This document shows, in pieces, positions 1 through 64,000 of a stretch of DNA of 64,000 nt. Positions within the stretch are counted from its first letter, which is position 1. The number at the start of each line of letters is the position of its first letter. The notes beneath the pieces were generated by a model. It was given only the letters and a program-made list of their open reading frames with translations. It searched no databases and had not been told where the DNA came from. The translations under genes and the position numbers were made by a program. Source of the stretch: an uncultured bacterium (GTDB taxonomy: Bacteria > Krumholzibacteriota > Krumholzibacteriia > JACNKJ01); assembly GCA_963695095.1 (NCBI GenBank), contig CAVOFT010000001.1, positions 3,051,849-3,115,848 on the forward strand. The letters are read 5' to 3'.

Positions 1-255
1 GAGATGGACGTCCCCACCCGCAGTTCCTACGTGCTCGCCGTGGTCCAGCCGGAGGAGCGGACGGTCGCCTCGGGCATCACCAATCTCGTCCGCCTGGGCG
101 GCTGGGCCGTGGCGCCCGCCCTGGCCGGCAGCCTGATGGACCCCGGGTCGCTCTACCTGCCGCTCGTCATCGGCGCCGGCATGAAGATCGCCTACGACCT
201 GCTGCTCTGGCGCGCATTTCGCGCGATCAAGCCACCGGAAGAGTCGCAGACGTAA
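1..255 (+). CDS. C-terminal fragment of a membrane transporter, MFS-like. The start lies upstream of the window.
   Basis: ORF 4..255 is hydrophobic TM-like sequence ending at TAA. There is no in-window start. Confidence 0.45.
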   Translation, partial: EMDVPTRSSYVLAVVQPEERTVASGITNLVRLGGWAVAPALAGSLMDPGSLYLPLVIGAGMKIAYDLLLWRAFRAIKPPEESQT

Positions 256-311
256 CTATTTAGCGTCACCTTTGCGATTCCGATAAAGTCCTGGCGGCAG
301 CACCCGATGAA

Positions 312-2548
312 TTGTTGAGCGATTCACCGGGAAAGGTCGCCATGCAAACTGAGCTGGAGCTGAGGGAAGCGCTGGCGCGTGACATCGACAGCCTCGCCGA
401 TCAGCTCTCCCAGGCCGCCGACGGCAACTTCGACTTCCGTGTACATACGGACTCCGCCGATGCGCGCGTGCAGAAGCTCGGGACGCTGGTCAACATCGTG
501 GTCGAGAGCGCGCGCCGGGCCATCGCCGAGCTCAAGCAGGAGCATCGCAGGCTGCAGGAAAGCGAGCAGCGGCACCGCGACTACATCGCGAACACGCCCC
601 TCGGCGTGTTCGTCACCGATGAGCGGGGCCGCTACGTCCAGGTCAACCCGGCGGCCTGCCGCATGACCGGCTACGCGGAGCACGAGCTGCTGGCCATGAG
701 GATCCCCGATCTCCTGGGCCGAGAGGGCATCGCCGCCGGGATGCGCTACTCCAGGCTGTCGCCGAGGCAGGCGAGGCGCATGACGAGTTCCGTTTCCGCA
801 CCAAGAGCGGCGAGCTGCGCTGGTGGTCCGTCTCCGCCGTGAAGCTGTCGGAGTCCCGTTTCATCGGCTTCTGCAGCGACATCAGCGAGCGCAAGCGCGC
901 CGAGGAGGCGCTACGGGAATCGCGCGAAGTGCTGCAGGGTGTTCTCGATGCCATCCCGGTGCGGGTCTTCTGGAAAGACAGAGAACCTGGTCTACCTCGG
1001 CTGCAATGCGGCCTTCGCGGGGGATGCGGGGGTCGCGGGGCCCGAGGCGGTCATCGGCAAGGACGACTTCGCGATGGGCTGGCGGGACCAGGCGGAGCTT
1101 TATCGAGCCGACGATCGCGCCGTGATCGAAGGCGGGCAAGCCAGACTCCTCATCGAGGAGCCGCAGACGACGCCCGACGGCGGGCAGATCCACCTGCTGA
1201 CGAGCAAGCTCCCCCTCCGCGCCGCCGACGGCGCCATCGTCGGCGTGCTCGGCACCTACTACGACATCACCCCCCTCCGCCGCGCGGAGCAGGACTACCG
1301 CACGCTGTTCCGCGAGATGCTGGACGGCTTCGCCTTGCACGAGATCATCTGCGACGCCGCCGGGCGGCCGGTGGATTACCGCTTCCTCGCCGCCAATCCG
1401 GCCTTCGAGCGCATGACCGGCCTCGAGGCGGCGGCGATCCTGGGGCGGACGGTCCTCGAGGTCCTGCCGGACCTCGACCGCTCCTGGATCGACACCTACG
1501 GCAAGGTGGCGCTGAGCGGCGAGCCGGCTCACTTCGAGGACGAGGTCGCGTCCATGGGCAAGCGCTTCGCGGTGTCGGCCTTCCGGCCCGCGCCGGGCCA
1601 GTTCGCCTGCTTCATCGCCGACGTCACCGCCCAGCGGCTGGCGGAGGCGGAGCAGCGCCGCCTCGAGGAGCAGCTCGGCCAGTCGCAGAAGCTGCAGGCG
1701 GTCGGCCAGCTCGCCGCCGGCATCGCCCATGAGATCAACACGCCCGCGCAGTTCGTGGGCGACAGCATCCAGTTCCTCGGCGACAGCATCGCGCCGATCG
1801 AGTCCCTCCTCGCGAAGTCCGGCGGCGGCTGGCCGACCTGCCGGCCACTGCCGAGCACGAGGAGCTGCGCGCGCAGATCGCGGCGGTCGAGGCCGCCGTC
1901 GACATCAACTTCGTGCTCGAGAACTTCCCCGGCGCCGTGGCCGACGCCAAGGACGGCGTCTCGCGGATCTCCACCATCGTGCGCGCGATGAAGGAATTCG
2001 CGCATCCGGACCAGAACGAGAAGGCCGCGGCAGATCTCAATCGCGCCCTCGAATCCACGCTGACCATCGCGCGCAGCGAGTACAAGTACGTGGCCGAGCT
2101 GGTCACCGAATTCGGCGAGATGCCGCCGGTGATCTGCCACCTCGGCGACCTGAACCAGGTCTTCCTCAACCTGCTGGTGAACGCCGCCCATGCGATCGGC
2201 GATGTCGTCGGCACGAGCGGCGCGCTGGGGACCATCCGCGTGCGCACGGCCCGCGAGGGCGACTGCGCGCGCATCGACATCGAAGACACGGGTGGCGGCA
2301 TTCCCGAGGCCGTCCGCGATCGCGTCTTCGAGCCCTTCTTCACGACCAAGGCGGTCGGCAAGGGCACCGGACAGGGCCTGGCCATCGCCCATGCGATCGT
2401 CGTCGGGAAGCACGGCGGCACGCTGCGCTTCACTTCCGAACTCGGCAAGGGCACCTGCTTCACGATTCGCCTGCCGCTCGTCCCCGTCGTCCCCGCGGCG
2501 ACGCCGCTCCCCTCCCACCAGTCACCGACTGGAGAAGGATCGACATGA
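312..2548 (+). pseudogene. PAS/PAC-domain sensor histidine kinase, reading frame broken at least 3 times
   Basis: Four consecutive ORF pieces (312..842, 839..~960, 939..1991, 1913..2548) alternate between two frames. Together they give two PAS/PAC domains, a coiled coil, a HisKA H-box (AAGIAHEINTP) and an HATPase_c domain (G-boxes DTGGGIP, GKGTGQGLAIA). Confidence 0.75.
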
Positions 2549-3144
2549 ACCAGACTTCCGTGACCGCGGACGCCCAGACGCCGCCGGCAAGCGACACCCT
2601 CAGCACGGTGCTCTTCGTGGACGACGAGCCGAAGATCCTCACCGGATTGCGCGTGGCGCTGCGCAAGTTTCCCTTCCGGATCCTCACGGCGAATTCGGCC
2701 GCCGAGGCCCTGGCCGCGCTCGCTGAGCAGCATGTGGACGTGGTGGTCTCCGACGAGCAGATGCCGCTGATGTCGGGCTCGCAACTGCTGAGCGTGGTGC
2801 GCAAGCAGCATCCGGAGACGATTCGGATCATCCTCACGGGCCAGGCGAGCCTCGAAGCCGCAGTGCGCGCCATCAACGAGGGAGAGGTCTATCGCTTCCT
2901 GGCCAAGCCCTGCAATCCGATGGATCTCGCGAACACCATTCTCGGCGGTCTGCAGCTGCGCGATCTCGCCAGGCAGAGCTCGCGCCTGCTGTCCCGGACG
3001 CGCCAGCAGCAGGCCGTCCTGCGCAAGCTCGAGAGCCAGCATCCCGGCATCAGCGAGGTCAAGGTGGACGCGGGCGGCGCCATCCAGCTCGAGGCCGGCG
3101 ATCTGCAGAGCCTGATCCGGGAACTCGAGCAGGAAAACCGCTAG
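2545..3144 (+). CDS. Response regulator with a receiver domain only, plus a coiled-coil tail
   Basis: ATG at 2545 overlaps the kinase stop as ATGA and a GGAGAAGG RBS lies upstream. Receiver motifs are present: VLFVDDE, VVVSDEQMP, LTGQAS. It is an intact 199-aa ORF. Confidence 0.85.
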   Translation: MNQTSVTADAQTPPASDTLSTVLFVDDEPKILTGLRVALRKFPFRILTANSAAEALAALAEQHVDVVVSDEQMPLMSGSQLLSVVRKQHPETIRIILTGQASLEAAVRAINEGEVYRFLAKPCNPMDLANTILGGLQLRDLARQSSRLLSRTRQQQAVLRKLESQHPGISEVKVDAGGAIQLEAGDLQSLIRELEQENR

Positions 3145-3257
3145 CGCCGGGTTGCCGGGCGGCGGCGTTCCCCCTCGGCGCTGCCAGCCCCCCAACCCCT
3201 GTCCTTGACAGCCGGCAGCCTGCCATGCCCACCTGCGGCAACTCAGGAGGTGCCGCC

Positions 3258-3701
3258 ATGGCCGAGACTGGCCTGTTCGCGAAGTGGATCCGCTCGGGTC
3301 CCGCCCTGCATAGCCTGCTGCGCATCGTGGCCGCGCTCATGTTCCTGCAGGCCGGCACGATGAAGCTCTTCGCCTGGCCGATGGGCATGCCGCCGGACGG
3401 CAGCACCGCGAAGCTCCTCACGCAGATCGGCATCGGCGGCCTGCTCGAGGTGGGCGGCGGCCTGCTCATGTTCGTGGGCCTCTTCACGCGGCCCGTCGCC
3501 TTCCTGCTCGCCGGCGAGATGGCCGTGGCCTACTTCCAGTTCCACCAGCCGCAAGGCCTCTGGCCCGTGCAGAACGGCGGCGTGGCGGCCGCGCTCTACT
3601 GCTTCGTCTGGCTCTACTTCTCCGCTGCCGGGGCAGGACCCTGGAGCCTCGACGCGCGCCGGAGCGCCCCTCGCCGATATCGGAGCGATAAGGCTGATTA
3701 G
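3258..3701 (+). CDS. DoxX family membrane protein
   Basis: Four predicted TM helices. The protein resembles DoxX (LLRIVAALMFLQAGTMKLF...GGLLEVGGGLLMFVGLF). The internal Met at 3258 is the preferred start. Confidence 0.75.
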   Translation: MAETGLFAKWIRSGPALHSLLRIVAALMFLQAGTMKLFAWPMGMPPDGSTAKLLTQIGIGGLLEVGGGLLMFVGLFTRPVAFLLAGEMAVAYFQFHQPQGLWPVQNGGVAAALYCFVWLYFSAAGAGPWSLDARRSAPRRYRSDKAD

Positions 3702-3814
3702 CACTTGTTGCCCGCCAGGCTTGCGCGGGAGAGCGCGCTGCGGGATAATGAAGCTGTGAGTGCTGCCGGCCCCGCGCGAGCGCTGCGCCGAATAACCTGA
3801 ACAGGGAGGGCGAG

Positions 3815-4337
3815 ATGGCCGCAACTCCAGGCCGGAGCGCCCAGGCGGCCGCGAGCGAGTTGCGGCTCACTCGCGAGCTTGCCGCGCCGCCGAGCCTCGT
3901 CTTCCGCGCCTGGACGGAGACCGCGCGCCTGCGCCAGTGGTGGGGGCCGCGCGGCTTCACGGTGATCGGGATGGCCAACGACCCGCGCCCGGGCGGCATC
4001 TGCCACTACGGCCTCGCCGCCCCGGATGGCCGGGTGCTCTGGGAGCGCTGGGTCTACCGTGAGATCCAGCCGCCCGACCGGCTCGTCCTCGTCGCTTCCT
4101 TCGCGGACGCCGAGGGTCGCGTCATCCGCCACCCGGTCGCCACCGACTGGCCCATGGAGACGCAGATCAGCCTCGACTTCGCGGCCTTCGGGAGCGACAC
4201 ACGGCTGACCCTCTGCAGCGCCCCCGACGGCGCAGGCCGCCGAGCAGCAGGCCTTCCGCGACGGCCACGCCTCCATGCAAGCGGGCTGGGAAGGCACCCT
4301 GGCCGCACTCGCTGCCCATCTGTCCAGAAATCCCTAG
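3815..4337 (+). CDS. SRPBCC / AHSA1 (activator of Hsp90 ATPase homolog) domain protein, with one frameshift near 4225
   Basis: The N-terminal 135 aa are AHSA1-like (LVFRAWTETARLRQWWGP...). The conserved C-terminus (EQQAFRDGHASMQAGWEGTLAALAAHL*) appears in another frame and ends at TAG ~4337. Confidence 0.6.
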
Positions 4338-4376
4338 GCGGTCAGCGGCCGGCGGGGCCAGATCCGGCAGCGACGC

Positions 4377-4766
4377 TCAGTCGCCCTCGCCGCGACCGTG
4401 ACCATGACCATGGAGGCCGCAGGTGGCATCGGGGTCCACTTCGACGAGGGCTTCGCGCTCCAGATCGGCAAGCGTGGCGGCGACCGTGGGCTGGCCCGCA
4501 AGGTAGATCCGGAGGCCCGCGGCCTGCAGCTTGCCGAGCGCTCCTGCTGCCGATACCGCCAACGGCGATCGCGTCCATGGCCTCACCGGCCAGGACGGCC
4601 AGCGGCTGGCACATCCCGTGCGCATGGTGCTGGTCTGTTGATTGGCGATGCTGCGGCAGTCGCCGCTCTCGGTGTCGACGACGAGAAAGAGCGGCGCTGA
4701 GCCGAAGTGCGCGCAGACGGGGCTCTTCAGGCCGGCGTCCTTGGTGACGGGAATGCAGAGTTTCAT
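4377..4766 (-). CDS. NifX/NifB-C-like dinitrogenase FeMo-cofactor biosynthesis domain protein, internally frameshifted
   Basis: The N-terminus reads [28 protein letters not shown]. The family motif [27 protein letters not shown] is in the overlapping ORF 4342..4965(-) frame. An AAGGAGAG RBS precedes the start. Confidence 0.6.
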
Positions 4767-4929
4767 GGATCCTCTCCTTGTTCGGGTGCCTCCCAGCCCG
4801 CCCGGCAGCGGCCGCCGCGATGCGGCTGAAGGTAGAACGCGACACGCCCATGCGTGCGGCGGCCTCCTCTTGATAGAGCCCCTCCAGATCGGCCAGGCGG
4901 AGGGCTTCCAGTTCGTCGAGGGTCATGGC
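4766..4929 (-). CDS. DUF134-family small helix-turn-helix protein (sigma-70 region 4-like)
   Basis: [36 protein letters not shown] is the classic DUF134 N-terminus, which is commonly paired with NifX-like genes. In a +1 frame the 3' end terminates with TGA overlapping the downstream ATG (ATGA), so an indel near the 3' end is likely. Confidence 0.45.
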
Positions 4930-5003
4930 GATGGACTCCAGCGCGCGCAGCGGGCCGAGCTGCACCCAGGCGATCTCGCCCCGCTCGCCACTACAGGCTT
5001 GCC

Positions 5004-7321
5004 TCAGTCCGCGAGGCCCATTCTAGCCAGGAAGGCCGCCCAGCGCGGATCGGCGTGCAGCAACGCAAAGGAAGGCTCGCGCTTGACCTCGCTGAGACCC
5101 GCGTCGCGCTGGGCATAGGAGCGCTCAAGCCAGGCGAAGGCCGGCTCGACTTCCCCGCGCAGAGCGAAGGCAGCCGCGATCTGGTAGGCACCGTCATCCG
5201 GATAGTCCGCGACGAGCGTGGCGAGCGCACGGTCAGATTCTTCCTGGCGACCGAGGACATGATAGGCGACGGCGAGGGACATGAGTCGCGCCCACTCCTC
5301 GGGCTCGCGCTCGGCTTCAGCCAGCGCCTCCTCGTTCCGACCCTGGCCAAGGAGAACCGAACCCAGCATCATCCGCGTCCCGACTCGCTGCGGCGAGATC
5401 TCCAGTACCCGCCGATAGGCGGCCTCCGCCTCCGCCAGCATCCCGGCTGCCCGATAGCTCATGCCGAGCCCTGCGTAACCGCCGGCGCTCAGGGGATCCT
5501 GCTCAACAGCCCGCTGCCCCAACACGATGGCCTCATCCACGCGGCCCAGATCGCGCGCCAGCGTGGCGGCTCCGCGCAGGACATCGGCGCGGCCGGGGGC
5601 GATCGCGAGGGCCCGGCGATGCGAGGCATCGGCGGCCTGCCAGTCCCAGTCGTAGGATGTCTGGAGCGTGGCCAAGGCCAGGTGACCCTCGATCAACTCG
5701 GGCTCGAGCGCCAGCGCCCGCTCGGCCGCCTCCCGCGCAAGCCCGTGGCCCTTCGCCAGGGGAGTCCAGCTATAGCCCGCCTCGTGCCAGTGGGCGCGCG
5801 AGAGACAGGCCCAGGCCAGCGCGTGGCCCGGATCGATGGCAAGCGCCTGGCGCAGGTACTCGATGCCCTTGGCGATGTCCTCGCGCCCGAGGCGATCGAC
5901 GAGGAAGCGTCCCTGCAGGAAGAGCCGGTGGGCCTCGCTGCTCTCGCCGCGGCCCCTGGCCGCCGCGGCAACCTCGGCCCGCGCCTCGCCGCTCGCCTTC
6001 GAGTGGGCGGCCTCGCCGAGCAGGGTCGTGCGCAGCTCCTTCACCACCGACTGCGCGATGTCGTCCTGCACCGCGAAGATGTCCTCCAGCGTGCGGTCGT
6101 AGGTCTCCGACCAGAGCTGGTAGCCGTCGGCCACCTTCACGAGCTGCACGGCGATGCGCACGCGGTTGCCCACCTTGCGCACGCTGCCCTCGAGAACGCT
6201 GGCCACGTTGAGCGGCATGCCCTACGTCCGAGACCGTTGCATCCTTGCCCTTGAAGCTGAAGGCCGAGGATCGCGCCGCCACGCGCAGGCCGCTGATCTT
6301 TGCCAGCGTGCCCAGCAGCTCGTCGGCGAGGCCGTCGGCGAAGTACTCGTCTTCCTCGTCGCGGCTGCGGTTGACGAAGGGCAGCACGGCGATCGAAGGG
6401 ACTTTCTGCGCAGCCGCTGCGGCGGCGCCCGAGTCGAGACGTGGCGCCGGCGGGCGCGACTCCATGCTGCTGCGCAGCAGCTTCCAGCTCGTTGCGCACG
6501 TCCTTCGCGGTCTGGAACCGTCGCTCGGGATCCTTCACCAGGCAACGGCCGATGATGCGCTCGAGGTCGGCGGGCAGCTCCGCGCGCAGGCTCGCGAGCG
6601 GCGCCGGCGGGTCGCGCAGGATCGCCGAGCTGACATCGGCAGCGTCGCGCCGGCGAACGGGCGCCGGCCCGTTGCGAGTTCGTAGAGCATGATGCCCAGC
6701 GCGAAGAGGTCCGTGCGCGCATCGACCGCCTCGCCGCGGAGCTGCTCGGGCGCCATGTACGGGCACGGTGCCCAGCACCTGGCCCGGCGACGGAGATGCG
6801 GTTCGACGGCGGCGAGCGTGCGCGTCTCGGCCAGGGCCGCATTCACCCGGCCAGCTTGGCGAGGCCGAAGTCGAGCACCTTCACGCGGCCCTCGCGCGTG
6901 AGCATGACGTTGGCGGGCTTGAGGTCGCGGTGGACGACGCCCTTCTCGTGCGCGGCGGCGAGGGCGTCGGCCAGGCGGGATCGCCAGCTCGAGCAGGCGG
7001 GCCAGCGGCAGGCCGCCGGGGCGACCAGCTGTCGAGCGCCCTGCCCGTCGACCAGCTCCATGGTCAGGAAGTGGCGTCCCTCGGCCTCCTCGATCGAGTG
7101 GAGCGTGACGATGTTGGGGTGGTTGAGCGCGGCGACCGCGCGGGCCTCGCGCTCGAAGCGGGCCAGGCGCTCGGCGCGCGGCCACGCCGCGGGCAGCACC
7201 TTGAGCGCGACCTCGCGGCCGAGCCGGCGTCGCGGGCGCGGTAGACCTCGCCCATGCCGCCCGCGCCGAGGGGCAGCGAGGATCTCGTAGCCGCCGGGCG
7301 CGTGCCGGGTGCAAGGAACAT
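5004..7321 (-). pseudogene. Ser/Thr protein kinase with a TolB-N/CadC-like domain and TPR repeats (BTAD-like), broken by at least 4 frame switches
   Basis: The kinase is spread over minus-strand ORFs 7064..7321 (glycine loop [13 protein letters not shown]), 6843..7358 ([23 protein letters not shown]) and 6137..6778 (C-lobe). ORF 5770..6465 carries SIAVLPFVNRS..FADGLADEL. ORF 5004..6218 carries the TPR region. Confidence 0.75.
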
Positions 7322-7414
7322 GGGGTTTCAGGTTCCGGCCGCGGAGCCCCGCTGTCAAAGCGCGCTACCCGCCCTGCCGCGGCCGGCGATCCTGCGTTGC
7401 CGGCCAGATCCGCC

Positions 7415-8059
7415 TCATTGCCGCCAGCGGACGATTATGTCCTGCTCGGGCAGGAAATCCGTGGCTTCGTAGGTCCAGACCGTCTCCTCGCCCTCGCGCC
7501 GTGTGAACGGGAAACTGAACTCGAGCGGTTCGGCGCCGGCGGGCAAGCGGATCTCGAAGGCGGCTCGCGCAGCGGGCTGCCCCAGGCCTTGGTGGTCGTC
7601 ACGATGTAGCGCGCGTATTCGGTGCGGGAGCTGCTGGCGATAGATCGCCTCGACGACGAGCGTATCGCTCGGGCAAGGCGGCAGCCACCAGCGCACGACC
7701 CACTGGCCCGGCACTGCCTCCCAGCGCGCCGGCAGCGCGGGGCCGCTGGCGCCGGCCCGCACCGCGAGCGAGACGAAGCGCCAGCCGCCGAGCAGCGAGT
7801 CGCGCGGGAAGGGATAGAAGAGCGGGAAGCGCCTCGCTCTCCCCCCCGCAAGCAGCAGGTAGCTGCCGCGCACCTCGAGGCTGTCGCCGACGATGCTCAG
7901 GCAGATGCGCTCGGAGTCGAAGACGAGCGGGCAGGCTGCGCGCGAAGGCGTCGCGCGGCCGGGTGGCACCCGGCGCTTCCCCGTCGCGCAGGCCAGCGCT
8001 TGCGCGAGCAGGCCGAGCGTCAAGGCGGCGGCAAGCGCGGCAGCACGCGCAACCGTCAC
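7415..8059 (-). CDS. Hypothetical lipoprotein
   Basis: An intact 214-aa ORF with a lipoprotein signal (..[10 protein letters not shown]). There is no recognisable family. Confidence 0.5.
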
Positions 8060-8089
8060 CCCAGCTTGCGCGACTCGAGCCGCCCATCA

Positions 8090-8940
8090 GGGTAGAGCGT
8101 CTTGATCGCGCCCCAGCTCGGCGACGCCGTCGGCGTCGTCCTCGCCGACGATGAAGGTGACCGGCAGGCAGCGCCCCATAGGGCTGGCCGCGCGCACCCA
8201 GGCTGGCGTCGGTCGCCGACGGCGAGGCCGCTCGCGTCGGCGGTGACAGCCAGCCGGTGATGGTTGAAGCCGATGGTAGTCGTCGAGGTGCTCGAGCCAG
8301 TCCGCCAGCGGCGTCACCGCACCCAGCGAGCACAGATGCCCGCCCAGATCTCCGTCTCCGCCCACGGCCTGCCGCCGGGTGCGGCGCTGAGCTCAGCACT
8401 GGATGGGCGAAGTCGATCACGCAGTTGCGGTCCGTAGCCGCAGGGGATGTGCGTGTACTCGCAAGGCAAGCCGACCTCGGCGCCGCAGCCCTCGGCATAG
8501 CTCGGGAAGGGATTCCCGCAGTCGAGCGTGACGGTGCTTGCCCCAGGTGCTGGCGAAGCCGAAGCGCCCCGGCTCCGCTCACGTCGAAGACGAAGCGGGC
8601 GATCAGGAACACCTCGTGGAAGCTGATGGGCAGGTCGGGGGATCGAGTGACCCAGTAGTTCAGTCGCAGTGGAAGCGCGTAGGGCGGGAGGAGATTCCAG
8701 ATCGCCCCCCAGACGCCGCACACGGTCGCCGTCGACGAACTGCCAAGCCCTCCGGCCAGACCAGATCGCAGTCGACCGCCCGGATGTCCATCGGCTGGCC
8801 CGCCTGCTGCCAGTGGATCGGCTGAAGAAGAGCAGGAATTCCCAGGTGCCCAGCGCCGATGCGTCGTTGACGACTTGCTCGCAGTCGACGATGTCCGTCT
8901 CGCAGGGCCGGCGAACTCCTGCACGTGGCATGAGCAGCGC
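8090..8940 (-). pseudogene. Frameshifted Cys/Trp-rich hypothetical protein
   Basis: Protein-like segments sit in three minus-strand frames. Examples are PCETDIVDCEQVVNDASALGTWEF, IWNLLPPYALPLRLNYWVTRSPDLPISFHEVFLIARFVFDVSG and FPSYAEGCGAEVGLPCEYTHIPCGYGPQL. No family was recognised. Confidence 0.3.
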
Positions 8941-9411
8941 CGACTCGGGGGGGACGTTGGCCGCGCTCGGGCAGGACCGAGGCCAGGAGAAAGGTGGCAA
9001 CGCCGCCCAGCCCAGGCCAGCCGGAGCCACAAGCCGCGCGCGAAACCCTGCATGCCCCCGCCTCCTGCCCGCACACCGCAAAGGCTGACTCGATGCGGTC
9101 CCAGTGTAGCACCGCGTCGGGACGCCGTCGAGGTGCCGGCCGGCGACGCTTGACGCCGGCGCCGCGGCCGCTATCCTTGAGGCTTCACCCGCGGGCTATC
9201 CCGGAAAGGGCTGATGTCGACCGTTGCTCTCCATGAGGGACAGGCCTAGGGCGAAGCGGCAAGGCCACGCGGCCAAAGGGCCGTGCGCCGCTGCTTCGTC
9301 TCTCGCCTGCTCCCCTGCCAGCGCAGACCGCGCCGGGCGATACGCGCACCGGCGGCCGGGTTCTGCGCCGTTCGTGCACACCCCAACCGCACGCAAATGG
9401 AGAGCACCGCA

Positions 9412-10495
9412 ATGAGCGATCTGAAGGCCCTGGGTTTCGGCCCCTATTTCCAAGCACAATTCGAGGCGTGGGCCGAGCCCGCGCTGATTCCCGCCCGCGT
9501 CGCCGCCGAGCACCACGGCGCCTATGAAGTGTGGACGGCGAGCGACCGCCGGCCAGGCCAAGCTCGCCGGGCGCCTGCGCCGCGAGCTTGCGGAGAGCGA
9601 AGCGCCCACGGCCGGCGACTGGGTCGCCCTGCGCGAGGCGCCGGGCCCGGACAGCATCGCATTGATCGAGCGCGTCTTCGCGCGGCGCACGGTCTTCACC
9701 CGCGGCGCCGCGGGGCGCGAAGGCGGGTGCAGGTGGTGGCGGCCAATGTCGATCTCGTCTACGTGGTGAGCAGCATGGACGCCGACTTCAACCTGCACCG
9801 CATCCAGCGCTACCTGGCCCGCATCCACGCCGGCGGCGCCACGCCCGGCGTCATCTTGAACAAGGCGGATCTCTGCGCGGACGTGGCCGACCGTGTGCTC
9901 GACGTGGAGCTGGCCTGCCCCGGCGTGCCCGTCCACGCGGTGAGCGCGCTGCGCGGCGAGGGCGTCGCGGCCATCCGCGCGGCGGTCGGCCCGGGGATGA
10001 CCGCGGCCTTCCTCGGCTCCTCGGGGACGGGGAAGTCCACCCTGATCAATGCCCTCCTCGGCGAGGCGCGATGGCCACCGGCGCCGTGCGCGCCTACGAC
10101 GGCAAGCGGCCGCCACACCACCAGCCACCGGCAGCTCCTGCGCCTGCCCGGCGGCGGGCTGCTGCTCGACACGCCCGGCATGCGCGAGCTGCAGCTCGCT
10201 CGACGAGCGACGGGCTGGACGCGGTCTTCCCGGAGATCGCCGCGCTGGCCGCCGCAGTGCCGCTTCCCGGACTGCCGGCACGAGGGCGAGCCGGGCTGCG
10301 CCGTGCAGGCGGCGATGGCGGCGGGCGCGATCGGCGCCGAGGCGCTCGCGCACTGGCGCAAGCTCGAGAAGGAGGCCCACGCCTACGCGCTGCGGCAGGA
10401 CGTGCGCCTGCGGCGCGAGGCAGGAACGCGCCTGGGGACGCCGCTACGCGCAGGCGATCAAGGAGCTGAAGCCGAAGCGCCGCGAAGCGCGCTAG
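9412..10495 (+). pseudogene. rsgA: Ribosome small-subunit-dependent GTPase A (RsgA/YjeQ), broken by at least 3 frame switches
   Basis: An OB-fold N-terminus is followed by a circularly permuted GTPase (NVDLVYVVSS, ILNKADL, GSSGTGKSTLINAL) and a zinc-finger C-terminus (CRFPDCRHEGEPGCAV). The pieces lie in ORFs 9283..10509, 9524..9769 and 10049..10495. A GGAGAG RBS precedes the ATG at 9412. Confidence 0.7.
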
Positions 10496-10540
10496 CCTTG
10501 GGTCCTTGAGAGGCATGCGCACAAACGGCGCCTCCGCGCG

Positions 10541-10612
10541 CCGGCTTGCGGCCCTGGCCGAGGCGGAGTGTACACGTGTACAAAACAAGCCGCCCTGCCG
10601 GGTCGTGATCTG
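10541..10612 (+). repeat. ~70-bp remnant homologous to an internal segment of the DUF222-HNH gene at 31369..31438
   Basis: ~88% nucleotide identity, including the perfect palindrome TGTACACGTGTACA. It translates to ALAEAECTRVQNKPPCRVVIC, against ALAESECTRVQNEPPYQVVIY in the intact gene. It is intergenic, between rsgA and the pectate lyase gene. Confidence 0.6.
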
Positions 10613-10636
10613 CCCGGCGGGGACGCTGCGCGCCGA

Positions 10637-12070
10637 TCAGGGCAGCAGTTGATCGGCCAGCGCGTTGATGTACTCCTCGATGGCCGTGTAGCCCGAGGGC
10701 ATCAGCGTGGCGTGATCGCTGCCGTCCGTGGGATCAAGGCCGTGGCTTCGCTCCCAGGCGTCGGCCATGCCGTCGTCATCGCCGTCGGGCGGCGGCGTGC
10801 CGGGCGTCAGGCCCGCCATGAGGTCGGCGGGAATGCGCGCGCCCCACTCGCCGGTGCGCTGCTCGGTCTCCGCGACGGCCGTGAGGGTGACGATGTCGCG
10901 CGGCCAGGCGCCGGCCTGCTCGAGCACTGCCGCGTAGGCGGCCTGGGGCGTTTGCGTGGTGATCGGAATGTAGTCGGGATAGGCAGCCGCGAAGTCGTGC
11001 TCGCGCGTCGCGCGGTACTCCTCGCCCTTGCCCAGGCTGCCGTAGACGTCGAGGAAGAGCGCGTCGGCCCAGGGATCGGCGACGATGCCGAGATAGTCGC
11101 CGGGGTCGTCCACGAAGTTGTCGGCGATGGCGTAGGCCAGTCCCTCGCCCGGCGTGTCGTCGAGCGCGAAGGGCTTGGCGCTGCCGTCGGGCCCCTGCTT
11201 GTAGGTGTTGCCGACGATGTTGAACTGCCCGGAGGGCGGGTTGTGGTGCGTGAACCCGCGGTGGAAGTTGTAGACGACGTTGTTCTTCACCTCCACCGGT
11301 CCCCGCGCGCAGGCGGGATTGCGCGTGCTGTGATGGGCGAAGAGGTTGTGATGCAGGCTCACGCGCGGCCGGTTCGACAGCAGCCCGTAGTTGTGCTGGC
11401 CTTCGGGATGCCCCTCGATCGCGGACATGGAGAGCGTCGACCACTGCACGGTGATGTCCGTCACGGTGAAGATGCCCATCGTCTCGTCCACGGCGAAGGC
11501 GGCCGAAACGTGGTCGAAGATCGCCAGGCCGCTTTCGACGAGCTGGATGCCGTCATAGGAGCCGCCGCCCTCGCCCGCGAAGGCAGGGCGGATGCGCAGG
11601 TGGCGGACGATGAGGTTGTTCGCCGCGTCGGCGCCGTAGAGCCGACCCCTGATCGTGATGCCGGCGCCCGGCGCGGTCTGGCCGGCGATCGTCAGGTCGC
11701 CGTGCCGGATCCGGATCGGGTCCGCCTCGATCACGCCCGACACCGCGAACACGACGATGCGCGGCTCGCCCTGGTCCAGCGCCTCCTGCAGGCTGCCGGG
11801 GCCGGAGGCAGCCAGGGTCGTCACCTTGATCACCCGGCCGCCGCGGCCGCCGGTGGCCTGGGCGCCGAAGCCCTCGGCGCCGGGAAAGGCCAGCACGGGC
11901 TGCGGGTCCTCGTCGCCCGGGTCGGAGGGGCCGACGGGATCGCGGGTGTCCCGGTCGCAGCCGGCGCCGAAGCCGAGCAGCGCAAGCAGGCCGAGGCGGA
12001 CGAGCAGCGCGGCAAGACTGCCGGCAAGAGGGCCCGGCGATGGCGTGGCGGCGAGATGGCGTGGACGCAT
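10637..12070 (-). CDS. Pectate lyase (PL1-like) lipoprotein
   Basis: An intact 477-aa ORF with a lipobox (LLGFGAGC). It carries the pectate-lyase signature AFPGAEGFGAQATGGRGGRVIKVTTL..IVFAVSGVI, beta-helix repeats and an Asp-rich C-terminal tail. Confidence 0.8.
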   Translation of the reverse strand: MRPRHLAATPSPGPLAGSLAALLVRLGLLALLGFGAGCDRDTRDPVGPSDPGDEDPQPVLAFPGAEGFGAQATGGRGGRVIKVTTLAASGPGSLQEALDQGEPRIVVFAVSGVIEADPIRIRHGDLTIAGQTAPGAGITIRGRLYGADAANNLIVRHLRIRPAFAGEGGGSYDGIQLVESGLAIFDHVSAAFAVDETMGIFTVTDITVQWSTLSMSAIEGHPEGQHNYGLLSNRPRVSLHHNLFAHHSTRNPACARGPVEVKNNVVYNFHRGFTHHNPPSGQFNIVGNTYKQGPDGSAKPFALDDTPGEGLAYAIADNFVDDPGDYLGIVADPWADALFLDVYGSLGKGEEYRATREHDFAAAYPDYIPITTQTPQAAYAAVLEQAGAWPRDIVTLTAVAETEQRTGEWGARIPADLMAGLTPGTPPPDGDDDGMADAWERSHGLDPTDGSDHATLMPSGYTAIEEYINALADQLLP

Positions 12071-12213
12071 GGGGCACCTCGGGCTTGCGCGGACTTCCTC
12101 AGGCGATCGGGGGCATGCCGAGTGTGCAACGGGCGTGCCGGGGCGGCAAGCATTGCCTGTCCTCCCCCGTCAAAGGCGTTGTCGGACGGCGGACTTTGCC
12201 GCAGTATCGGCGC

Positions 12214-13643
12214 ATGGAATTAGGCGCGCAAACCGCAATCCGCGAGCTGTACCGGCGCCGCTTCGGCGCTGCCGTCGAGGGATCGACGCCCCTGCACGGC
12301 GACGCCTCCGGCCGGCGCCTCCTGCGCCTTCGCGGCGCGGCCGGCACGGCCATCGGCGTTCATGGCCCGGATCCCCTCGAGAACCGGGCCTTCCTCTCCT
12401 TCTCGCGGAGCTTCCGCGCCGCCGGCCTGCCCGTGCCCGAGATCTACGGCGAGGACGAAGCAGCCGGCGTCTACCTGGAAGAGGACCTCGGCGACGCCAC
12501 GCTCTTCGAGGTCCTCAGCGCCGGGCGCCAGGGCTCCGCGCCGGATGCCCAGGCGGTCGCCGTCTATCGCGAGGCGCTGCGTCTGTTGCCGCGCTTCCAG
12601 ATCGAGGCGGGGCGCAGCATCGACTACGCCGTCTGCTACCCGCGGGCCAGCTTCGATCGCCAGTCGATGCACTGGGATCTCAACTACTTCAAGTACTACT
12701 TCCTGCGCCTGGCCGGCATCCCCTTCAGCGAACAGGCCCTGGAGGACGACTTCGCCCGCTTCGCCGAGCTGCTGCTCAGCGCGCCGCGCGAGCACTTCCT
12801 CTACCGCGACTTCCAGTCGCGCAACATCATGGTCCGCGACGGCAAGCCCTGGTTCATCGACTACCAGGGCGGCCGGCGCGGAGCGCTCCAGTACGACGTG
12901 GCCTCGATCCTCTACGACGCCAAGGCCGACCTGCCCTTCGACCTGCGCGACGCGCTGCTCGCGGAGTACCTGGCGGCCGCCGCTGCGCTGGCGCCGCTCG
13001 ACCGCGGCGCCTTCCTCGCGCTCTACCCGCTCTTCGCCTACGTGCGCATCTTCCAGGCGCTGGGCGCCTACGGCCTGCGCGGCTACTACGAGCGCAAGAC
13101 GCGCTTCCTGCAGAGCATCCCCTACGCGATCCGCAATCTCGAGCGGCTCTCGCTCGAGTCACCGCTGCCGGCCGAGCTGCCCGCCCTGGGCGAGGTCGTG
13201 CGCCGGCTCGTCGGCTCCTCGGCGCTGCGGCAGATCGGAGGCGCCTCGCTGGAGCTGACCGTGCGCGTGGCGAGCTTCGCCTACCGCGACGGCCTGCCCG
13301 AGGATCTCGCCGGCCACGGCGGCGGCTGGGTCTTCGACTGCCGCTTCCTGCCGAACCCCGGACGCGAGTCGCGCTTCGCCGCCCTCACCGGGCGCGACGC
13401 GGCCGTCGCCGCCTTCCTCGACGCCGAGCCGGCCGCGCAGACCTTCCTGGCCCGGGTCTGCGCGCTGGTCGACGACGCGGTGGACAACTACCGCGGCCGC
13501 AACTTCACGGACCTCAGCGTCGCCTTCGGCTGCACCGGCGGCCAGCACCGCTCGGTGTACTGCGCGGAGCGCCTGGCCGCGCATCTGCGAGGCGCGGGGC
13601 GTGGCGGTGGCGCTCAGCCATCGCGAGCTCGGGGAGACCTCGT
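12214..13643 (+). CDS. amgK: AmgK-like anomeric MurNAc/GlcNAc kinase (APH fold) fused to a RapZ (YhbJ) C-terminal-like domain, with one indel near the C-terminus
   Basis: The N-terminal ~330 aa are phosphotransferase-family (YRDFQSRNIMV, FIDYQGG, YDVASIL). The C-terminal ~140 aa match the RapZ CTD (FDCRFLPNPGRESRFAALTGRDAAVAAFLD ... VAFGCTGGQHRSVYCAERLAAHL). The last ~15 aa continue in another frame and end in TGA overlapping the GTG of murU. Confidence 0.7.
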
Positions 13644-14379
13644 GAAGGCGATGGTCTTCGCGGCCGGCCTCGGCACGCGGCTGCGGCCGCTCACCGATAG
13701 CGTTCCAAAGGCCTTGATCGAGGTCGGCGGGCGGCCGCTGCATCGAGATCGTCCTCGCGCGGCTCGATCGCGCGGGCGTCGACGCGGCGGTGGTCAACGT
13801 CCACCATCTGCCGGAGCAGATCGAGGCCTGGCTCGCGGGCGCGCGCCTCGGCCTGCCGGTCGCGCTCTCGCGCGAGACGGAGCTGCTCGACACGGGCGGC
13901 GGGCTCAAGCACGCGGCGCCCCTGCTCGCGGGCGGCGGAGCCCTTCTTCATCCACAACGTGGATGTGCTGAGCGCGATCGACCTCGGCGCGCTGATGGCG
14001 CAGCACCGTGCGAGCGGCGCCCTGGCGACGCTGGCCGTGCAGCCGCGCACGAGCGGCCGCGGCCTGCTCTTCGACGCCGAGGGGCGCCTGGTCGGCTGGG
14101 AGGAATCACCCGGCGGCCGGCGCAAATGGGCCGGACGCGCCGTGCCGGGCGCCGAGCGCCTCGCCTTCTGCGGCATCCACGCGGCGGGCCCCGCGCTCCT
14201 GGGTCGCCTGAGCGAGACGGGCGCCTTCCCCATCGTGGACGCCTACCTGCGCCTGGCCGGCGAGGGCGCGGACATTCGCGCCTTCCGCGCCGACGGCGTC
14301 TTCTGGGCCGATGTCGGCAACGCCGAGAAGCTCGGCGGCCGTGCGCAAGCTGGCCGCGGAGGGGCGACTGCCGGACTAG
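13640..14379 (+). CDS. murU: MurU-like MurNAc-alpha-1-P uridylyltransferase (sugar-1-phosphate nucleotidyltransferase), with two frame switches
   Basis: The start reads VKAMVFAAGLGTRLRPLTD..., with a GTGA start/stop overlap to amgK. The NTP-transferase fold spans ORFs 12040..13971, 13790..14530 and 13959..14441. The C-terminus ends at TAG ~14379. Confidence 0.65.
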
Positions 14380-14436
14380 CGCCCGCTCCGAACCCTTGTC
14401 AGCCAATCGCAGCCGTGATAGGGTTGCCGACAAGGC

Positions 14437-15437
14437 GCTGATCAATCGAGGACGCCCGCCGGCGGGCCTACCTAGCCGTCAACACCGAGCTCGTCGGGCT
14501 GTACTGACAGCTCGGCGAGACCATCAGTAGGAAGATCGCGGCGGCCCAATGGGGAGAGGGCGTCGTCGATGCGCTCGCGGCGGCGATCGGTCGCCAGTAC
14601 CCCGGGCTGCGGGGCTTCACGCGGCGTAACCTGTTCCGGATGCGGCAGTTCTACGAGGCTTATCGGGGCGACAAGAAAGTGTCAGCACTGCTGACACAAT
14701 TGCCGTGGACCCATCATTTGCTGATCCTCGGCCGGACAACGCACCGGGAGGAGCGGCTTTTCTACCTTCTCGCCTCCATCAAGAACCATTGGTCGTCCCG
14801 GGAGCTCGAGCGACAGATCCGCAGCGGCGCCGCAGTCCGCAGTGAGCTGGGCCCCGAAACAGTCTCACCAGCGATGGCGCAATCGCACCCGGCGGCGGCC
14901 GAGGAGTTCAAGAACGCCTACAGCCTCGAATTCCTCGGCCTCCGGGATGGCCACTCCGAGGCCGACCTGCACAGCGCGCTGCTGAAGAACCTCGGGCGTT
15001 TCATCACCGAGCTCGGCCGCGACTTCTGCTTCGTCGGCTCGGAGTACCCCATCCAGGTGGGAAACCGGGACTTCGCCATCGACCTCGTCTTCTTTCACCG
15101 CGCCCTCGCCTGCCTCGTGGCCTGCGAACTCAAGACCCGCGAGTTCCAGCCCGAGGATCTCGGCAAGCTCGGCTTCCACCTGGAAGCGCTCGATCGGAAC
15201 GTGAAGAAGTCGCACGAGCGGCCCTCGATCGGCATTCTGCTGTGTGCGAGCAAGGACAGCCAGGTCGTCGAATACGCCCTCGCTCGCAGCGCATCGCCAG
15301 CACTCGTGGCCGAGTACAAGGCAGTTCTGCCGCCCAAAGAGGTCCTGCGCAGCAAGCTGCAGGAGCTCTACGCCCAGCTGGCGCCAATGCAATCGCCAAA
15401 GAAGCGGGTGCCCCGCCTCAGGCGAAGCGGAAGATGA
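14437..15437 (+). pseudogene. DUF1016/YhcG-family PD-(D/E)XK nuclease remnant (5'-truncated, in-frame TGA)
   Basis: It matches DUF1016 from AYLAVNTELVGLY*QLGETI, where TGA sits at the position of the family's conserved Trp. The PD-(D/E)XK motif is present: IDLVFF..ACLVACELK. The N-terminal ~60 aa of the family are missing. Confidence 0.7.
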
Positions 15438-16782
15438 GCGGGAACACCACCACCACGATGAGCGCCCAGAGAGCGAAGACGGGCAGGTAGCCTGTCTGCC
15501 AGCGCTCGAGCGCGCCGAAGGGCACCCGCCCGCGCAGGAAGCGCGCGTAGAGCCAGGCCGACCAGCCCAGGTTGACGAGCAGGATTAGATTCTCGCCCAG
15601 CGCCGCCGTGCGATTCGGCGTGAAGCCGAAGTCCGAGATCCGGGCCGCGATGGCCGCCAGGGCCACGAGGTCGACGACGAGCGCGCTCAGGACGAGGGTG
15701 AGCTGGAGGAGATCGAAGGGGCCGGGCGGCGCGTGCGGATCGCGCGCGGAAGCCGAGTAGAGCAGGAGGCCGAGCACGACCACGAGCAGCAGGTCGAAGC
15801 CGATCAGCACCTCGCGCTGGACGTCGATGCCGCGATTGGTCCAGATCATCGTCGCCAGGATACACCACGAGGAACAGCGTGAAGAGCGGCGTGAAGATCC
15901 GCGTGAGCACGGGCGCCATGTTCTCGATCACGCCCTGCTTCACCTCGACGAGCCAGGCGGCGACGAGCACGGCGCCCGTCGCGCCGCAGGGCACCAGCCA
16001 CTGCGAGATGAAGCGCTTCCGCGTCGAGGCCGATGGCCTGGAACATCGCCGCCGTGAAGGCCGCCAGCACGCCGCCGCCGAGCGCGATGAGCACGTAGTA
16101 GATGAACAGCTCGCCCGAGAAGCGGATGAAGTGCATCCGCTCGTCATGGTCGCGCCAGCGCAGGCCGACGTAGGCCAGGCCCACCACCAGCCAGAGCGCG
16201 ATGGGCAGGTGGATCGCCGCCAGGGCGAAGGTGTGGTCCGTCTCCTGAAATGGATAGAGGTTCACCACCAGGGCGGTCGCGGCGAAGGGAACGAGCAGGC
16301 GCAGGAAGCTCGCGGCGCCCAGGCCCCGCTTCCAGGCCAGATAGGCGGCCAGAAACGGCAGCACGAAGAAGGCCAGGTTGCGGATGTAGAAGACCGGCGC
16401 CTCGCTCGCGATGGAGACGCCGAAGAGCTCCGGGACCTTGATCGCCGCAGCGGCCGCCGCGGCCAGCGCCAGGACGACGGGCCGCTTCGCTGCGCAGCGG
16501 CTTCGCGCCGGAGCCGTCCCCACCGAGCACGAGCTGCCGCCACAGCCGATCCGAGTGCTCCCGGGCGAATTCGCGGGACAGGGCGTTCAGGCTGCCGATC
16601 CGCTTCACCGCGACCAGGAAGGCTTCGTCGCCGTCCAGGCCCGCGGCGCTGAGCGCCTCGATCTGATCGCGCAGATGGCCCTCGAGCTCCTCGACGTCGG
16701 GGCCCGCGATCGCCTTGCCTCGCGCCACGAAGGCCCGCCACTCGGCGATCTGGCCTTCGAGCCGCTCAGTGTCCATGGTCAT
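15418..16782 (-). CDS. PadR-associated multi-TM membrane protein (permease-prefix-like N-terminal domain), with two frame switches
   Basis: MTMDTERLEGQIAEWRAFVARG... has a cytoplasmic N-terminus followed by ~10 TM helices, spread over ORFs 16144..16962, 15846..16523 and 15418..15849. ATGA overlaps the PadR stop. Confidence 0.5.
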
Positions 16783-17156
16783 TCGCTCAGCATCCTTGGG
16801 GCGAGGGGTGGGAGCGCGATCCGCAGGGTCAGGAGCGACCAGACCTTGCGCAGCGCGTCGTCGACGGCCTGCCACTGCTGGCGCTCCCTGGCGAGCTGCG
16901 CTCTGCCCTGGGGGGTGATGCGGTAGACCTTGCGCTTCCGCCCGGTCTCCGACTGCTGCCACTTCCCGGCGATGTAGCCCAGCCGTTCGAGCCGGTGCAG
17001 CACCGGGTAGAGCATGCCGTCGCTCCAGGCCAGCTGCCCGCCCGAGAGTTCGCTGACGCGCTTCAGGATGGCATAGCCGTAGCTGTCATGCTCGGCGAGG
17101 ATCGCGAGCACGAGGGGAGTGGCCGAAGCGGCGACGAGGTCCTTGTTGATGTCCAT
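16779..17156 (-). CDS. PadR family transcriptional regulator
   Basis: MDINKDLVAASATPLVLAILAEHDSYGYAILKRV...GMLYPVLHRLERLGYI...KVYRITPQG is a canonical PadR winged HTH. It is intact. Confidence 0.85.
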   Translation of the reverse strand: MDINKDLVAASATPLVLAILAEHDSYGYAILKRVSELSGGQLAWSDGMLYPVLHRLERLGYIAGKWQQSETGRKRKVYRITPQGRAQLARERQQWQAVDDALRKVWSLLTLRIALPPLAPRMLSE

Positions 17157-17358
17157 ACCTTGCGGCATTATACATAGCGCTGCTAGGTATGTCCAGGGGA
17201 ATTGTCGGAGTTCGGGAAGGGGAAGGCTGTCCGCACCAGCGCGCAAGCAAAGACCTCCGCCGCCGGCTGGCGAAGGAGGCCTTCATCGCGTGATCGTAGC
17301 GCCGCCGAAGGCCAGCCTTCGCGACCGAACCGCGCGGCGATCGAATCCAAGGATAATC

Positions 17359-17433
17359 GGCTCCCCGGGAAGGACTTGAACCTTCAACCCTGCGGTTAAC
17401 AGCCGCATGCTCTGCCAATTGAGCTACCGAGGA
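17359..17433 (-). tRNA. tRNA-Asn (anticodon GTT)
   Basis: The reverse complement folds as a cloverleaf. The acceptor is TCCTCGG/CCGGGGA. The D-arm is GCTC-AATTGGCA-GAGC. The anticodon stem is TGCGG/CCGCA with loop CTGTTAA. The T-arm is GAAGG-TTCAAGT-CCTTC. The discriminator is G. CCA is not encoded. Confidence 0.85.
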
Positions 17434-17611
17434 AAATCGCCACCCAGGATAGGGCCGGCGGCGGCGCCTGTCAAGACGGCCGCCCGGGTCGCATCCCCGA
17501 CCGCTGCGCGCCGCGCCCGCCCGGAATCGCTCGGCAGTCGCCGGGATCTTCGCTATACTTGCAGCATGGATTCCGGGGGCGGGATGCTCGGGTCCCGAGG
17601 CGAAGGGGGCG

Positions 17612-19423
17612 ATGATGGGAAGCGAATCCTGGCTGCGGCGGATCACCTGGACAGTTGCCTTGCTGCTCCTTTCCCTGCCGCTCCTTGGCAGCGACTGCGA
17701 CGAAACCTCGACATCCGGCCCCGAGATCGTCGGCGATCCCGTGTCGATCGCGCCCTTCGATGTCCTGCGCCATGCGTCCAGCCTCTACGGCCTCTGGCAC
17801 GGGGAGGCGTTCAGCTTGGCGGTGGGCAGCCAGGGCCGGGCGTTCATCCTCACCGAGGGCCGCCGCTTCCGTCTGCCGACGGGCAGCACCTCCTGGCTGC
17901 GCGGCGCGCACTACTTCGGCGATCTGCACGGCGCCCTGCTCGTGGGCGAGAGCGTCGGCGCGGACCCCGCGCCCGTCATCCTGCACTACCGCTGGGGCGT
18001 GCGGAATCGTGTGCAGGCCGCCTGGACCGGCGATGCCCGCTGCATCCTCGGCTACGCCAATACCGTGGCGGAGGTGGGCATCGGCGACACGACCTGGGAC
18101 TACGACGGCTTCGACTGGACACCGGGCCCGCTCAGCTACGGAGTGGATATCTACGACCTCGGGCCCTTCGACCTCCGCGCCTGTGCGGACGGCATCTACA
18201 AGGCCGACTGCCCGAACGCCCCCTGCTACGTCCATGCGACGACGGTGCCCGTCACCGGAATGAGCGGTCTGGACGACGATCGCGTGATGGCCGTCGCTGG
18301 GGAGGAGATCCTGCGCACGGACGACGGCCTGCACTTCGCAACCGCGTTCAGCCCCGGCTTTCACCTCAACGACATCAGCTGGGCCGCCACGGACTGGGCC
18401 GTGGCCGTGGGCAACGAGGGGATCACCTGCGTCTACAACGGCGACAGCTGGCAGATCCTCCAGGCCGACACCGACGCGGATCTGAAGGCGGTCTGCGCCT
18501 GGCAGGAGAACGGCGCCCCGCGTGCGCTCGCCGTGGGCGGCCACGGCGCCGAGTATCGCTTTGAAAACGGCGGCTGGACCGGCGAGCAGTACGCTGCCGA
18601 GAGCTGGAGCGACGTGATGGGCGATCCGCAGTCCACGCTGTTCGGCATCCTCGGCGGCCGGCTGATGCGCTACGACGGGGACTGGCACGCCGAGCCGGCC
18701 ACGGGCGCGATCGAGCTGACGCAGCTCTGCTGCCTTGCGGCGGACTCCGTCTGGGCCATCGGCAGGCAGGGCATGGACAGCTTCCTCGCGCGCTTCAACG
18801 GCGCGGCCTGGCAGACACAGTGGCTCGCCTCGATGGAAACGGCTCGCGATCTCTGGGTGGCGGATGTCGGCAACATCTTCGTCGCCTGTGACTACGGCAC
18901 CGTCTTCAGCAGCGCGGGCCACTGGGTGCCGGAAATCGCCGTCCAGCCCCCGCAGCACCTGCGCGGGATCTGGGGCGCCTCGGCCCAGTCGGTCTACGTG
19001 GTTGGAGAGAACGGGACCATCGCCCACTACGACGGCCTCGACTGGTCGCCCATGGCCAGCGGGACCGGCGTCCATCTGAACGCGATCTGCGGCAGCGGCG
19101 ACGAGCACATCGTCGCCGTGGGCGACGACGCCACGGTCCTGCGCTTCGACGGCGAGGACTGGTTGCCGATGGCCGTGAGCGCCACGGGCGATCTCACCCT
19201 GGTCTGGACGGACGGACCCGACAACATCTGGCTCGGCTCGGCCGCGGACGAGCTGCATCACTACAATGGCGCAGTCTGGCAGCACCTGACGACGGGCTTC
19301 CCCGAGAACGCGAGCATGGGGCTCTGGGGACGAGACGAGGACCTGTGGATCGTGGGCCAGGGGGATCTCGTGCTCGAGTACCTTTCGCCTGAGGAGTTGC
19401 CGAGCGCGCTCGACAGGTTCTAG
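17612..19423 (+). CDS. Secreted lipoprotein with repeated beta-propeller-like blades
   Basis: A 603-aa intact ORF with signal peptide LLLLSLPLLGSDC. It has more than 6 repeats of a motif like VYVVGENGTIAHYDGLDW / IVAVGDDATVLRFDGEDW. Confidence 0.6.
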   Translation: MMGSESWLRRITWTVALLLLSLPLLGSDCDETSTSGPEIVGDPVSIAPFDVLRHASSLYGLWHGEAFSLAVGSQGRAFILTEGRRFRLPTGSTSWLRGAHYFGDLHGALLVGESVGADPAPVILHYRWGVRNRVQAAWTGDARCILGYANTVAEVGIGDTTWDYDGFDWTPGPLSYGVDIYDLGPFDLRACADGIYKADCPNAPCYVHATTVPVTGMSGLDDDRVMAVAGEEILRTDDGLHFATAFSPGFHLNDISWAATDWAVAVGNEGITCVYNGDSWQILQADTDADLKAVCAWQENGAPRALAVGGHGAEYRFENGGWTGEQYAAESWSDVMGDPQSTLFGILGGRLMRYDGDWHAEPATGAIELTQLCCLAADSVWAIGRQGMDSFLARFNGAAWQTQWLASMETARDLWVADVGNIFVACDYGTVFSSAGHWVPEIAVQPPQHLRGIWGASAQSVYVVGENGTIAHYDGLDWSPMASGTGVHLNAICGSGDEHIVAVGDDATVLRFDGEDWLPMAVSATGDLTLVWTDGPDNIWLGSAADELHHYNGAVWQHLTTGFPENASMGLWGRDEDLWIVGQGDLVLEYLSPEELPSALDRF

Positions 19424-19433
19424 CTCGAGGCTC

Positions 19434-19461
19434 TTGCCAGCCGGCCGAATCCGAGTACACT
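19434..19461 (+). promoter_or_regulatory. Putative sigma70 promoter of the pepF-like gene
   Basis: TTGCCA, a 16-nt spacer, then TACACT. It lies ~75 nt upstream of the ATG, which has a GGGAAAGGA RBS. Confidence 0.3.
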
Positions 19462-19533
19462 GCCTCCGTTGCGCTCGCCTGGCCGACCGCGCCTCCCGCG
19501 CGCGGCGCCATCACACGAGGGAAAGGAACACCG

Positions 19534-21345
19534 ATGGCCACAGCCCGCTCCGCCAAGACAAGCAAGACCGCCGCCAAGCAGCCGCTCTGGGACCTTCGCG
19601 AACTCTACGCCAGCCGCAAGGACCCGAAGCTCGAGCGGGACTTCAGAAGCTTGGAGCGCGCCTGCGCCGCCTTCGCCAAGGCGTACCGCGGCAAGGTGGC
19701 CCGTCTCGCCGCGCCCTCGCTGGCCCGCGCCCTCGGCGAGCTGGAGAAGATCGAGAACATCTCCTACCGGCTCTTCATCTACGCCCAGCTCGAGTTCTCG
19801 ACCAAGAGCAACGACCCGAGCTGGGGCGCCTTCCTGCAGTCCGTGCAGGAGCGCCACACCAAGGCTGCCGCGCAGCTCGAGTTCTTCCGCGTCGAGTGGG
19901 TGGGCGTCGCCGAGACCAAGGCCCGCGGGCTCATCCGCGACCTCCGCCTGGCGCGCTACCGCCACTTCCTCGAGCATGCCCGCGCCTACAAGAAGCACAC
20001 GCTCAGCGAGCCCGAGGAAGTGCTGGCCGCCAAGCTGAGCCAGGTGAGCACCGGCGCCTGGGTGCGCTACTACGGCAGCGTGCTGGCCGACATCAAGTAC
20101 CAGCTCAAGGGCAAGACCCTCACCGAGTCCGAGCTGGCCGCCAAGTTCCGCGACCCCAAGCGCGAGACGCGCCGCCTGGCCAGCGAGGCCCGCGCCAAGG
20201 GCCTGCTCGCAGCCCAGAAGCCGCTCACCTTCGCCTTCAACATGGTGCTGGCCGGCAGCAAGGTGGGCGACGAGGTGCGCAACTACGAGCACTGGGTGCA
20301 GCGCCGCAACCTGGCCAACGAGATCCCGGATCCGGTGGTCGACGCGCTGGTCACGGCCTGCCTCGAGCGCAGCGACATCCTGCGCCGCTACCTGCGCCTG
20401 AAGCAAAAGGTCATGCGCCTGCCCGCGCTCATGTCCTACGACGTCTGGGCGCCCCTGCCCGGCGCTCGCCAGCGCAAGGTGCCCTACAGCGAGGCGATGG
20501 CCATGGTCGGCGAGCTCTTCGCCGAGACCCGCCCCAGCTTCGGCCGCATCGCCCGCGACCTCTTCGCCAAGCAGCACGTCGACGTGCCCCCCTACCCGGG
20601 CAAGCGCGGCGGCGCCTTCTGCATGCCCAACATGCAGGGCCTGCCCTATGTCATGCTCAACTGGACGGGCAAGGCCCGCGACGTGGCCACGCTCGCCCAC
20701 GAGTTCGGCCACGCCGTCCACATGGAGCTCAGCCGCAAGCAGGGCCCCCTGGGCTCTGTCGAAAGCCTGGTCATGGCCGAGGTGGCCTCGGTCTTCATGG
20801 AGACGCTGCTCTACGGCAAGCTGCTTGCGCGCACGAAGAGCCCCCGCGAGCGGCTCTACATGCTGCAGGAGATCATCGAGGACGGCTTCGCCACCACCTT
20901 CCGCCAGATGCAGTTCAACCGCTTCGAGAACGCGGTGCACAACCACCGCCGCGAGCAGGGCGAGCTGAGCGCGGCGGACATCGCGAGCCACTATGCCGAG
21001 GCCGAGCGCGCCTACTTCGGCAAGACGATGACCCCGGCCAAGGACTCCGACAGCTTCTGGATGTACGTGAGCCACTTCGTCAACGTGCCGGGCTACGTCT
21101 ACGCCTACTGCGCGAGCTACCTGGTGGTGCTCTCGCTCTATCGCCGCTATCAGCAGCAGGGCGCGCGCTTCCTGACGGGCTACGAGGAGATGCTGGCCGC
21201 CGGCGGCAGCCAGTCGCCCGCCAAGCTGCTGGCGGCCCTCGGCGTCGACTGGAGCGACCCCGCCTTCTGGCAGGGCGGCCTGGATGTGCTGGGCGAGTAC
21301 GTCGACCAGTTTGCGGCCACCGCAAAAGAACTGAAGCTCGTGTAA
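19534..21345 (+). CDS. pepF: M3 family oligoendopeptidase F
   Basis: An intact 603-aa ORF with the HEFGH zinc motif (LAHEFGHAVH), downstream Glu residues and a PepF-type N-terminal domain. Confidence 0.9.
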   Translation: MATARSAKTSKTAAKQPLWDLRELYASRKDPKLERDFRSLERACAAFAKAYRGKVARLAAPSLARALGELEKIENISYRLFIYAQLEFSTKSNDPSWGAFLQSVQERHTKAAAQLEFFRVEWVGVAETKARGLIRDLRLARYRHFLEHARAYKKHTLSEPEEVLAAKLSQVSTGAWVRYYGSVLADIKYQLKGKTLTESELAAKFRDPKRETRRLASEARAKGLLAAQKPLTFAFNMVLAGSKVGDEVRNYEHWVQRRNLANEIPDPVVDALVTACLERSDILRRYLRLKQKVMRLPALMSYDVWAPLPGARQRKVPYSEAMAMVGELFAETRPSFGRIARDLFAKQHVDVPPYPGKRGGAFCMPNMQGLPYVMLNWTGKARDVATLAHEFGHAVHMELSRKQGPLGSVESLVMAEVASVFMETLLYGKLLARTKSPRERLYMLQEIIEDGFATTFRQMQFNRFENAVHNHRREQGELSAADIASHYAEAERAYFGKTMTPAKDSDSFWMYVSHFVNVPGYVYAYCASYLVVLSLYRRYQQQGARFLTGYEEMLAAGGSQSPAKLLAALGVDWSDPAFWQGGLDVLGEYVDQFAATAKELKLV

Positions 21346-21412
21346 CAAGACTGACAAATTGCTGATCTGGTCGCTTTCCTTTCCGCTATCGATTCGCTAG
21401 AATCGGATTAGC

Positions 21413-24031
21413 GTGGCCCGTGGCTGTGCTCCAGCGGGGCAAGTCGGGCATCGGTGGTCTGGGAGGCACGACGTGCGACCGGGGACCGTCATTTCGCATT
21501 ACGTCATCGAGGCGCTGCTGGGCAGCGGCGCCATGGGTGAGGTCTACCGCGTCTGCGATACGCGGCTGCAGTGCACGCGAGCCCTCAAGCTGCTCCGCCA
21601 GCCCTGCGCCGGCGACCCCTCCGAACGCGCGCGCTTCCTGCGCGAGGCGCAGGCGGCGGCGGCTCTCAACCATCCCGGCATCTGCACCGTGCACGAGATC
21701 GACGAGGCCGAAGGCCGCGCTTTCATCGTCATGGAGTACGTGCCGGGCCAGGACCTCGCGACGCGCATCGCCGCCGGAGCCCTGCCCCCGGCCGAGGCCC
21801 TGCGCATCGCCCGCGAGATCGCCGAGGCCCTGCGGGCCGCGCACGCTGCCGGCATCGTCCACCGCGACATCAAGCCGCGCAACATCCGGCTCACCCCCGA
21901 AGGCCGCGTCAAGGTGGTGGACTTCGGGCTCGCCAAGCTGGCGGGTGCCGAGGAGCTGACCCGCTCGGGCGCGGTGGCGGGCACGCCGGCCTACATGGCA
22001 CCGGAGCAAGCGCGCGGCTCCCCGGTGGACGGGCGCTGCGATCTCTGGGCGCTCGGCATCGTCCTCTACGAGATGCTCAGCGGCCAGTCGCCCTTCGCCG
22101 GCCGACCCCCGCTGGCCGCTCTCTACGCAGTCTGCAACGAAGACCCGCCGCCCCTGCCTGCGCTCGTCGCAGCCCCCCCTGGCCTCGCCGCCGTGATCGA
22201 CCGCTGCCTGAGCAGGGATCCCCAGCGCCGCTACCCCGATGCCGGTGCCCTGCTCGCGGACCTCGCGGCGCTGTCGGCGCCGCGGGCGCCGCCGCTTCGT
22301 TCCCGCTACCGCCTGCCGCGCCCCCTGCTACTGCTGGCCGCGGCGCTGCTCGCCGCCGCGCTGGTGCTGGCCACCCAGCGCGGTTGCCGCCAGAGCGGTC
22401 TGCCCTCGCACATCTACCTGGCGCTGCTGCCGATGGAGGTGATCGGCGGCAGCGAACGCGATCACGCCCTCGCCGACGGCCTCGTGCAGCATCTGAACAC
22501 GCAGCTCACGCGGCTGGAGCGCTTGCAGCGGAGCTTCTCGGTGATCCCTGTCTGCGACATCGAGGACAGCGAGGTGGCCAGCTCCCGCGACGCCCAGCGC
22601 ATCCTCGGTGCCAATCTCGTGGTGGCCGGCAGCATGACCCCCTTCGGCGAGGCCCTCGCGCTCACGCTCACCCTCATCGACCCGCGGGGACCGCTCCAGC
22701 TCGCTGCGGCCGAGTTCTCGGTACCCCGGGACGATGCCCTGCGCCTGCGCACCGAGGCCCTGGCTCAGCTCGTGGGACTGCTCCAGCTGAAGCTGGGCAA
22801 GGCCGATCCAGGCGCCGTGCGGGCGAGCGAGGAATCGACCGCCCAGCCCTTCGCGGACTATCTGACCGGGCTCGGCTACCTGCAGAACCTCGAGTTCTTC
22901 GGCGACCCCGAGCGTCTGGCCCGCGTGGACAGCGCTCTGGCCGCCTTCGGCCAGGCCGTCGCCGGGGATCCCCGCTTCGCCGCGGCCCTGGCCGGACAGG
23001 CGGAGGCCGGCTGGCAGCGTTACCAGCTGACGCGCGAGCAGTCCTGGTCCGAGGCGGCGCTCAGCTCTTGCACCGCCGCCCTGGCCATCGATCCCGGCCT
23101 GCCTGAGGGCCTGCTCGCGCGAGCGGGCATCCACGCCGGCCGCGGCGAGTACGAGCGCGCACTCGCGGACTTCCGGACCGTGCTGGCGCGCGACTCGCTG
23201 GACCTGCGCGCGCAGCGCGGCCTGGCCGCCGCCTACGCGGCGCTCGGCGACACGGCGCAGGCCGAGGCGAGCTACCTCGCCCTGCTGGCGGCGCGACCCG
23301 GCGACTACACGACGCGCAAGGAACTGGGCATCTACTACTACCATCAAGGCCGCTTCGCCGATGCCGTCGGCCAGTTCGAGGCGCTCATCGCCGCCGCCCC
23401 CGAGAACTACTTCCTCGGCTACAACCAGCTCGGGGGCATCTACTTCCAGGAGGGCAAGCTGGAGCAGGCTCGGGCGGCCTTCCAGCGCTCCTTGGCGATC
23501 AAGCCCAACTACCGCGCCCTGACGAATCTCGCCGCCGTGGAGTACCGAGACGGCGACTACGAGCAGGCCGTCGCGCACATCGAAGAGGCGCTGGCCATCC
23601 ACGCTCACGACTATCGGGTCTGGGGCAACCTGGGCGACACGCTGATGCGCCTCCCCGAGCGACGGGGGGAGGCCGAGTCGGCCTACCGCCGGGCGGCGGG
23701 GCTGGCGGAGGCAAGGCTGCAGGTGAACCCCCGCGACGCGCGCGTGATGAGCATTCTGGCCGGCTACTGCCTCGCGCTCGGCGATCGCGAGCGCGCGCTG
23801 CAGCTGCTCGGCAATGCTCGGCGAACGGAAGCGCTCGACGTCGAGTCCCTCTATCAAGTCGGTCACAGCTACGAGCGCCTGGGCCAGCGGGACGAGGCGC
23901 TCAGTTGCTTCGCCGAGGCCTTGCGGCGAGGTCTATCCGCGCGCCGAATCGAGCAGGCGCCCACCCTGAGCGCGCTGCGGGCGGATCCCCGCTGGGTGGC
24001 CCTGGCGGCAGCGGCCGGCGAGAAATGGTGA
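21413..24031 (+). CDS. Ser/Thr protein kinase with a single TM, a TolB-N-like domain and C-terminal TPR repeats
   Basis: Intact. Kinase motifs are GSGAMGEVYRV, HRDIKPRN and DFGLAK. The TM is LLLLAAALLAAALVLA. There are more than 8 TPR repeats. A GTG at ~21473 is an alternative start. Confidence 0.85.
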   Translation: MARGCAPAGQVGHRWSGRHDVRPGTVISHYVIEALLGSGAMGEVYRVCDTRLQCTRALKLLRQPCAGDPSERARFLREAQAAAALNHPGICTVHEIDEAEGRAFIVMEYVPGQDLATRIAAGALPPAEALRIAREIAEALRAAHAAGIVHRDIKPRNIRLTPEGRVKVVDFGLAKLAGAEELTRSGAVAGTPAYMAPEQARGSPVDGRCDLWALGIVLYEMLSGQSPFAGRPPLAALYAVCNEDPPPLPALVAAPPGLAAVIDRCLSRDPQRRYPDAGALLADLAALSAPRAPPLRSRYRLPRPLLLLAAALLAAALVLATQRGCRQSGLPSHIYLALLPMEVIGGSERDHALADGLVQHLNTQLTRLERLQRSFSVIPVCDIEDSEVASSRDAQRILGANLVVAGSMTPFGEALALTLTLIDPRGPLQLAAAEFSVPRDDALRLRTEALAQLVGLLQLKLGKADPGAVRASEESTAQPFADYLTGLGYLQNLEFFGDPERLARVDSALAAFGQAVAGDPRFAAALAGQAEAGWQRYQLTREQSWSEAALSSCTAALAIDPGLPEGLLARAGIHAGRGEYERALADFRTVLARDSLDLRAQRGLAAAYAALGDTAQAEASYLALLAARPGDYTTRKELGIYYYHQGRFADAVGQFEALIAAAPENYFLGYNQLGGIYFQEGKLEQARAAFQRSLAIKPNYRALTNLAAVEYRDGDYEQAVAHIEEALAIHAHDYRVWGNLGDTLMRLPERRGEAESAYRRAAGLAEARLQVNPRDARVMSILAGYCLALGDRERALQLLGNARRTEALDVESLYQVGHSYERLGQRDEALSCFAEALRRGLSARRIEQAPTLSALRADPRWVALAAAAGEKW

Positions 24032-24067
24032 TGAGCAAGCAAGTGTACCTGAGTTAAGGAGAGAGCC

Positions 24068-24499
24068 ATGCCCAAGTCAGCGACGACGATGAAGGCGGCG
24101 GAGACCGGGACCACGGCGCTAGCCGGCGTCAAGGACCCCCTCGCGGAGTTCCTGGTCTATCTGCACGTGATCCTGCCGCTCGGAGCCATCCACACGGTGA
24201 CGATTCGCCGGCACTACGACCCGGCGCGGAAGGACGCCTGGCTGATCTCGCCGGGCCACTTCCACGTGCGCCGGGGCGACCTCATCTACTGGAGCATGGG
24301 GGACAACGAGGCGCAGATCGAGTTCAGCGATCCGGCGATCATCGGCGTGCCGACCCTGAGCGTGCCCCGCCACGGGACCAGCATGGGCACCGTTCAGTCC
24401 GAAGCGCCGCTGGGCGCGCAGATCTACAAGGTGGTGCTGGAGACGGGCAGCGCCGTCCCCGACGACGGCGGCGATCCGACCATCATCATCGACGACTAG
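24068..24499 (+). CDS. Hypothetical protein (143 aa)
   Basis: A strong RBS (TAAGGAGAGAGCC) precedes the ATG. The composition is protein-like. No family was recognised. Confidence 0.55.
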   Translation: MPKSATTMKAAETGTTALAGVKDPLAEFLVYLHVILPLGAIHTVTIRRHYDPARKDAWLISPGHFHVRRGDLIYWSMGDNEAQIEFSDPAIIGVPTLSVPRHGTSMGTVQSEAPLGAQIYKVVLETGSAVPDDGGDPTIIIDD

Positions 24500-25848
24500 G
24501 CGAGCGTCTCGACCCGTTCGCTGAACTCCAGGCCGTCGGCGGCGAGGTCCGCCATGATCGGCGTGTAGATCGACGGGTGGGTGGGGATCTGGCTGCCGCG
24601 CAGGTGCAGCTCGCCGCAGAGGACCAGCCGCGCCGCGAGCGCCGCCGGCAGGCCCACCGTCTTGGCCATAGCCGTGAAGCCGCCGGCCTCGCCCTCGGCC
24701 ACCAGGGTCGAGCTGATGCGCTCGGCCGGCCGCGCCTGATCGGGATACTCCACCTCCAGCTCGTGGAGGAGCACCACGAGATCCCGCATCGTGGGCGTCA
24801 GCGGCAGCTTCGCCTCGAGCAGCTCGGCCAGCAGGAAAGCCGCCGTGTCGCCCTTGCAACCCGAGGGCTCCTCGTTGAAGAGCCCCAGCCAGCGCATGTT
24901 CTCGATGATGCGCCCGGTCGGGCTGATGCCCAGGAAGCGGGCGATGCGCGCCTCGATCTTGGGCCCGGAGACGTTCAGGGGCAGGAACATCTCCACCACC
25001 TCGCGCGGGCTGCGCGCGGCGAGCTGCGGAATGCGCGCGCTCTCGTTGGGCAGGCCCAGCTTGACGATCTGCGCCCAGGTCTCGCTCCAGCCGGGCCAGC
25101 GCAGGGTGCCGCGAATCATCGTGCGCACGTGCTCGAGGCCGAAGGCCTGCAGGTAGGAGAGCGAATCGCGGTTCGGATAGGCCTCGAGCGTGCCCACGCC
25201 CGGCACCTCGACCCGCCAGGTGTGGTGGAAGACGTGGTGCCAGGGCACGATCTTGATGCGCCCGTCCTCCATGTACTGCGCGCCGCGCTCGCCGGCCATC
25301 GCCACGTTGCGCGGGTTCCAGGTGACCACGTAGCGCAGGGGGTAGTCGTTGGCGTTCGCGGGCGAGGGAATGCCGCTGCCGTAGGAGCAGAAGCTGGTGA
25401 TGCGCCCGCCCTCGCCCCGGATGCGGTGGATCAGGCGCATCGCCGACATGTGGTCGATGCCGGGATCCAGCCCCAGCTCGCAGAGCAGGAGCACGCCCGC
25501 GCGCTGGGCGTCGGCATCGAGTTCGCGCAGGGCCTGGTCGCGGTAGGACACGGAGACCATGTGCTTGCCGTGCTGCACGCAGTCCCAGGCGATCAGGTCC
25601 AGGAAGCGCGGCGCCAGCATGTTCACCACGAGGTCCGCGCTCTTGATCTGGGCGTCGCGGAGCAGGGCGTCGTTGATGTCGAAGCGCACCGCCGCGCCGC
25701 GGGAGTGCCCGTTCACGCGCGAGGCCGCCAGCTCCTGGTCCAGGTCCCCCACGGTGACGAACCAGTCGCAGTCGGCGGCCATCTCGAGCAGCTTGGCGAT
25801 GAGATAGGGCGAGCTCTTGCCCGCGCCGAGCACGGTGACCTGCTTCAT
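24496..25848 (-). CDS. Saccharopine dehydrogenase family protein (NAD(P)-binding Rossmann domain plus SDH C-terminal domain)
   Basis: MKQVTVLGAGKS... and LGLDPGIDHMSAMRLI are motifs typical of saccharopine dehydrogenase / carboxyspermidine dehydrogenase. It is a paralog of 39163..40491. Confidence 0.8.
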   Translation of the reverse strand: MKQVTVLGAGKSSPYLIAKLLEMAADCDWFVTVGDLDQELAASRVNGHSRGAAVRFDINDALLRDAQIKSADLVVNMLAPRFLDLIAWDCVQHGKHMVSVSYRDQALRELDADAQRAGVLLLCELGLDPGIDHMSAMRLIHRIRGEGGRITSFCSYGSGIPSPANANDYPLRYVVTWNPRNVAMAGERGAQYMEDGRIKIVPWHHVFHHTWRVEVPGVGTLEAYPNRDSLSYLQAFGLEHVRTMIRGTLRWPGWSETWAQIVKLGLPNESARIPQLAARSPREVVEMFLPLNVSGPKIEARIARFLGISPTGRIIENMRWLGLFNEEPSGCKGDTAAFLLAELLEAKLPLTPTMRDLVVLLHELEVEYPDQARPAERISSTLVAEGEAGGFTAMAKTVGLPAALAARLVLCGELHLRGSQIPTHPSIYTPIMADLAADGLEFSERVETLA

Positions 25849-25945
25849 GGCGGCTTCCTTGGCCTCGAGGTGCTGGGCCCCGCCCGGCGGCAAGGCACCC
25901 GCTCAAGGTAGCCAAAGCGGCGGGCGGCGCCAGGGCCCGGCAGCC

Positions 25946-26455
25946 CTACTCGGCCGCCTGCGGGTAGCTCTTGATCAGGGACGGCACGCCCAGGGCCCCC
26001 TGCGGCTGGGCGTAGAGATCCAGGGTCCAGCTCTTGTAGAAACCTTCCTCCCAGACGCGGGTCTGATCCGAGCGGGACCTGAGGAATGCCAGTTCCTTGA
26101 GCGTGGCGCCGAGGAAGTAGTGCATGCCCGCCGTTACCTCGAGCTCCAGTTCCAGGGTCGGCCGGCGGCTGTCCGGGTCGGCGGAGAGCTCCTCGGGCGG
26201 CGCATCGGCCGCGGCGATGTTGGGCGGGCCGGCCAGGCGCAGGCGGTAGCTGCCCGGCTTCAGGTAGACGTAGTTCTTGGGGCAGGCCTGCTCGTCCACG
26301 GCGAGCAATTCCACCGTGGTGCCCTTACGGTAGCACTCCACGCGGGCCAGGTCCTGCACGGACAGGGCCGGTCCCGGGTAGAGGTGATGGCCCTCGCCCC
26401 GACAACCCGCGCTGAGCAGGGCGGCGAGCGAGAACAGGGCGAGTCGATTCCGCAT
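25946..26455 (-). CDS. Hypothetical lipoprotein
   Basis: Signal peptide and lipobox MRNRLALFSLAALLSAGC. Intact. Confidence 0.5.
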   Translation of the reverse strand: MRNRLALFSLAALLSAGCRGEGHHLYPGPALSVQDLARVECYRKGTTVELLAVDEQACPKNYVYLKPGSYRLRLAGPPNIAAADAPPEELSADPDSRRPTLELELEVTAGMHYFLGATLKELAFLRSRSDQTRVWEEGFYKSWTLDLYAQPQGALGVPSLIKSYPQAAE

Positions 26456-26596
26456 GGCTGCACCTCCCGGCACCGCAGGCAGTGTAACGAACCAGCGCCG
26501 TGCGTCAATCGCGCTCCTGCTGGACGCGCGGGCAGCCCCGCGCTAGAGTGGCGAAGCTATGCCCCCGTGCACTCGCCCCTTGCCAAGGAGACCGGG

Positions 26597-28724
26597 ATGC
26601 GCTCCTGCCCGCGCCTGCTCGCGCTTTCCGCGCTGATCGCCTTCGCCCTCCCTGCTACCGCGCTCGAGCCGCCTCTGCCGCTGGCCCCCGCCGAGGCCGC
26701 GGCCCTGCTCGCCGCCGAGGCGCCGGCCGCTCTCGTCGGCGACGCCGATCAGCTCGTGCTCTTCGATCGCGAACGCGTGATCGTCGAGGACAGCGGGCTC
26801 GGTCACCGCTACCGGCACCGCTTCGTCAAGGTGCTGGAGCCAGCGGGCGCCCTGGCGCTGGCGCGCCCTGCGCTTCGACTACGACCCCGCGAGCAACCTG
26901 CTCGACCTGCGGCTGGTGCGCGTGCACCGCGCCGATTCGAGCTGCGTGGACATCGACCCGGCGGCCGCCCGCGACGTGCCCCAGCCCACGGACCTCATCA
27001 ACTGGGGCGCGCGGATGAAGGTGCTCGGCCTGCCGCCGCTGGCTGTTGGCGACGGCGTAGAGACGCTCACCTACAGCAAGGGCTTCCTGATCGCCTACCT
27101 CGCCGCCGATGCGCAAGCCCCGGCGCCCGAGCAGCCGCGCCAGCTGGAGCCGCCCACTCCCCTGTCCCGCGCCGAGGCCATGGGCCTTCACGACAGCACG
27201 GCGTCGCGGCTCGCCGCCGGCGCCGCGGGCGACGAGCGCTACATCCCGCCCATGCGCGGGCACTTCTACGACGTGCAGCTCTTCCAGGGCGAGCTGCCCC
27301 AGCGCGAGCGGCGCTACGAGGTGAGCCTGCCGGCCGCCAAGCCGCTGCAGTACAGCGTCTACAATGGAGAAGTGATGAGCAGCCTGCGCTTCGCCGGCGA
27401 TCGCCATGACTACAGCTTCTGGAAGGAGGACGTGCCGGCGATGAAGCACGAGCCGCGCATGCCCGACGCCGGCGACGTGGTGCCCAAGGTGGTGATGGCC
27501 ACCACCGAGGACTGGGAGGCCAAGAGCCGCTGGTTCGCCGAGACCAACGAGTACACCTTCGCCAGCAACCCGGCCATCGCCGCCAAGGTGGCCGAGATCA
27601 CCCGCGGCCTGGCCGACGACGAGGAGAAGGTGGCCGCCCTGCTGCACTGGGTGGCGCAGAACATCCGCTACTTCGGCCTCACGATGGGCAAGGGCGAGGG
27701 CTACACCTTGCACCCGGGCGCGATGACCTTCCGCGACCGCGCCGGCGTGTGCAAGGACATCGCCGGCATGCTGGTGACGATGCTGCGCGCGGCGGGCTAC
27801 GAGGCCTACGGCGCGATGACGATGGCCGGCGCCCGCGTGGAGGAGATCCCCGCCGACCAGTTCAACCACTGCGTGGTCGCGCTGAAGAAGCCCGACGGCA
27901 GCTTCCAGATGCTCGACCCCACCTGGGCGCCCTGGAACAACCCCACCTGGAGCCGCTGGGAAGGCGAGCAGGACTACGTGATCGGCACTTTCGAGGGCGA
28001 GGACCTGATGCAGATCCCCTCCTTCAGTGCCGAGGACAACCTGCTCAGCGTGACGAGCACCGCCCGTCTTGCGGCCGACGGCGCGCTCGAGGGCACGCTC
28101 GAGTTCCTCGGCCGCGGCGTGAGTGACGGCCGCCTGCGCAGCGCCGTCGCCGACCGCGCGGCCCGCGACCTGCGTCCCTATCTCGAGAACTGGCTGGGCG
28201 CGCTCTCGCCACGCGCCGAACTCGTCGACTTCGCCTTCAGCGACCACCGCGACTTCACCCGCGACACCAGCCTGCGCCTGCGCTATCGCCTGCCCGGCTG
28301 GGCCGAGAACCTCGGCGACAGCCTGGCCCTGCGCTCGCCGGGCCTGGCCCTGCTCGCGGGCAACGGCGGCCTCTGGCGCCTCGCGGGCCTGCCCGCCGGC
28401 GAGGAGCGGCAGCACCCCTACTTCATCTGGGCCGGCCAGCGCGTGGAACTCAGCGAGACGCTCGAGTTGCCACGTGGCAACGAGTGGGCGAAGCCGGCCG
28501 CGATCGACTTGAAGGAGACGCAGGCCTCGTTCCACTGCGAGTGGACACCCCAGCGCGGCAAGCTCGGCCTGAAGGCCGTGCTGCAAGTGGACCGCCGCCT
28601 GATCCCAGCGGCCGGCTGGCCGGGCCTCCGGGCCGTGGCCGATGCCATCCAGGAGCGGGCCGACGCGGGCCTCCACGCCAGTTCGCCCGGCAAGCGGGCC
28701 AGCCGCCAGGGAGGTGCCCGATGA
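26597..28724 (+). CDS. DUF3857 / transglutaminase-like / DUF3858 protein, with one frame switch near 26870
   Basis: Signal peptide MRSCPRLLALSALIAFALPATA. The transglutaminase core has Cys (AGVCKDIAGM), His (FNHCVVAL) and Asp (MLDPTW). The N-terminal ~90 aa are in ORF 25817..27409 and the rest is in 26916..28724. Confidence 0.75.
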
Positions 28725-30583
28725 AGCGCCACCTCACGCTCGCGTTGCTCGCCGCCCTCTGCCTCGCCGCCGCGCTGCCGGCGGCCGCCGCGCCCCTCGA
28801 CGAAGGCGCCGTCGCCGCGCGCGCAATCGGGGCGCCCGCCCCGACAGTCGGCGAGGATGGCCTCGTCCTCTTCGAGGGCCACTACTATCACCACGCCGAT
28901 GGCCTGATGAGCCATCGCCACCAGCGCCTGCTGCGCGTCACGAGCGAGTGGGCCTTGGAGCGCCTCGCCGATCCGCGCCTGCGCTTCGACAGCGCGCGGC
29001 AGAAGATCGACGTGCACGCCGCGCGCACCTACTTCGCGAACGGGGAGTACATCGACTCGCCGGCCAATGCCTTCAACACGGTCACGCCGGGCGAGCTGGC
29101 CCAGGCGCCGGACTTCCTGGACATCCAGGAGCTGGTGATCACGCACGTCGGCCTGGAGCCGGGCTGCGCGCTCTGGCTCGATACCGAGATCGTGGACACG
29201 GCGCCGGCCGGCCTGCCCGAGGGCGCGCTGCTCTTCCCCCAGGGTGACTTCCCCGTGCTCGAGATGGAAGTGACCGCCGAGGGGCTGTACGCCGAGCTGG
29301 TCAACCCCGAGGGTGGGCTGATCGCGCTGCCCGCTGGCACGAGCGAGGGTCTGCGCCACGCGTGGCACTTCGAGAACCTGCCGGCTGCGCCGGGGCAGGC
29401 GACCTATCGCCTTGGCGATCAGCTGCCGCACCTGGACTTTTCCCCCCTGGAGAGCTGGCAGTCCGTTGTCGAAGCCATTGAGGCGAGCCTCGAGGCTGCT
29501 GTCGCCGATACGATGGGTCTCGGCGGCTGGCTCGCTGTGGTCGAGCGCGAGCTGGAGCGCCCCTTCCTCGATGACCGCGACGCGATCGTCGCGATTCTCG
29601 CCGCCCTCGGCGAGCGCACGACCCTGCTCGAGGGTCCGGACTGGGCTTGGCGCGCGCCGCGCAGCGTGGCCCGGACCCTCGAAACCTCGATGGCCACGCC
29701 GCTCGAGCGCGCCGCACTCATGATCGCCGTCGGTCGGACGCGCGGGCTAGAAGCAAGCTTGTGTCTGACTGCCAGGTGGCAGCAGACAGGCGAGCAGGTC
29801 CTGCCCCTGGCGGCCCTCGACGCGCCCTGGCTGCAGACCGACGCCGGGATCGGGTACCTCGCTCCCGCGGAGGGGAGGCTGCGCAGGCACAACGAGGAGT
29901 TCGGCTCCTGCTACTATTTCCATGGTCGGAGGCAGCGGGGTCAGGTCGCCAACCGGACCTTCGAGGCCAAGCTCAACTACTACTGGAATCTCGCGGAAGC
30001 GACTTTCGCCTTGAGAGGCTCCTTCGCTCCCGTGGATCTCTGGGCCGGCATGCAGGCCCCGGAAACCGGGCTGCGCGACTGGTGCGCGAGCTGGACTGAC
30101 AGCTGCCGCGTCGACGCGCTCAGCCTGCAGGGCGGCGTCGGTGACCTGAGGGTACCTGTGGAGATGGCCGGCCGGGCCCCCATGCCCGCAGCGAACGAAC
30201 CCGGCAGTGTGCGCCTGGCGCTGCCAATGACCCCCGTGCCCTTGACGGCGCTCCTCCCAGCTGGAATGCAGCGCTCGCAGAGCGTCTGCCGCGCTCTGCT
30301 CTTCCCGCCGCGGCCCGCGGTGCAGCTCCACCTGAGCTGGATCCTCGATCTGCCTGCGGGCTTCGAGCCCGTGGCGCAGGCATCCATCGGCGCCGATTGC
30401 CCCGGCGGTCGTTTCGTGGCCCGGCGCGAGCAGGTCGGCCGGCGGCTCACGGTGCACTACGACCTCGAATGGAGCGGCGTCCGTGTTCCGCCCGCCGACT
30501 ACCCTGCATTCTGCGCACTGGTGAACGCGGCGCTCGACCCGAAGACGACCGAAGTCCTGCTGGTCCCGCGCGCCAGGGATTGA
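28721..30583 (+). CDS. DUF3857/DUF3858-like paralog lacking the transglutaminase catalytic triad
   Basis: The ATG overlaps the upstream stop (ATGA). Signal peptide MKRHLTLALLAALCLAAALPAAAAP. It has the same overall architecture and size (620 aa) as the upstream gene but no Cys-His-Asp core motif. Confidence 0.6.
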   Translation: MKRHLTLALLAALCLAAALPAAAAPLDEGAVAARAIGAPAPTVGEDGLVLFEGHYYHHADGLMSHRHQRLLRVTSEWALERLADPRLRFDSARQKIDVHAARTYFANGEYIDSPANAFNTVTPGELAQAPDFLDIQELVITHVGLEPGCALWLDTEIVDTAPAGLPEGALLFPQGDFPVLEMEVTAEGLYAELVNPEGGLIALPAGTSEGLRHAWHFENLPAAPGQATYRLGDQLPHLDFSPLESWQSVVEAIEASLEAAVADTMGLGGWLAVVERELERPFLDDRDAIVAILAALGERTTLLEGPDWAWRAPRSVARTLETSMATPLERAALMIAVGRTRGLEASLCLTARWQQTGEQVLPLAALDAPWLQTDAGIGYLAPAEGRLRRHNEEFGSCYYFHGRRQRGQVANRTFEAKLNYYWNLAEATFALRGSFAPVDLWAGMQAPETGLRDWCASWTDSCRVDALSLQGGVGDLRVPVEMAGRAPMPAANEPGSVRLALPMTPVPLTALLPAGMQRSQSVCRALLFPPRPAVQLHLSWILDLPAGFEPVAQASIGADCPGGRFVARREQVGRRLTVHYDLEWSGVRVPPADYPAFCALVNAALDPKTTEVLLVPRARD

Positions 30584-30697
30584 CCTTGGTCCGTCAAACG
30601 GATCAAGGAGGGGGGACGGGACGCTTGCCGCAACTGAGCCCGTGCCGGTGCCCGTGAGCACGCCGGCCTGCGGCGATGGTATTTATTGGCGATGCAC

Positions 30698-30726
30698 TTG
30701 CCCGTCGCGATCTCTCATAGTATATT
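30698..30726 (+). promoter_or_regulatory. Near-consensus sigma70 promoter upstream of the HNH gene
   Basis: TTGCCC, a 17-nt spacer, then TATATT. It sits in a local AT-rich island ~45 nt upstream of the ATG at 30773, in an otherwise 70% GC context. Confidence 0.45.
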
Positions 30727-30772
30727 GTGAGCCTCCCCGCCTCCTGCGTCCTCGATCTCGCGAGGGCTCTCC

Positions 30773-31804
30773 ATGTCCGAGTTCGTGCCGAATCTCCCCG
30801 CCGCCGCGGTGGATGCCCACCTGCGCGCGGCCGTCGCTAAGTTGCGCCGCGCCGAGCAGAATGCCGTTCTCTGGTTCGCCGAGCTGATACGCAGGCGCCT
30901 CTACCGCGACTGCGGCTACTCCAGCATTCATGCCTACGCCGAGGCCGTGCTGGGCTTCGGGCAGGCGAAGACCTATCAGTTCATCCGGCTGGCGGAGTCG
31001 CTCGATGGCCTGCCCCGGCTGCGAGCCTCGGTCGAGGCCGGCGAGATGCCCTGGACCAAGGCCCGCAGCGTGGCAGCGGTCGCCACGCCGCGCTCCGAGG
31101 TCCAGTGGATCGCGCTCGCGAAGGCGAGCAGCGCGCGCCAGCTCGAGTCGAAGATTCGCGAGAGCCGCCGCGAGGCGCAACGCCTGCCCGGCCAGGGCGA
31201 CCTGCTGGCGCCAGCCGCCGAGCTGCCGACCGCGCCCGCGCCGATCCCCGTACCGGCGCCGAAGGTGCAGGTTAGCTTCACGCTCGAGCCGGAGCAGTAC
31301 GCCCGCTGGCTGGCCATCGTCGAGCGGCTGCGCAAGCAAGGGCACGCCGAGGAGAAGGCCGAGCTGCTGCTGGCTGCCTTCGCCGCGCTGGCCGAGTCCG
31401 AGTGTACACGTGTACAAAACGAGCCGCCCTACCAGGTCGTGATCTACCGCTGCAAGGACTGCGGCGCGACGCGCCTGCCCGACGGGCGCCCCCTGGCGCC
31501 GGCAGTGGCCGCGCAGGCAACCTGCGACTGCCGAACGCAGCGAGAAGGCCAGCCTAATCGCGCATCGATCCCGCCCGCTCTGCGCCGGCAGGTACTCGCG
31601 CGCGACGGCCACCGCTGCCAGGCCCCGGGCTGCCGCTCCACGCGTTTCCTCGAGGTGCATCACCGCGAGCCGCGCCGGCGGGGCGGCCGCAACAGCACGG
31701 CGAACCTGATCACCCTCTGCGCGGCCTGCCACCGACTTCTGCACGAGAGCGGCGCGGGGCTTGCCGCCGCACTGCCGGTAGCGAACTTGCCGAACACCGG
31801 CTGA
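30773..31804 (+). CDS. DUF222 (13E12-repeat-like) N-terminal domain plus C-terminal HNH endonuclease
   Basis: The HNH motif is CQAPGCRSTRFLEVHHREPRRRGGRNSTANLITLCAACHRLLH. The N-terminus resembles DUF222 (LWFAELIRRRLYRDCGYSSIHAYA). Intact. Confidence 0.8.
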   Translation: MSEFVPNLPAAAVDAHLRAAVAKLRRAEQNAVLWFAELIRRRLYRDCGYSSIHAYAEAVLGFGQAKTYQFIRLAESLDGLPRLRASVEAGEMPWTKARSVAAVATPRSEVQWIALAKASSARQLESKIRESRREAQRLPGQGDLLAPAAELPTAPAPIPVPAPKVQVSFTLEPEQYARWLAIVERLRKQGHAEEKAELLLAAFAALAESECTRVQNEPPYQVVIYRCKDCGATRLPDGRPLAPAVAAQATCDCRTQREGQPNRASIPPALRRQVLARDGHRCQAPGCRSTRFLEVHHREPRRRGGRNSTANLITLCAACHRLLHESGAGLAAALPVANLPNTG

Positions 31805-32034
31805 TTGACGCCAACCTGGATCCGTCGATCTCCCGCCCCGGCGAACGCCGCCCCCGGCAATGGACCTGGGTCGAGCCTCCGTCTGGCTGCCTTCGTCGTG
31901 CCGCCCCCGGGAGCCGCCGGGGCTGGCCCCACAGCGGCCCCTAGCCTCGCCAGGGCCGCGCTCCCAGCCCATCCCAAAGCCGCGCAAGCACTTGCCCACC
32001 CGCCCCCGGGGGCGAGTTTACGGCTAATCATGTC

Positions 32035-32062
32035 TTGAAAGCCTGATAACCTTGGCTATATT
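32035..32062 (+). promoter_or_regulatory. Putative sigma70 promoter of the MFS gene
   Basis: TTGAAA, a 16-nt spacer, then TATATT, in an AT-rich patch upstream of 32112. Confidence 0.4.
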
Positions 32063-32111
32063 GAGCGTGAAAATTTTCCCAAAGCACGGCCGGCCGGGCC
32101 GGGAGGACAGC

Positions 32112-33425
32112 ATGGAGAAGGAAGCCAAGGTCATGAACCGCTGGCTGGTGGCGCTGGGTGCGCTGATCATTCAGCTCTGCCTGGGCGCCATCTACGCCTG
32201 GAGCGTCTTCACGCCCCACCTGAAGAAGGCCCCCTTCAACTTCAGCGCCACGCAGACCCAGGTGGTCTTCTCCGTCGGCCTGGCCACCTTCGCCATCGTG
32301 ATGGTGCTCGCCGGCCGCTGGCAGGCGAAGATCGGCCCCCGCCGCGTGGCCCTGTCCGGCGGCCTGCTGCTCGGCCTCGGCTACATCCTGGCCAAGTTCA
32401 TCGGCGGCAGCTTCTTCGGCCAGGTCGTCTCGATCGGCCTCATCGGCGGCGCCGGCATCGGCCTCGCCTACGTCTGCCCCATCGCCGTCGGCATGAAGTG
32501 GTTCCCCGACAAGAAGGGCCTCATCACGGGCCTCGCCGTGGCCGGCTTCGGCTTCGGCGCCCTCATCTGGATCAAGCTGGCCGGCGCCTGGGGCCACCTG
32601 ATCGAGAAGATCGGCGTGCAGGACGTGTTCGGTCTCTACGGGATCATCTTCCTCGCCGCCGTCAGCCTCGGCAGCATCGTGATGATCAACCCGCCCGCCG
32701 GCTGGAAGCCCAAGGGCTGGTCGCCGCCCGAGCCCCAGACGGTCGGCAACAAGATCACCGGCCAGCTCAACATGCTGCCCGACCAGATGCTCAAGACGCG
32801 CCAGTTCTACATGCTCTGGTCCATCTTCATCTTCAGCGGCATGGCCGGCTTGATGACCATCGGCATCATCCAGCTCTTCGGCATCGACGCCCTCAAGGGC
32901 AGCGGCCACAGCGAGGTCGAGGCCGCCGCCATCGCCGGCACGGCGATGGCCGTCTTCTACTCCCTGGCCAACGGCATCGGCCGCATCGTCTGGGGCGCGC
33001 TCAGCGACCGCCTCGGCCGCAAGCGCTCGATCACGATCATGACCGCGAGCCAGGGCGTCATGATGCTGCTCTTCTTCTGGATGGGCGGCACGCCGGCCCT
33101 GCTCTTCCTGGGCGCCACGATCATCGGCTTCAACTTCGGCGGCAACTTCGCCCTCTTCCCCACCGCCACCGCCGACTTCTTCGGCACCGCGCACGTGGGC
33201 CAGAACTACGGCTGGATGTTCACCGCCTACGGCGTCGGCGGCATCGTCGGGCCGATCATGGCCGGAGCCTTCCGCGACAGCGGCAGCTGGCTGCCGGCCT
33301 TCTTGATCAGCGGCGTGCTCTGCCTGGTCGCGGCCGGCATCGCGCTCAGCCTGAAGCCGCCCAAGCCCGCCTCCGTGACGATGCCGGTGCTTGAGCCCGA
33401 GCACGAACCCGCCGGCAGTCGCTAG
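32112..33425 (+). CDS. MFS transporter, oxalate/formate antiporter (OFA) family
   Basis: An intact 12-TM protein with OFA-like motifs: LCLGAIYAWSVF and GLAYVCPIAVGMKWFPDKKGLITGLAVAGFGFGA. Confidence 0.85.
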   Translation: MEKEAKVMNRWLVALGALIIQLCLGAIYAWSVFTPHLKKAPFNFSATQTQVVFSVGLATFAIVMVLAGRWQAKIGPRRVALSGGLLLGLGYILAKFIGGSFFGQVVSIGLIGGAGIGLAYVCPIAVGMKWFPDKKGLITGLAVAGFGFGALIWIKLAGAWGHLIEKIGVQDVFGLYGIIFLAAVSLGSIVMINPPAGWKPKGWSPPEPQTVGNKITGQLNMLPDQMLKTRQFYMLWSIFIFSGMAGLMTIGIIQLFGIDALKGSGHSEVEAAAIAGTAMAVFYSLANGIGRIVWGALSDRLGRKRSITIMTASQGVMMLLFFWMGGTPALLFLGATIIGFNFGGNFALFPTATADFFGTAHVGQNYGWMFTAYGVGGIVGPIMAGAFRDSGSWLPAFLISGVLCLVAAGIALSLKPPKPASVTMPVLEPEHEPAGSR

Positions 33426-33446
33426 GATTCCTTCCCCGAATGGACG

Positions 33447-33468
33447 AATCCGTGGGGGGAGCCGAGAG
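33447..33468. terminator. Convergent intrinsic-terminator-like hairpin
   Basis: GGGGGAGCC-gaga-GGCTCCCCC is a perfect 9-bp stem with a 4-nt loop, immediately after the MFS stop and before the converging minus-strand gene. Confidence 0.5.
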
Positions 33469-33489
33469 GCTCCCCCTTCGCATTGCGGG

Positions 33490-34240
33490 CTAAGGGGCCG
33501 GCGTGAACTGCGAGAACTCCGTCCGCGTGCGGATGTGCTTGTGCACGATGATGGGGATCTTCACCTCGAGGTCCATGGCGATCCAGCGCGGCAGGTCGCG
33601 GCCCGCCGACGCTCCGCCAGCTCGGCCGCTGAGGTCCAGGCGCTTGACGCCGAAGCTGCCCTTGGCCGGCTTCAGCTCCGCGCGCGACCAGCGCCCCGGT
33701 GCCGGATCGCCAGCCAGAGCTGCCCGTCCACAGCCCCTTGCGCTTCTTCTGCGCGGCCTCAGGCTCACGCGGCGCCAGCTCGCCGGTCGCCGCGCGCGCC
33801 TCGAGACTCGCCGGGCTCGAAGCGGTACTCGCCGCGGCGCGCCGCCGTGAAGAAGTCGAAGCTGAGGTCGAGCTTGCGCTCGTCCCCGTCGTCCTCGTCG
33901 CCGTCCTTTGCCTTTGCTTCCGGCTCCTCGCCGGGCTTGGCCTTGCGGTCGTAGACCAGCTCGCCGCCCTCGGCCAGCACCTCGGTGGAATCCGGCCCCC
34001 ACTGGATGCCGTCCAGCCAGGCGCGCTCCTCGTGCTCCAGCACATCGTCGCCGTTGCTGACTCGCGTGCGCGTCTCCTCGTGGAAGCGGAAGGGCGCGAA
34101 GCGGGCGGCCGCCGAGTCGGCGCGGGCGAAGGCCAGCTCGAGGAGGGCCTCGCCGGTGGCCGCCCCGGCGGGCAGCGCTCCCAGGAGCGTGCAGAGGGCA
34201 AGCAGGGCGAGGCCGAGCGGGCGCAGGCGAAGGGGCACGG
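33490..34240 (-). CDS. Hypothetical secreted protein (GTG start, one frame switch)
   Basis: GGAGG precedes the GTG. The signal peptide is LGLALLALCTLLGALPAGAA. The C-terminal part is in ORF 33490..34326. No family was recognised. Confidence 0.4.
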
Positions 34241-34355
34241 GAAACCTCCGGGCTGAGGACCGGCCAGTATAGGCCCGGCGATGGCCGGCTTGGCAAGACG
34301 CGGGATGCGCCATGCGCTATACTCAAGGCCGTTCCGCCAACCGGGGAGGTCGCAG

Positions 34356-35945
34356 ATGAAGTGTCGCCTGATCCTTGCCGTCGCCTTGCTCACCCTCGTC
34401 GCCAGCGGCGCCGCCGCCGATGCCGGCCGCCGCTTCGTCGTCCACAGCGAGGACGGCGCTTTCTTCCAAGAAGAGCGCGGCGCCGACGCCGGCCTGCCCG
34501 CGCCGCCGCTCACGCCGCGCGACGCGCTGCTCTGGCAGCGCAGCATCCCCGGCAACATCTACACGAGCTGCGCGATGCTGAATGCCGCCGTCTTCGCGGG
34601 CACGAACAACGGCGCCTCCTGCGTGGCCGAGTTCTTCGCGGACGATCTCAACGGCACCCCCGACTGGACCTTCGCGGGCGGCGAGAACTACGTCACCGCG
34701 GGCGCTGGCTACCTCGCCCTCGTCGAGGCCGTGCCGGCCATCGCGGGGGTGAGGCTGCACATGTGGACGGTGGGCGTCCCGCCCACCCCGCTCTGGGAGA
34801 AGGAGATCCCCAACTGCAGCGCGCCACTGGGCTGCCTGCGCATCGCCTCCGTCGGCAACCTGCTGGCCCTGGCCGTGAATACGGCCGCCAGCAGCACCAC
34901 CTATGCCCTCGATCCCCTCACGGGCGCGTTGCTCTCCAGCTTCGTCGCCCCCGCCGGCGAATTCGCCCGCGCCCTGCGCGTCAGCGAGGACGGCACGCGC
35001 ATCGCCCTGCGCAACGGCGCCACCCTGCACGTGCTCGATCCCAGCACCGGCCTGCCACTCTTCACGGGCAACGTGAACGCCAGCTCGGACGCCCTCGCCT
35101 TCTCGCCGGACGGCCACTGGCTCGCGGCAGGCTGGACGCTCCTCTATGTCTGGGAGTGGAACGGCAGCGCCTATCAGTACCGCTGGTCGAACAACGGCGG
35201 CGGGGCCAACTGGTACCTCGGCACCTGCGCCCTGGACAACAACGGCCAGCTCATCGCCGGCTGGTATACCACCAGCTACAACCGGAACAAGGTGATGTGG
35301 TTCGACGCCGCCATCAGCACGCCGGCCTGGACCTATCTCTTCCCCCCCTCCAGCGGCACCTACCAGGATCTGCCCGTGGCCAGCGCGATGACGGAGGGCG
35401 CCGGCATCATCGGCAGCTGGGGCGATGCCGAAGGGCTCAACCCCGAGCTCAGCGCCTTCCTGCCCACGCAGGCCGAGCCCTTCTTCACGGTCAACACCAC
35501 GGGCTCGATCTACGATGTCGACGCCGAGGCCTACGACATCGTCGGCGGCCGCTATCCGGCCTACTTCGCGGGCTGCGGCAAGCACGTCCATGCGAATCAG
35601 TTCGGCAGTGGCGGCGATCTCTACCTCGCGGATGTGAGCCCGCCCACGGCGGCGCCGGCGCTGCCGGCGTCCGGTCTCGACCTGGTCGCCTATCCCAACC
35701 CCTGCCGAGCGACGAGCACCCTGCGCCTGAGCCTGCCCCGCGCGGAGGGCCTGCGGGTGGACATCCATGGCGTCGATGGCCGGCACCTGCGCCGGCTCTG
35801 GGCTGGGCCCAGCAGCGCCGGCGAGCTGAGCCTCGTCTGGGACGGCCGCGACGAGGCCGGCCGGGACCTGGCCAGCGGCGTCTATCTGGCGCGGGCCGAA
35901 GCCGCCGAGCTCGCGACGACGCTGCGCCTGGTCCTCCTCCGGTAG
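34356..35945 (+). CDS. Secreted protein with a T9SS-type C-terminal sorting domain
   Basis: Signal peptide MKCRLILAVALLTLVASGAAA. The C-terminus reads LVAYPNPCRATSTLRLSLP...GVYLARAEAAELATTLRLVLLR. Confidence 0.65.
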   Translation: MKCRLILAVALLTLVASGAAADAGRRFVVHSEDGAFFQEERGADAGLPAPPLTPRDALLWQRSIPGNIYTSCAMLNAAVFAGTNNGASCVAEFFADDLNGTPDWTFAGGENYVTAGAGYLALVEAVPAIAGVRLHMWTVGVPPTPLWEKEIPNCSAPLGCLRIASVGNLLALAVNTAASSTTYALDPLTGALLSSFVAPAGEFARALRVSEDGTRIALRNGATLHVLDPSTGLPLFTGNVNASSDALAFSPDGHWLAAGWTLLYVWEWNGSAYQYRWSNNGGGANWYLGTCALDNNGQLIAGWYTTSYNRNKVMWFDAAISTPAWTYLFPPSSGTYQDLPVASAMTEGAGIIGSWGDAEGLNPELSAFLPTQAEPFFTVNTTGSIYDVDAEAYDIVGGRYPAYFAGCGKHVHANQFGSGGDLYLADVSPPTAAPALPASGLDLVAYPNPCRATSTLRLSLPRAEGLRVDIHGVDGRHLRRLWAGPSSAGELSLVWDGRDEAGRDLASGVYLARAEAAELATTLRLVLLR

Positions 35946-36003
35946 GCGGCTTGCCGCCGCCGGCGCCGCGCCCTAGACTTCAGGCAGCCCAATCGGGAGG
36001 ACC

Positions 36004-36967
36004 CGTGCGCCACGCCCTGGCTCGCCTGCTTGCCCACGCAGCGCTCGCGGCGCTCTGCCTGAGCGCTGCGCCCGCCGGGGCCACGCTCTTCCGGCAGGTG
36101 GCGGCCAGCCCCGAGCCCGACGGCGCTCCCAGCTTCTCCCCCGACGGCCAGCTGGTGGCCTTCTCCTCACCCTTCAGCGGTGACTGGGAGATCTACACGG
36201 TGAATGCCTGGGGAGGCCGGCTGGCCAACTTCACCGAGAGCCCCGGCGTGGACATCTACGCGAACTGGAGTCCGGCCGGCCCCTGGATCGTCTTCACCTC
36301 CCGCCGCGACAACGGCCACGGCAGCGACGACATGGACCTCTGGCTCAAGAGCAGCGCAGACGGCAGCGAGATCAATCTCACCACCTGGGCCGGCTACGAC
36401 AACTTCGGCGCGCTGGACCCGACCGGTGAGCGCGTGGCCTTCTCCAGCGATCGCGGCAACCAGGGCCTCACCGAGATCTGGGTGCTCGAGCTCGCCGACC
36501 CCGGTCAGGCCCAGCGGCTCTGCACGGGTCCGGTGGAGTGCTTCCATCCCTGCTGGAGCCCCGATGGCCAGTGGGTGGCCTTCGATGGCCGCGAGCCGGG
36601 CGACTTCCTCAACACGCGGCTCTACCGGGTGCCGGCGACAGGCGGCAGCGCCGAGGAGCTCCCCATCGGCATGCTGGTAGGCAGCGACCCGAGCTGGTCG
36701 CCCGATGGCCGCTATCTGGCCTTCGCCGGCGGCGATGACCCGGTGGACTGGGATCTCTGGGTCTGGGACTTCACGGCCGGCGCCCTGATCCAGCTCACGG
36801 ACACGCGCTACATCGAGCAATCGCCGGCCTGGAACGCCGCCGGCAGCGAGATCGTCTACGCCGGCTTCCCGATGGGCAACAAGGACATCTGGGTGGCCTA
36901 CGCGCTGCCCTTCCCGACCGGCGTCGCCCGCCAGTCCGTGAGCGGACTCAAGGCCCTCTTCCGCTGA
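36004..36967 (+). CDS. TolB-like PD40 beta-propeller repeat protein
   Basis: GTG start with a GGGAGGA RBS. Signal peptide ALAALCLSAAPAGA. PD40 repeats include SFSPDGQLVAFSS, WSPDGQWVAF and SWSPDGRYLAFAG. Confidence 0.7.
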
Positions 36968-36984
36968 AATCCCCGGCTTCTCCC

Positions 36985-37040
36985 TTGACAGCTTCCTCGT
37001 TCGCAAGTATTGTCCATCCGGTTAATTAAAACGTTTGGAC
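36985..37040 (+). promoter_or_regulatory. sigma70 promoter with an overlapping TetR-type operator
   Basis: TTGACA (36985), a 17-nt spacer, then TATTGT. An inverted repeat GTCCA...TTAATTAA...TGGAC spans the -10 region. It lies upstream of the TetR gene. Confidence 0.45.
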
Positions 37041-37056
37041 AAAGCCGAATCAGGGC

Positions 37057-37638
37057 ATGACCGAAGCGACGCGCCGCCGACTCCTGGACGCCGGCCGCCG
37101 GGCCTTTGCCCGGCAGGGCCTGGACGGCGCGCGGGTGGAGGCCATCGCCCGGGAGGCCGGCGTCAACAAGGCCCTGATCAACTACCACTTCCGGGGCAAG
37201 CTGGGGCTCTACCGCGAGGTCCTGGCCGAGGAGCTGGCAGCGGCCTCCCGGGACCTGGCCGCAGCCCTGAGCAGCGAGCGGGATCCGGTCCGGCGACTCG
37301 GTGCCTGGCCACAGGCCCTGTCCGCGCTGCTCGCCGCGCGCCCCGAGCTGGCGCCGCTGCTGCTCGGTGAACGGCTGCGCGGGGGTGAAGCGCTGTCCGG
37401 AGGCGAGCGGGGACCGGGCGCCGATCTGCTCGCGGCGACGATCACCGCCGGCGCCGAAGCGGGCCGCCTGCGCGCGGTCGACGCCGCCGCCTTGCAGGAA
37501 CTGCTGCTGGGGGCCCTGCTGCTCGCCGGCCTGGGAGAGGAGCGCGAGCGGACGGCCGCCCTGCTCACGGCCCTCATCCAGGGCGGACTGACGGCGCCGG
37601 GGCCGCAGAATTCGGGGATCGCTGACGCAGGAGGGTGA
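37057..37638 (+). CDS. TetR/AcrR family transcriptional regulator
   Basis: The N-terminal HTH is GLDGARVEAIAREAGVNKALINYHFRGK. Intact, 193 aa. Confidence 0.85.
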   Translation: MTEATRRRLLDAGRRAFARQGLDGARVEAIAREAGVNKALINYHFRGKLGLYREVLAEELAAASRDLAAALSSERDPVRRLGAWPQALSALLAARPELAPLLLGERLRGGEALSGGERGPGADLLAATITAGAEAGRLRAVDAAALQELLLGALLLAGLGEERERTAALLTALIQGGLTAPGPQNSGIADAGG

Positions 37639-37813
37639 GAGCGAATCGCGGCGATCCCACACTGCGGGGCCGGCGTCTCGGGACGCCGGCCCCGCGGCCG
37701 ACACGGCTTGACCTGCGCCAGACCCGATGTATCATACACTTCGGCCTGCCTGCTCCCGCCCCGTGCGGGGCCCTCCAGCCGCCGGCAATCTCCTCTCGCT
37801 TCCGGAGCTTCAC

Positions 37814-39124
37814 ATGAGCCAGGTCATCGGGATCCGCCGGGAGGACAAGAACCGCTGGGAGCGGCGTGCGCCCCTCGTGCCCGCCGATCTCGGCCGGCTC
37901 ATCCGCGAGCAGGGGCTCAGCTTCATCGTTCAGCCTTCGCCCATCCGCACCTACAAGGACGAGCAGTACGCGGAGGCCGGCTGCGAACTGGACCAGGATC
38001 TCAGCCGGGCCGGGGTCATCTTCGCCATCAAGGAGATCCCCCTGGACTTGCTCGAAGCGGAGAAGGCCTACGTCTTCTTCGCCCATGTCATCAAGGGCCA
38101 GGAGCACAACATGCCGCTGCTGCAGCGGATCCTGGACCTGGATTGCACGCTGATCGACTACGAGCGCATCGTGGATGCGAAGAACCGGCGGCTCGTCTTC
38201 TTCGGTCGTCAGGCCGGGCAGGCCGGCATGATCGAGACGCTCTACGCTCTCGATCGGCGCCTGCGCTGGGAGGGCTTCGACTCGCCCTTCCAGGGCGTCA
38301 AGCCGGCCTACGCCTACCCCGATCTCGCCCACGCCAAGGAAGTCCTGCTCGAGATGGGGCTCTCCGTGCGCGCCGGCCTGGATCCGGACCTCTGCCCCTT
38401 CGTGATCGGCTTCGCCGGCTACGGCAACGTCAGCCAGGGGGCGCAGGAGGTCTTCGATCTCTTCCCCCACGAGGAGATCGCGCCCGCGGATCTCGGCCAG
38501 CTCAGCACCCGCAAGCCGGTGCGGGATCGGCTCTTCAAGGTGGTGTTCAAGGAGGAGGACCTGGTCTTGCCCGCCGCGGCCGGCGAGGACTTCGTGCTCG
38601 CCGACTACTACGAGAACCCGGAGCGCTATCGCAGCCGCTTCGCGGATTACCTGCCCCGGCTCACGGCCCTCGTGAACTGCATCTACTGGACGCCGCGCTA
38701 CCCGCGCCTGGTCACGCGCGCCGCCGCTCGCCGACTCTGGAGCGCCGGCGAGCGCAGCCTGCGCGTCATCGGGGATATCAGCTGCGACATCGGCGGCAGC
38801 ATCGAGTTCACCTACAAGGCCACGGAGCCGGACCAGGCCAGCTTCGTCTACGACCCCATCGCCGATACCTACAAGGACGGCGTCGAGGGGCGCGGCATCG
38901 CCGTGATGGCCGTCGACAATCTGCCCTGCGAGCTGCCGCGGGACGCCTCGGATGCCTTCAGCGCCACGCTCGCGCGGCTCGCACCGAGCCTGGCCGCGGC
39001 CGACTTCAGCCGGCCCTTCGCCGAGCTGGGGCTGCCGCCCGAACTCACGCGCGCGGTGATCGCCCACCGCGGCGCGCTCACTCCGGAGTACCGCTACCTG
39101 GAGGAATTTCTCCTGGACGCCTAG
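37814..39124 (+). CDS. Alanine dehydrogenase/PNT-fold enzyme: lysine-ketoglutarate reductase-like (saccharopine dehydrogenase, L-lysine-forming)
   Basis: MSQVIGIRREDKNRWERRAPLVP... (AlaDH/PNT N-domain) and a Rossmann motif IGFAGYGNVSQGA. Its size and order match LKR domains. Confidence 0.7.
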   Translation: MSQVIGIRREDKNRWERRAPLVPADLGRLIREQGLSFIVQPSPIRTYKDEQYAEAGCELDQDLSRAGVIFAIKEIPLDLLEAEKAYVFFAHVIKGQEHNMPLLQRILDLDCTLIDYERIVDAKNRRLVFFGRQAGQAGMIETLYALDRRLRWEGFDSPFQGVKPAYAYPDLAHAKEVLLEMGLSVRAGLDPDLCPFVIGFAGYGNVSQGAQEVFDLFPHEEIAPADLGQLSTRKPVRDRLFKVVFKEEDLVLPAAAGEDFVLADYYENPERYRSRFADYLPRLTALVNCIYWTPRYPRLVTRAAARRLWSAGERSLRVIGDISCDIGGSIEFTYKATEPDQASFVYDPIADTYKDGVEGRGIAVMAVDNLPCELPRDASDAFSATLARLAPSLAAADFSRPFAELGLPPELTRAVIAHRGALTPEYRYLEEFLLDA

Positions 39125-39162
39125 CGCACTCCAATCCGACACCGTGATGTGGGGAGGACACG

Positions 39163-40491
39163 ATGACTACCAGCAAGCGCGTACTCGTACTGGGTGCCGG
39201 TCTCGTCACGCGGCCCATGGTCAGCTATCTGCTCGAGCGGCCGGACATCAGCCTGACCGTCGCCACGCGCACCGTCGACAAGGCCCAGCGCATGATCGCC
39301 GGCCACGCCCGCGGCCGCGCGGTGGCCCTGGACGTGGCCGACGGGGCGGCGCTGCGCGCCATCGTCGCCGAACACGATCTCATCGTCAGCCTGCTGCCCT
39401 ACATCCATCACGTCATGGTCGCCAAGCTCTGCATCGAGCTCGGCCGCCACCTGGTGACGACCTCCTACGTCAGCCCCGAGATGCGCGCCCTCGACACGGC
39501 GGCGCGCGAGGCCGGCGTGCTCCTGCTCAACGAGATCGGGCTGGACCCCGGCATCGACCACATGTCGGCCATGCGCATCATCAACGGCGTCGCCCAGCGC
39601 GGCGGCTGGGTGCAGGGCTTCATCTCCAACTGCGGCGGCCTGCCGGCGCCGGAGGCGAACACGAACCCCTGGGGCTACAAGTTCAGCTGGAGCCCGCGGG
39701 GAGTGGTGCTGGCCGGCCGCAATGCGGCTCGCTACCTGTGGGAAGGCGACCTGCGCGAGGTGCCGGGGCCGGACCTCTTCGGCGACGTCCACCATCTCAC
39801 GGTCGAGGGGCTCGGCCAGCTCGAGGTCTATCCCAATCGCGACAGCATGGGCTACCGCGAGATCTACGGCCTGACGCGGGCGCAGACGATCTTCCGCGGC
39901 ACCTTCCGCAACCCCGGTCATTGCGCGGCCTGGAAGGCCCTGGCCGACTGCGGCTGGCTGGATATCCACCCGCACGCGGTGGAGGGCTATACCTACGCCA
40001 AGCTCTTCTGCACCCTCGTCGGCTGCGAAGGCCGCAAGCCGCGCGAGGCGGCCGTGCGCTTCCTCGGCGTCGGTCCCGAGGCGAACCTGCTCGATCGCTT
40101 CGAATGGCTGGGCCTCTTCGCCGACGAGGCGATTCCCGGTCCGGCCGAGCAAAGCCCGCTCGACGTGCTCGCCGATCGCCTGCTGCTCAAGCTGCCCTAT
40201 GCGGCGGGAGAGCGGGACATGATCGTGCTCCAGCATCAGGTGACGGCGCAGTATCCGGAGGGCGGGACCGAGCGCATCGTCTCCTCGCTCGTGGACTTCG
40301 GGCAGCCCGGAGCCGACTCGGCGATGTCGCGGACGGTCAGCCTGCCGGCGGCCATTGCCGTGCGCCACATCCTGGACGGCACGATCCGCGAGCTCGGCGT
40401 GCAGGTGCCGGTGCTGCCGGGCATCTACGACCCGGTCCTCGATGAGCTGGAGACGCTGGGGATTGCTTTCCAGGAGACGGTGACGCGCTAG
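39163..40491 (+). CDS. Saccharopine dehydrogenase (L-glutamate-forming)-like protein
   Basis: MTTSKRVLVLGAGLVTRPMVSYL..., LNEIGLDPGIDHMSAMRII and an SDH C-terminal domain. Intact, 442 aa. Confidence 0.8.
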   Translation: MTTSKRVLVLGAGLVTRPMVSYLLERPDISLTVATRTVDKAQRMIAGHARGRAVALDVADGAALRAIVAEHDLIVSLLPYIHHVMVAKLCIELGRHLVTTSYVSPEMRALDTAAREAGVLLLNEIGLDPGIDHMSAMRIINGVAQRGGWVQGFISNCGGLPAPEANTNPWGYKFSWSPRGVVLAGRNAARYLWEGDLREVPGPDLFGDVHHLTVEGLGQLEVYPNRDSMGYREIYGLTRAQTIFRGTFRNPGHCAAWKALADCGWLDIHPHAVEGYTYAKLFCTLVGCEGRKPREAAVRFLGVGPEANLLDRFEWLGLFADEAIPGPAEQSPLDVLADRLLLKLPYAAGERDMIVLQHQVTAQYPEGGTERIVSSLVDFGQPGADSAMSRTVSLPAAIAVRHILDGTIRELGVQVPVLPGIYDPVLDELETLGIAFQETVTR

Positions 40492-40500
40492 GTCCGCGGT

Positions 40501-41328
40501 CTACTTGAGGAGCATCAGCTTCTGGCTGCCGACCAGGCCCTGGTCACCGATGAGGCGCGCCAGGTAGAGGCCGGAGGGCAGGCGCTCGCCGGCATCGTCG
40601 CGGCCATCCCATTCCACGCTGTGATGACCGGCCGGGAAGGTCCCCGCCGCCAGTTCGCGCAGCGCGCGTCCGGCAGCATCGACCACGACCAGGCGCAGGG
40701 TCCCCTGGGCCTCGCTTTCGAAGCGAAGGGTGGTGCTGGGATTGAACGGATTGGGGTAGGCCGGCGCCAGCCGGTTGCCCGCCGCCAGAGGCGAGCTGTC
40801 CGTATTCTGCACGAAGCGGATGACCGGCGCGCTCACGTCCCAGCCGTGGACGGGGAACTCCTCGCCCGTGCTGAGCAGGGCGAACCAGCCGTCGGAACTG
40901 GCCTGGAAGGCGGCCACGCGCGTGGCGCGGATGGTGAAGTCGATGGAGATGCGGTCCCCCGGCCCCAGCACGGCCCGGCCGCCCGGAGCGCTGGGACTAT
41001 CGATCACCCAGCGGTGGGCGCGGCGGCCCACGATGAGCACGTCGCCGTACTCGTAGCTGCAGGTGGTCACCTGGCCGTTCAGGCGCACCGTCCCGGCCTG
41101 GACGCTCAGCCAATCCGGGAATTGCTCTGAATAGAAGAGACCACTGAGGGGCCCGCTCGTGTTGTTCACGAACTCCACGTGCACCGCAGCCGGAACCCCC
41201 ATGGGGATGTAGGCCGTCGGGAACTGGCGCGAGTAGCTGATCGCGGTGCCGGCGGGATAGATCGCCGCGCTCGCTGATGCGGCGGCGAGGGCGATCAGGG
41301 CGGTGAGCAGGAGCAGGTGTCGGCGCAT
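40501..41328 (-). CDS. Hypothetical secreted protein with a T9SS C-terminal sorting domain
   Basis: Signal peptide MRRHLLLLTALIALAAASASA. The C-terminus reads YPNPFNPSTTLRF...WDGRDDAGERLPSGLYLARL...KLMLLK. Confidence 0.65.
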   Translation of the reverse strand: MRRHLLLLTALIALAAASASAAIYPAGTAISYSRQFPTAYIPMGVPAAVHVEFVNNTSGPLSGLFYSEQFPDWLSVQAGTVRLNGQVTTCSYEYGDVLIVGRRAHRWVIDSPSAPGGRAVLGPGDRISIDFTIRATRVAAFQASSDGWFALLSTGEEFPVHGWDVSAPVIRFVQNTDSSPLAAGNRLAPAYPNPFNPSTTLRFESEAQGTLRLVVVDAAGRALRELAAGTFPAGHHSVEWDGRDDAGERLPSGLYLARLIGDQGLVGSQKLMLLK

Positions 41329-41543
41329 GCAGAGGTCCCGTTGCAGCAAACTGGTGTCGATAAAAAACCCGGGCTCGTTGAGCAGGCTCGGCGCCAGCCG
41401 CCCCGGATAGGAGTTCCCGGCCTCCGGTCAGCGGCCGAACGGAGACAGTATAGCATGCTGGTTGGTAATTCCCCATACTTTCCAAGGAATTTTCCGGGGG
41501 ATGACGGCACGCAACTGGAGCGACAGGTCTGCTTAACGCCTCG

Positions 41544-43673
41544 CTAGTCGCCTGAACGCTGCAGGGCCCCCGCCGCAGGCTGGTAGCACTGCAGCAGATA
41601 GTCCCGGACCATGCGGTTGGCGCTGAAGCGCCAGGCCAGCGTGGCGATGCTGTTCTTCATCATCTCCACCCAGCCGAGGGGAATGCCCTCCGCATTGCGG
41701 TCGAAATAGATGGGCAGCACCGTCTCCTCGAGGAGCTGAAAGAGGGCTTCCCGGTCCTGGGCGTCCTGCAGCTCGGGATTGCCGTGGTGGCGATTGGCGC
41801 CGATGGCGAAGCCGTTGGAGCCGTCGTAGGCCTCCGCCCACCAGCCGTCCAGGATCGAGCAGTTGAGCCCGCCGTTGATGACCACTTTCATGCCGCTCGT
41901 GCCGCTGGCCTCCATGGGGCGCCGCGGCGTGTTGAGCCAGAGGTCCACGCCCTGGACCATGTGGCGGGCGACGTTGATGTCGTAGTCCTCGAGCAGGATC
42001 AAGCGCCCCTTGAAGCGCGGATCGCGGCTGAGCTGGAAAAGCCGCTGCAATTTGGACTTGCCCGGCTCATCCGCCGGGTGCGCCTTGCCGGCGAAGATGA
42101 ACTGCACGGGCCGGGCCTCGTCGTCCATCAGGCGCAGGAGCCGCTCCTCGTCGTCCAGCAGCAGATCGGCGCGCTTGTAGGTGGCGAAGCGCCGCGCGAA
42201 ACCGATGGTCAGCGCCCGTGACGAGAGCGAGCGCGAAGCGTCGGCCACGGCCTCCTTGCCCTCGCGCCGGCGGGTCACCTGGGCCACCAGCCGGCGGCGG
42301 GCGAAGCCGAGCAGGCGCGAACTGAGGAGCTGGTGGGCCTCCCACAGCTCGCCGGGGTCCAGCGTGTAGATGCGCCGCCAGGTTTCGGGCTCGTGAATGC
42401 GCTCCTGCCAGTCGCTGCCGATGCGCTGCTCGTAGAGCTTGGCCATGGCGGGTGCGATCCAGGTGGGCACGTGCACGCCGTTGGTGATGTGCCCGATGGG
42501 CACCTCGCGCTCCGGCCGATCGGGCCAGAGCCGATGCCACATGCGCCGGCTGACGCGGCCGTGCAGGGCCGAGACGCCGTTCGTGCGGTCGGCCGAGCGC
42601 AGCGCCAGGGTCGTCATGCAGAAGGGCGATGCGTGGTCGCCCGGATTGATCCGGCCGAGGCCGACGACCTCGTCGATGGACTTGCCCATGCGCGCCGCCA
42701 GCGGCGAGAGCGCCTCGTCCACCAGCTCGGGCGCGAAGCGGTCGTGGCCGGCCTCCACGGGCGTGTGCGTGGTGAAGACCGTCATCCGCGACACCTCGGC
42801 GCGCGCGTCCTCCCAGCTCATGCCGTCGCGTTCCATGAAGCGCCGCGCCTGCTCGAGCACGACGAAGGCGCTGTGGCCTTCGTTGAGATGCAGCACCCCG
42901 GGCTCGATGCCCAGCGCGCCGAGCGCGCGCAGGCCGCCGACGCCGAGCAGCAGCTCCTGGCGGATGCGCGTGCGGCGGTCGCCGCCGTAGAGCGTGCTCG
43001 TGAGCTGGCGGTTGAAGTCGTCGTTGGCGTCCACGTTGCTGTCGAGCAGCAGCAGGGTGCAGCGGCCCACCGCCGCCTTCCAGACCCGCGCGTGGATGAC
43101 GCTGTCGCGCGTTTCGACGGCGATCGTCAGGGGTTCGCCCTTCTTGGTCATGGCCGGCGCCATGGCGAGGGTTTCCAGATCCGCCCCGCCGTAGGCCTCC
43201 TGCTGGCGGCCCTCGGCGTCCAGATGCTGGCGGAAGTAGCCGTGGAAGTAGAAGAGCCCGACGCCCACCAGGGGCAGACCCAGGTCCGAAGCGCTCTTGA
43301 TGTGGTCGCCGGCCAGGATGCCGAGACCGCCCGAGTAGATGGGCAGGGACTCGTGCAGGCCGAACTCGGCGCTGAAGTAGGCCACGGGCTGCGCGGGCAG
43401 GGAGCCGGGCCCGCCGATGTCGCCGAGACCGGGCGAGGCCAGGTAGTCCTCCAGCCGGTGGAAGGCGTAGTTGATCCGGCTGTCGATGGCCATTTCCTCG
43501 GCCCGCGGCAGCAGCTCCCACTCTTCGAAGTGCTCGAGGAAAGCGAGGGGATTGTGGTGGGTGCCCCGCCAGCGCGCCGGGTTGAGATCGCGGTAGATGG
43601 CGATCACTTCCGGATGCCAGGTCCACCAGAGGTTGCGCGAGAGCTTGCGCAGCTTGTCGAGGTAGCTCGTCAT
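41544..43673 (-). CDS. glgP: Alpha-glucan phosphorylase (GT35, GlgP family)
   Basis: An intact ~710-aa ORF with family motifs AYFSAEFGLHESLPIYSGGLGILAGDHIKSASDLGLP and a PLP-site region (GTSGMK). Confidence 0.9.
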   Translation of the reverse strand: MTSYLDKLRKLSRNLWWTWHPEVIAIYRDLNPARWRGTHHNPLAFLEHFEEWELLPRAEEMAIDSRINYAFHRLEDYLASPGLGDIGGPGSLPAQPVAYFSAEFGLHESLPIYSGGLGILAGDHIKSASDLGLPLVGVGLFYFHGYFRQHLDAEGRQQEAYGGADLETLAMAPAMTKKGEPLTIAVETRDSVIHARVWKAAVGRCTLLLLDSNVDANDDFNRQLTSTLYGGDRRTRIRQELLLGVGGLRALGALGIEPGVLHLNEGHSAFVVLEQARRFMERDGMSWEDARAEVSRMTVFTTHTPVEAGHDRFAPELVDEALSPLAARMGKSIDEVVGLGRINPGDHASPFCMTTLALRSADRTNGVSALHGRVSRRMWHRLWPDRPEREVPIGHITNGVHVPTWIAPAMAKLYEQRIGSDWQERIHEPETWRRIYTLDPGELWEAHQLLSSRLLGFARRRLVAQVTRRREGKEAVADASRSLSSRALTIGFARRFATYKRADLLLDDEERLLRLMDDEARPVQFIFAGKAHPADEPGKSKLQRLFQLSRDPRFKGRLILLEDYDINVARHMVQGVDLWLNTPRRPMEASGTSGMKVVINGGLNCSILDGWWAEAYDGSNGFAIGANRHHGNPELQDAQDREALFQLLEETVLPIYFDRNAEGIPLGWVEMMKNSIATLAWRFSANRMVRDYLLQCYQPAAGALQRSGD

Positions 43674-43781
43674 GGCCATGCCGCCGAATAGCACGCCCCC
43701 GGGGGGCTGTCAAGAAGGCTCCCGCAGGGGCAAGTCTTGCCGCACCGGGAATTCCGGCGGCAGCCGCAGGGTGGGCGAACC

Positions 43782-46091
43782 CTAGCGAATCAGCACGATG
43801 CGCGCCGCCCGCGAGCGTTCACCCCGATTCATCTCCAAGCGAGCAAAGTAGATGCCGCTTGCGGCGGCTTCGCCCGCATCGTCGCGGCCGTCCCAGCTGC
43901 GCTCGCTCACGCCCGCCAGGAAATGCTCCCGGACAGCGAGGCTGCGCACGCGGCGGCCGGCGACATCGTAGATGAAGAGGCTGGCGCGCTGATCCGCGCG
44001 CAGCTCGAAGCGCAGGGTGACGTCGGCGCGGGCCGCGCCGGGCCGAAATGGACTGGGGTAGCTGCCGGCGAGAGCGAGGAAGGCGGGATTCTCGCTGTAG
44101 GTGAAGACCTCGGCGCCGAGGTCCCCGTTGACGGCCAGGCCGTAGCCCTGGGGCCCCAGGGGCACGCGGCGGCCGCGCAGGCGGATCTCCCAGGGGCCCG
44201 CCTCGGGAGCGATGATCAGCACCCGCTCCACCGTGTTGAGCGCATCGGCTTCGCCACCCGGCACCGATTCGCCCAGCTCCGCGTCGAAGCCGTTGCCGAG
44301 GTAGAGCTGTCCCGAGGGCGAGCGCAGTTCCAGGTCCAGGTCGTTGACCACGGGCTCGGCGACGAAGGGTTCCGCGGGCGGGTCCGTGAAGGCCAGCGTG
44401 ACGGCCAACGGCTCGGCGGCGGACTCGACCTCGAGCCGGTAGATGAGGAGGTCCCCCGTCTCCAGCCCCTCGGCATTGCGCTTCTCGGCCAGCCACAGCT
44501 CGCGGCTGTCGCCCGCGAAGTAGAGCGCCTCGTCGAGCACGAGGTGCCCCCAGCCCTCGCTGTCATTGGGATAGCCCGCCGGCAGGCTGTCCATGGGCAG
44601 GGTGCTGTTGATGAGCAGCGCCCTGAGCAGGGCGCCGCTGGGCACGAGCGAGTCGGCGGCCACGGGCGCGCCGCTCGGCCACCAACCCTCCACCAGGTAC
44701 TGGCGCGCCAGCGCCGCCGCCCCGGCCACGGCGGGACAGGCCATCGAGGTGCCGCTGCTGGTCGTCCAGCCGCAGGGCAGGGCCCGGTTCGCGGAATCGA
44801 TCGCGTAGCCGGGCGCATAGAGCTCCGGCTTGCGGCGGCCATCGGCCGTGGGGCCCATGCCGCCGCTGTAGTGCTCGTCGCAGCCATGGTAGCCGCCGCC
44901 GAAGCTGTCATTGGTGTAGCTCGCGCCCACGGCAAGGGTGCTCTTGGCGTTCTCGGGCGTATAGAGCAAGCCGGCATTGGTGACGGCCCAGATCAGCAGC
45001 GCCTCTTCCTGGTCGTGGCTGAAGGCATCGATGTCCACGCAGAGCTCGGTGTAGCTGGTGATCCCATCCGCGCCCCAGCTATTGGTGTGCACGCGGGCGC
45101 CGGCAGCGTGGTGCAGGGCGAAGTCCGCATAGACGTCGTAGACGCCGGTGGGCACGTAGTTGGAATGCGCCAGCCGTGCCGCCCAGGCGCCGCCCCGCTT
45201 CTGCGCGCCCATCTGATCGTCAATCGGCAGCGCATCGCCCGCCACCGTGCCCGCCGTGTGGGTGCCGTGATTGCTGCCCCAGCCGGCGTACTCGCCGATG
45301 AAGACCACCTTGCGGTGCGCGGGCCCGATGGGCTCGCCGTCCGGATCGGCGAAGAAGCAGCTGGCCGGAGCGAAGTTGGAGTCGATGTGGCCGACGATCT
45401 GCCCCTCGCCATGGAGGCCCCGATCCCAGATCGGCCGCTGATCCGCTGCCGCGCTCTGGACGCTCCAGCTGCTGTCATCGTTGCGGTCGGTGAGCGGCAG
45501 CGTGGGCGAAGCCCAGAGCAGACCGGGCAGGGCGGCTAGCGCCGGCAGCAGCGCGGACGGCGCGCTCAGCCAGAGCCGCGGCCGTGCCGAGCGTGCGCTG
45601 CTGCCCAGCAGTTCGGCGCCGAGGGCCAGGGCCATGTCGGCGCGAAGGGCGATGGGCGTGCCCGGCGCGAAGCTCAAGGTGATCGCCACCGACTTGCCGC
45701 CCGCGCGCGCCGCCAGCGCGGCCAGCTCGGGCGCCAGGCGCCACTCCGGGCGACAGTCCGTGAGCAAAGCGACGCCGGCGAGGGCGGACAGGCGCACCCC
45801 GGCGGCGGCGTCCGCGCGGAGCAGATAGGCGTCATCGGGCAGATAGGCCAGGATCTCGGCGCCGGCGGCGGCGAGCGCATCGCGATCCGCACGGCCAGGT
45901 GCGTGGTCGAACCGCAAGATGCGCAGATCGTCGCTCGCCTCGCTGCCGCGGGCGCTCAGGGCAGGGTCGCCGGCGCGCAGGGTGCCGGCGCGCAGGCGCA
46001 GGGCGCCGCTCTCGCCTGCGGCTGCCGCCTGGGCAAGTACGCCACCAAAGATGAGCAGGACCGCGAGGAGGGGCGGGCGGCGAGCGGGCAT
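43782..46091 (-). CDS. Subtilisin-like S8 serine peptidase with a propeptide and a T9SS C-terminal sorting domain
   Basis: The catalytic triad is D (GHIDS), H (HGTHTAG) and S (GTSMACP). The C-terminus reads SPFRPGAARADVTLRF..GIYFARL..RIVLIR. The signal peptide is at the Met at 46091. Confidence 0.85.
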   Translation of the reverse strand: MPARRPPLLAVLLIFGGVLAQAAAAGESGALRLRAGTLRAGDPALSARGSEASDDLRILRFDHAPGRADRDALAAAGAEILAYLPDDAYLLRADAAAGVRLSALAGVALLTDCRPEWRLAPELAALAARAGGKSVAITLSFAPGTPIALRADMALALGAELLGSSARSARPRLWLSAPSALLPALAALPGLLWASPTLPLTDRNDDSSWSVQSAAADQRPIWDRGLHGEGQIVGHIDSNFAPASCFFADPDGEPIGPAHRKVVFIGEYAGWGSNHGTHTAGTVAGDALPIDDQMGAQKRGGAWAARLAHSNYVPTGVYDVYADFALHHAAGARVHTNSWGADGITSYTELCVDIDAFSHDQEEALLIWAVTNAGLLYTPENAKSTLAVGASYTNDSFGGGYHGCDEHYSGGMGPTADGRRKPELYAPGYAIDSANRALPCGWTTSSGTSMACPAVAGAAALARQYLVEGWWPSGAPVAADSLVPSGALLRALLINSTLPMDSLPAGYPNDSEGWGHLVLDEALYFAGDSRELWLAEKRNAEGLETGDLLIYRLEVESAAEPLAVTLAFTDPPAEPFVAEPVVNDLDLELRSPSGQLYLGNGFDAELGESVPGGEADALNTVERVLIIAPEAGPWEIRLRGRRVPLGPQGYGLAVNGDLGAEVFTYSENPAFLALAGSYPSPFRPGAARADVTLRFELRADQRASLFIYDVAGRRVRSLAVREHFLAGVSERSWDGRDDAGEAAASGIYFARLEMNRGERSRAARIVLIR

Positions 46092-46102
46092 GGCGACGGT
46101 CC

Positions 46103-46453
46103 TCAATGGCTGGTGGGCTTGAAGAAGCTGATCAGGTTGCCCTCCGGATCCCGCACATGGAGGAAGAGCGCCGAGTCGGTCAGCTCCTCCTTGAAGATCT
46201 CCACGCCCCGCACCGCCAGCACCGAGCGCAGGGTGATGGGATCGTCGATCTCGACGTCGAGGAAGGTCGAGTCGCCGGTGGGCGCGTCCCAGCCGCCGGG
46301 CTCGGCCGACACCAAGCCCAGCGTCAGCCCGCCCGTGTCCAGGTAGCAGAAGTTCGGGCCCTCGTCGCTCACGTCCCAGCCCAGCACGCGGGTGTAGAAG
46401 CGCTTCATCTTGCGCAGGTTCTTGCAGCGATAGGTGACGCTCACGGCACGCAT
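46103..46453 (-). CDS. VOC (glyoxalase/bleomycin resistance/dioxygenase) family protein
   Basis: A 116-aa single VOC module (VSVTYRCKNLRKMKRFYTRVLGW...LFLHVRDPEGNLISF). Confidence 0.75.
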   Translation of the reverse strand: MRAVSVTYRCKNLRKMKRFYTRVLGWDVSDEGPNFCYLDTGGLTLGLVSAEPGGWDAPTGDSTFLDVEIDDPITLRSVLAVRGVEIFKEELTDSALFLHVRDPEGNLISFFKPTSH

Positions 46454-46548
46454 GGGCACCTCGGAGGGCGGTGGCGGGCCCGGAGGGCGCCATGCCGCCC
46501 GGGCTGGAAGCAGTCAAGCGGGCGCACGCGCCAAAGTCAAGCTCGGGC

Positions 46549-48537
46549 CTACTTGAGCAGGATCGCGCGCAGCCTCCGGCTCTGGGCGCCGGCCTTGAGC
46601 TCGAGCAGATAGAGCCCCGCCGGCAGGGGACGGCCTGCGGCGTCGACGGCCTCCCAGTCCAGGCGTTGCTCTCCCGCAGGCAAGTCCCGGGCCGGATGGC
46701 TCGCCAGGCGGCGGCCGCTGAGGTCATAGACCGCCAGGCTCACGGTGGCCGGCTCCGCCAGCTCGAAGTAGAGCGCCGTGCGCGGATTGAAGGGATTGGG
46801 CGCCAGGGCGGCGGCCAGCAGGGGCCCGCCTGCGGGGGCGAGGCCGGGTGTCAGGCTCAGCAGCAGGAACTCCTTGCCCTCCGCGTCGAGACCGTAGAGC
46901 TCGTAGCGCCAGGCGCCCGCAGGAGCGGCGTCGCTCAGGCGATAGCGCCAGTCGCCGCTCGCCTCCACCGGCAGGAGCGGCGCGGCATTCAGACAGAGGG
47001 GCAGCGCGAGCGGCTGCTCGCCGATGGCCGCCAGGACCTCGCGGCGCGACAGCGCGCCGGCCGCGAAGGCCTCGGCCTGGGCCAGGCGCTCGGCCCGATC
47101 CGCGGCGTCGCCCGCGGGCAGGCGGTACACGTTGAAGGGCAGGGGCTCGCTGCAGCGCCAGTCTAGCTCGACGCGGCCGGAGCCCGCGCGCAGCGCGCGC
47201 CCGCTGGCGGTGGCCAGCGCGGGAGCCGCCGTGAGATCGGCGCCGCCTTCGATGGCATAGGCCCAGCCGCCGCTGCTCAGGTACTGCGTGCCGGCCAGCA
47301 CGTCGGGGCTGCCCGTGCCGGAGAGATCCGCCGTGCCGCGCACGCTGTAGAGCCGCGCGCCCGTGTTGAACATCCACAGGGTGTCGCCCGTGGCGCCGTT
47401 GAAGAGGTAGGTCTTGGTGTCGAAGGAGCCGCCGACGACCTCGTCGATGCCGTCGCCGGTGAGATCGTCCACGCGGTCCACGGCCCAGAAGTCGCCGCCG
47501 TTGAGGGTGCCGGCCCAGGCCTGCCAGATCAGCGTGCCGTCCTGGCCGTCGATGACGCGCAGGGCGCGCTCCCAGGAGCCGATGGCGATGTCCCGCCAGC
47601 CGTTGCCGTTGACGTCGCTCAGGGTGACCAGGCGCATGATGTAGTTGTAGCTGCCGTTGTCGAAGGTCCAGCGCAGGGCGCCTGTCGCGCCGTCGAGGCA
47701 GCGCACCTGGCCGGAAGCGCTCCAGGAGCCGACGACGAGTTCGGCCACGCCGTCGCCGCCGATGTCGTCGATCAGCGCCGTGGCCCAGTTGCTCGCGCCC
47801 ATGTTGCGCTGCCAGATGAGCTGGCCGACGCCGCCCAGGCTGCCGCCGCTCACGCAGTAGACGTAGTGGTCGTTGTCGCCCGCGCAGAAGAGCACATCCT
47901 GCTTGCCGTCGCCGTTGACGTCGGGCAGGGCAAGGGCGCGATAGAGCGCGTCGGCCGCCGGGAAGCGCCAGAGGACGCTGCCGTCGGCGCCGCTGAGCAG
48001 GTAGCCGCAGTTGGCGTCGCTGCCCAGTGCACAGGCCACCTCGGGCAGGCCGTCGCCGTTGAGGTCGGCCAGCCAGCTCACGTCGTAGACCCAGCCGGAA
48101 TCGATCGTGAGATAGGAGTCGAAGGTCCACAGCAGCTCGCCCGTGCGGCCGTCCACGGCGTGCACGCTGCGATTGCCCCAGGCCGTGCCCAGCAGGACGT
48201 CGGGAAAGCCGTCGCCCGACAGGTCGGGGCAGATCTCGAGGCACTCGTCGCCGTCGCCGCCGCCGTCGCTCACACCGCTCGAAGGGCGGATCGACCAGAG
48301 CACCGGCGGCGGGTCGCCCTGGCCGCCGGAAACCAGGTAGAGGTGATCGCCCGCGGCGCCGGCGTCATAGGTCTCGATGACGATGTCGCTGACGCCGTCG
48401 CCGTCGACATCCGGGAGCGTGGCCATGGCATTGATGTCCTCGATGCCCTGGAAGCGCCAGAGCTGATCGCCGCCATCGGCGAGGGCGGCGCCGGGCAGGC
48501 AAGCGAGGAGCAGACAAGCGGTCAGGCGGGTCGACAT
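46549..48537 (-). CDS. FG-GAP/VCBS-type beta-propeller protein with a T9SS C-terminal sorting domain
   Basis: Signal peptide MSTRLTACLLLACLPGAALA. It has multiple D-x-N/D-G-D-G repeats (DVDGDG, DLNGDG, DVNGDG, DVNGNG). The C-terminus reads NPFNPRTALYF..GLYLLEL..LRAILLK. Confidence 0.75.
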   Translation of the reverse strand: MSTRLTACLLLACLPGAALADGGDQLWRFQGIEDINAMATLPDVDGDGVSDIVIETYDAGAAGDHLYLVSGGQGDPPPVLWSIRPSSGVSDGGGDGDECLEICPDLSGDGFPDVLLGTAWGNRSVHAVDGRTGELLWTFDSYLTIDSGWVYDVSWLADLNGDGLPEVACALGSDANCGYLLSGADGSVLWRFPAADALYRALALPDVNGDGKQDVLFCAGDNDHYVYCVSGGSLGGVGQLIWQRNMGASNWATALIDDIGGDGVAELVVGSWSASGQVRCLDGATGALRWTFDNGSYNYIMRLVTLSDVNGNGWRDIAIGSWERALRVIDGQDGTLIWQAWAGTLNGGDFWAVDRVDDLTGDGIDEVVGGSFDTKTYLFNGATGDTLWMFNTGARLYSVRGTADLSGTGSPDVLAGTQYLSSGGWAYAIEGGADLTAAPALATASGRALRAGSGRVELDWRCSEPLPFNVYRLPAGDAADRAERLAQAEAFAAGALSRREVLAAIGEQPLALPLCLNAAPLLPVEASGDWRYRLSDAAPAGAWRYELYGLDAEGKEFLLLSLTPGLAPAGGPLLAAALAPNPFNPRTALYFELAEPATVSLAVYDLSGRRLASHPARDLPAGEQRLDWEAVDAAGRPLPAGLYLLELKAGAQSRRLRAILLK

Positions 48538-48677
48538 GAAAGACCTCCGGGGGCTGGAGCGGCTTAAGTATAGCGCCGCGGCGCGCGCGGAACAACGCAG
48601 TAGGCCGCCCTGGGGTTGTCCTATCCGGCCAGTCGGGCTATACTCTTGTCGTGCCTGCAATCACTGATGGGGAGGGA

Positions 48678-49775
48678 ATGATGCGGAGGCTGCTGTTGCT
48701 GGCCTGTGCCCTGTGCTGCCTGCCCGCCGCTCGCTGGAGCGCCGCCGCCACCTGGACCGTGGCCCAGAACGGCAGCGGCGACTTCACCACGATCACCGCC
48801 GCGCTCGCGGCCGCTGCGAACCAGGATTCCATTCTCGTCGGGCCCGGCACCTATAGCGAGCCCTTGCTCGTCGACAAGCAGCTGACCCTCGTCAGCAGCC
48901 AAGGCGCGGCGGCCACCGTCCTGGATGCCAACTACGCCTTCGAGCTCCTGCGCTACGTGAGCGGAGGCGGCGGCCAGTTCTCGGGCTTCTCGCTCAGGCG
49001 GGCGGACGTCGGTCCCGCTGGAGAGGGCGGCGCCATCCGTGTGAACTACTGCAACAGTCTGCTGATCAGCGACTGCGTGTTCGAGGACAACTGGGCCGAC
49101 TACCAGGGCGGCGGCCTCGCCATCGGCCATGCCAGCATCGTCGAGGTCGTCGATTGCAGCTTCATCGAGAACTACGCCCCCACCCATAGCGGCGCTGCCG
49201 TGGCCATCCAGAGCAGCCATCTCAGCTTCGAGCGCTGCTCGTTCATCGAGAACCGCACGGGGGTCTTTTCGGGCGCCATCGCCGCCCATAGCAGCGTCCT
49301 GGATGTCCAGGACTGCCTCTTCCTGCGCAATCGCAGCTACGACGTCGCCGGCGCCATCTACCTCTACTTGTCGGGGGGTCTGATCCGGAACAACACTTTC
49401 CACGACAACCGCTCGCCCGGACGGGCAACGGTGGTGATCCACCAGAGCGACGCCGCCATCGTCGAGCGCAACATCTTCTCTGCCGATCAGGCCGGCTACG
49501 GGCTGCAGTTCTACCAGGGCGGCGGCGGCCACGCCTGCAACCTCTACTGGGACAACGCGGCGGGCGCGCTCTCCGGTGCCGCCCTCGCCGCCGATGAGTT
49601 GATCGCCGATCCTCTCTTCTGCAACGCCGCCGCGGAGCACTTCGAGCTCTATGACATGTCGCCGGCCGCCGCCGACCACAGTGCCTGCGGGCAGCTCATC
49701 GGCGCTTTCCCGGTGGCCTGCTCGACGACAGGGGTCGAGCGCTCCTCCTTCAGCGCGATCAAGGCGCTCTACTAG
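48678..49775 (+). CDS. Secreted right-handed parallel beta-helix repeat protein
   Basis: Signal peptide MMRRLLLLACALCCLPAARWSAAA. PbH1-type repeats include GGAIRVNYCNSLLISDCVFEDN, GGLAIGHASIVEVVDCSFIEN and AAVAIQSSHLSFERCSFIEN. Confidence 0.7.
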   Translation: MMRRLLLLACALCCLPAARWSAAATWTVAQNGSGDFTTITAALAAAANQDSILVGPGTYSEPLLVDKQLTLVSSQGAAATVLDANYAFELLRYVSGGGGQFSGFSLRRADVGPAGEGGAIRVNYCNSLLISDCVFEDNWADYQGGGLAIGHASIVEVVDCSFIENYAPTHSGAAVAIQSSHLSFERCSFIENRTGVFSGAIAAHSSVLDVQDCLFLRNRSYDVAGAIYLYLSGGLIRNNTFHDNRSPGRATVVIHQSDAAIVERNIFSADQAGYGLQFYQGGGGHACNLYWDNAAGALSGAALAADELIADPLFCNAAAEHFELYDMSPAAADHSACGQLIGAFPVACSTTGVERSSFSAIKALY

Positions 49776-49796
49776 CGCCCAGGGGATCCTGGCCGA

Positions 49797-49814
49797 CCCG
49801 CCCCCGGGGGCGGG
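49797..49814. terminator. GC-palindrome hairpin downstream of the beta-helix gene
   Basis: CCCGCCCCCGGGGGCGGG is a perfect 18-bp palindrome ~22 nt after the stop. There is no U-tract. The same core recurs at 32001..32014 and a similar one at ~43694..43710. Confidence 0.35.
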
Positions 49815-49926
49815 CCGCCCCAGCAGGATATCCGCTAAATCACAGTTTGCCACTTATCATTCAAGCATCGAAAAGCTGCTTTGGCCGCTGGCGCGCCTGC
49901 AAAGCCCTCAGTAAATTGGACCCTGA

Positions 49927-53561
<3,635 letters not shown>

Positions 53562-53576
53562 CCGGGAGGAACCGCG

Positions 53577-54579
53577 ATGGAGATGAAGACCCGCTACCTG
53601 GGCCTGGAGCTGAGAAACCCGCTCATGCTCTTCAGCCTCGCCCGTCAACCTGGACCTCGACGCGGCCCGCCGCTGCGAAGATGCCGGCGCCGCGGCCCTC
53701 GTGATGCCCTCGCTCTTCGAGGAGCAGATCCTCGCCGAGTCGCGCGAGATCGACCACTACCTCACGCACGGCACCGAGAGCTACGCGGAGGCGCTCAGCT
53801 ACTTCCCGGCCCAGGGCGACTACCGCCTGGGCCCGGAGCGCTATCTGGAGACCCTGCGCGCGCTCAAGTCGAGCCTGGAGATCCCTGTCATCGCCAGCCT
53901 CAACGGCGTCTCCGAAGGCGGCTGGACGGCCTACGCCCGCCACATGGAGGAGGCCGGCGCCGACGCCATCGAGCTGAACGTCTACTTCATCCCGACCGAC
54001 CCCCAGCTATCGGGCCGCGAGGTGGAGCAGCTCTACGTCGACGTGCTCAGCCGGGTGAAGGCCAGCGTCAAGATGCCGGTGGCCCTCAAGCTCAGCCCCT
54101 TCTTCAGCAACATGGCCGAGATGGCCGCCCGCTTCGACGCGGCCGGCGCCGACGGCCTGGTGCTCTTCAACCGCTTCTACCAGCCCGATCTCGACCTCGA
54201 TGAGCTGGTGGTGCGCCCGAACATCCTGCTCAGCACGCCGCAGGCAATGCGCCTGCCCCTGCGCTGGATCGCCATCCTGCACGGGCACCTGCGCGCCAGC
54301 CTGGCCGCCACGAGCGGCATCCATACCGCGACAGACTGCCTGAAGATGCTCATGGCCGGCGCCGACGCCGTGATGCTGGCCTCGGCGATCTACCAGCGCG
54401 GGCCGGAGGTTTTCGCCGAACTGCTCGGCGGCATGCAGACCTGGATGGAGGAGCGCGAGTACGATTCCGTGGAGCAGCTCAAGGGCAGCATGAGCCAGAA
54501 GTCGGTGGCGGAGCCGGCGGCTTACGAGCGCGCCCTCTACGTGCGCGCCCTGCAGCGCTTCGCCGGTCACGCTGGCTAG
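53577..54579 (+). CDS. Dihydroorotate dehydrogenase-like (class 1 PyrD / DHPD-like TIM-barrel flavoprotein), with one frame switch near 53640
   Basis: MEMKTRYLGLELRNPLM... is followed by ORF 53701..54579 with IPVIASLNG, AGADAIELNVY and GADGLVLFNRF. It is adjacent to the PFOR gene. Confidence 0.65.
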
Positions 54580-54623
54580 CGCCTGCTGCGGGCGCCCCGC
54601 CGTCTTTTCGCGAAGGGAGTCCC

Positions 54624-56711
54624 ATGCTCGAGGCCCTGCTCATGCCGCGTTCGGTCGCCATCGTCGGCGCCTCCGCTGCGCCCGGCAAGGTCGGCCAGGC
54701 CGTCCTTGCCAACATGATTGCCGCCGGCTTCCCGGGCCGCATCGTGCCCGTGAATCCGAAGGCCGACACCCTGCTCGGCCTGCCCTGCCTGCGCAGCCTC
54801 GCCGACCTGGACGAGAAGCCGGACCTGGTGGTCATTGCCGTGCCGACCCCGGCCGTGAAGGGCGCGGTGACCGACGCCATCGCCGCCGGGGTCGGAGCGA
54901 TCATCGTCATCACCGCCGGCTTCAAGGAGACGGGTCCGGAAGGCGCCGCCCTCGAGGCGGAGATCACCGCGCTTTGCCGCCGTGCCGGCGTGCGCCTGAT
55001 GGGCCCGAATTGCCTGGGGCTCATCAACACGCAGGCTAAGCTGAATGCCTCCTTCGCCAAGCAGACGCCCAGCGTGGGATCGATCAGCGTGCTGTCCCAG
55101 TCCGGCGCTCTCTGCACAGCCATCCTGGACTGGGCAGCCGGCCGCCATCTCGGCCTCGCCAAGCTGATCAGCATCGGCAACAAGGCGGATCTGGACGAGA
55201 CGGACTTCCTCGAAGCCCTGGCCGAGGACGAGGCCACGCGGGTCATCGTCGGCTATCTCGAAAACATCACGGCCGGGGACACCTTCATCAAGCGCGCCGA
55301 GGCCGTGGCTGCCCGCAAGCCCGTGGTCATTCTCAAGGTGGGTACCACCGCCGCGGGTAGCAAGGCGGCCTCCTCGCATACGGGCAGCTTGGCCGGCGCG
55401 GACATCGCCTACGGCGCTGCCTTCAAGCGCGCGGGCGTCATTCGCGCCGAGGGCTTCGAGGACATGTTCGACGCCGCCACGGCGCTGGCCATGCAGCCCC
55501 TGCCCCGCGGCAACCGGGTGGCGATCATCACGAATGCGGGCGGGCCAGGCATCATGGCCGCCGACGCCGTCGAATCCTCGGGCCTCGTCGTGGCCAGCCT
55601 GGGCGAGGAGCTGCGCTCCGAGCTGGCCCGCCAGCTACCCGCAGCCGCCAGCGTGGGCAACCCCATCGACGTGCTCGGCGACGCCGGTCCCGACCGCTAC
55701 GCGATGGCCGTGGCCGCTGCCCAATCGGCGCCAGCGATCGATGCGATCATCGTCATTCTCACCCCGCAAGCCATGACCGACCCCGCCGCCATCGCCCGCG
55801 CGATCGCGCAGCACGCGCATGGCGCCAAGCCCCTGCTCGCCGTCTTCATGGGCGGCCAGGAGGTGATGCCCGGCCGCGACGAGCTGGTGGCGGCCGGCCT
55901 GCCCGACTACAGCGCCCCCGAGCGAGCCGTGCGCGCCCTCAAGGCGATGGTGGAGTACGCCGCCTGGCGCGAGCGGCCGCCGCGCATCGTCACCCGCTTC
56001 CCCGTCAACCGGCGGCGCGTCGAGCGCATCCTCAGCCGCCACCTGCGTACGGGGCGCAAGCAGATGGGTGAGGTCGCCGCCAAGGAAATCCTGCGCGCCT
56101 ACGACTTCAACGTGCCGGCCGGCCGCCTGGCCACCACCGCGGATGAGGCGGTGGAGATCGCCGAGCGCGTGGGCTATCCGGTGGCGATGAAGATCGCCTC
56201 CCAGCAGGTGGTGCATAAATCCGACCTGGGCGGCGTCCAGCTCAGCCTGGCCACGCCGAACCAGGTGCGCGACGCCTTCGAGCTGATGATGATGCGCATC
56301 CCCAAGCGCGTGCCCCACGCCCGCCTGGACGGCGCCTACGTCGAGAAGATGTGCGCACGCGGCACGGAGGTCATCATCGGCATGACCCGCGATCCCCAGT
56401 TCGGCCCGATGATGATGTTCGGCCTCGGCGGCATCTTCGTCGAGGTGATGAAGGACGTCACCTTCTACCTGGCGCCGATCACCGCCGACGAGGCGATGCA
56501 GATGCTGATGGGCACCCGCTCCTACGCCCTGCTCAAGGGTGCCCGCGGCAAGGAGGCCGTCGACTTGGCAGCGATCGCCAGCGGCCTGCAGCGCATCAGC
56601 CAGCTCGCCACGGATTTTCCGCAAATCGCCGAGCTGGACATCAATCCCTACATCGTGGGCGAGCTGGGCAGCGAGCCCGTGGTGGCCGACGCCCGCATCA
56701 CCCTGGCTTGA
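54624..56711 (+). CDS. Acetyl-CoA synthetase (ADP-forming), fused alpha/beta subunits (ACD)
   Basis: An intact 695-aa ORF with a CoA-binding N-terminus (SVAIVGAS..GKVG), succinyl-CoA-synthetase-like flavodoxin and ligase domains, and an ATP-grasp C-terminus. Confidence 0.85.
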   Translation: MLEALLMPRSVAIVGASAAPGKVGQAVLANMIAAGFPGRIVPVNPKADTLLGLPCLRSLADLDEKPDLVVIAVPTPAVKGAVTDAIAAGVGAIIVITAGFKETGPEGAALEAEITALCRRAGVRLMGPNCLGLINTQAKLNASFAKQTPSVGSISVLSQSGALCTAILDWAAGRHLGLAKLISIGNKADLDETDFLEALAEDEATRVIVGYLENITAGDTFIKRAEAVAARKPVVILKVGTTAAGSKAASSHTGSLAGADIAYGAAFKRAGVIRAEGFEDMFDAATALAMQPLPRGNRVAIITNAGGPGIMAADAVESSGLVVASLGEELRSELARQLPAAASVGNPIDVLGDAGPDRYAMAVAAAQSAPAIDAIIVILTPQAMTDPAAIARAIAQHAHGAKPLLAVFMGGQEVMPGRDELVAAGLPDYSAPERAVRALKAMVEYAAWRERPPRIVTRFPVNRRRVERILSRHLRTGRKQMGEVAAKEILRAYDFNVPAGRLATTADEAVEIAERVGYPVAMKIASQQVVHKSDLGGVQLSLATPNQVRDAFELMMMRIPKRVPHARLDGAYVEKMCARGTEVIIGMTRDPQFGPMMMFGLGGIFVEVMKDVTFYLAPITADEAMQMLMGTRSYALLKGARGKEAVDLAAIASGLQRISQLATDFPQIAELDINPYIVGELGSEPVVADARITLA

Positions 56712-56725
56712 GGCCGGGAGAGACC

Positions 56726-58612
56726 ATGCGTACGGCGCCAACGACAGGACCACAGATGGACGAGAACTGGCAGCAGACCTATCACGATCAGATCCTCACC
56801 CCCGACACTGCGATCGGCAAGATCAAGCCGGGCCAGCGCGTCTTCATCGGCACGAGCTGCGGCACGCCGCAGGCCCTCGTCAAGGCCCTGGCCGAGCATG
56901 CGCCGGACCTGTCCGACACCGAGATCGTCCACATGCTCAGCATGGGCGATGCCCCCTACGCCCAGCGCGAGCTGGCGGGCACCTTCCGGGTGAACAGCTT
57001 CTTCATCGCCCCCAACGTGCGCGATGCCATCCAGGAGGGCTTCGGCGACTACACGCCGATCTTCCTGTCCGAGATCCCGCGCCTGTTCGCCTCGGGCCAG
57101 CTGCCCCTGGACGTCGCCCTGATCCAGGTCAGTCCGCCGGACGCGCGCGGCTTCGTCTCGCTCGGCATCTCGGTGGACATCGTCAAGAGCGCGGCCGAGA
57201 ATGCCGCCCTCGTCATCGCCCAGGTCAATCCGCAGATGCCGCGCACCCATGGCGATAGCCTGGTGGACATCAACGACATCGATTGGCTGGTGCCGGTGGA
57301 CGAGCCGCTCATCGAGTTCCAGACCGTCGAGCCCGACGACCTCACGCGCAAGATCGGCGAATACGTGGCGGCCCTCGTCGACGACGGCTCGACCGTGGAG
57401 CTGGGCATCGGCCGCATTCCCCACGCGACGCTGGAGTTCATGGCCGGCAAGCGGGAGATCGGCATCCACACCGAGATGCTCACCGACCAGATCATCGACC
57501 TCATCGACAAGGGCGTGATCACCGGCGCCCGCAAGTCGCTGGACCGGGGCAAGGTCGTCGCCAGCTTCTGCATGGGCACGCGACGGCTCTACGATTACAT
57601 CGACGACAACCCGACCTTTGCCTTCCATCCCACGGAGTACGTCAACGATCCCTTCGTGATCAGTCGCCAGCAGAACATGGTGGCCATCAACGTGGCGCTG
57701 GAGATCGACCTTACCGGCCAGGTCTGCGCCGACACCATCGGCGGCCGCTTCTTCTCAGGAATCGGCGGCCAGGTGGACTTCAACCGCGGCGCCGCTCGCT
57801 CCCACGGCGGCAAGGCGATCATCGCCCTGCCCGCCACGGCCAAGGGCGGCAGCATCTCGCGCATCGTCGCCCGGCTCTCGCCTGGCGCCGGCGTGGTGAC
57901 CACCCGCGGCGACGTGCACTACGTCGTCACGGAGCACGGCGTGGCCTACCTGCACGGCAAGAGCGTGCAGAATCGGGCCCTCGCCCTGATCAGCATTGCC
58001 CATCCGGATTATCGCGCGCAGCTCCTCAAGGACGCCGTGGATCTCAAGTACGTGCGGCCGGAGATGCTCGCCGTGGGCGACCGCCTCGTGGTCGGGCCCC
58101 AGGAGCTGCGCAGCAGCTTCGTCCTGGACGACGGCACCCAGATCAACTTCCGGCCCATCCATCCCACGGACGAGCCGCGCATGAAGGAGCTCTTCTACGC
58201 GCTCAGCCGGGAGACCGTCTACTACCGCTTCATGCAGGCGCTGACGCGCATCCCCGAGCGGCAGGTGCTGGATTTCGTCTTCGTGGATCATCGCCGCGAT
58301 GTGGCCATCGTGGGCGCAGTGCCCGAGGCTCATGGCGATGAGCTCGTGGCCATCGGCCGCTACTACCTCGACCCCGTCACCAATCGCGCCGAGGTGGCCT
58401 TCACCGTGCGCGACGGCTGGCAGCGCCGCGGCATCGGCACCTACATGCTGCGCAACCTGATCACGATCGCCCGCCGCAACGGCATCAGCGGCTTCACGGC
58501 TGAAGTGCTGCGCGAGAACCGGCCGATGCGCTCGGTCTTCCACAACAGCGGCTGCAAGGTGAGCACGCGCCTGGAGGGCGGCATCTACCACTACGAGCTG
58601 GAGTTCGTGTAG
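56726..58612 (+). CDS. Acetyl-CoA hydrolase/transferase family protein fused to a C-terminal GNAT acetyltransferase domain
   Basis: The N-terminal ~470 aa are the AcetylCoA_hydro N and C domains (4-hydroxybutyrate CoA-transferase-like). The C-terminal ~160 aa are GNAT (RPIHPTDEPRMKELFYALS...WQRRGIGTYMLRNLITIAR). Intact. Confidence 0.8.
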   Translation: MRTAPTTGPQMDENWQQTYHDQILTPDTAIGKIKPGQRVFIGTSCGTPQALVKALAEHAPDLSDTEIVHMLSMGDAPYAQRELAGTFRVNSFFIAPNVRDAIQEGFGDYTPIFLSEIPRLFASGQLPLDVALIQVSPPDARGFVSLGISVDIVKSAAENAALVIAQVNPQMPRTHGDSLVDINDIDWLVPVDEPLIEFQTVEPDDLTRKIGEYVAALVDDGSTVELGIGRIPHATLEFMAGKREIGIHTEMLTDQIIDLIDKGVITGARKSLDRGKVVASFCMGTRRLYDYIDDNPTFAFHPTEYVNDPFVISRQQNMVAINVALEIDLTGQVCADTIGGRFFSGIGGQVDFNRGAARSHGGKAIIALPATAKGGSISRIVARLSPGAGVVTTRGDVHYVVTEHGVAYLHGKSVQNRALALISIAHPDYRAQLLKDAVDLKYVRPEMLAVGDRLVVGPQELRSSFVLDDGTQINFRPIHPTDEPRMKELFYALSRETVYYRFMQALTRIPERQVLDFVFVDHRRDVAIVGAVPEAHGDELVAIGRYYLDPVTNRAEVAFTVRDGWQRRGIGTYMLRNLITIARRNGISGFTAEVLRENRPMRSVFHNSGCKVSTRLEGGIYHYELEFV

Positions 58613-58626
58613 TCCAGGCGCGCCGC

Positions 58627-61086
58627 CTAGCGGATCAGCGTGAACTTCCCCAGCTTGTCGGGATAGCCGGGCGCCGCCACCGTGAACAGGTAGACGCCAC
58701 TGGCCACCTGCTGGCCGTTGCGGCTGATCAGGTCCCAAGTTCGAGTGCCGGTGGCCGCGTAGTCCCCGCCCGCAATGGCCGCCGCGGCATCGTGGTGCAG
58801 CACCTGCACGAGATCCCCGGCCAGCGTCCAGATGCGGATGGTGCAGGGCGCGGCCGGCAAGTGGCGGAATTCCACCTTCAGTCCGCTCGGGTCCTGCGCG
58901 TTGGGTTCCAGCGCCCAGGGCGCCATCGATTCCCGCGTGGCCGGGTTCGGCACCACGTAGACGGCATCGGCGTCGTAGGCCCAGCTCGGCTGGCTCGCGC
59001 TCTGGGGCACCGCCAGCCGGAAGCCGTTGCTCGGGCTCCCCTCCAGGCCGCGGGCGAGACCGATGACATGCCCGTTTGCGTCCAGGATCGGCAGATGGTC
59101 CTTGGCCGTCACCGCGTAGAAGTAGGGCACGCCCAGATTGACGTCGACGTCGCGCAGGCGGTAGTAGCGCCGCCCCTGCGGCAGCCCGAGCACGTCGCGG
59201 GCGAGGCCGATGGCGGTATCCGCGTCGGCGATGCTGAAGCCCGCCGGCGGCAGCCAGTCGCGCGCGCGCTGCAGCCAGGGCATCTCCAGCAGCACCTCGC
59301 TGTACCAGGTCACGAGCGTGGGATCGACATTGGGCTGGTAACGCAGGAGGTCCAGGCTGCGATCGGGCTTGAGGCCGTTGACCAGGTCCACCTCGTCCAG
59401 GAGCATCCACAGGTCTCCGGGCGGGCCGGTGGCGGCGCTCGTGCCCTGCGGCCGCGTCCAGTCGTCCGCGCGCCAGATGCGGTAGCCCTCGAAGTCGTAG
59501 TCGCCGGTCAGCTCGTCGGGCACCTGCTCGCTGAAGTTGTCCCAGAAGAGCTGATTGCCGCGCTCGCTGGGCCAGACACGCAGCGAGGGCGGCGGCGGCG
59601 CCGAGGCGGTGAGCCAGGGCAGCCGGTACTCGGCGCCGCCCACGCCCGTGCACCATGGGAAGAAATTGTCGCAGCGGCTGTTGGTGAAGCTCTCCCACTG
59701 GCAGTCGGCGTTCACCCACACCCGGCTGCCCTTGGGCACGACCAGCGGATCGGGGCTCATCCCGCAGGGATCCCACCACTCGATCGTGCGCAAGGGATCG
59801 TAGATGAGCGACTCGGCGCAGTCCTTGCCGGTATCGGGATCCTCGTCCACGTCGAGCCAGAGCCCCTCCTCGGCGAAGGCGAGCTGCGTGGCGAGATCGA
59901 GCAGGTCCTCGGCGTCCGCCGCCGCGAGGAAAGCCAGCCGCACGCGGGCGCTGTCGCCGGGCGCGAGCTGGAAAGGCCCCACGGAGATGAGGTAGCGCCA
60001 GTCGCGCTCGCGTTCGTCCGGTGCGTCGAAGTGGCGCCGGCTGAGCAGCTCGTAGCGCTGATCGTCATTGACCGCCTCGCCGCCCTCGTCGAAAGGCGCG
60101 ATGCGTGAGAAGCGGTGCCAGGCGTTCAGCTCCGGAGTGCCGCTGAACCAGGGCGCCCACTCGCCGAGCAGATCAGTGCTGTGCTCAAGGAGCATCAGGC
60201 CGAGCCGGCCCGGCGCGGGGCGGCTGGCGGCCGCGTCGCCGTCGCCGTCCCAGGCCTCGACGAGCTGCACCCTGAAGGCTCGGCTGGCCGGCCGCTGCGT
60301 CACGCAGAGGGTCTCGCGACGCAGGCGGACGCGATCGTCATCGAAGCCGCTGGCGCTGGAGCGATGGCCGACATCGGGATCCACGTAGAGCCCGATGTAG
60401 ACGTCCTCGAGCTGGCCACCGCTCACGTTGCGCACCTGGTACTCGAAGGCGATCGCACCGGCCAGGTCCGCCTGTTCCCACTGATAGCTCTCCTGGGTGA
60501 CCTCGATGCCGAGCGGACTGTGATCGGGCGAGCCGAGCAGGGCCTGCGGGTGATCGTCGCGGTAGCGACAGCGGAACATCTGGTTGCCGATGGCGGCGAA
60601 GTCCTCGTCCACGCGCCCATCGCCGTCGTTGTCCTCGCCGTCGAGAGGATCCTCGTCGACGGCCCCATCGGCATCGTCGTCGGGTTGAGCGCTCTGCAGG
60701 CGATTGCCGCCCGGCGCTCCGGCGAAGCTGGCATGAATGCTGTCCCAGCCGTGGTCGCCGGGAAAGAACTCGGGATCCGGCCAGGCCGTGCTCACGCGCG
60801 GGAGGCCATTGCGCCGCGCGCCTACCCACAGTCCGGCAATATAGAGGAACTCCACGCCGCTGCCGGCCGGCCACTGGGCCGAGGGCGCCCAGGAGATGTC
60901 CAGGTTCTCGCCGGGGAAGGAGCCGAGGAGGCCGTAGTTGGTCACGTTCATCTGCAGCTCGCCCACGTTGTGGACGAAGCGGCCGTCGATGACCTTCGTG
61001 CCCAGGGCCGGCGGCGCCGATTCGCTCCGCGCCGACCCGCGGCCGGAGCTGCCGATCAGCAGCCCGCAGACCAAGGCCATCTGCAT
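58627..61086 (-). CDS. Large secreted hypothetical protein with an Asp-rich Ca-binding-like region and a T9SS C-terminal sorting domain
   Basis: The probable start is MQMALVCGLLIGSSG (signal peptide). The long upstream extension of the ORF looks like GC-driven run-on. There is an acidic DDDADGAVDEDPLDGEDNDGDGRVDED stretch. The C-terminus reads GVYLFTVAAPGYPDKLGKFTLIR. Confidence 0.6.
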   Translation of the reverse strand: MQMALVCGLLIGSSGRGSARSESAPPALGTKVIDGRFVHNVGELQMNVTNYGLLGSFPGENLDISWAPSAQWPAGSGVEFLYIAGLWVGARRNGLPRVSTAWPDPEFFPGDHGWDSIHASFAGAPGGNRLQSAQPDDDADGAVDEDPLDGEDNDGDGRVDEDFAAIGNQMFRCRYRDDHPQALLGSPDHSPLGIEVTQESYQWEQADLAGAIAFEYQVRNVSGGQLEDVYIGLYVDPDVGHRSSASGFDDDRVRLRRETLCVTQRPASRAFRVQLVEAWDGDGDAAASRPAPGRLGLMLLEHSTDLLGEWAPWFSGTPELNAWHRFSRIAPFDEGGEAVNDDQRYELLSRRHFDAPDERERDWRYLISVGPFQLAPGDSARVRLAFLAAADAEDLLDLATQLAFAEEGLWLDVDEDPDTGKDCAESLIYDPLRTIEWWDPCGMSPDPLVVPKGSRVWVNADCQWESFTNSRCDNFFPWCTGVGGAEYRLPWLTASAPPPPSLRVWPSERGNQLFWDNFSEQVPDELTGDYDFEGYRIWRADDWTRPQGTSAATGPPGDLWMLLDEVDLVNGLKPDRSLDLLRYQPNVDPTLVTWYSEVLLEMPWLQRARDWLPPAGFSIADADTAIGLARDVLGLPQGRRYYRLRDVDVNLGVPYFYAVTAKDHLPILDANGHVIGLARGLEGSPSNGFRLAVPQSASQPSWAYDADAVYVVPNPATRESMAPWALEPNAQDPSGLKVEFRHLPAAPCTIRIWTLAGDLVQVLHHDAAAAIAGGDYAATGTRTWDLISRNGQQVASGVYLFTVAAPGYPDKLGKFTLIR

Positions 61087-61184
61087 GGCAATGCGAAACT
61101 CCGGCCGCACCCCGTCCTCCCCTCGCCGGTGGCGCTTCTGTAGAGATAGCATGGATTTAGCGCGAGTGCGAGCCCGGAGCGACG

Positions 61185-64000
61185 CTACTTCACGAGCAGC
61201 AGGGTGCGGCTGGCGCGAAGGCCTCCGGCCTCGAGACGACAGAAGTAGGCCCCCGAGGCGAGCGGCGCGCCGTCGGCGCCACGGGCCTCCCAGCGCAGGC
61301 GATGCTCGCCCGCGGGCAAGGGCGCCGCGGCGAGCGGCCGGGCCACCTCGCGGCCCAGCACATCGAGAATGCGCAGCGTCACGCGAGCCGCCGCCGGCAG
61401 ACCGAATCGCAACTCGGTGGCGGGGTTGAAGGGATTGGGATGGTTGGGCGCCAGGTAGAAGCCGCTGGGCGCCGGCAAGCTCGCCGTCAGCGTGCAGCCC
61501 ACGGTGTAGAGGCCCACCAGGGCCGCGCAGTCGTTGTTCTCGGGCAGACAGGGCGAGGCATCGGCGAGCGTGTACTCGGCTCCCGTCACCGCGCAGTAGA
61601 GCGGATCCGCAGCGAAGCAGTCCCCGCCCGGCGTCTCCGCGTAGCCGGCATAGGGCTCGCTGCCATTGCCGAAGATGTCGCTGCAAGTCCAGAGCGTGGA
61701 ACTGGGAGCGTCCGCCTCGTGGAGAGCGCCGCCACTCTGGGCCTCGTTGAAGGTGACGAGCAGGCGTTCGAGCGCGAGCGTGGCCGCGTAGGCCAGGCCG
61801 ATGGCCCCGCCCCGCGCGGCCTGATTGTCGCTGAGCGTGGACTGGGCGATCTGCGGCGCGCCGCCGCTGAGGTAGACGGCGCCCCCGCTCTCGGCAGCCA
61901 GGTTGTCGTGCGCGAGCAGGTGACTGAACTGGGGAGCGCCGCCGAAGCTGGCCAGGCCGCCGCCGTTGCCGGTAACCGTGCCGTAGGCCTGGTTGCGGCG
62001 CAGGACCAGTCCCTCCACCTGCGACAGCGAGCCGCCCAGCACCAGGCCGCCGCCGGCGCCCTTGGCGCGACAGTCCTCGATCACCAGATTGCGCAGGGTG
62101 GGCGAGGCATTGCTCACGCGAATGCCGCCGCCGTTGTTGGATTCCCACTCGTAGTAGACGTGGCCGCCGCGAATCGTGAAGCCGTCGACGACGGCCCCTG
62201 GCCCCTCGCCGTGCTCGAAGTTGATTGCCCGGCCGGCCAGCTCGCAGTCGATGATCGTCAGGGCCGCCCCGCCTTCGCTGCGCAGCACCACGTCGTGGCC
62301 GCCGAAGTCGAGCCGCTTGTTGCCCGGGCCGCGATAGGTGCCCGGCGCCACGAGCACGGTGTCGCCGTCGACCGAGACGTCGAGAGCGGATTGGATGTCC
62401 GCGTACTCCGCCGGCACGCGGTGCAAGGTGCCGCGCTGGGCGAGGAAGTCCTGACCGGAGATGTCGGCGATGACGTCGGTGTAGCTCCGGTAGGGCGGCG
62501 TGAAGGTGTAGTCTTGCGCCAGGGGCACGATGATCCCCGTCCAGTGGTCCGGCACGAGGACGAGGTAGTCGCCCCCGGCGTCCGTGTGCGCCTCGTAGAA
62601 GCTGCCGTAGACCCCGGCGCCGACCAGGGGCGAGCCGCCCGGGTCCGCGATGCGGCCGGCGATCGCGCGGTGGATGTTGTCGCAGCCCACGGGCAGCGGT
62701 CCGATGTCCAGGCCGCAGCTGTTGTTGGCGGCCGCGCAGGGGGAGTCCGCATCGAGATGGAAGTCGCGGGTGAGCGGCGCGCAGAAGAGCGGGTTCGCGC
62801 TGAAGTTGCCGTCCTGGCCGCTCAGGTCGACGGCGCTGCCCCTCCAGTCGCCGCCGGCGTTGCCGAAGACATCGCTGCAGCTCGCGGCGAAGCCGGCGCC
62901 GCCGGCGGCCTCGAGGCCGCCGCCCTCGAAGCTGAAAACCGCCAGGCTCCGCGTCAGGGTAACCAGGCTGGCCTGATCCGCCCAGATCGCCCCGCCGCCG
63001 TTGTCGGCGCTGTTGAAGGCCAGCACGCTGGCCACGAACTCAGGCGTGGACGCCAGGCAGTAGAGAGCGCCGCCTCGATTCGCCGCGCTGTTGTCGTAGA
63101 GCTGGCAGCCCTGGAAGCTCGGGGCCGCGCCGGCGGCGCAGAACAGGCCGGCGCCATCGTCCGCAGCGGTGTTGTGGTGAATGACCAGATCGATCGCGGT
63201 CGGCGAGGCACTGATGCAGGCGAGGCCGCCGCCGTCCGTGAGGCCGTGGTTTTGCATGAGGATGAGATTCTCGAGCGTCGGCGCGCTGCCGATGCACAGG
63301 ATGCCGGCGCCGGTCGTGTGGCGACCGTTCTTGATCGTGAAGCCGCTCAGCTTGGTCGCCGCCGTCTCGCCGCTCACGAAGAGGAAGCCGGGGGCCGCCG
63401 TCTGGCAATCGATGACGGTGACGGCCGGTCCGCCCGAGCTCAGGATGACCAGGTTCTTGCCGCCCGTGCTCAGGTTGCGATTGCCCGTTCCGGTGTAGGT
63501 GCCGGGCGCGACGCGCACGGTGTCGCCCGGCACGGCCACATCGATGGCCGCCTGCAGCGTGGCATACTCCAGGGGCACCTCGTGCACGTGGATGTTGCCC
63601 GTGCACGCCTCGCCGAAGCGGCCCATCTGCACGCCGCAACCGTTGCCCCCGGGCAGGCAGGGCGAGCTCTCGTGCAGGCCCAGCGGCGTACCGTCGCCGG
63701 CGGCCCCGCAGAACACCGGGTCGGTGGCGAGGTTGCCGCCGCTGCCGGTGGCATCGGCCAGGGTGCCGGCGTAGCCGGGAGCGCCGCCGCCCCAGACGTC
63801 GCAGCAGGTGATGGCCAGGGCGGCGGACCCGGCGCCGTGCAGGCCGTCCGGCAGGTTCAGCGCCAGCAGGCAGGCGCTCAGCGTGGCCAGCGCCGCCCCG
63901 TCCAGCGAGAGGGCGCCGCCGACGCGCGCGGCCGTGTTGGTGTGGATGGTGGAGCCGTCCACGCTCGGCAGCGCCGCCCCCTCGCAGCGCAGGGCGCCGC
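61185..64000 (-). CDS. Very large parallel beta-helix repeat protein with a T9SS C-terminal sorting domain (5' end beyond the window)
   Basis: There are more than 20 PbH1-like repeats (GGALYC..., GGAIWADQ..., GGGIRVSNASPTLRNLVIEDC...). The C-terminus reads HPNPFNPATELRF..GAYFCRLEAGGLRASRTLLLVK. The ORF is open to the window edge. Confidence 0.7.
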   Translation of the reverse strand, partial: GALRCEGAALPSVDGSTIHTNTAARVGGALSLDGAALATLSACLLALNLPDGLHGAGSAALAITCCDVWGGGAPGYAGTLADATGSGGNLATDPVFCGAAGDGTPLGLHESSPCLPGGNGCGVQMGRFGEACTGNIHVHEVPLEYATLQAAIDVAVPGDTVRVAPGTYTGTGNRNLSTGGKNLVILSSGGPAVTVIDCQTAAPGFLFVSGETAATKLSGFTIKNGRHTTGAGILCIGSAPTLENLILMQNHGLTDGGGLACISASPTAIDLVIHHNTAADDGAGLFCAAGAAPSFQGCQLYDNSAANRGGALYCLASTPEFVASVLAFNSADNGGGAIWADQASLVTLTRSLAVFSFEGGGLEAAGGAGFAASCSDVFGNAGGDWRGSAVDLSGQDGNFSANPLFCAPLTRDFHLDADSPCAAANNSCGLDIGPLPVGCDNIHRAIAGRIADPGGSPLVGAGVYGSFYEAHTDAGGDYLVLVPDHWTGIIVPLAQDYTFTPPYRSYTDVIADISGQDFLAQRGTLHRVPAEYADIQSALDVSVDGDTVLVAPGTYRGPGNKRLDFGGHDVVLRSEGGAALTIIDCELAGRAINFEHGEGPGAVVDGFTIRGGHVYYEWESNNGGGIRVSNASPTLRNLVIEDCRAKGAGGGLVLGGSLSQVEGLVLRRNQAYGTVTGNGGGLASFGGAPQFSHLLAHDNLAAESGGAVYLSGGAPQIAQSTLSDNQAARGGAIGLAYAATLALERLLVTFNEAQSGGALHEADAPSSTLWTCSDIFGNGSEPYAGYAETPGGDCFAADPLYCAVTGAEYTLADASPCLPENNDCAALVGLYTVGCTLTASLPAPSGFYLAPNHPNPFNPATELRFGLPAAARVTLRILDVLGREVARPLAAAPLPAGEHRLRWEARGADGAPLASGAYFCRLEAGGLRASRTLLLVK

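Follow-up and report, generated by a model that had tools for sequence, protein, structure and literature searches.

Frame-breaking single-base indels in a Krumholzibacteriota contig are confined to short blocks and almost certainly reflect uneven sequence consensus rather than gene decay

A stretch of 64,000 nucleotides (here, 'the window') from a public single contig of 3,610,528 bp (3.61 Mb), derived from an uncultured member of the Krumholzibacteriota, carries many genes with interrupted reading frames, and the record at face value suggests the loss of PFOR, rsgA, murU and several signalling genes. The question raised by this locus is whether such lesions are mutations of the organism, sites at which expression restores the frame, or errors of the deposited consensus. 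A first-pass annotation had described a strongly non-uniform density of frameshifts, had attributed them to sequencing errors limited to parts of the contig, and had proposed a comparison with orthologs; that comparison, once carried out, yielded repaired genes that are full length relative to Krumholzibacteria orthologs and free of in-frame stops.

Events were detected using a codon-usage Viterbi path together with ortholog-guided, frameshift-aware alignment, for which the reference orthologs were taken from syntenic Krumholzibacteria relatives (L003, L014, L015, L019, P0001-4 and P0257). The Viterbi path by itself overcalls frame flips: nine such flips at 8114-8901 were dropped, the tblastn match of the L014 homolog lying in one frame over 8092-8970. 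Also rejected were an apparent frameshift at junction 2522-2590, which corresponds to the stop of the histidine kinase and the start of the response regulator (Pfam and ORF boundaries); a 'switch' at 46016-46117, which is the boundary of the glyoxalase and S8 peptidase genes; and an event at the PadR 3' end (16823), an alignment artefact at a point where PadR is open to its stop, in an ATGA overlap with the ATG of the next gene. What remains is approximately 50-60 single-base frame-breaking indels, concentrated in six dirty blocks and two small outlying sites, listed here with intervening event-free stretches and individual lesions.

750..1829, + strand: dirty block A, PAS/histidine-kinase gene, 3 frame changes at ~750, ~980 and 1829 (Viterbi frames, Pfam)
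1830..4231, + strand: event-free block, kinase C-terminus (HATPase_c), response regulator and DoxX (full-length Pfam domains in single ORFs)
4232..7627, both strands: dirty block B, AHSA1, DUF134/NifX-like, Ser/Thr kinase and hypothetical genes (Viterbi, Pfam, tblastn, alignment)
~4232, + strand: AHSA1, 1 event (block B)
4546-5007, - strand: DUF134/NifX-like gene, at least 2 events (truncated DUF134 and Nitro_FeMo-Co matches in separate ORFs)
6222, 6485, 6640 and 6849, - strand: Ser/Thr kinase, at least 4 events (tblastn HSPs of the L014 kinase alternate frames)
~7567 (deletion) and 7626-8 (insertion), - strand: compensating pair in the hypothetical gene 7415-8059 (20 out-of-frame residues within an open ORF)
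9545..10422, + strand: dirty block C, rsgA, 7-8 events (frameshift-aware alignment to two orthologs)
9545 (A), 10107 (C), ~10200-10208 (2), 10252-4 and 10422-4, + strand: rsgA insertions (alignment)
~9723 and ~10070, + strand: rsgA deletions (alignment)
10423..13590, both strands: event-free block, pectate-lyase-like gene (-) and most of amgK (+), 0 events against L014 orthologs
13591..14334, + strand: dirty block D, amgK 3' end and murU, extra bases only (ortholog alignment)
13590-2, + strand: amgK, 1 extra base (ortholog alignment)
13742 (A), 13936-8 and 14333-5, + strand: murU, 3 extra bases (ortholog alignment)
15861, 16013/4 and 16479-81, - strand: dirty block E (15861-16480), gene for a 453-aa membrane protein, 3 extra bases (L014 ortholog alignment)
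16481..26862: event-free region of 10 kb with PadR, beta-propeller-like protein, M3 peptidase, second Ser/Thr kinase, saccharopine dehydrogenase and others (Viterbi, orthologs)
26863..26864, + strand: isolated extra base in a DUF3857/transglutaminase gene (one extra-nt event against a 717-aa L019 ortholog, 87% identity)
33684..33808, - strand: indel micro-burst in the gene for a ~240-aa secreted protein, net +2 (4 extra and 2 missing bases by alignment)
50339..53627, + strand: dirty block F, PFOR (CDS 49949-53565) and the start of the next gene (ortholog alignment)
53627, + strand: DHO-dehydrogenase-like gene, 1 extra base 50 nt into the gene (ortholog alignment)
53628..64000: event-free region, remainder of the DHO-dehydrogenase-like gene, acetyl-CoA synthetase (ADP-forming), acetyl-CoA hydrolase/GNAT, 831-aa and beta-helix genes (L003 orthologs)

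The uneven density first noticed by eye was borne out quantitatively. The dirty blocks are 0.1-3.4 kb long and contain 3-9 single-base indels per kb, and no frameshift was detected in the stretches of 3 to 23 kb that lie between them; the index of dispersion (7.1 per 2-kb bin) was matched by 0 of 20000 random placements in a permutation test, as was the occurrence of a 23.5-kb stretch without events. The events themselves form tight bursts (3 insertions in 26-41 nt; 4-6 events in 125 nt), and the blocks run across gene borders, through unrelated genes and over both strands, so that the distribution tracks stretches of the contig rather than genes, strands or functions. No difference in GC content separates dirty from event-free blocks. 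Ortholog-guided alignment gave 0 events in DoxX, the pectate-lyase-like gene, most of amgK, the M3 peptidase, the second Ser/Thr kinase, saccharopine dehydrogenase, FG-GAP, the S8 peptidase, glyoxalase, the ADP-forming acetyl-CoA synthetase, acetyl-CoA hydrolase, the 831-aa protein and the beta-helix protein.

The first 17 kb proved to be not one dirty patch but a mosaic in which dirty blocks of 0.6-3.4 kb alternate with blocks of 1.5-3.2 kb that lack a detected event, and it includes long genes free of any event. The estimate of one to four switches per affected gene was too low for rsgA, with its 7-8 events. Repaired rsgA displays a full-length RsgA_GTPase Pfam domain, is 80% (L014) and 83% (L015) identical to its orthologs, and aligns to 356-357 of 359 ortholog residues; repaired murU aligns to 244 of 244, and the repaired membrane protein to 453 of 453 at 85% identity to the L014 ortholog. 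In the histidine kinase the PAS domain is split over raw ORFs (profile positions 3-48 and 13-110) and is whole once these are stitched (Pfam); the positions of its events, taken from Viterbi frames, are accurate to about 30 nt. The intact neighbours already recognized in this region are indeed intact: the pectate-lyase-like gene (79% identity to L014) has no event, the response regulator is a full-length Pfam domain in one ORF, and PadR, upstream of the membrane protein, is in a single frame throughout. DoxX and amgK are 87% and 91% identical to their L014 orthologs, the former without any frameshift event.

Between 17.6 and 49.9 kb, where nearly everything had been described as intact, two exceptions were found: the inserted base 26863/4, which removes the N-terminal ~105 codons of the DUF3857/transglutaminase gene from ORF calls, and the burst 33684-33808, whose ~240-aa product, once repaired, is 71% identical to the 241-aa homolog P0257. 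Each gene of 16481..26862 follows one Viterbi frame throughout, and 19.5-26.6 kb has 0 events against L019 orthologs at 92-97% identity. Against L003 orthologs, 53628..64000 likewise has 0 events, at 65-88% identity.

The densest damage lies in PFOR, in which 20 single extra bases, 2 ambiguous double sites (52378/9; 52823/6) and 1 clear missing base (50339) span 50339-53352; each of the four closest PFOR homologs gives the same count of 20 extra bases, with 3-5 'missing'. The ~15 switches counted previously are thus an undercount relative to the ~23-26 indels recovered by alignment, because the triplets 51092/51106/51117 and 52697/52728/52738 compensate and are lost when net frame switches are counted. 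Repair yields 1193 codons with 0 stops. Event density in this gene has at most a weak tie to low protein conservation (p = 0.05 with clusters, 0.24 without). AT skew around PFOR is positive, and this is natural, the value being 0.18 here and 0.14-0.17 in relatives.

At the junctions inspected earlier, the events had been read as one-base changes in the length of G or C runs and considered typical of homopolymer error in sequencing; this reading is not supported. Approximately 84% of events are inserted bases (43 insertions vs 8 deletions, p = 3e-7), with at most 1 clear deletion among the 23 PFOR loci. Of 30 resolved insertions, 20 have the candidate inserted base standing alone (run length 1 nt), 9 have it in a run of 2 nt and 1 has it in a run of 3 nt, with no run of 4 or more, and 20 of the 30 inserted bases are unlike both neighbours; the events do not in general, as homopolymer-length errors do, fall within mononucleotide runs of usually 3-4 nt or more. 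Simulation through the same pipeline gave a log-likelihood of -68.5 for homopolymer extension vs -35.4 for a uniformly random inserted base (a difference of ~33), and under homopolymer extension the probability of at least 20 of 30 insertions having run length 1 is 4e-13. Homopolymer-length error of the 454, Ion Torrent or older Nanopore type, left in G/C runs where short-read polishing failed, is therefore very unlikely as the general cause, even though a few sites fit it: the deletion at 50339 (GCG[G]TG), insertions in CC or GG pairs at 51352/3, 52697/8, 13937/8 and 14334/5, insertions in CCC/GGG at 16479-81 and in CCC at 7626-8, and a CCCC run at 50664-9 that is a possible site with one of four references. 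Of the two junctions originally offered as examples, gcgGtg was read correctly, and is the sole clear PFOR deletion, whereas tgccccgg (50660) is one possible placement of several, the two closest relatives placing the extra base at 50673/4 (CA[T]C). A motif scan revealed no restriction-type motif that accounts for the event sites, and although unambiguous inserted bases are more often A than T (5 vs 0), this imbalance is not significant given coding-strand composition.

The composition of the insertions brings in a co-occurring related strain or species, through which both alleles of a variable site might have been written in series into the consensus wherever reads of the two populations were stacked together, giving an inserted base unlike its neighbour, mostly at degenerate third codon positions. 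Eleven of the 30 insertions consist of two different adjacent bases, either of which can be removed synonymously (for example GT[A][G], CA[T][C], GC[A][G], TC[G][C]), a share of 37% vs 20% expected for random insertion (p = 0.02), and inserted bases match their neighbour less often than composition-matched random insertion would predict (p = 0.03). Furthermore, the relative VGXI01 shows 92-97% protein identity over 19.5-26.5 kb and 70-91% elsewhere, from which it follows that closely related mosaic populations exist. Against this, the pure model falls below random insertion (log-likelihood -39.5 vs -35.4), nine unambiguous insertions fall between the first and second positions of a codon or at codon borders, the deletions are left unexplained, the variable parts of PFOR show at most a weak enrichment of events, and no second population was directly observed. 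Such an origin is judged fairly unlikely.

Real mutations, either in recently inactivated pseudogenes of the lineage or in a defective sub-population that was assembled, would require a different pattern. Real bacterial pseudogenes are deletion-biased, and the insertion bias observed here runs against that tendency. The frameshifts do stand in the public record, and the available data hold no direct read-level contradiction of them; yet ~25 independent indels within the 3.6-kb PFOR are accompanied by no nonsense codon (P ~1e-4 on the assumption that nonsense would make up 30% of point lesions), essential or core genes (rsgA, PFOR) are struck together, and the blocks cross gene borders and strands. 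Nor do the affected genes show an excess of amino-acid change or other signs of relaxed selection: (i) of 314 columns without variation among 120 homologs, repaired PFOR retains 313; (ii) its distance to outgroups (20.5-27.6%) is not above that of intact relatives, and its branch is no longer than theirs; and (iii) it is 85% identical to the L003 relative, vs 86-88% for three intact genes just downstream. The mixture of nonsense codons, larger deletions and raised divergence by which pseudogenes are recognized was not found, as the repaired ORFs contain 0 nonsense codons, and repair of indels only restores full-length ORFs collinear with orthologs in PFOR, rsgA, amgK, murU and the membrane protein. 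Inactivation by mutation is thus highly improbable. A related and even less probable proposal is that the extra bases are real in the DNA of a sub-population, arising from recent bursts of untemplated insertion over patches (for example, by error-prone repair or copying) or tolerated via a correction step; if this were true, the patches would measure some hundreds to some thousands of bases and be too recent for other changes to have accumulated.

Programmed recoding, in which ribosomal frameshifting, transcriptional slippage or RNA editing would restore the frames, is scarcely credible. Nothing specific speaks for it; the context CGATCG^A was seen twice, preceding two identical A insertions, and a third CGATCG in the block has no event. 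No common slippery motif or poly(A) tract is present at 30 resolved sites, and no defined motif conserved in orthologs was found; density reaches 9 events per kb, +1 and -1 events are both present, out-of-frame stretches are as short as 10-40 nt, and the orthologs are uninterrupted in four relatives. Because dirty blocks cross gene boundaries and strands while the repaired genes are conserved, neither decaying pseudogenes nor recoding accounts for the lesions.

Deposited RsgA (P0127) is a mis-framed, 365-aa frame chimera, the DHO-dehydrogenase-like protein is shortened to 291 aa, and P0253 and P0256 are truncated products, the latter a 157-aa truncation of the ~240-aa secreted protein. Run ERR12037370 contains this organism, and its independent Logan assembly encodes proteins identical to those of event-free blocks, including the exact 477-aa pectate-lyase-like protein on a contig of 2,264 bp; a further contig, of 1,607 bp, stops about 80 nt into PFOR. 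One Logan contig reaches a dirty block (the rsgA 3' end), with gene coordinates that are not collinear with the window. The 2,264-bp contig would be expected to span about 10158-10553, and its 131-aa ORF terminates 44-58 nt closer to the lyase gene than does any stop of the window. A scan of GTDB representatives with the pectate-lyase protein returned only relatives of at most 59% identity (Polyangiaceae and others) and not the same strain, a search of JGI metagenomes for exact 29-mers found no same-species contig, and look-ups of several window proteins gave no record or Logan contigs only. A composite 1806-aa query for Logan ORF fragments had no match, low-complexity out-of-frame words having probably filled the candidate list.

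The frameshifts are very probably consensus errors of the deposited sequence rather than mutations of the organism. As earlier suspected, the lesions look technical and are limited to parts of the contig: they comprise only +/-1 indels, leave no nonsense codons after repair, spare conservation and lie in blocks blind to gene and strand. Since they behave like block-confined technical errors, and since repair gives full-length conserved genes, the caution that any pseudogene call here is provisional was well placed. As to mechanism, we infer from its size that a 3.61-Mb contig from a metagenome came from long-read or hybrid assembly. In some blocks of 0.1-3.4 kb the consensus has only about the quality of a lightly corrected read; the placement of inserted bases fits a random-insertion model, and tight bursts of indels are frequent. 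Uneven polishing or read support along the contig appears the most plausible cause, for example through blocks left as draft or gap-fill long-read sequence, through filtered reads or through confusion with a related population, after which gene callers break up these genes or place them in the wrong frame. The candidate causes are hybrid gap fill, cross-mapping of strains and long-read blocks left unpolished. Residual indels are known to produce frameshifts in long-read (meta)genome assemblies, and residual Nanopore errors are described as homopolymer indels (PMC9262707); the mostly non-homopolymer insertions found here are unlike that classical residue, a point against the consensus-error reading. 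Block confinement and non-homopolymer insertions together point to a block-wise failure (of polishing, gap fill or mapping filter) and not to a uniform residual rate.

The significance of these observations lies in data quality and annotation, and is little biological: the 'pseudogenes' here are not to be believed, because the broken genes, which include that of an enzyme of central metabolism, almost certainly stem from uneven sequence consensus and not from gene decay. Such apparent losses would distort metabolic reconstruction and pseudogene statistics for the poorly known phylum Krumholzibacteriota. The signature (blocks, ~84% insertions, no homopolymer link, bursts) may help curators to locate the faulty pipeline step, and the repaired coordinates permit gene rescue without reads.

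Three kinds of known system invite comparison with the locus. Frameshifting in prfB and dnaX, and poly(A) slippage in endosymbionts, involve one site per gene and a defined slippery motif conserved in orthologs; they share with this locus a +/-1 discontinuity inside a functional gene, and differ from it in that up to ~25 sites per gene are found here, with no motif and none in orthologs. Reductive genomes, such as those of Mycobacterium leprae and recent host-restricted pathogens, likewise contain many frameshift-interrupted genes, but their decay proceeds through nonsense mutations, larger deletions and insertion sequences, with deletion bias and relaxed constraint, none of which is seen here. 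Indels of long-read and hybrid assemblies (Sereika et al. 2022, PMC9262707; proovframe, 10.1101/2021.08.23.457338; Kastor, PMC12007338) have in common with the present case single-base indels that break conserved genes, a megabase metagenome contig, removal of the lesions by reference to orthologs, and effects upon deposited proteins; they are classically homopolymer-linked and spread with coverage, whereas the events described here are mostly non-homopolymer insertions gathered in blocks of 0.1-3.4 kb, with event-free blocks between them.

Long open reading frames occur in all six frames of this G+C-rich DNA (approximately 70% G+C), so that lists of such frames were uninformative by themselves, and frameshifts were instead located by: (i) a codon-usage Viterbi path through six frames and a non-coding state; (ii) Pfam scans of the stitched translations; and (iii) frameshift-aware protein-to-DNA alignment against orthologs from syntenic relatives. 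Across the junctions, stitched translations carried full-length POR_N, RsgA_GTPase, Pkinase, PAS_4, AHSA1 and NTP_transferase domains that raw reading frames contained only in parts. The alignment served as its own control, in that the same relatives gave zero events (single-base indels that break a frame) in many genes: DoxX, the pectate-lyase-like gene, M3 peptidase, the second Ser/Thr kinase, saccharopine dehydrogenase, FG-GAP, S8 peptidase, glyoxalase, acetyl-CoA synthetase, acetyl-CoA hydrolase, an 831-aa protein and a beta-helix protein. Frame flips called by the Viterbi path alone, in an atypical region (8114-8901) and at two gene boundaries, were over-calls and were dropped. Approximately 50-60 events were found in total, clustered in blocks.

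Location of frame-breaking events (window coordinates)
750-1829, block of events
4232-7627, block of events
9545-10422, block of events
13591-14334, block of events
15861-16480, block of events
26863/4, lone extra base
33684-33808, burst of events
50339-53627, block of events

Event density inside the blocks is 3-9 per kb, and the index of dispersion (7.1 in 2-kb bins) was matched by 0 of 20,000 random placements, so that the patchiness described in the first-pass annotation is right in outline. The first 17 kb do contain the frameshifts it reported, but as a mosaic of blocks, between which lie stretches of 1.5-3.2 kb without a detected event, rather than as a single patch; the central part of the window, described as nearly all intact, does hold long event-free stretches, but also the lone extra base and the burst. 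No events were detected in 16.5-26.9, 26.9-33.7, 33.8-50.3 and 53.6-64 kb; event-free stretches were for the most part ortholog-checked, with parts covered by the Viterbi path only and 7.6-9.5 kb coarsely, with divergent homologs only. Block location was not predicted by GC content, nor convincingly by protein conservation. The alignment placed 7-8 events in rsgA, and 20 extra bases and 3 further lesions in the PFOR gene (49949-53565), for which approximately 23-26 indels are needed instead of the roughly 15 frame switches first counted, since compensating triplets are not seen as net switches.

All lesions are +/-1, although two places are ambiguous between +2 and -1 plus an extra codon, and insertions outnumber deletions 43:8. 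The sole clear deletion in PFOR, at 50339 (GCG[G]TG), corresponds to one of two junctions previously offered as examples of length change in G or C runs; the other, tgccccgg, is a possible placement with one of four references, but the two closest relatives place the extra base ten bases downstream. Thirty insertions were delimited by asking which base or bases could be removed for the best ortholog match, and placements were largely stable over the four references. The candidate base was unlike either neighbour in 20 of them, including 51208 (ATCG[A]CC), 51715 (ATCG[A]CG), 9545 (GCG[A]CC), 13742 (TGC[A]TC), 50588 (GT[A]GC) and 53352 (A[C]GC); it lay within a pair in nine and in a run of three in one. 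When four insertion models were simulated via the same pipeline and the observed categories scored against each, a uniformly random base gave lnL -35.4, a composition-matched random base -37.3, two synonymous alleles in series -39.5, and homopolymer extension -68.5. Together, run lengths and model scores leave the earlier attribution to homopolymer error unsupported, and that rationale for technical error is refuted.

Two unambiguous insertions in PFOR (51202-51208 and 51709-51715) consist of an A directly after CGATCG, in the shared 8-mer context CGATCG^AC, while a third CGATCG in that block (51178), naturally followed by AC, is unaffected. Chance alone would give approximately 0.04 such coincidences, although the pattern was picked out post hoc; it may be a hint of base-calling error tied to a motif, for instance through methylation.

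The clustered frameshifts are not a biological feature, and indirect evidence makes block-wise technical error in the sequence very probable. Once restored to the ortholog frame, PFOR contains no stop codon, keeps 313 of 314 columns invariant across 120 homologs, and is no more distant from outgroups than are intact relatives; its identity to the ortholog in L003, a syntenic relative, is 85%, versus 86-88% for the three intact genes directly downstream. Judging from typical indel-to-substitution ratios, some 25 neutral indels would be expected to be accompanied by excess substitutions, with PFOR identity well below that of its neighbours. This untouched coding information points to an artefact, as does the strong insertion bias, which runs counter to real bacterial mutation, where deletions predominate. 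Further arguments for an artefact are: (i) that no nonsense mutations or larger deletions are found among the lesions (P ~1e-4 if 30% of point lesions are assumed to be nonsense); (ii) that the blocks disregard genes, including genes on both strands, leaving one 1.4-kb gene and most of another untouched amid the first 17 kb, and in the case of the PFOR block stopping 50 nt into the next gene; (iii) that events form tight bursts (three insertions in 26-41 nt; 4-6 events in 125 nt), which in general experience fit low-quality read stretches or local misalignment in consensus building; and (iv) that the core genes rsgA and PFOR are affected together. Programmed recoding, in which such shifts would be read through, is excluded by the lack of a motif common to the sites, the event density and the uninterrupted orthologs.

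Exact look-ups placed the window's proteins on one contig of 3,610,528 bp in NCBI and ENA, whose deposited products include a 365-aa 'RsgA' chimeric between frames (P0127), a truncated DHO-dehydrogenase-like protein of 291 aa (P0253) and a 157-aa truncated form of a ~240-aa protein (P0256). The frameshifts are thus present in the public sequence, and an artefact of window cutting was rejected because that contig's own proteins are mis-framed. Two intact window proteins recur exactly on Logan contigs of run ERR12037370, in support of the event-free blocks that encode them being accurate. Gene coordinates on the Logan contig reaching into rsgA are not collinear with the window: a 2,264-bp contig encodes the lyase-like protein (477 aa, exact match) and a 131-aa reading frame, with the two stops 83 nt apart, whereas on that frame's strand in the window (region 10158-10640) the stops nearest to that of the lyase are at distances of 128 and 142 nt, and the collinear triplet 10551-3 is GCC rather than a stop. 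In the spacer or the rsgA 3' end, therefore, the independent Logan assembly and the window are not the same.

That spacer also holds one copy of a 67-nt direct repeat (10548-10614 and 31382-31448, 88% identical), which matches coding sequence of the reading frame at 30773-31804; both copies share the motif ...ECTRVQN(E/K)PP..., and the spacer copy resembles a remnant of this gene or a small mobile piece. The adjacent pectate-lyase-like gene (10637-12070), with no Pfam family recorded, has its best GTDB-representative matches in Polyangiaceae/Kofleriaceae (53-59% identity), and orthologs in the relatives L014 (79%) and L015. A 125-nt inverted repeat (6847-6971 and 21821-21945, 79%) lies in a pair of Ser/Thr kinase-TPR paralogs encoded on opposite strands; the one at 5008-7276 is frameshifted, and the other is intact, with 95% identity to its ortholog in VGXI01. 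When window 244-3257 is set against L014 4026-4098, DoxX directly follows an MFS transporter gene in L014, but in the window the two are separated by a PAS-histidine kinase and its response regulator (351-3141). After DoxX come AHSA1 and DUF134/NifX-like genes, the Ser/Thr kinase is encoded on the opposite strand, and a hypothetical gene (7415-8059) spans just residues 37-217 of its 493-aa ortholog. These differences are local rearrangements with respect to L014. Many large secreted proteins (34353-35939, 40504-41337, 43848-46016, 46552-48540, 58630-61006 and 61188-64000) end with a common C-terminal module of ~80 residues, ...NPFNP.T...GR.V..L....L.AG.H...WDG.D..G...ASGVY...L.........K..L.K, flagged FlgD_ig in relatives' orthologs; it is probably a phylum-typical domain for sorting or anchoring.

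The closest relatives of the window's genes are Krumholzibacteria/Krumholzibacteriota metagenome-assembled genomes: 44-63 kb is syntenic with L002/L003 (GCA_020633715.1, GCA_020633725.1), and two contigs of the bin 'Krumholzibacteria_VGXI01' with 3-17 kb (L014) and 19.5-32 kb (L019). Protein identity to L019 is 92-97% over five consecutive genes (19.5-26.5 kb) and falls to 87% and 70% in the next two (compared span 19400-30600), while that to L014 is 79-91% (compared span 3200-17200). Such unevenness suggests mosaic relatedness, possibly via recombination or a mixed bin.

That an uncultured organism yielded a contig of 3.6 Mb implies the use of long reads, and errors might have entered through draft or gap-fill segments of a hybrid assembly, through chunks skipped because no reads mapped confidently, or through confusion with a related population. 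For the last there is a mild hint, in that adjacent unlike pairs from which either base is synonymously removable are over-represented (11 of 30 insertions versus 20% expected, p = 0.02), and close mosaic relatives such as VGXI01 exist. Whatever the route, the analysis counsels caution over any gene called a pseudogene in this record, and it provides a fairly specific error signature for anyone returning to the reads. Residual Nanopore consensus indels have been found mostly in homopolymers (PMC9262707), whereas the indels described here mostly are not, and the affected blocks look more like lightly corrected, read-quality sequence missed by polishing.

Follow-up and report, generated by a model that had tools for sequence, protein, structure and literature searches.

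An intact HNH endonuclease gene in the window (the whole 64,000-nucleotide stretch analysed) carries within its coding sequence a perfect 14-bp palindrome, TGTACACGTGTACA. The rarity of its codons, its conservation and its covariation among relatives support a functional DNA-level element over a by-product of coding, and the evidence narrows its likely role to that of a candidate site for the ParB/Noc-like domain of the protein itself. The positions of the gene, its modules and related features are given in Table 1.

Table 1. Features of the HNH unit and of its remnant, in window coordinates
Feature	Position	Strand	Basis or description
Whole mobile unit, edges approximate	30650..31826	+	Upstream hairpin, promoter, 5' UTR, ORF and ~20 bp past the stop
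Terminator-like hairpin CGCCGGCCTGCGGCG with T-rich tail, at the 5' edge of the unit	30661..30687	+	Terminator scan; weak evidence
Sigma-70-like promoter: -35 TTGCCC, 17-nt spacer, -10 TATATT	30698..30726	+	Consensus scan
5' UTR hairpin GUCCUCG-N6-CGAGGGC, overlapping a GAGG Shine-Dalgarno	30748..30767	+	Centroid structure
ORF, 343 aa, intact	30773..31804	+	ParB/Noc-like DNA-binding domain, linker, two helices, linker, zinc ribbon, HNH nuclease
N-terminal all-helical domain, aa 1-140	30773..31192	+	ParB/Noc-type HTH DNA-binding fold, from predicted structure
Linker 1, aa 141-172, Pro/Ala-rich, predicted disordered	31193..31288	+	pLDDT <50 for aa 141-155
Perfect 14-bp palindrome TGTACAC/GTGTACA	31403..31416	.	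Centre is the C/G of the invariant Arg213 codon
Zinc-ribbon region, C227-x2-C230 ... C251-x-C253	31433..31540	+	Alignment columns and weak Pfam matches
HNH nuclease domain, aa 281-325	31613..31747	+	Pfam PF01844
Remnant of another unit copy, ~90 bp	10548..10635	+	Collinear with gene positions 31382..31471; in the rsgA / pectate-lyase spacer
Second exact palindrome copy, inside the remnant	10569..10582	.	Exact match

The HNH gene as a mobile unit

An earlier note, made from the sequence alone, had described the gene as an intact, solitary DUF222-HNH endonuclease. The reading frame is intact, and its C-terminal domain matches Pfam PF01844 (41.3 bits against a cutoff of 21.4, E = 1.7 × 10−10), as do those of 26 of 26 aligned relatives. 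In the alignment, residues H296, H297, N311, H320 and H324 and the cysteine pairs C282/C287 and C316/C319 vary little or not at all, and the domain has PDB matches to the HNH domains of IscB, McrA and a group II intron maturase. Assignment to IscB/HEARO was nevertheless rejected: the protein has no RuvC, its NCBIfam score is 49.6 bits against a cutoff of 175 and covers the HNH part only, and there was no HEARO/Rfam match. In the zinc-ribbon region, C251 and D252 are invariant and C230 almost so among the aligned homologs, the Pfam zinc-ribbon matches in relatives being weak. The DUF222 label did not survive, as PF02720 gave no match to the query at E ≤ 1; 5 of the 26 relatives do match (best E = 4.8 × 10−7), and one homolog, L017, reaches 23.7 bits against a cutoff of 24.4. 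By sequence, the query is a distant relative of DUF222/REP13E12 that lies outside the PF02720 profile.

The N-terminal domain, modelled alone with AlphaFold2 (pLDDT 92.9, pTM 0.81), has a long helix at its start and then directly a helix-turn-helix (HTH). All 25 of its 25 best Foldseek matches in the PDB are ParB, Noc or Spo0J, mostly with probabilities of 0.8–1.0 but with weak E-values (0.05–0.8). The best-fitting structure was the Noc DNA-binding domain on NBS (6y93_A; probability 1.0, target-normalised TM-score 0.68–0.72, rmsd 2.5–2.8 Å over 104 columns). Pfam HTH_ParB matches 8 of the 26 relatives weakly, and a sequence profile of the domain found no ParB among PDB sequences. ParBc matched neither the query nor any of the 26 relatives in Pfam, which together with the long helix leading into the HTH indicates that the protein resembles the ParB/Noc DNA-binding module only. 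By fold similarity, the N-terminal domain is of the ParB/Noc DNA-binding type.

The gene forms a unit of ~1.15 kb, from its own promoter through the stop codon. Six copies in unrelated contexts were compared, and similarity begins ~40–110 bp 5' of the ATG and stops ~20 bp past the stop codon. The promoter-like site reported in the earlier note is present, although ‘near-consensus’ was a generous description of 9 out of 12 positions; a consensus scan found two such sites in the region against 0.1 expected, and the block GCAC(T/C)TG(A/C)C..TA(G/T)TGTATA(T/A)T is kept in the six copies, in different contexts. Six copies likewise keep the arms of the 5' UTR hairpin, CCTCG/CGAGG, unchanged around a variable loop, and the fold energy of the hairpin is no better than that of shuffles (z = −0.06). 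The terminator-like hairpin at the upstream edge, whose sequence is partly kept in L002 and L090, possibly insulates the unit from read-through. Alignment of six or seven copies showed neither terminal inverted repeats nor target duplications at the unit edges. Classification as a transposon or insertion sequence was rejected, there being no transposase, terminal repeats or target duplications, and the HNH gene being the sole ORF.

The neighbouring genes are, as claimed, a DUF3857/transglutaminase pair on one side and an MFS transporter on the other. Three related genomes (L091, L093 and L094) have the same flanking genes without the HNH unit, the DUF3857-to-MFS spacer measuring 180–217 bp there against 1,469 bp here, and this empty site identifies the unit as an insertion. 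The empty-site spacers lack ACACGTGT and are too diverged to place the junction to the base. The earlier note had assigned the gene to a family repetitive in actinobacteria, a framing that does not fit: the nearest named relatives of its neighbours are Candidatus Krumholzibacteriia/-ota, and the host looks like a member of Krumholzibacteriota and not an actinobacterium.

A profile search at E ≤ 1 × 10−30 gave a family of 1,271 clusters at 50% identity. The query is solitary within the window, but eight members are listed on one 3,610,528-bp contig, inferred from its identical length to be the contig of this gene and its MFS neighbour, and one related assembly holds at least four copies. Copies occupy different contexts in different genomes, and the paralogs are only 86–88% identical. 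The viral collection gave HNH-domain matches only and no full-length relatives. Multiple copies, their varied contexts and the empty site in related genomes support the suggestion that the gene is a low-copy selfish element.

A second, decayed copy had been placed at 10541..10612; it exists and contains the exact palindrome, but its true span is that given in Table 1. It is 83% identical to the gene over 90 bp (E = 3 × 10−19) and has the ‘AEAE’ variant found in paralogs where this gene has ‘AESE’. At the corresponding rsgA / pectate-lyase junction, relatives have other genes and no HNH fragment. The palindrome had been singled out as one of the few strictly conserved stretches of this remnant. 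However, its 66-nt core has 6 mismatches and a given 14-mer would be spared with p = 0.22, so that the argument from the second copy is statistically weak. No solo sites or fragments were found in ~80 kb of flanks of clade-A relatives, and in clade A no copies of the palindrome were seen outside sequence derived from the HNH gene.

Palindromes across the family

Read in frame, TGTACACGTGTACA is GAG TGT ACA CGT GTA CAA AAC and encodes ECTRVQN, exactly as the earlier note had it. The palindrome proper encodes C211–Q215, and the segment predicted to be disordered is aa 212–220. Shuffles of the window gene gave p values of only 0.2–0.4, single 14-bp palindromes being not rare in a gene of 72% G+C, and the weight therefore rests on family-level and position-specific tests. 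The shuffle result and the invariance of R213 in the protein alignment are what can be said for a palindrome with no DNA function, arising by chance or as a by-product of a conserved peptide, a possibility we find hardly credible. Given the peptide, the codons TGT ACA CGT GTA CAA are rare here (joint p ∼2.5 × 10−7). The same 14 nt occur in every clade-A locus, down to L009, whose protein is 48% identical. Only the Arg of the palindrome-coded peptide is conserved, its flanking residues covarying as reverse-complement codons, the peptide is predicted to be disordered, and homologs have the identical DNA sequence in other reading frames and at other positions too. Pure coding constraint is effectively refuted by the covariation, the rare codons and the Arg-centred enrichment described below. 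The proposal that the palindrome is a functional DNA site is thus upheld by rare codons, conservation and covariation, and not by the argument from the remnant; among orthologs the palindrome is conserved.

Distant homologs have different, likewise perfect, palindromes centred on the same Arg codon: ACCCCCC/GGGGGGT, TGCCCCCC/GGGGGGCA, GTGCCCCC/GGGGGCAC and CGGTGCGCC/GGCGCACCG. Class A palindromes have a CAC/GTG core in common with parS and class B palindromes, TGCCCCCCGGGGGGCA, a CCC/GGG core in common with NBS; class C has the sequence ACTTGCGCCGGCGCAAGT; across the family the cores are CACGTG, CCCGGG and GCCGGC. The 120 homologs compared have 22 distinct X-[T/P]-R-[V/G]-X pentapeptides, of which 14 agree with the outer base pairs, where 2.7 are expected. 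The linker zone of 137 diverse representatives at ≤50% identity is enriched in Arg-centred pentapeptides able to encode a palindrome (odds ratio 9, p = 1.7 × 10−25; 31 distinct pentapeptides). This Arg-centred test was used instead of a search for any 14-nt palindrome, which gives ~42 chance positives per protein and is uninformative. The longest palindrome per gene exceeds those of shuffled versions (Fisher combined p between 1 × 10−6 and 7 × 10−9) and falls within the linker in 12 of 28 genes (binomial p from 6.5 × 10−6 to 3 × 10−3, depending on the assumptions).

The site is not tied to one position. TGCGCC/GGCGCA is found in different homologs at aa ~147, 159, 214 and 243 and at the 3' end; class C palindromes lie in linker 1 at aa ~147 in L026 and aa ~159 in L022, and TTTACAC/GTGTAAA occurs at aa 226 in another frame, the positions at aa ~226 and ~243 falling in the zinc-ribbon region. 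Three distant homologs, L025, L027 and L033, have no long palindrome at the linker or at the other positions used by relatives, the sole long palindrome of L033 being one of 14 bp at aa ~324. The single actinobacterial gene inspected, a Rhodococcus DUF222 gene from the plasmid collection, has no internal palindrome. The palindrome classes track the clades of the protein, and between classes the putative recognition helix (aa 64–79) differs; the match of class to clade is confounded by phylogeny. Extra cognate palindromes lie near the gene in L016, L017 and L022, and in L017 a PabB/TrpE-like gene also contains the cognate palindrome, apparently as an in-frame insertion of 12 nt. Some extragenic G/C palindromes, in L019 and L023, resemble ordinary terminators.

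Compensatory changes that keep self-complementarity are also the classic signature of a stem, and a hairpin in mRNA or single-stranded DNA could act as an RNase III or stability element, as a translational pause between domains or as a replication or transfer signal. Class C hairpins would indeed be stable (−17.5 kcal/mol, z = −2.3). However, symmetry extends across the central bases (ACGT, CCGG), which in a loop could vary, and nearly all pairs in the arms are Watson-Crick, G-T being very rare. In class A the stem has 5 A/U-rich bp and is no better than shuffles (z = −1.2), stability varies widely by class while length and symmetry are kept, and Rfam gave no match. We regard such a hairpin as very unlikely; palindromes that are perfect through the centre, with a weak RNA hairpin in class A, point to a site in duplex DNA. 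An intrinsic terminator was also rejected for the palindrome, which was not called by the terminator scan and whose stem of 5 A/U-rich bp is followed by AAAAC. No canonical parS was found in the window.

Candidate roles of the palindrome

The explanation that we favour, with confidence about evenly poised for and against, is that the palindrome serves in cis as a site for the ParB-like domain of the encoded protein, by which the nuclease is placed on copies of its own gene. The link from domain to site is one that we infer from fold and symmetry. A compact selfish gene, inserted between the DUF3857/transglutaminase gene and the MFS transporter gene, would encode three modules: a ParB/Noc-type HTH, a zinc ribbon and an HNH nuclease. 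The palindrome would be a two-fold symmetric DNA element like parS and NBS and not a protein motif, placed where the gene encodes a disordered inter-domain linker that may tolerate any sequence, and the ParB-like domain most likely binds it as a dimer. The gene would then carry its own recognition site wherever it goes, and the nuclease would be brought to its own copies. Binding, followed by nicking or cutting beside the site, would lead to repair and recombination there, with gene conversion among copies, local tandem duplications and short collinear patches like the remnant as possible outcomes. The bound palindrome may also hinder transcription into the nuclease half.

Many clade-A copies have 27-bp tandem duplications at the palindrome site, and L028 and L029 have independent duplications; like the extra cognate palindromes near the gene, these are signs that DNA turns over at the site. 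Two points count against the favoured explanation here: palindromes alone provoke replication slippage, so that the duplications need no nuclease, and the limited identity among paralogs means that gene conversion cannot be frequent. It is also to be said that a nuclease cutting its own gene looks self-defeating.

That paradox disappears if the palindrome is an operator only, which the domain binds as a transcriptional roadblock without cutting, limiting the toxic nuclease half whichever outside promoter reads in. All the evidence for a cognate duplex-DNA site applies equally to this alternative. The palindromes recur within genes 3' of the part encoding the DNA-binding domain and 5' of that encoding the HNH catalytic part, and a dedicated promoter with a possible upstream terminator suggests that expression is tightly controlled. 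The simpler arrangement would be an operator at the promoter, but none was seen in clades A and B, and neither the class C palindromes at the very 3' end nor those lying kilobases away in other genes can block transcription of the nuclease. The tandem duplications and the site-centred remnant would be left unexplained, though replication slippage could account for them. We consider a pure operator rather unlikely.

The site might instead belong to another factor, either as an integrase attachment site, as for phiRv1 at REP13E12 in M. tuberculosis, or as a target of restriction-modification or methylation. Dyad symmetry is found in serine-integrase attB sites, and the palindrome cores coincide with common type II recognition sequences; every core has a CpG within CACGTG, CCCGGG or GCCGGC. 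Several relatives are labelled ‘McrA’ in the source databases, and a putative prophage attachment site has been ascribed to REP13E12 (PMC13061034). However, an element integrated at the palindrome was seen at none of ~30 loci, and the unit is accompanied by no methyltransferase or integrase. The class of the palindrome tracks the phylogeny of the gene itself, and the linker peptide differs in P0037, a divergent paralog from the list for the same contig. A site for another factor is thus quite unlikely.

A bolder form of the cis-site explanation, which we put forward as speculation and think doubtful, is a new type of minimal selfish element that uses a centromere-like palindrome borne in its ORF to propagate in cis. 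Site-directed nicking would cause copy-to-copy conversion and templated short-patch insertion, sowing palindromes in frame into other genes, such as the PabB-like gene of L017, and leaving palindrome-centred remnants such as that at 10548..10635. If this is true, the DUF222/REP13E12 superfamily (>1,200 clusters at 50% identity) works unlike either transposition or classical homing.

DUF222/REP13E12-type HNH genes are widespread and repeated in genomes, and the fold and palindrome make their function experimentally approachable, as each lineage with a matching covarying palindrome offers a defined 14-bp site for binding, cleavage and recoding tests. If the cis-site explanation holds, the family would offer a natural series of ParB-like domains co-evolved with their palindromes, spanning the three core types, useful for studying the evolution of DNA-binding specificity and possibly for programmable site-specific nickases. 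The palindrome is in addition a clear example of how the coding sequence of a disordered linker can conceal a non-coding constraint, one detectable by amino-acid covariation alone.

Comparison with known systems

IscB proteins provide the best sequence matches to the query's HNH domain. HNH homing endonucleases, free-standing or intron-borne, such as I-HmuI, share with the query an HNH domain joined to a separate HTH module, and their genes are likewise small, selfish and polymorphic for presence or absence; I-HmuI nicks both DNA with its gene and DNA without it. The query differs in that its presumed site is a perfect palindrome and is intact within the ORF, not split by the insertion, and in that its copies lie at unrelated intergenic loci and not at one homologous target. 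Short palindromes clustered around one gene family are also a feature of REP/RAYT and of the Rickettsia palindromic elements. The latter insert in frame in genes, which the palindrome in the PabB/TrpE-like gene of L017 resembles. The enzyme here is, however, an HNH nuclease and not a RAYT-type (HUH) transposase, and the palindromes of this family, in contrast to those of both systems, are perfect, 12–22 bp long and mainly inside the gene itself.

REP13E12/DUF222-HNH genes of mycobacteria and other actinobacteria (Pfam PF02720 plus PF01844) are like the query: they are ~1–1.4 kb long, encode a helical region at the N-terminus and an HNH domain at the C-terminus, occur dispersed in several copies in a genome, and have neither a transposase nor a known function. 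PF02720 is matched by relatives 45–50% identical to the query but not by the query itself, whose host is Krumholzibacteriota-like. Mycobacterial REP13E12 loci are among the most frequent gene-conversion loci, and genes of this type, which in M. tuberculosis belong to the most recombining loci, are said to ‘lack defined biological function’ (PMC13061034). We found no description in the literature, for DUF222, of either an internal covarying palindrome or an N-terminal fold of the ParB/Noc type, nor, for this widespread family, of an internal centromere-like palindrome that is probably the docking site of the protein's own domain.

The ParB-parS and Noc-NBS systems share with the family the fold of the DNA-binding domain and perfect palindromes of 14–16 bp with CAC/GTG or CCC/GGG cores. 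ParB sites can lie in coding regions, an example being the parS inside parB (spo0J) of B. subtilis. ParB and Noc domains bind parS, TGTTTCAC-GTGAAACA, and NBS, TATTTCCC-GGGAAATA, two-fold symmetrically, and their specificity diverges through a few residues (PMC7383237). The query differs from ParB and Noc in lacking the N-terminal CTPase (ParB/Srx) and C-terminal dimerisation domains, in joining its ParB/Noc-like domain to an HNH nuclease and a zinc ribbon in one protein, and in being encoded by a multi-copy, mobile gene and not by a chromosome-segregation gene.

Symmetry of the palindrome and its conservation

The 14-mer TGTACACGTGTACA is a perfect palindrome, read in the gene frame as TGT ACA CGT GTA CA(A) for C211-T-R-V-Q215, with its symmetry centre (marked below by a raised dot) between the C and G of the Arg213 codon. 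It occurs exactly twice in the 64-kb window, with no further match there at up to three mismatches. Other long perfect palindromes of the window, G+C-rich with arms of 9-10 (62903..62922, 44106..44123 and 49797..49814), are unrelated in sequence. The five codons have synonym frequencies of 0.081, 0.026, 0.039, 0.033 and 0.094 in six window genes, giving a joint probability of 2.5e-7 for this codon choice given the peptide. The identical 14 nt are kept in every readable clade A homolog locus (L002-L008, L088-L090 and L009), down to the 48% protein identity of L009. From these sequence comparisons we hold that the constraint acts at the DNA level.

Homolog loci were gathered by protein similarity, blind to any palindrome. 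Distant homologs carry different perfect palindromes, all centred on the same Arg codon, and some homologs without one at this codon carry one at another position (Table); genes with the class C core, TGCGCC·GGCGCA, have a further copy at their extreme 3' end. For 28 non-redundant genes, each gene's longest perfect palindrome exceeded that of synonymous-codon shuffles (Fisher combined p = 1e-6) and of codon permutations (p = 7e-9). The strictly longest one fell inside the 18-residue linker zone in 12 of the 28, with a binomial p of 6.5e-6 to 3e-3 according to how conservatively lineages were counted.

When a palindrome is centred on the C·G of an Arg codon, the codons on either side must be reverse complements of each other, and the residue pairs flanking this Arg obey that rule (C..Q/H, S..D/E, G..P, A..A, V..T, L..N/K, F..N/K and R..R). 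In a set of 120 homologs, 14 of the 22 distinct X-[T/P]-R-[V/G]-X pentapeptides were compatible with a palindrome, against 2.7 expected. Among 137 representatives at ≤50% mutual identity, an Arg-centred pentapeptide that could code for a 14-nt palindrome was present at 52 of 387 linker-zone Arg residues and 81 of 4,764 elsewhere (odds ratio 9, p = 1.7e-25; 50 proteins, 31 distinct pentapeptides). Since Arg is the sole amino acid conserved at the palindrome, it is the symmetry that is conserved. Coding constraint or chance is effectively excluded by the rare codons, the covariation and the nucleotide identity at 48% protein identity, and these support the proposal of an earlier note that the palindrome is a functional DNA site.

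We consider it probable that this site functions as duplex DNA. A hairpin in RNA or single-stranded DNA would gain from class C, where the predicted stem is much more stable than in class A; the symmetry, however, is perfect even at the central ACGT or CCGG, positions at which a loop could vary freely, the arms are nearly all Watson-Crick, the class A stem has only five A/U-rich bp and its folding does not surpass that of shuffles (z = -1.2), and no Rfam match was found. A hairpin is thus very unlikely, and the data are better explained by a duplex site with two-fold symmetry.

Table. Positions of the gene, its palindromes and related features in the window and in homolog loci (L handles)
Feature	Locus	Position	Strand	Remarks
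ORF	window	30773..31804	+	intact, 343 aa
Sigma-70-like site TTGCCC-17-TATATT	window	30698..30726	+	9/12 consensus positions
TGTACACGTGTACA	window gene	31403..31416		exact match
TGTACACGTGTACA	remnant	10569..10582		exact match
HNH-gene remnant	window	10548..10635		90 bp, collinear with 31382..31471; 83% identity, E 3e-19
ACCCCCC·GGGGGGT	L015			Arg-codon-centred
TGCCCCCC·GGGGGGCA	L017			Arg-codon-centred
GTGCCCCC·GGGGGCAC	L018			Arg-codon-centred
GGCCCCCC·GGGGGGCC	L029			Arg-codon-centred
CGGTGCGCC·GGCGCACCG	L016			Arg-codon-centred
TTTACAC·GTGTAAA	L001, L010-L012	aa ~226		another reading frame
TGCGCC·GGCGCA core	L013, L021, L024, L026, L030	aa ~243		16-22 bp
TGCGCC·GGCGCA core	L022	aa ~159		16-22 bp
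TGCGCC·GGCGCA core	L026	aa ~147		16-22 bp
Bracketing palindromes	L013	1147..1168 and 1416..1433		likewise L021, L026, L030
Tandem 27-bp units	L088	1227..1294		three: two perfect, one with a single mismatch
Tandem 27-bp units	L089	10631..10671		two, first decayed

A dispersed unit, its remnant and signs of turnover at the site

A protein search with the window gene product returned 403 relatives, among which we infer eight paralogs of the source genome (P0001, which is identical to the query, P0007, P0506, P0507, P0009, P0013, P0053 and the divergent P0037). The gene, first described as solitary, is therefore one of several, and the copies that the earlier note suggested looking for exist in relatives also. 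The copies P0002, P0003, P0015 and P0026 of a single related assembly are spread over contigs of three lengths, P0026 sharing that of P0003, each beside unrelated neighbours, and further copies of the unit lie between two EamA genes. When six or seven copies were aligned together with their flanks, similarity began at the block GCGAYGCACTTGAC..TAGTATAWT (weaker similarity extends ~40 bp farther upstream), continued across a conserved 5' UTR and stopped ~20 bp past the stop codon. Because similarity spans only this stretch, the unit consists of promoter, ORF and little else, ~1.15 kb at roughly 30650..31826. No terminal inverted repeats, target duplication or transposase was seen in the aligned copies, which rules out an insertion sequence. 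A promoter of its own had been proposed for the gene, and a sigma-70-like site is present; a consensus scan of the 2.5-kb region gave two such sites, against 0.1 expected. The 5' UTR contains a hairpin (30748..30767) with a GAGG Shine-Dalgarno inside its 3' arm; among six copies its arms are invariant and its loop variable, which suggests translational control, and its fold energy is no better than that of shuffles.

The neighbours are, as previously read, a transglutaminase-like pair and an MFS transporter. The same DUF3857/transglutaminase pair and MFS gene adjoin without an HNH unit in L091 (a Krumholzibacteriia MAG), L093 and L094, with a spacer of 180-217 bp compared with 1,469 bp in the window; on this sequence comparison, the unit in the window is therefore an insertion. 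The host is Krumholzibacteriota-like, not actinobacterial. A second, strong promoter-like site stands ahead of the MFS gene (TTGAAA-16-TATATT, 10/12, 32035..32062); L008 conserves it, and at L091 a similar one precedes the MFS gene.

A decayed second copy with an intact palindrome does exist, although its span is that in the Table and not 10541..10612. It bears the 'AEAE' variant of the paralogs, unlike the 'AESE' of the window gene, and so derives from another copy. It occupies the gap between two convergent genes, rsgA and a pectate-lyase gene; at the same junction relatives have an aldo-keto reductase and a 200-aa ORF before rsgA (L097) or a methyltransferase (L095, L096), and the HNH fragment is absent from all three. 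The likeliest reading of the fragment is a leftover unit at a junction that was rearranged. Special conservation of its palindrome, the main argument made originally for a DNA site, carries little weight, as a given 14-mer would escape the six mismatches of the 66-nt core with p = 0.22. No other solo fragments were found in ~80 kb of flanks of clade A relatives. Across the window and L095-L097, what follows the pectate-lyase-like gene (10497..10636 in the window) varies, and this junction looks like a rearrangement hotspot. To match the RsgA of L097, the adjacent rsgA (9283..10509) must be read in two or more frames: one frame covers aa 1-335, at only 61% identity, a different one covers the last 23 aa, and in a third an overlapping ORF of 81 aa (9524..9769) is a better match. 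It is either a pseudogene or affected by indel errors in the single-contig assembly.

In many clade A copies the palindrome-containing stretch ('TEAECTRVQ') is doubled or tripled in tandem as 27-bp units, usually with only the last one perfect; the duplication is visible in proteins P0012, P0015, P0017-P0019, P0021, P0029, P0035, P0053 and P0507, and independent duplications occur in clade B (L028, L029). The C-terminal tails of P0506, P0053 and P0007 vary by expansion of a short 'ALPAA'-type repeat (e.g. AALPAAALPAPALPAAALPVAG in P0506), a second slippage-prone stretch in the gene. In class C, two identical 16-22-bp palindromes, both encoding 'LAPAQV', flank the HNH-coding segment ~265-285 bp apart; the homologous place in the window gene, about 31490, has only a decayed version, CTGGCGCCGGCAG ('LAPAV').

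Cognate palindromes also occur outside the HNH genes. In L022 palindromes stand at 1499, 2291 and 2888, a third copy lying 270 bp upstream of the gene, and the extra cognate ones of this locus are both upstream and downstream of the gene; L016 has an extra one 5 kb away. The L017 palindrome, TGCCCCCCGGGGGGCA, has extra copies at 5802..5825 and 11912..11927, one in a PabB/TrpE-like gene and one in an alanine-racemase-N/D-serine-dehydratase-like gene, so that 13 kb contain three copies where about 0.007 would be expected. The former looks like a 12-nt in-frame insertion (LPPGGQF, compared with LP--FEF and LP----FQ in solved homologs). Some extragenic G/C palindromes (L019, L023) resemble ordinary terminators and are possibly unrelated. 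L087, on the Rhodococcus erythropolis plasmid NZ_CP050126.1, is the sole actinobacterial DUF222-HNH gene inspected and has no internal palindrome with arms ≥6; a perfect 16-bp palindrome 95 bp upstream of its start (CGTCCCCG·CGGGGACG, 1636..1651) could be a terminator or operator.

The main rival to the reading preferred below is a pure roadblock operator limiting synthesis of the nuclease half. The recurrent intragenic sites do fall between the coding parts for the DNA-binding and catalytic domains, but there are also sites at the 3' end and within other genes, and we consider this rather unlikely.

Predicted protein fold and its proposed pairing with the site

Residues 281-325 of the window gene product match the Pfam HNH domain (41.3 bits, cutoff 21.4). 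The protein was labelled DUF222 in the earlier note, yet gives no Pfam DUF222 match even at E ≤ 1; among 26 relatives, DUF222 was matched in 5 and HTH_ParB, weakly, in 8. In the whole-protein AlphaFold2 model (mean pLDDT 80.6), a helical N-terminal domain (aa 1-140) is followed by a linker predicted to be disordered (141-172) and a pair of helices (173-210); after another predicted disordered segment (212-220) come a zinc-ribbon region and the HNH domain. This second segment coincides exactly with the palindrome-encoded peptide, and the other palindrome positions of homologs (aa 147, aa 159 and the C-terminal tail) are likewise predicted to be disordered.

In Foldseek searches the C-terminal part matched McrA, ScoMcrA, Gme HNH, Cas9 and other CRISPR-associated HNH domains, and the N-terminal domain matched ParB, Noc and Spo0J in their DNA-binding domain. 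For a model of this domain only (pLDDT 92.9, pTM 0.81), the best 25 matches were all of the ParB/Noc/Spo0J family, with E-values of only 0.05-0.8; 6y93_A, the Noc DNA-binding domain on its site, matched with probability 1.0, target-normalised TM-score 0.68-0.72 and rmsd 2.5-2.8 Å across 104 columns. Since the HTH_ParB matches are weak and a sequence profile of the domain found no ParB in the PDB, assignment to a ParB/Noc-type DNA-binding fold rests on the predicted fold.

ParB/Noc DNA-binding domains bind two-fold symmetrically, to the palindromes parS (TGTTTCAC-GTGAAACA) and NBS (TATTTCCC-GGGAAATA) respectively (PMC7383237). The class A palindrome shares its CAC·GTG core with parS, and the class B palindrome its CCC·GGG core with NBS. 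Palindrome class tracks the protein tree. The putative recognition helix is likewise class-dependent (class A, QAKTYQF/PSKTSQF; class B, KSKAGDF; class C, DNRYWQF), and TKAQ or TKAT replaces TKAR in 4 of the 6 class C sequences covering that region. This fits co-evolution of domain and site, a comparison confounded by shared ancestry.

The palindrome may thus be a cognate parS-like site of the encoded protein's own ParB/Noc-type domain, placed where the protein tolerates any sequence, making it inseparable from the gene, and recruiting the HNH nuclease to the copies of its own gene. This is our preferred reading, which we regard as evenly balanced between true and false; that the palindrome serves some other factor (for example an integrase or a restriction-modification system) is distinctly unlikely. 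Nicking or cutting near the site could provoke recombination among copies. REP13E12 loci are gene-conversion hotspots in M. tuberculosis (PMC13061034), and such recombination would agree with these hotspots, with the duplications and with the remnant.

Comparison with known systems

The proposed pairing of palindrome and domain is directly testable. Full-text searches of a collection without most subscription journals gave nothing on internal palindromes or a ParB-like fold in the DUF222/REP13E12-type family, and a family-wide covarying palindrome in disordered-linker coding sequence together with a ParB/Noc-like domain is, to our knowledge, undescribed. The original observation is real and largely correct, and its interpretation right in its core, with several details wrong or weak (the DUF222 label, the solitary gene and the second-copy argument).

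The window gene is not an IscB. Of the DUF222/REP13E12 family it is a distant relative, not a profile member. Presence/absence polymorphism is common to the window unit and homing endonuclease genes, but the palindrome lies intact inside the window gene, unlike the split target site of those genes. The protein resembles the ParB/Noc DNA-binding module in its predicted fold but is not a ParB, because it lacks the CTPase and dimerisation domains. By every test, the window gene encodes an HNH nuclease.

Follow-up and report, generated by a model that had tools for sequence, protein, structure and literature searches.

We describe a CoA-transferase–GNAT fusion protein that is probably a new form of switch controlling acetate/acetyl-CoA use. 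On the evidence of its sequence, we cautiously favour its assignment to the Pat-like lysine acetyltransferases, among which it would represent a new type of architecture and act at the acetate/acetyl-CoA node. The gene is located in a window of 64,000 nucleotides (the whole stretch of DNA that was analysed), where it is preceded by genes for PFOR, a DHOD-like flavoprotein and a predicted ADP-forming acetyl-CoA synthetase (ACD). The order PFOR > DHOD-like > ACD > CoA-transferase–GNAT fusion, reported in a preliminary description of this DNA, matches the window. The features of the locus are as follows.

49948–53561, + strand: PFOR, nifJ-type pyruvate:ferredoxin oxidoreductase, located by tblastn, the query being the intact PFOR (1194 aa) of the relative L081.
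53577–54579, + strand: DHOD-like TIM-barrel flavoprotein, NF005741 subfamily (NCBIfam, 409 bits).
54588–54600, + strand: terminator-like hairpin, weak, in the DHOD-like–ACD intergenic region (consensus scan).
54624–56711, + strand: ACD, fused alpha-beta type, 695 aa, intact (Pfam, TIGR02717 and PDB matches).
56726–58612 (or from 56756), + strand: CoA-transferase–GNAT fusion gene, 628 aa, a single ORF.
56822–58036, + strand: CoA-transferase domain of the fusion, AcetylCoA_hydro plus AcetylCoA_hyd_C, AbfT/Cat2/RipA type (Pfam, PDB, Foldseek).
58145–58558, + strand: predicted Pat-type GNAT lysine-acetyltransferase domain of the fusion (Pfam, NF058543, alignment).

The hairpin is not significant, the consensus scan having returned one terminator site against 3.2 expected by chance, and the promoter and terminator scans together gave nothing beyond chance level. 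An Rfam search of the window returned a single tRNA and no other match.

The fusion of the two domains, as claimed in the preliminary description, is real. A single uninterrupted ORF encodes 628 amino acids, with no stop and no frame change between the domains, and the four Pfam families proposed for them (PF02550, PF13336, PF00583 and PF13302) are all matched. A GGGAGAG element lies 4 nt 5' of the ATG at 56726 (direct reading), and relatives use the equivalent upstream ATG as their start; the alternative start at 56756 yields a 618-aa form, and a 100% identical 618-aa protein is present in the public collection. The GC3 phase is steady across 56716–58612, with the sole exception of an 89-nt blip in the unfiltered plot. 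The window does contain frameshift patches, in PFOR (50.3–53.6 kb) and in a Ser/Thr kinase gene (~6.3–8.8 kb), which would be compatible with two separate genes having been merged in assembly or by a frameshift error. We consider such an artefact extremely improbable. It is refuted by the lengths of the best 120 homologues, all of 618–637 aa, of which 119 hold both CoA-transferase Pfam domains and the GNAT domain (no GNAT hit is listed for the remaining one); by a continuous match over residues ~2–617 in 80 species loci; and by the DNA alignment to L081, in which ACD and the fusion are free of indels apart from one in-frame 18-nt N-terminal difference.

The N-terminal part of the fusion is a CoA-transferase of the AbfT type. 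PF02550 is matched at residues 33–192 (E 5e-31) and PF13336 at residues 284–437 (E 3e-66), and the best PDB match is 9vag (E 1e-146), accompanied by 2oas, 3eh7 and 3gk7. In Foldseek, TM-scores of 0.92 to 3gk7 and 0.95 to 2oas were obtained, with 35–46% identity in the structural alignments. No solved structure spans both domains of the fusion, the top TM-score normalised to the query being 0.67. An AlphaFold model built on a 20-sequence alignment was discarded (pLDDT 54); one built on 120 sequences (pLDDT 84, pTM 0.71), usable for the folds and not for the interdomain contact, supports both predicted folds. The glutamate of the GIHTEM motif (codon 57473–57475) is, we presume from established knowledge of AbfT, RipA E249 and AarC E294, the catalytic nucleophile; mutant structure entries of RipA E249 and AarC E294 appear among the Foldseek matches. 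This glutamate is retained in all 204 full-length sequences examined, the H-T-E triplet is invariant across 120 homologues, and the GxGG motif (GIGGQ, starting at 57758) is present in all but one of the 204. The domain thus looks intact and would be catalytically competent. The preliminary description presented it as the acyl-CoA-binding partner of the GNAT, but this conservation speaks against a fold that only binds; full conservation would suit an active enzyme no less than a sensor. The domain scores 310.8 bits against TIGR03948, the equivalog model of butyryl-CoA:acetate CoA-transferase, below the cut-off of 674.8.

The C-terminus scores as GNAT, with PF00583 at 34.3 bits (cut-off 20.7) and PF13302, over residues 474–611, at 28.0 bits (cut-off 25.4). 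Its nearest solved relatives are MtPat (4ava, 4.5e-18), SlPatA (1.6e-17) and PatZ (6e-17), and small-molecule GNATs (diamine acetyltransferase) match only at ~5e-4. By sequence, this domain is accordingly of the Pat type, closer to protein acetyltransferases than to small-molecule GNATs. The catalytic glutamate lies within NRAEVAF (codon 58391–58393) and aligns with PatZ E809 and SlPatA E123, while the acetyl-CoA P-loop QRRGIG, with its Gly codon at 58430, aligns with PatZ G822–G824; the roles of the glutamate and of the P-loop residues are described in PMC12184503. The GNAT glutamate is invariant in 120 homologues; a few distant homologues carry Asp or Gln instead. The profile NF058543 (acetyltransferase Pat) matches the GNAT part only, at 8e-27 and 93.9 bits, far below the equivalog cut-off of 460. 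Among 1.84 billion representatives, near relatives of the domain include Pat-sized proteins of ~830–967 aa in which the GNAT domain is N-terminal or C-terminal.

The combination of the two domains places the fusion outside the recognised types of Pat. Recognised regulatory domains are NDP-forming acyl-CoA synthetase-like in types I and II and cAMP-, ACT- or NADP-binding in type III, and the five published writer types include no CoA-transferase regulatory domain (PMC8556138, PMC12184503); AcetylCoA_hydro plus AcetylCoA_hyd_C belongs to none of these. MtPat and MsPat (type III, cAMP-regulated) resemble the fusion in having an N-terminal regulatory domain followed by GNAT, and MtPat is its best solved GNAT match; the fusion differs from them in lacking a cyclic-nucleotide-binding domain and in its low NF058543 score. 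AbfT, Cat2, the Shewanella protein 2oas, Yersinia RipA and AarC share the fold of its N-terminal 440 aa (TM 0.92–0.95) together with the catalytic glutamate and GxGG, but all solved members of that family are stand-alone proteins of ~430–510 aa, to which the fusion adds a GNAT domain.

The partner ACD carries the full set of Pfam domains (CoA_binding, Succ_CoA_lig, Ligase_CoA_2 and ATP-grasp_5) and the phospho-histidine motif SHTGSLAG, with the histidine at residue 252 (codon start 55377). It scores 554.5 bits against TIGR02717 (cut-off 567.15) and 629 bits against the 4-hydroxybutyrate-CoA ligase model (cut-off 1300). Its PDB matches are 8wzu (E 3e-154) and PatZ (E 6e-100), the latter in an end-to-end alignment. 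From these features it is clearly an NDP-forming acyl-CoA synthetase, with acetate as its predicted acid. The PDB names (8wzu; the AbfT family) had suggested 4-hydroxybutyrate as a substrate common to ACD and transferase, an idea that was rejected because both proteins fall far under the equivalog cut-offs. In the literature searched, we found no report of ACD as an acetylation target and none of post-translational control of ADP-forming acetyl-CoA synthetase.

The parallel drawn in the preliminary description, a Pat with a different acyl-CoA-binding partner, is accurate because the alignment between PatZ and the neighbouring ACD runs from end to end. Pat/PatZ (YfiQ, type I) and the fusion have GNAT domains of the same clade, with the catalytic glutamate and the P-loop in common; both have a large N-terminal acyl-CoA-binding domain and occur in an acetate/Acs setting. 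They differ in the fold fused to GNAT, which is a CoA-transferase here and an NDP-forming acyl-CoA synthetase in Pat. The catalytic residues are kept in the CoA-transferase of the fusion, whereas the regulatory domain of Pat lacks the catalytic histidine (PMC8556138); ACD, unlike the built-in domain of Pat, is here a separate protein that retains it. The ACD-like–GNAT order of domains in Pat is colinear with the gene order ACD > (CoA-transferase)–GNAT. We think it doubtful, though conceivable, that ACD and the fusion constitute a split Pat, a sixth and unrecognised class of prokaryotic lysine acyltransferase system. Equally tentative is the arrangement that would go with it, in which a live CoA-transferase gates the Pat-type GNAT, or supplies it with acyl donors, and ACD docks separately. 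That the cassette is related or ancestral to type I Pat, an idea that stems from the shared order of domains and genes, likewise seems unlikely. If the sixth-class reading were true, the loss of the phospho-histidine from the partner ACD of one related locus (L015) would be a step towards the dead regulatory domain of Pat.

The fusion is very widespread and, it seems, unstudied. Its architecture is found in more than 8000 matching database proteins and in at least 598 GTDB species, spanning bacteria and archaea with ~70% identity across phyla. Database annotation is generic only, and no paper on this fusion was found in the literature searched, which concerned CoA-transferase–GNAT combinations, ACD acetylation and Pat types among other subjects.

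The linkage of the fusion to ACD, noted in the preliminary description, is strongly conserved. Neighbourhoods were counted in 80 species loci, with a distance of 10 kb around the fusion for HDAC and Acs. ACD adjoins the fusion in 52 of these loci, in 42 of them as ACD > fusion on the same strand, with a median gap of ~54 nt and a 4-nt gene overlap in locus L166. The identity of the fusion to its counterpart in the window is correlated with that of ACD to the window ACD (r = 0.88, n = 46). An HDAC-family gene occurs within 10 kb of the fusion in 26 loci, Acs in 17 and either in 34; eight loci that lack ACD carry HDAC or Acs next to the fusion. A CBS gene lies beside the fusion in nine of the 80. 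The Acs neighbour passes TIGR02188 at 1001 bits. The HDAC neighbour is class-I-like, its top solved match being an HDAC6 domain, with HDAC8, HDAC2 and RPD3 among the best thereafter; AcuC belongs to the class-I HDACs (PMC8556138). Twenty loci have no recurrent neighbour at all. The 21 examined loci without ACD and HDAC (two have Acs within 10 kb) share no other common partner; their 68 flanking proteins match 101 Pfam families, each seen at most twice.

Several of these loci repeat the parts of the B. subtilis acuABC/acsA system, namely a GNAT writer, an AcuB-like CBS protein, an AcuC-like HDAC and Acs. Loci of the Desulfobulbaceae type read HDAC > CBS protein > ACD > fusion, an echo of acuABC; L166 carries a single run AckA-Pta > Acs > ACD > fusion; and in L167 and L018, Acs-MFS(-HDAC) is divergent from ACD-fusion. 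Such divergence resembles that of acsA and acuABC (PMC8556138), and the likeness is one of gene parts and layout. AcuA is a stand-alone GNAT, whereas the writer here has a CoA-transferase and is coupled to ACD. Across the whole 64-kb window, tblastn found no HDAC, Acs, CBS or DRTGG neighbour, its sole match being an SfMCT-like MFS gene 20 kb from the cassette, and the AcuABC-like set (class-I HDAC, CBS protein and Acs beside the writer) is missing from the window.

This neighbourhood bears on a mainly metabolic explanation, in which the CoA-transferase would load acetate with CoA taken from the acyl-CoAs of fermentation, and ACD would make ATP from the resulting acetyl-CoA. The GNAT would then have a side function, self-regulation or the acetylation of small amines (polyamines), and the HDAC-family neighbour would be an acetyl-polyamine amidohydrolase. 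Close adjacency in conserved order is usual for enzymes of one pathway, the CoA-transferase lies near solved proteins of the 4-hydroxybutyrate-CoA-transferase family (the identities and 9vag match given above), and carriers of the fusion are mostly anaerobic fermenters or sulfate reducers. The weak PDB matches to diamine acetyltransferase point the same way, and amidohydrolases also occur within the HDAC family (PMC8556138). However, the E-values of the GNAT domain are ~13 orders of magnitude lower for protein acetyltransferases than for polyamine acetyltransferases, and the Pat-like match extends upstream of the core GNAT fold (FRPIxPxDE, YYRF). The HDAC neighbour is closest to class-I protein deacetylases, Acs recurs without ACD, and the ACD of L015 keeps its place beside the fusion despite having lost the phospho-histidine, which is hard to explain for a purely catalytic partnership. 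We regard a mainly metabolic pair as an unlikely account of the locus.

PFOR and the DHOD-like gene form a conserved pair that is separate from the ACD-fusion cassette. PFOR lies directly 5' of the DHOD-like gene in 56 of 61 metagenome loci. Linkage of the two genes to ACD and the fusion, noted in the preliminary description, is confined to the closest relatives (81–87% identity), and linkage to PFOR occurs in none of the 80 species loci. The DHOD-like protein exceeds the NF005741 cut-off of 303 bits; in place of the N-x-S-C-P-N loop that holds the catalytic Cys or Ser base of DHOD, and that reads ELNISCPNV in PyrD, it has ELNVYFIPT. In the window, PFOR is split over three frames by 22 frameshifting indels (tblastn, DNA alignment to L081, GC3 plot), and the DHOD-like gene has one 1-nt insertion at ~53627. 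Of these 23 indels, 21 are insertions, and most lie outside homopolymer runs. Both genes are intact in close relatives, whose loci were taken through proteins P0004 and P0005. The indels are most likely assembly errors. A true PFOR pseudogene was judged unlikely because the indels are mostly insertions, the fragments show high identity, the genes are intact in relatives and the window has another broken gene at a distance of 43 kb.

In the mechanism we favour for the Pat-like acetyltransferase, ACD and the fusion would be inherited together as a cassette of two genes serving the acetate/acetyl-CoA node. ACD would convert acetyl-CoA, ADP and Pi into acetate, ATP and CoA. The CoA-transferase domain would stand in for the inactive ACD-like regulatory domain of Pat and, with acetyl-CoA or another short acyl-CoA, form a glutamyl-CoA thioester. 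Thioester formation would sense the acyl-CoA:carboxylate ratio and thereby control the tethered GNAT; in PatZ, acetyl-CoA bound at the regulatory domain activates the GNAT (PMC12184503). The GNAT would acetylate a lysine of an acetate-activating enzyme, most likely the AMP-forming Acs, which is the classical target of Pat (for example, Acs K609), and possibly the partner ACD. This acetylation would prevent the costly, ATP-driven re-activation of acetate made by ACD. A class-I HDAC-type (AcuC-like) deacetylase, for which about a third of genomes have a gene next to the cassette, would reverse the mark. We infer that the substrate is a protein, and likewise its identity, the allosteric coupling and the physiological direction. 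The recurrence of genes for an AcuC-like deacetylase and for Acs near the fusion is in keeping with a regulatory acetyltransferase. It agrees with the earlier proposal of an acetyltransferase regulating ACD or central metabolism, but Acs is no less likely a substrate than the ACD named there.

The full catalytic apparatus of the CoA-transferase would also suit a self-supplying acyl-lysine writer, a reading we hold to be improbable. Here the CoA-transferase would make a non-acetyl acyl-CoA and pass it to its own GNAT. Again with little likelihood, the acyl group would be propionyl, butyryl, 4-hydroxybutyryl, succinyl or lactyl, derived from the free acid and acetyl-CoA delivered by ACD; lysine acylation would, at a similarly low probability, directly report which organic acid is present. 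The acid specificities of the family are varied, including 4-hydroxybutyrate (AbfT), RipA and succinate/acetate (AarC). An MFS neighbour, present in nine loci, scores 442 bits against the NCBIfam model of the SfMCT L-lactate transporter, above its cut-off of 320. A precedent in trans is given by E. coli, where the CoA-transferase YdiF supplies lactyl-CoA and the GNAT YiaC uses it for lysine lactylation (PMC9636275). YdiF and YiaC are two separate proteins with no reported gene linkage, whereas the fusion is one protein; YdiF is from another CoA-transferase subfamily, that of the EXGXXG motif, and YiaC is not a Pat-type GNAT. Against an acyl-lysine writer, the neighbours are enzymes of acetate (Acs, AckA-Pta, ACD) and not of other acids, and the Pat-type GNATs closest by sequence are acetyltransferases.

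As a Pat-like acetyltransferase, the fusion would touch on a well-known mode of regulation. In bacteria, the textbook example of metabolic control through acylation is the reversible acetylation of acetyl-CoA synthetase on lysine. The fusion would add a type outside the five-type scheme of lysine acetyltransferase writers. Its carriers comprise hundreds of species, spread over many phyla of bacteria and archaea; many of these species are uncultured anaerobes without a studied Pat, and the identity between phyla represents an unusual conservation. Its regulatory module resembles a working enzyme with a covalent CoA adduct and could tie the balance of acyl-CoA and free acid to protein acylation. 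The fusion is also a testable candidate for the regulation of ADP-forming acetyl-CoA synthetase, or for regulation coordinated with it.

The fusion is encoded by the last of four successive forward-strand genes. As the window has a G+C content of about 70%, genes were delineated by combining open reading frames, homology and a GC3 frame plot.

49948-53561, +, pyruvate:ferredoxin oxidoreductase (PFOR), first of four
53577-54579, +, dihydroorotate dehydrogenase (DHOD)-like TIM-barrel flavoprotein, second of four
54624-56711, +, ADP-forming acetyl-CoA synthetase (ACD), third of four
56726-58612, +, CoA-transferase-GNAT fusion, 628 aa, fourth; an alternative start at 56756 gives 618 aa

These four metabolic genes are flanked by genes for large secreted or surface proteins (43782-49775 and 58627-63962), comprising beta-helix, S8 peptidase and FG-GAP types and an 824-aa protein without a Pfam match. 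Several of these carry a FlgD_ig-type C-terminal domain. A search for RNA genes in the window yielded a single one, tRNA-Asn(GTT) at 17359-17433 (-).

That a CoA-transferase is fused to a GNAT, as the preliminary description proposed, is confirmed by Pfam domains above cut-off in one reading frame. The N-terminal part contains AcetylCoA_hydro (residues 33-192, E 5e-31) and AcetylCoA_hyd_C (residues 284-437, E 3e-66), and its first ~430 residues are closely related to solved proteins of the 4-hydroxybutyrate-CoA-transferase family (9vag, E 1e-146; 2oas, E 3e-122; 3eh7; 3gk7, AbfT, E 6e-112). An AlphaFold model built with 120 homologues (pLDDT 84, pTM 0.71) reaches TM-scores of 0.92-0.95 when superposed with AbfT, Shewanella 2oas and Yersinia RipA, and the RipA E249 and AarC E294 mutant structures are among its matches. 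The glutamate of the GIHTEM motif (Glu240 on the 618-aa form), which we take to be the thioester-forming nucleophile established for the CoA-transferase family, is invariant in the 120 homologues, as is GIGGQ. The preliminary description had recognized this CoA-transferase partner and left out its catalytic state; with the glutamate present in 204 of 204 full-length sequences checked, the domain appears to be live.

The last ~170 residues form a Pat-type GNAT, scoring 34.3 bits for Acetyltransf_1 (cut-off 20.7) and 28.0 bits for Acetyltransf_3 at residues 474-611 (cut-off 25.4). The best solved matches are MtPat (4.5e-18), SlPatA (1.6e-17), E. coli PatZ (6e-17) and Sulfolobus Pat; small-molecule GNATs reach ~5e-4 at best. 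In the alignment, the NRAEVAF glutamate corresponds to SlPatA E123 and PatZ E809, and QRRGIG to the PatZ P-loop G822-G824, residues whose functional roles have been described (PMC12184503). Judged by these motifs, the GNAT also seems live. No solved structure was found to span both domains, the best query-normalised TM-score being 0.67.

The frame plot of the window revealed neither a stop nor a frame change between the two domains, and public data contain a 100% identical protein. Full-length homologues, continuous matches in species genomes and the lack of frameshifting indels on alignment to L081, an 87%-identical relative, rule out an assembly artefact.

The sequence upstream is of different quality. 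As read in the window, PFOR has no open frame, and alignment to L081 reveals 23 frameshifting indels at 50340-53627. PFOR carries 22 of them and the DHOD-like gene one, close to its start; ACD and the fusion are free of them. In L081 the four genes are tightly spaced and intact (PFOR 1194 aa, DHOD-like 333 aa, ACD 695 aa, fusion 622 aa). Of the 23 indels, 21 are insertions of 1-2 nt, the majority outside homopolymer runs. A Ser/Thr kinase gene (- strand, ~6300-8800; motif PYMAPEQ) is likewise split over three frames, forming a second indel-rich patch; most other window genes show long constant-phase stretches in the GC3 plot. Short segments also appear in this plot at 15.4-17.2 kb. Because the errors are patchy and insertion-dominated, the fragments retain good amino acid identity and the genes of relatives are intact, the PFOR indels are probably local assembly or polishing errors in an unpolished long-read stretch, a decayed gene being less likely.

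The fusion is real, very widespread and annotated only generically. At least 8000 database proteins match it at E 1e-10. The best 120 of these, drawn from Planctomycetota, Kiritimatiellae, Deltaproteobacteria/Polyangia, Abyssubacteria and others, are 618-637 aa long and 67-100% identical, and 119 of them combine the CoA-transferase domains with a GNAT. Database names are limited to 'GNAT family N-acetyltransferase' or 'acyl-CoA hydrolase/GNAT superfamily N-acetyltransferase', and the fusion does not reach the cut-off of any NCBIfam equivalog model with which it has a match. Relatives are encoded on at least 598 stretches of a collection with one genome per species; archaeal carriers among the species matches listed include Thermoplasmata, Bathyarchaeia, Thorarchaeota and Woesearchaeota. 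When the GNAT part was compared with 1.84 billion representatives, about 20 fusion-length clusters were among the best 150, alongside stand-alone GNATs and Pat-sized proteins of ~830-967 aa. The nearest named relatives of the window protein are from Krumholzibacteriia/Latescibacterota MAGs. No paper on such a fusion was found in the literature searched, whose coverage is incomplete.

Across loci L001-L020, fusion identity is 59-70% between Planctomycetota, Verrucomicrobiota, Kiritimatiellae, Lentisphaerae, Myxococcota, Thermodesulfobacteriota, Delongbacteria and a Trueperaceae MAG, which points to very strong constraint, to horizontal transfer of the cassette, or to the two combined. A Thorarchaeota MAG carries two tandem fusion genes, and in a deltaproteobacterial MAG the gene immediately 5' of the fusion encodes a stand-alone CoA-transferase of 431 aa (L055:8648-12389 and L062:8617-11857).

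The main new evidence is the neighbourhood of the fusion, which was sampled in 80 species loci; recurrent neighbours other than ACD were obtained by unbiased clustering of all flanking ORFs.

Neighbours of the fusion gene in 80 species loci
ACD adjoining the fusion: 52/80, with one further case truncated where the contig stops
Histone deacetylase (HDAC)-family gene within 10 kb: 26/80
AMP-forming acetyl-CoA synthetase (Acs) nearby: 17/80
Either HDAC or Acs nearby: 34/80
HDAC or Acs without any ACD: 8/80
CBS-pair protein nearby: 9/80
SfMCT-type monocarboxylate MFS transporter nearby: 9/80
DRTGG protein resembling the Pta N-terminus nearby: 8/80
None of the recurrent neighbours: 20/80

The recurrent neighbours are writer/eraser/target-like genes of the acetate node. 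Since a bacterial genome has thousands of genes and usually no more than a few of this kind, we infer that these frequencies lie far above chance. The neighbouring HDAC resembles class I (its best PDB matches include HDAC8, HDAC2 and RPD3, behind an HDAC6 domain), and the Acs, with 1001 bits, is above the TIGR02188 cut-off. Among the typical arrangements, Desulfobulbaceae-type loci read HDAC>CBS>ACD>fusion; two others (L018, L167) have Acs-MFS(-HDAC) divergent from ACD-fusion. An operon-like run at L166:1812-9881 reads AckA-Pta (a 754-aa fusion)>Acs>ACD>fusion, with ACD and fusion overlapping by 4 nt; all three acetate/acetyl-CoA routes are united there. The DRTGG protein is mainly confined to a distant group with fusion>ACD>DRTGG order. 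This branch (L049, L068, L074-L078, L080) includes archaea, and its AAA_26 + DRTGG protein is similar to the N-terminal, regulatory half of phosphotransacetylase. In the 21 loci examined that lack ACD and HDAC, the flanks are heterogeneous; Acs is present in two. In the window itself, an MFS gene at 32052-33422 (+) shares 40% identity with the SfMCT-type transporter that accompanies Acs elsewhere; no Acs adjoins it.

The proposed link to ACD, like the architecture, proved largely right. In 42 loci ACD is the upstream neighbour on the same strand (median gap ~54 nt); it follows the fusion in 7 and is divergent in 3. Fusion and ACD co-vary in their identity to the window proteins (r = 0.88, n = 46), which indicates that the pair travels as a cassette. 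The general link to PFOR was wrong: PFOR is near the fusion in 0 of 80 species loci, and only relatives 81-87% identical share the four-gene order. Among metagenome loci with a DHOD-like gene (L086-L165), 61 have sequence 5' of it, and in 56 of these the gene immediately before it, in the same orientation, is PFOR; ACD follows in 0 of 41 with enough downstream sequence. The window is therefore a juxtaposition of two separate conserved pairs, PFOR/DHOD-like and ACD/fusion. By its score of 409 bits the DHOD-like protein is a member of NCBIfam NF005741; it is only distantly similar to PyrD (2.6e-13) and lacks the DHOD catalytic cysteine (ELNVYFIPT versus ELNISCPNV). A single cysteine occurs in the whole protein, so it has no Fe-S site. 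A Propionibacterium PFOR is flanked by DHOD-like and GltD-like genes, for which a ferredoxin-linked redox complex was proposed (PMC7650540); no GltD-like gene was found flanking the window PFOR.

The partner ACD is probably catalytically competent, the SHTG phospho-histidine motif being retained by every full-length partner except one. A Desulfonatronovibrio MAG ACD (L015:7870-9951) has lost the phospho-histidine (SMPDTG replaces SHTG) and kept its place beside the fusion, and a Myxococcota MAG ACD (L007:7890-9962) has an altered motif, AHLGEPP. These ACDs are 47% and 54% identical versus 63% and 69% for their fusion partners, and are thus far more diverged. We consider it unlikely that the ACD/fusion pair is mainly metabolic, with the GNAT acting on itself or a small amine: the Pat-type GNAT, the class-I HDAC neighbour, the Acs linkage without ACD and the retained position of the L015 ACD all weaken this reading. 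Quite improbable is a transferase making a non-acetyl acyl-CoA for the attached GNAT, which would correspond to YdiF and YiaC (PMC9636275) joined in one protein; the intact transferase would fit, but the neighbours are acetate enzymes.

With only a slight lean in its favour, we infer instead that the fusion is an acetate-node Pat-like writer gated by its CoA-transferase. The GNAT would acetylate a lysine of an acetate-activating enzyme, and the AcuC-like HDAC would remove the mark. Acs, as the likely target, was missing from the regulatory role first suggested. In Pat, an ACD-like regulatory domain binds acetyl-CoA and activates the GNAT (PMC12184503, PMC8556138); the CoA-transferase would occupy its position and, via the Glu-CoA intermediate, may couple GNAT activity to the acyl-CoA/carboxylate balance. 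In its working the system would resemble Pat/PatZ and the acuABC-acsA arrangement. The fusion belongs to none of the five published types of bacterial lysine acetyltransferase, since their regulatory domains (NDP-forming acyl-CoA-synthetase-like, cAMP-, ACT- or NADP-binding, or absent; PMC8556138, PMC12184503) differ from a CoA-transferase. The whole case is one of comparative genomics, on which the fusion is best described as a putative new architecture among the Pat-like lysine acetyltransferases, linked to ACD. Co-transcribed with ACD, such a writer would prevent acetate released by ACD from being activated again by Acs.
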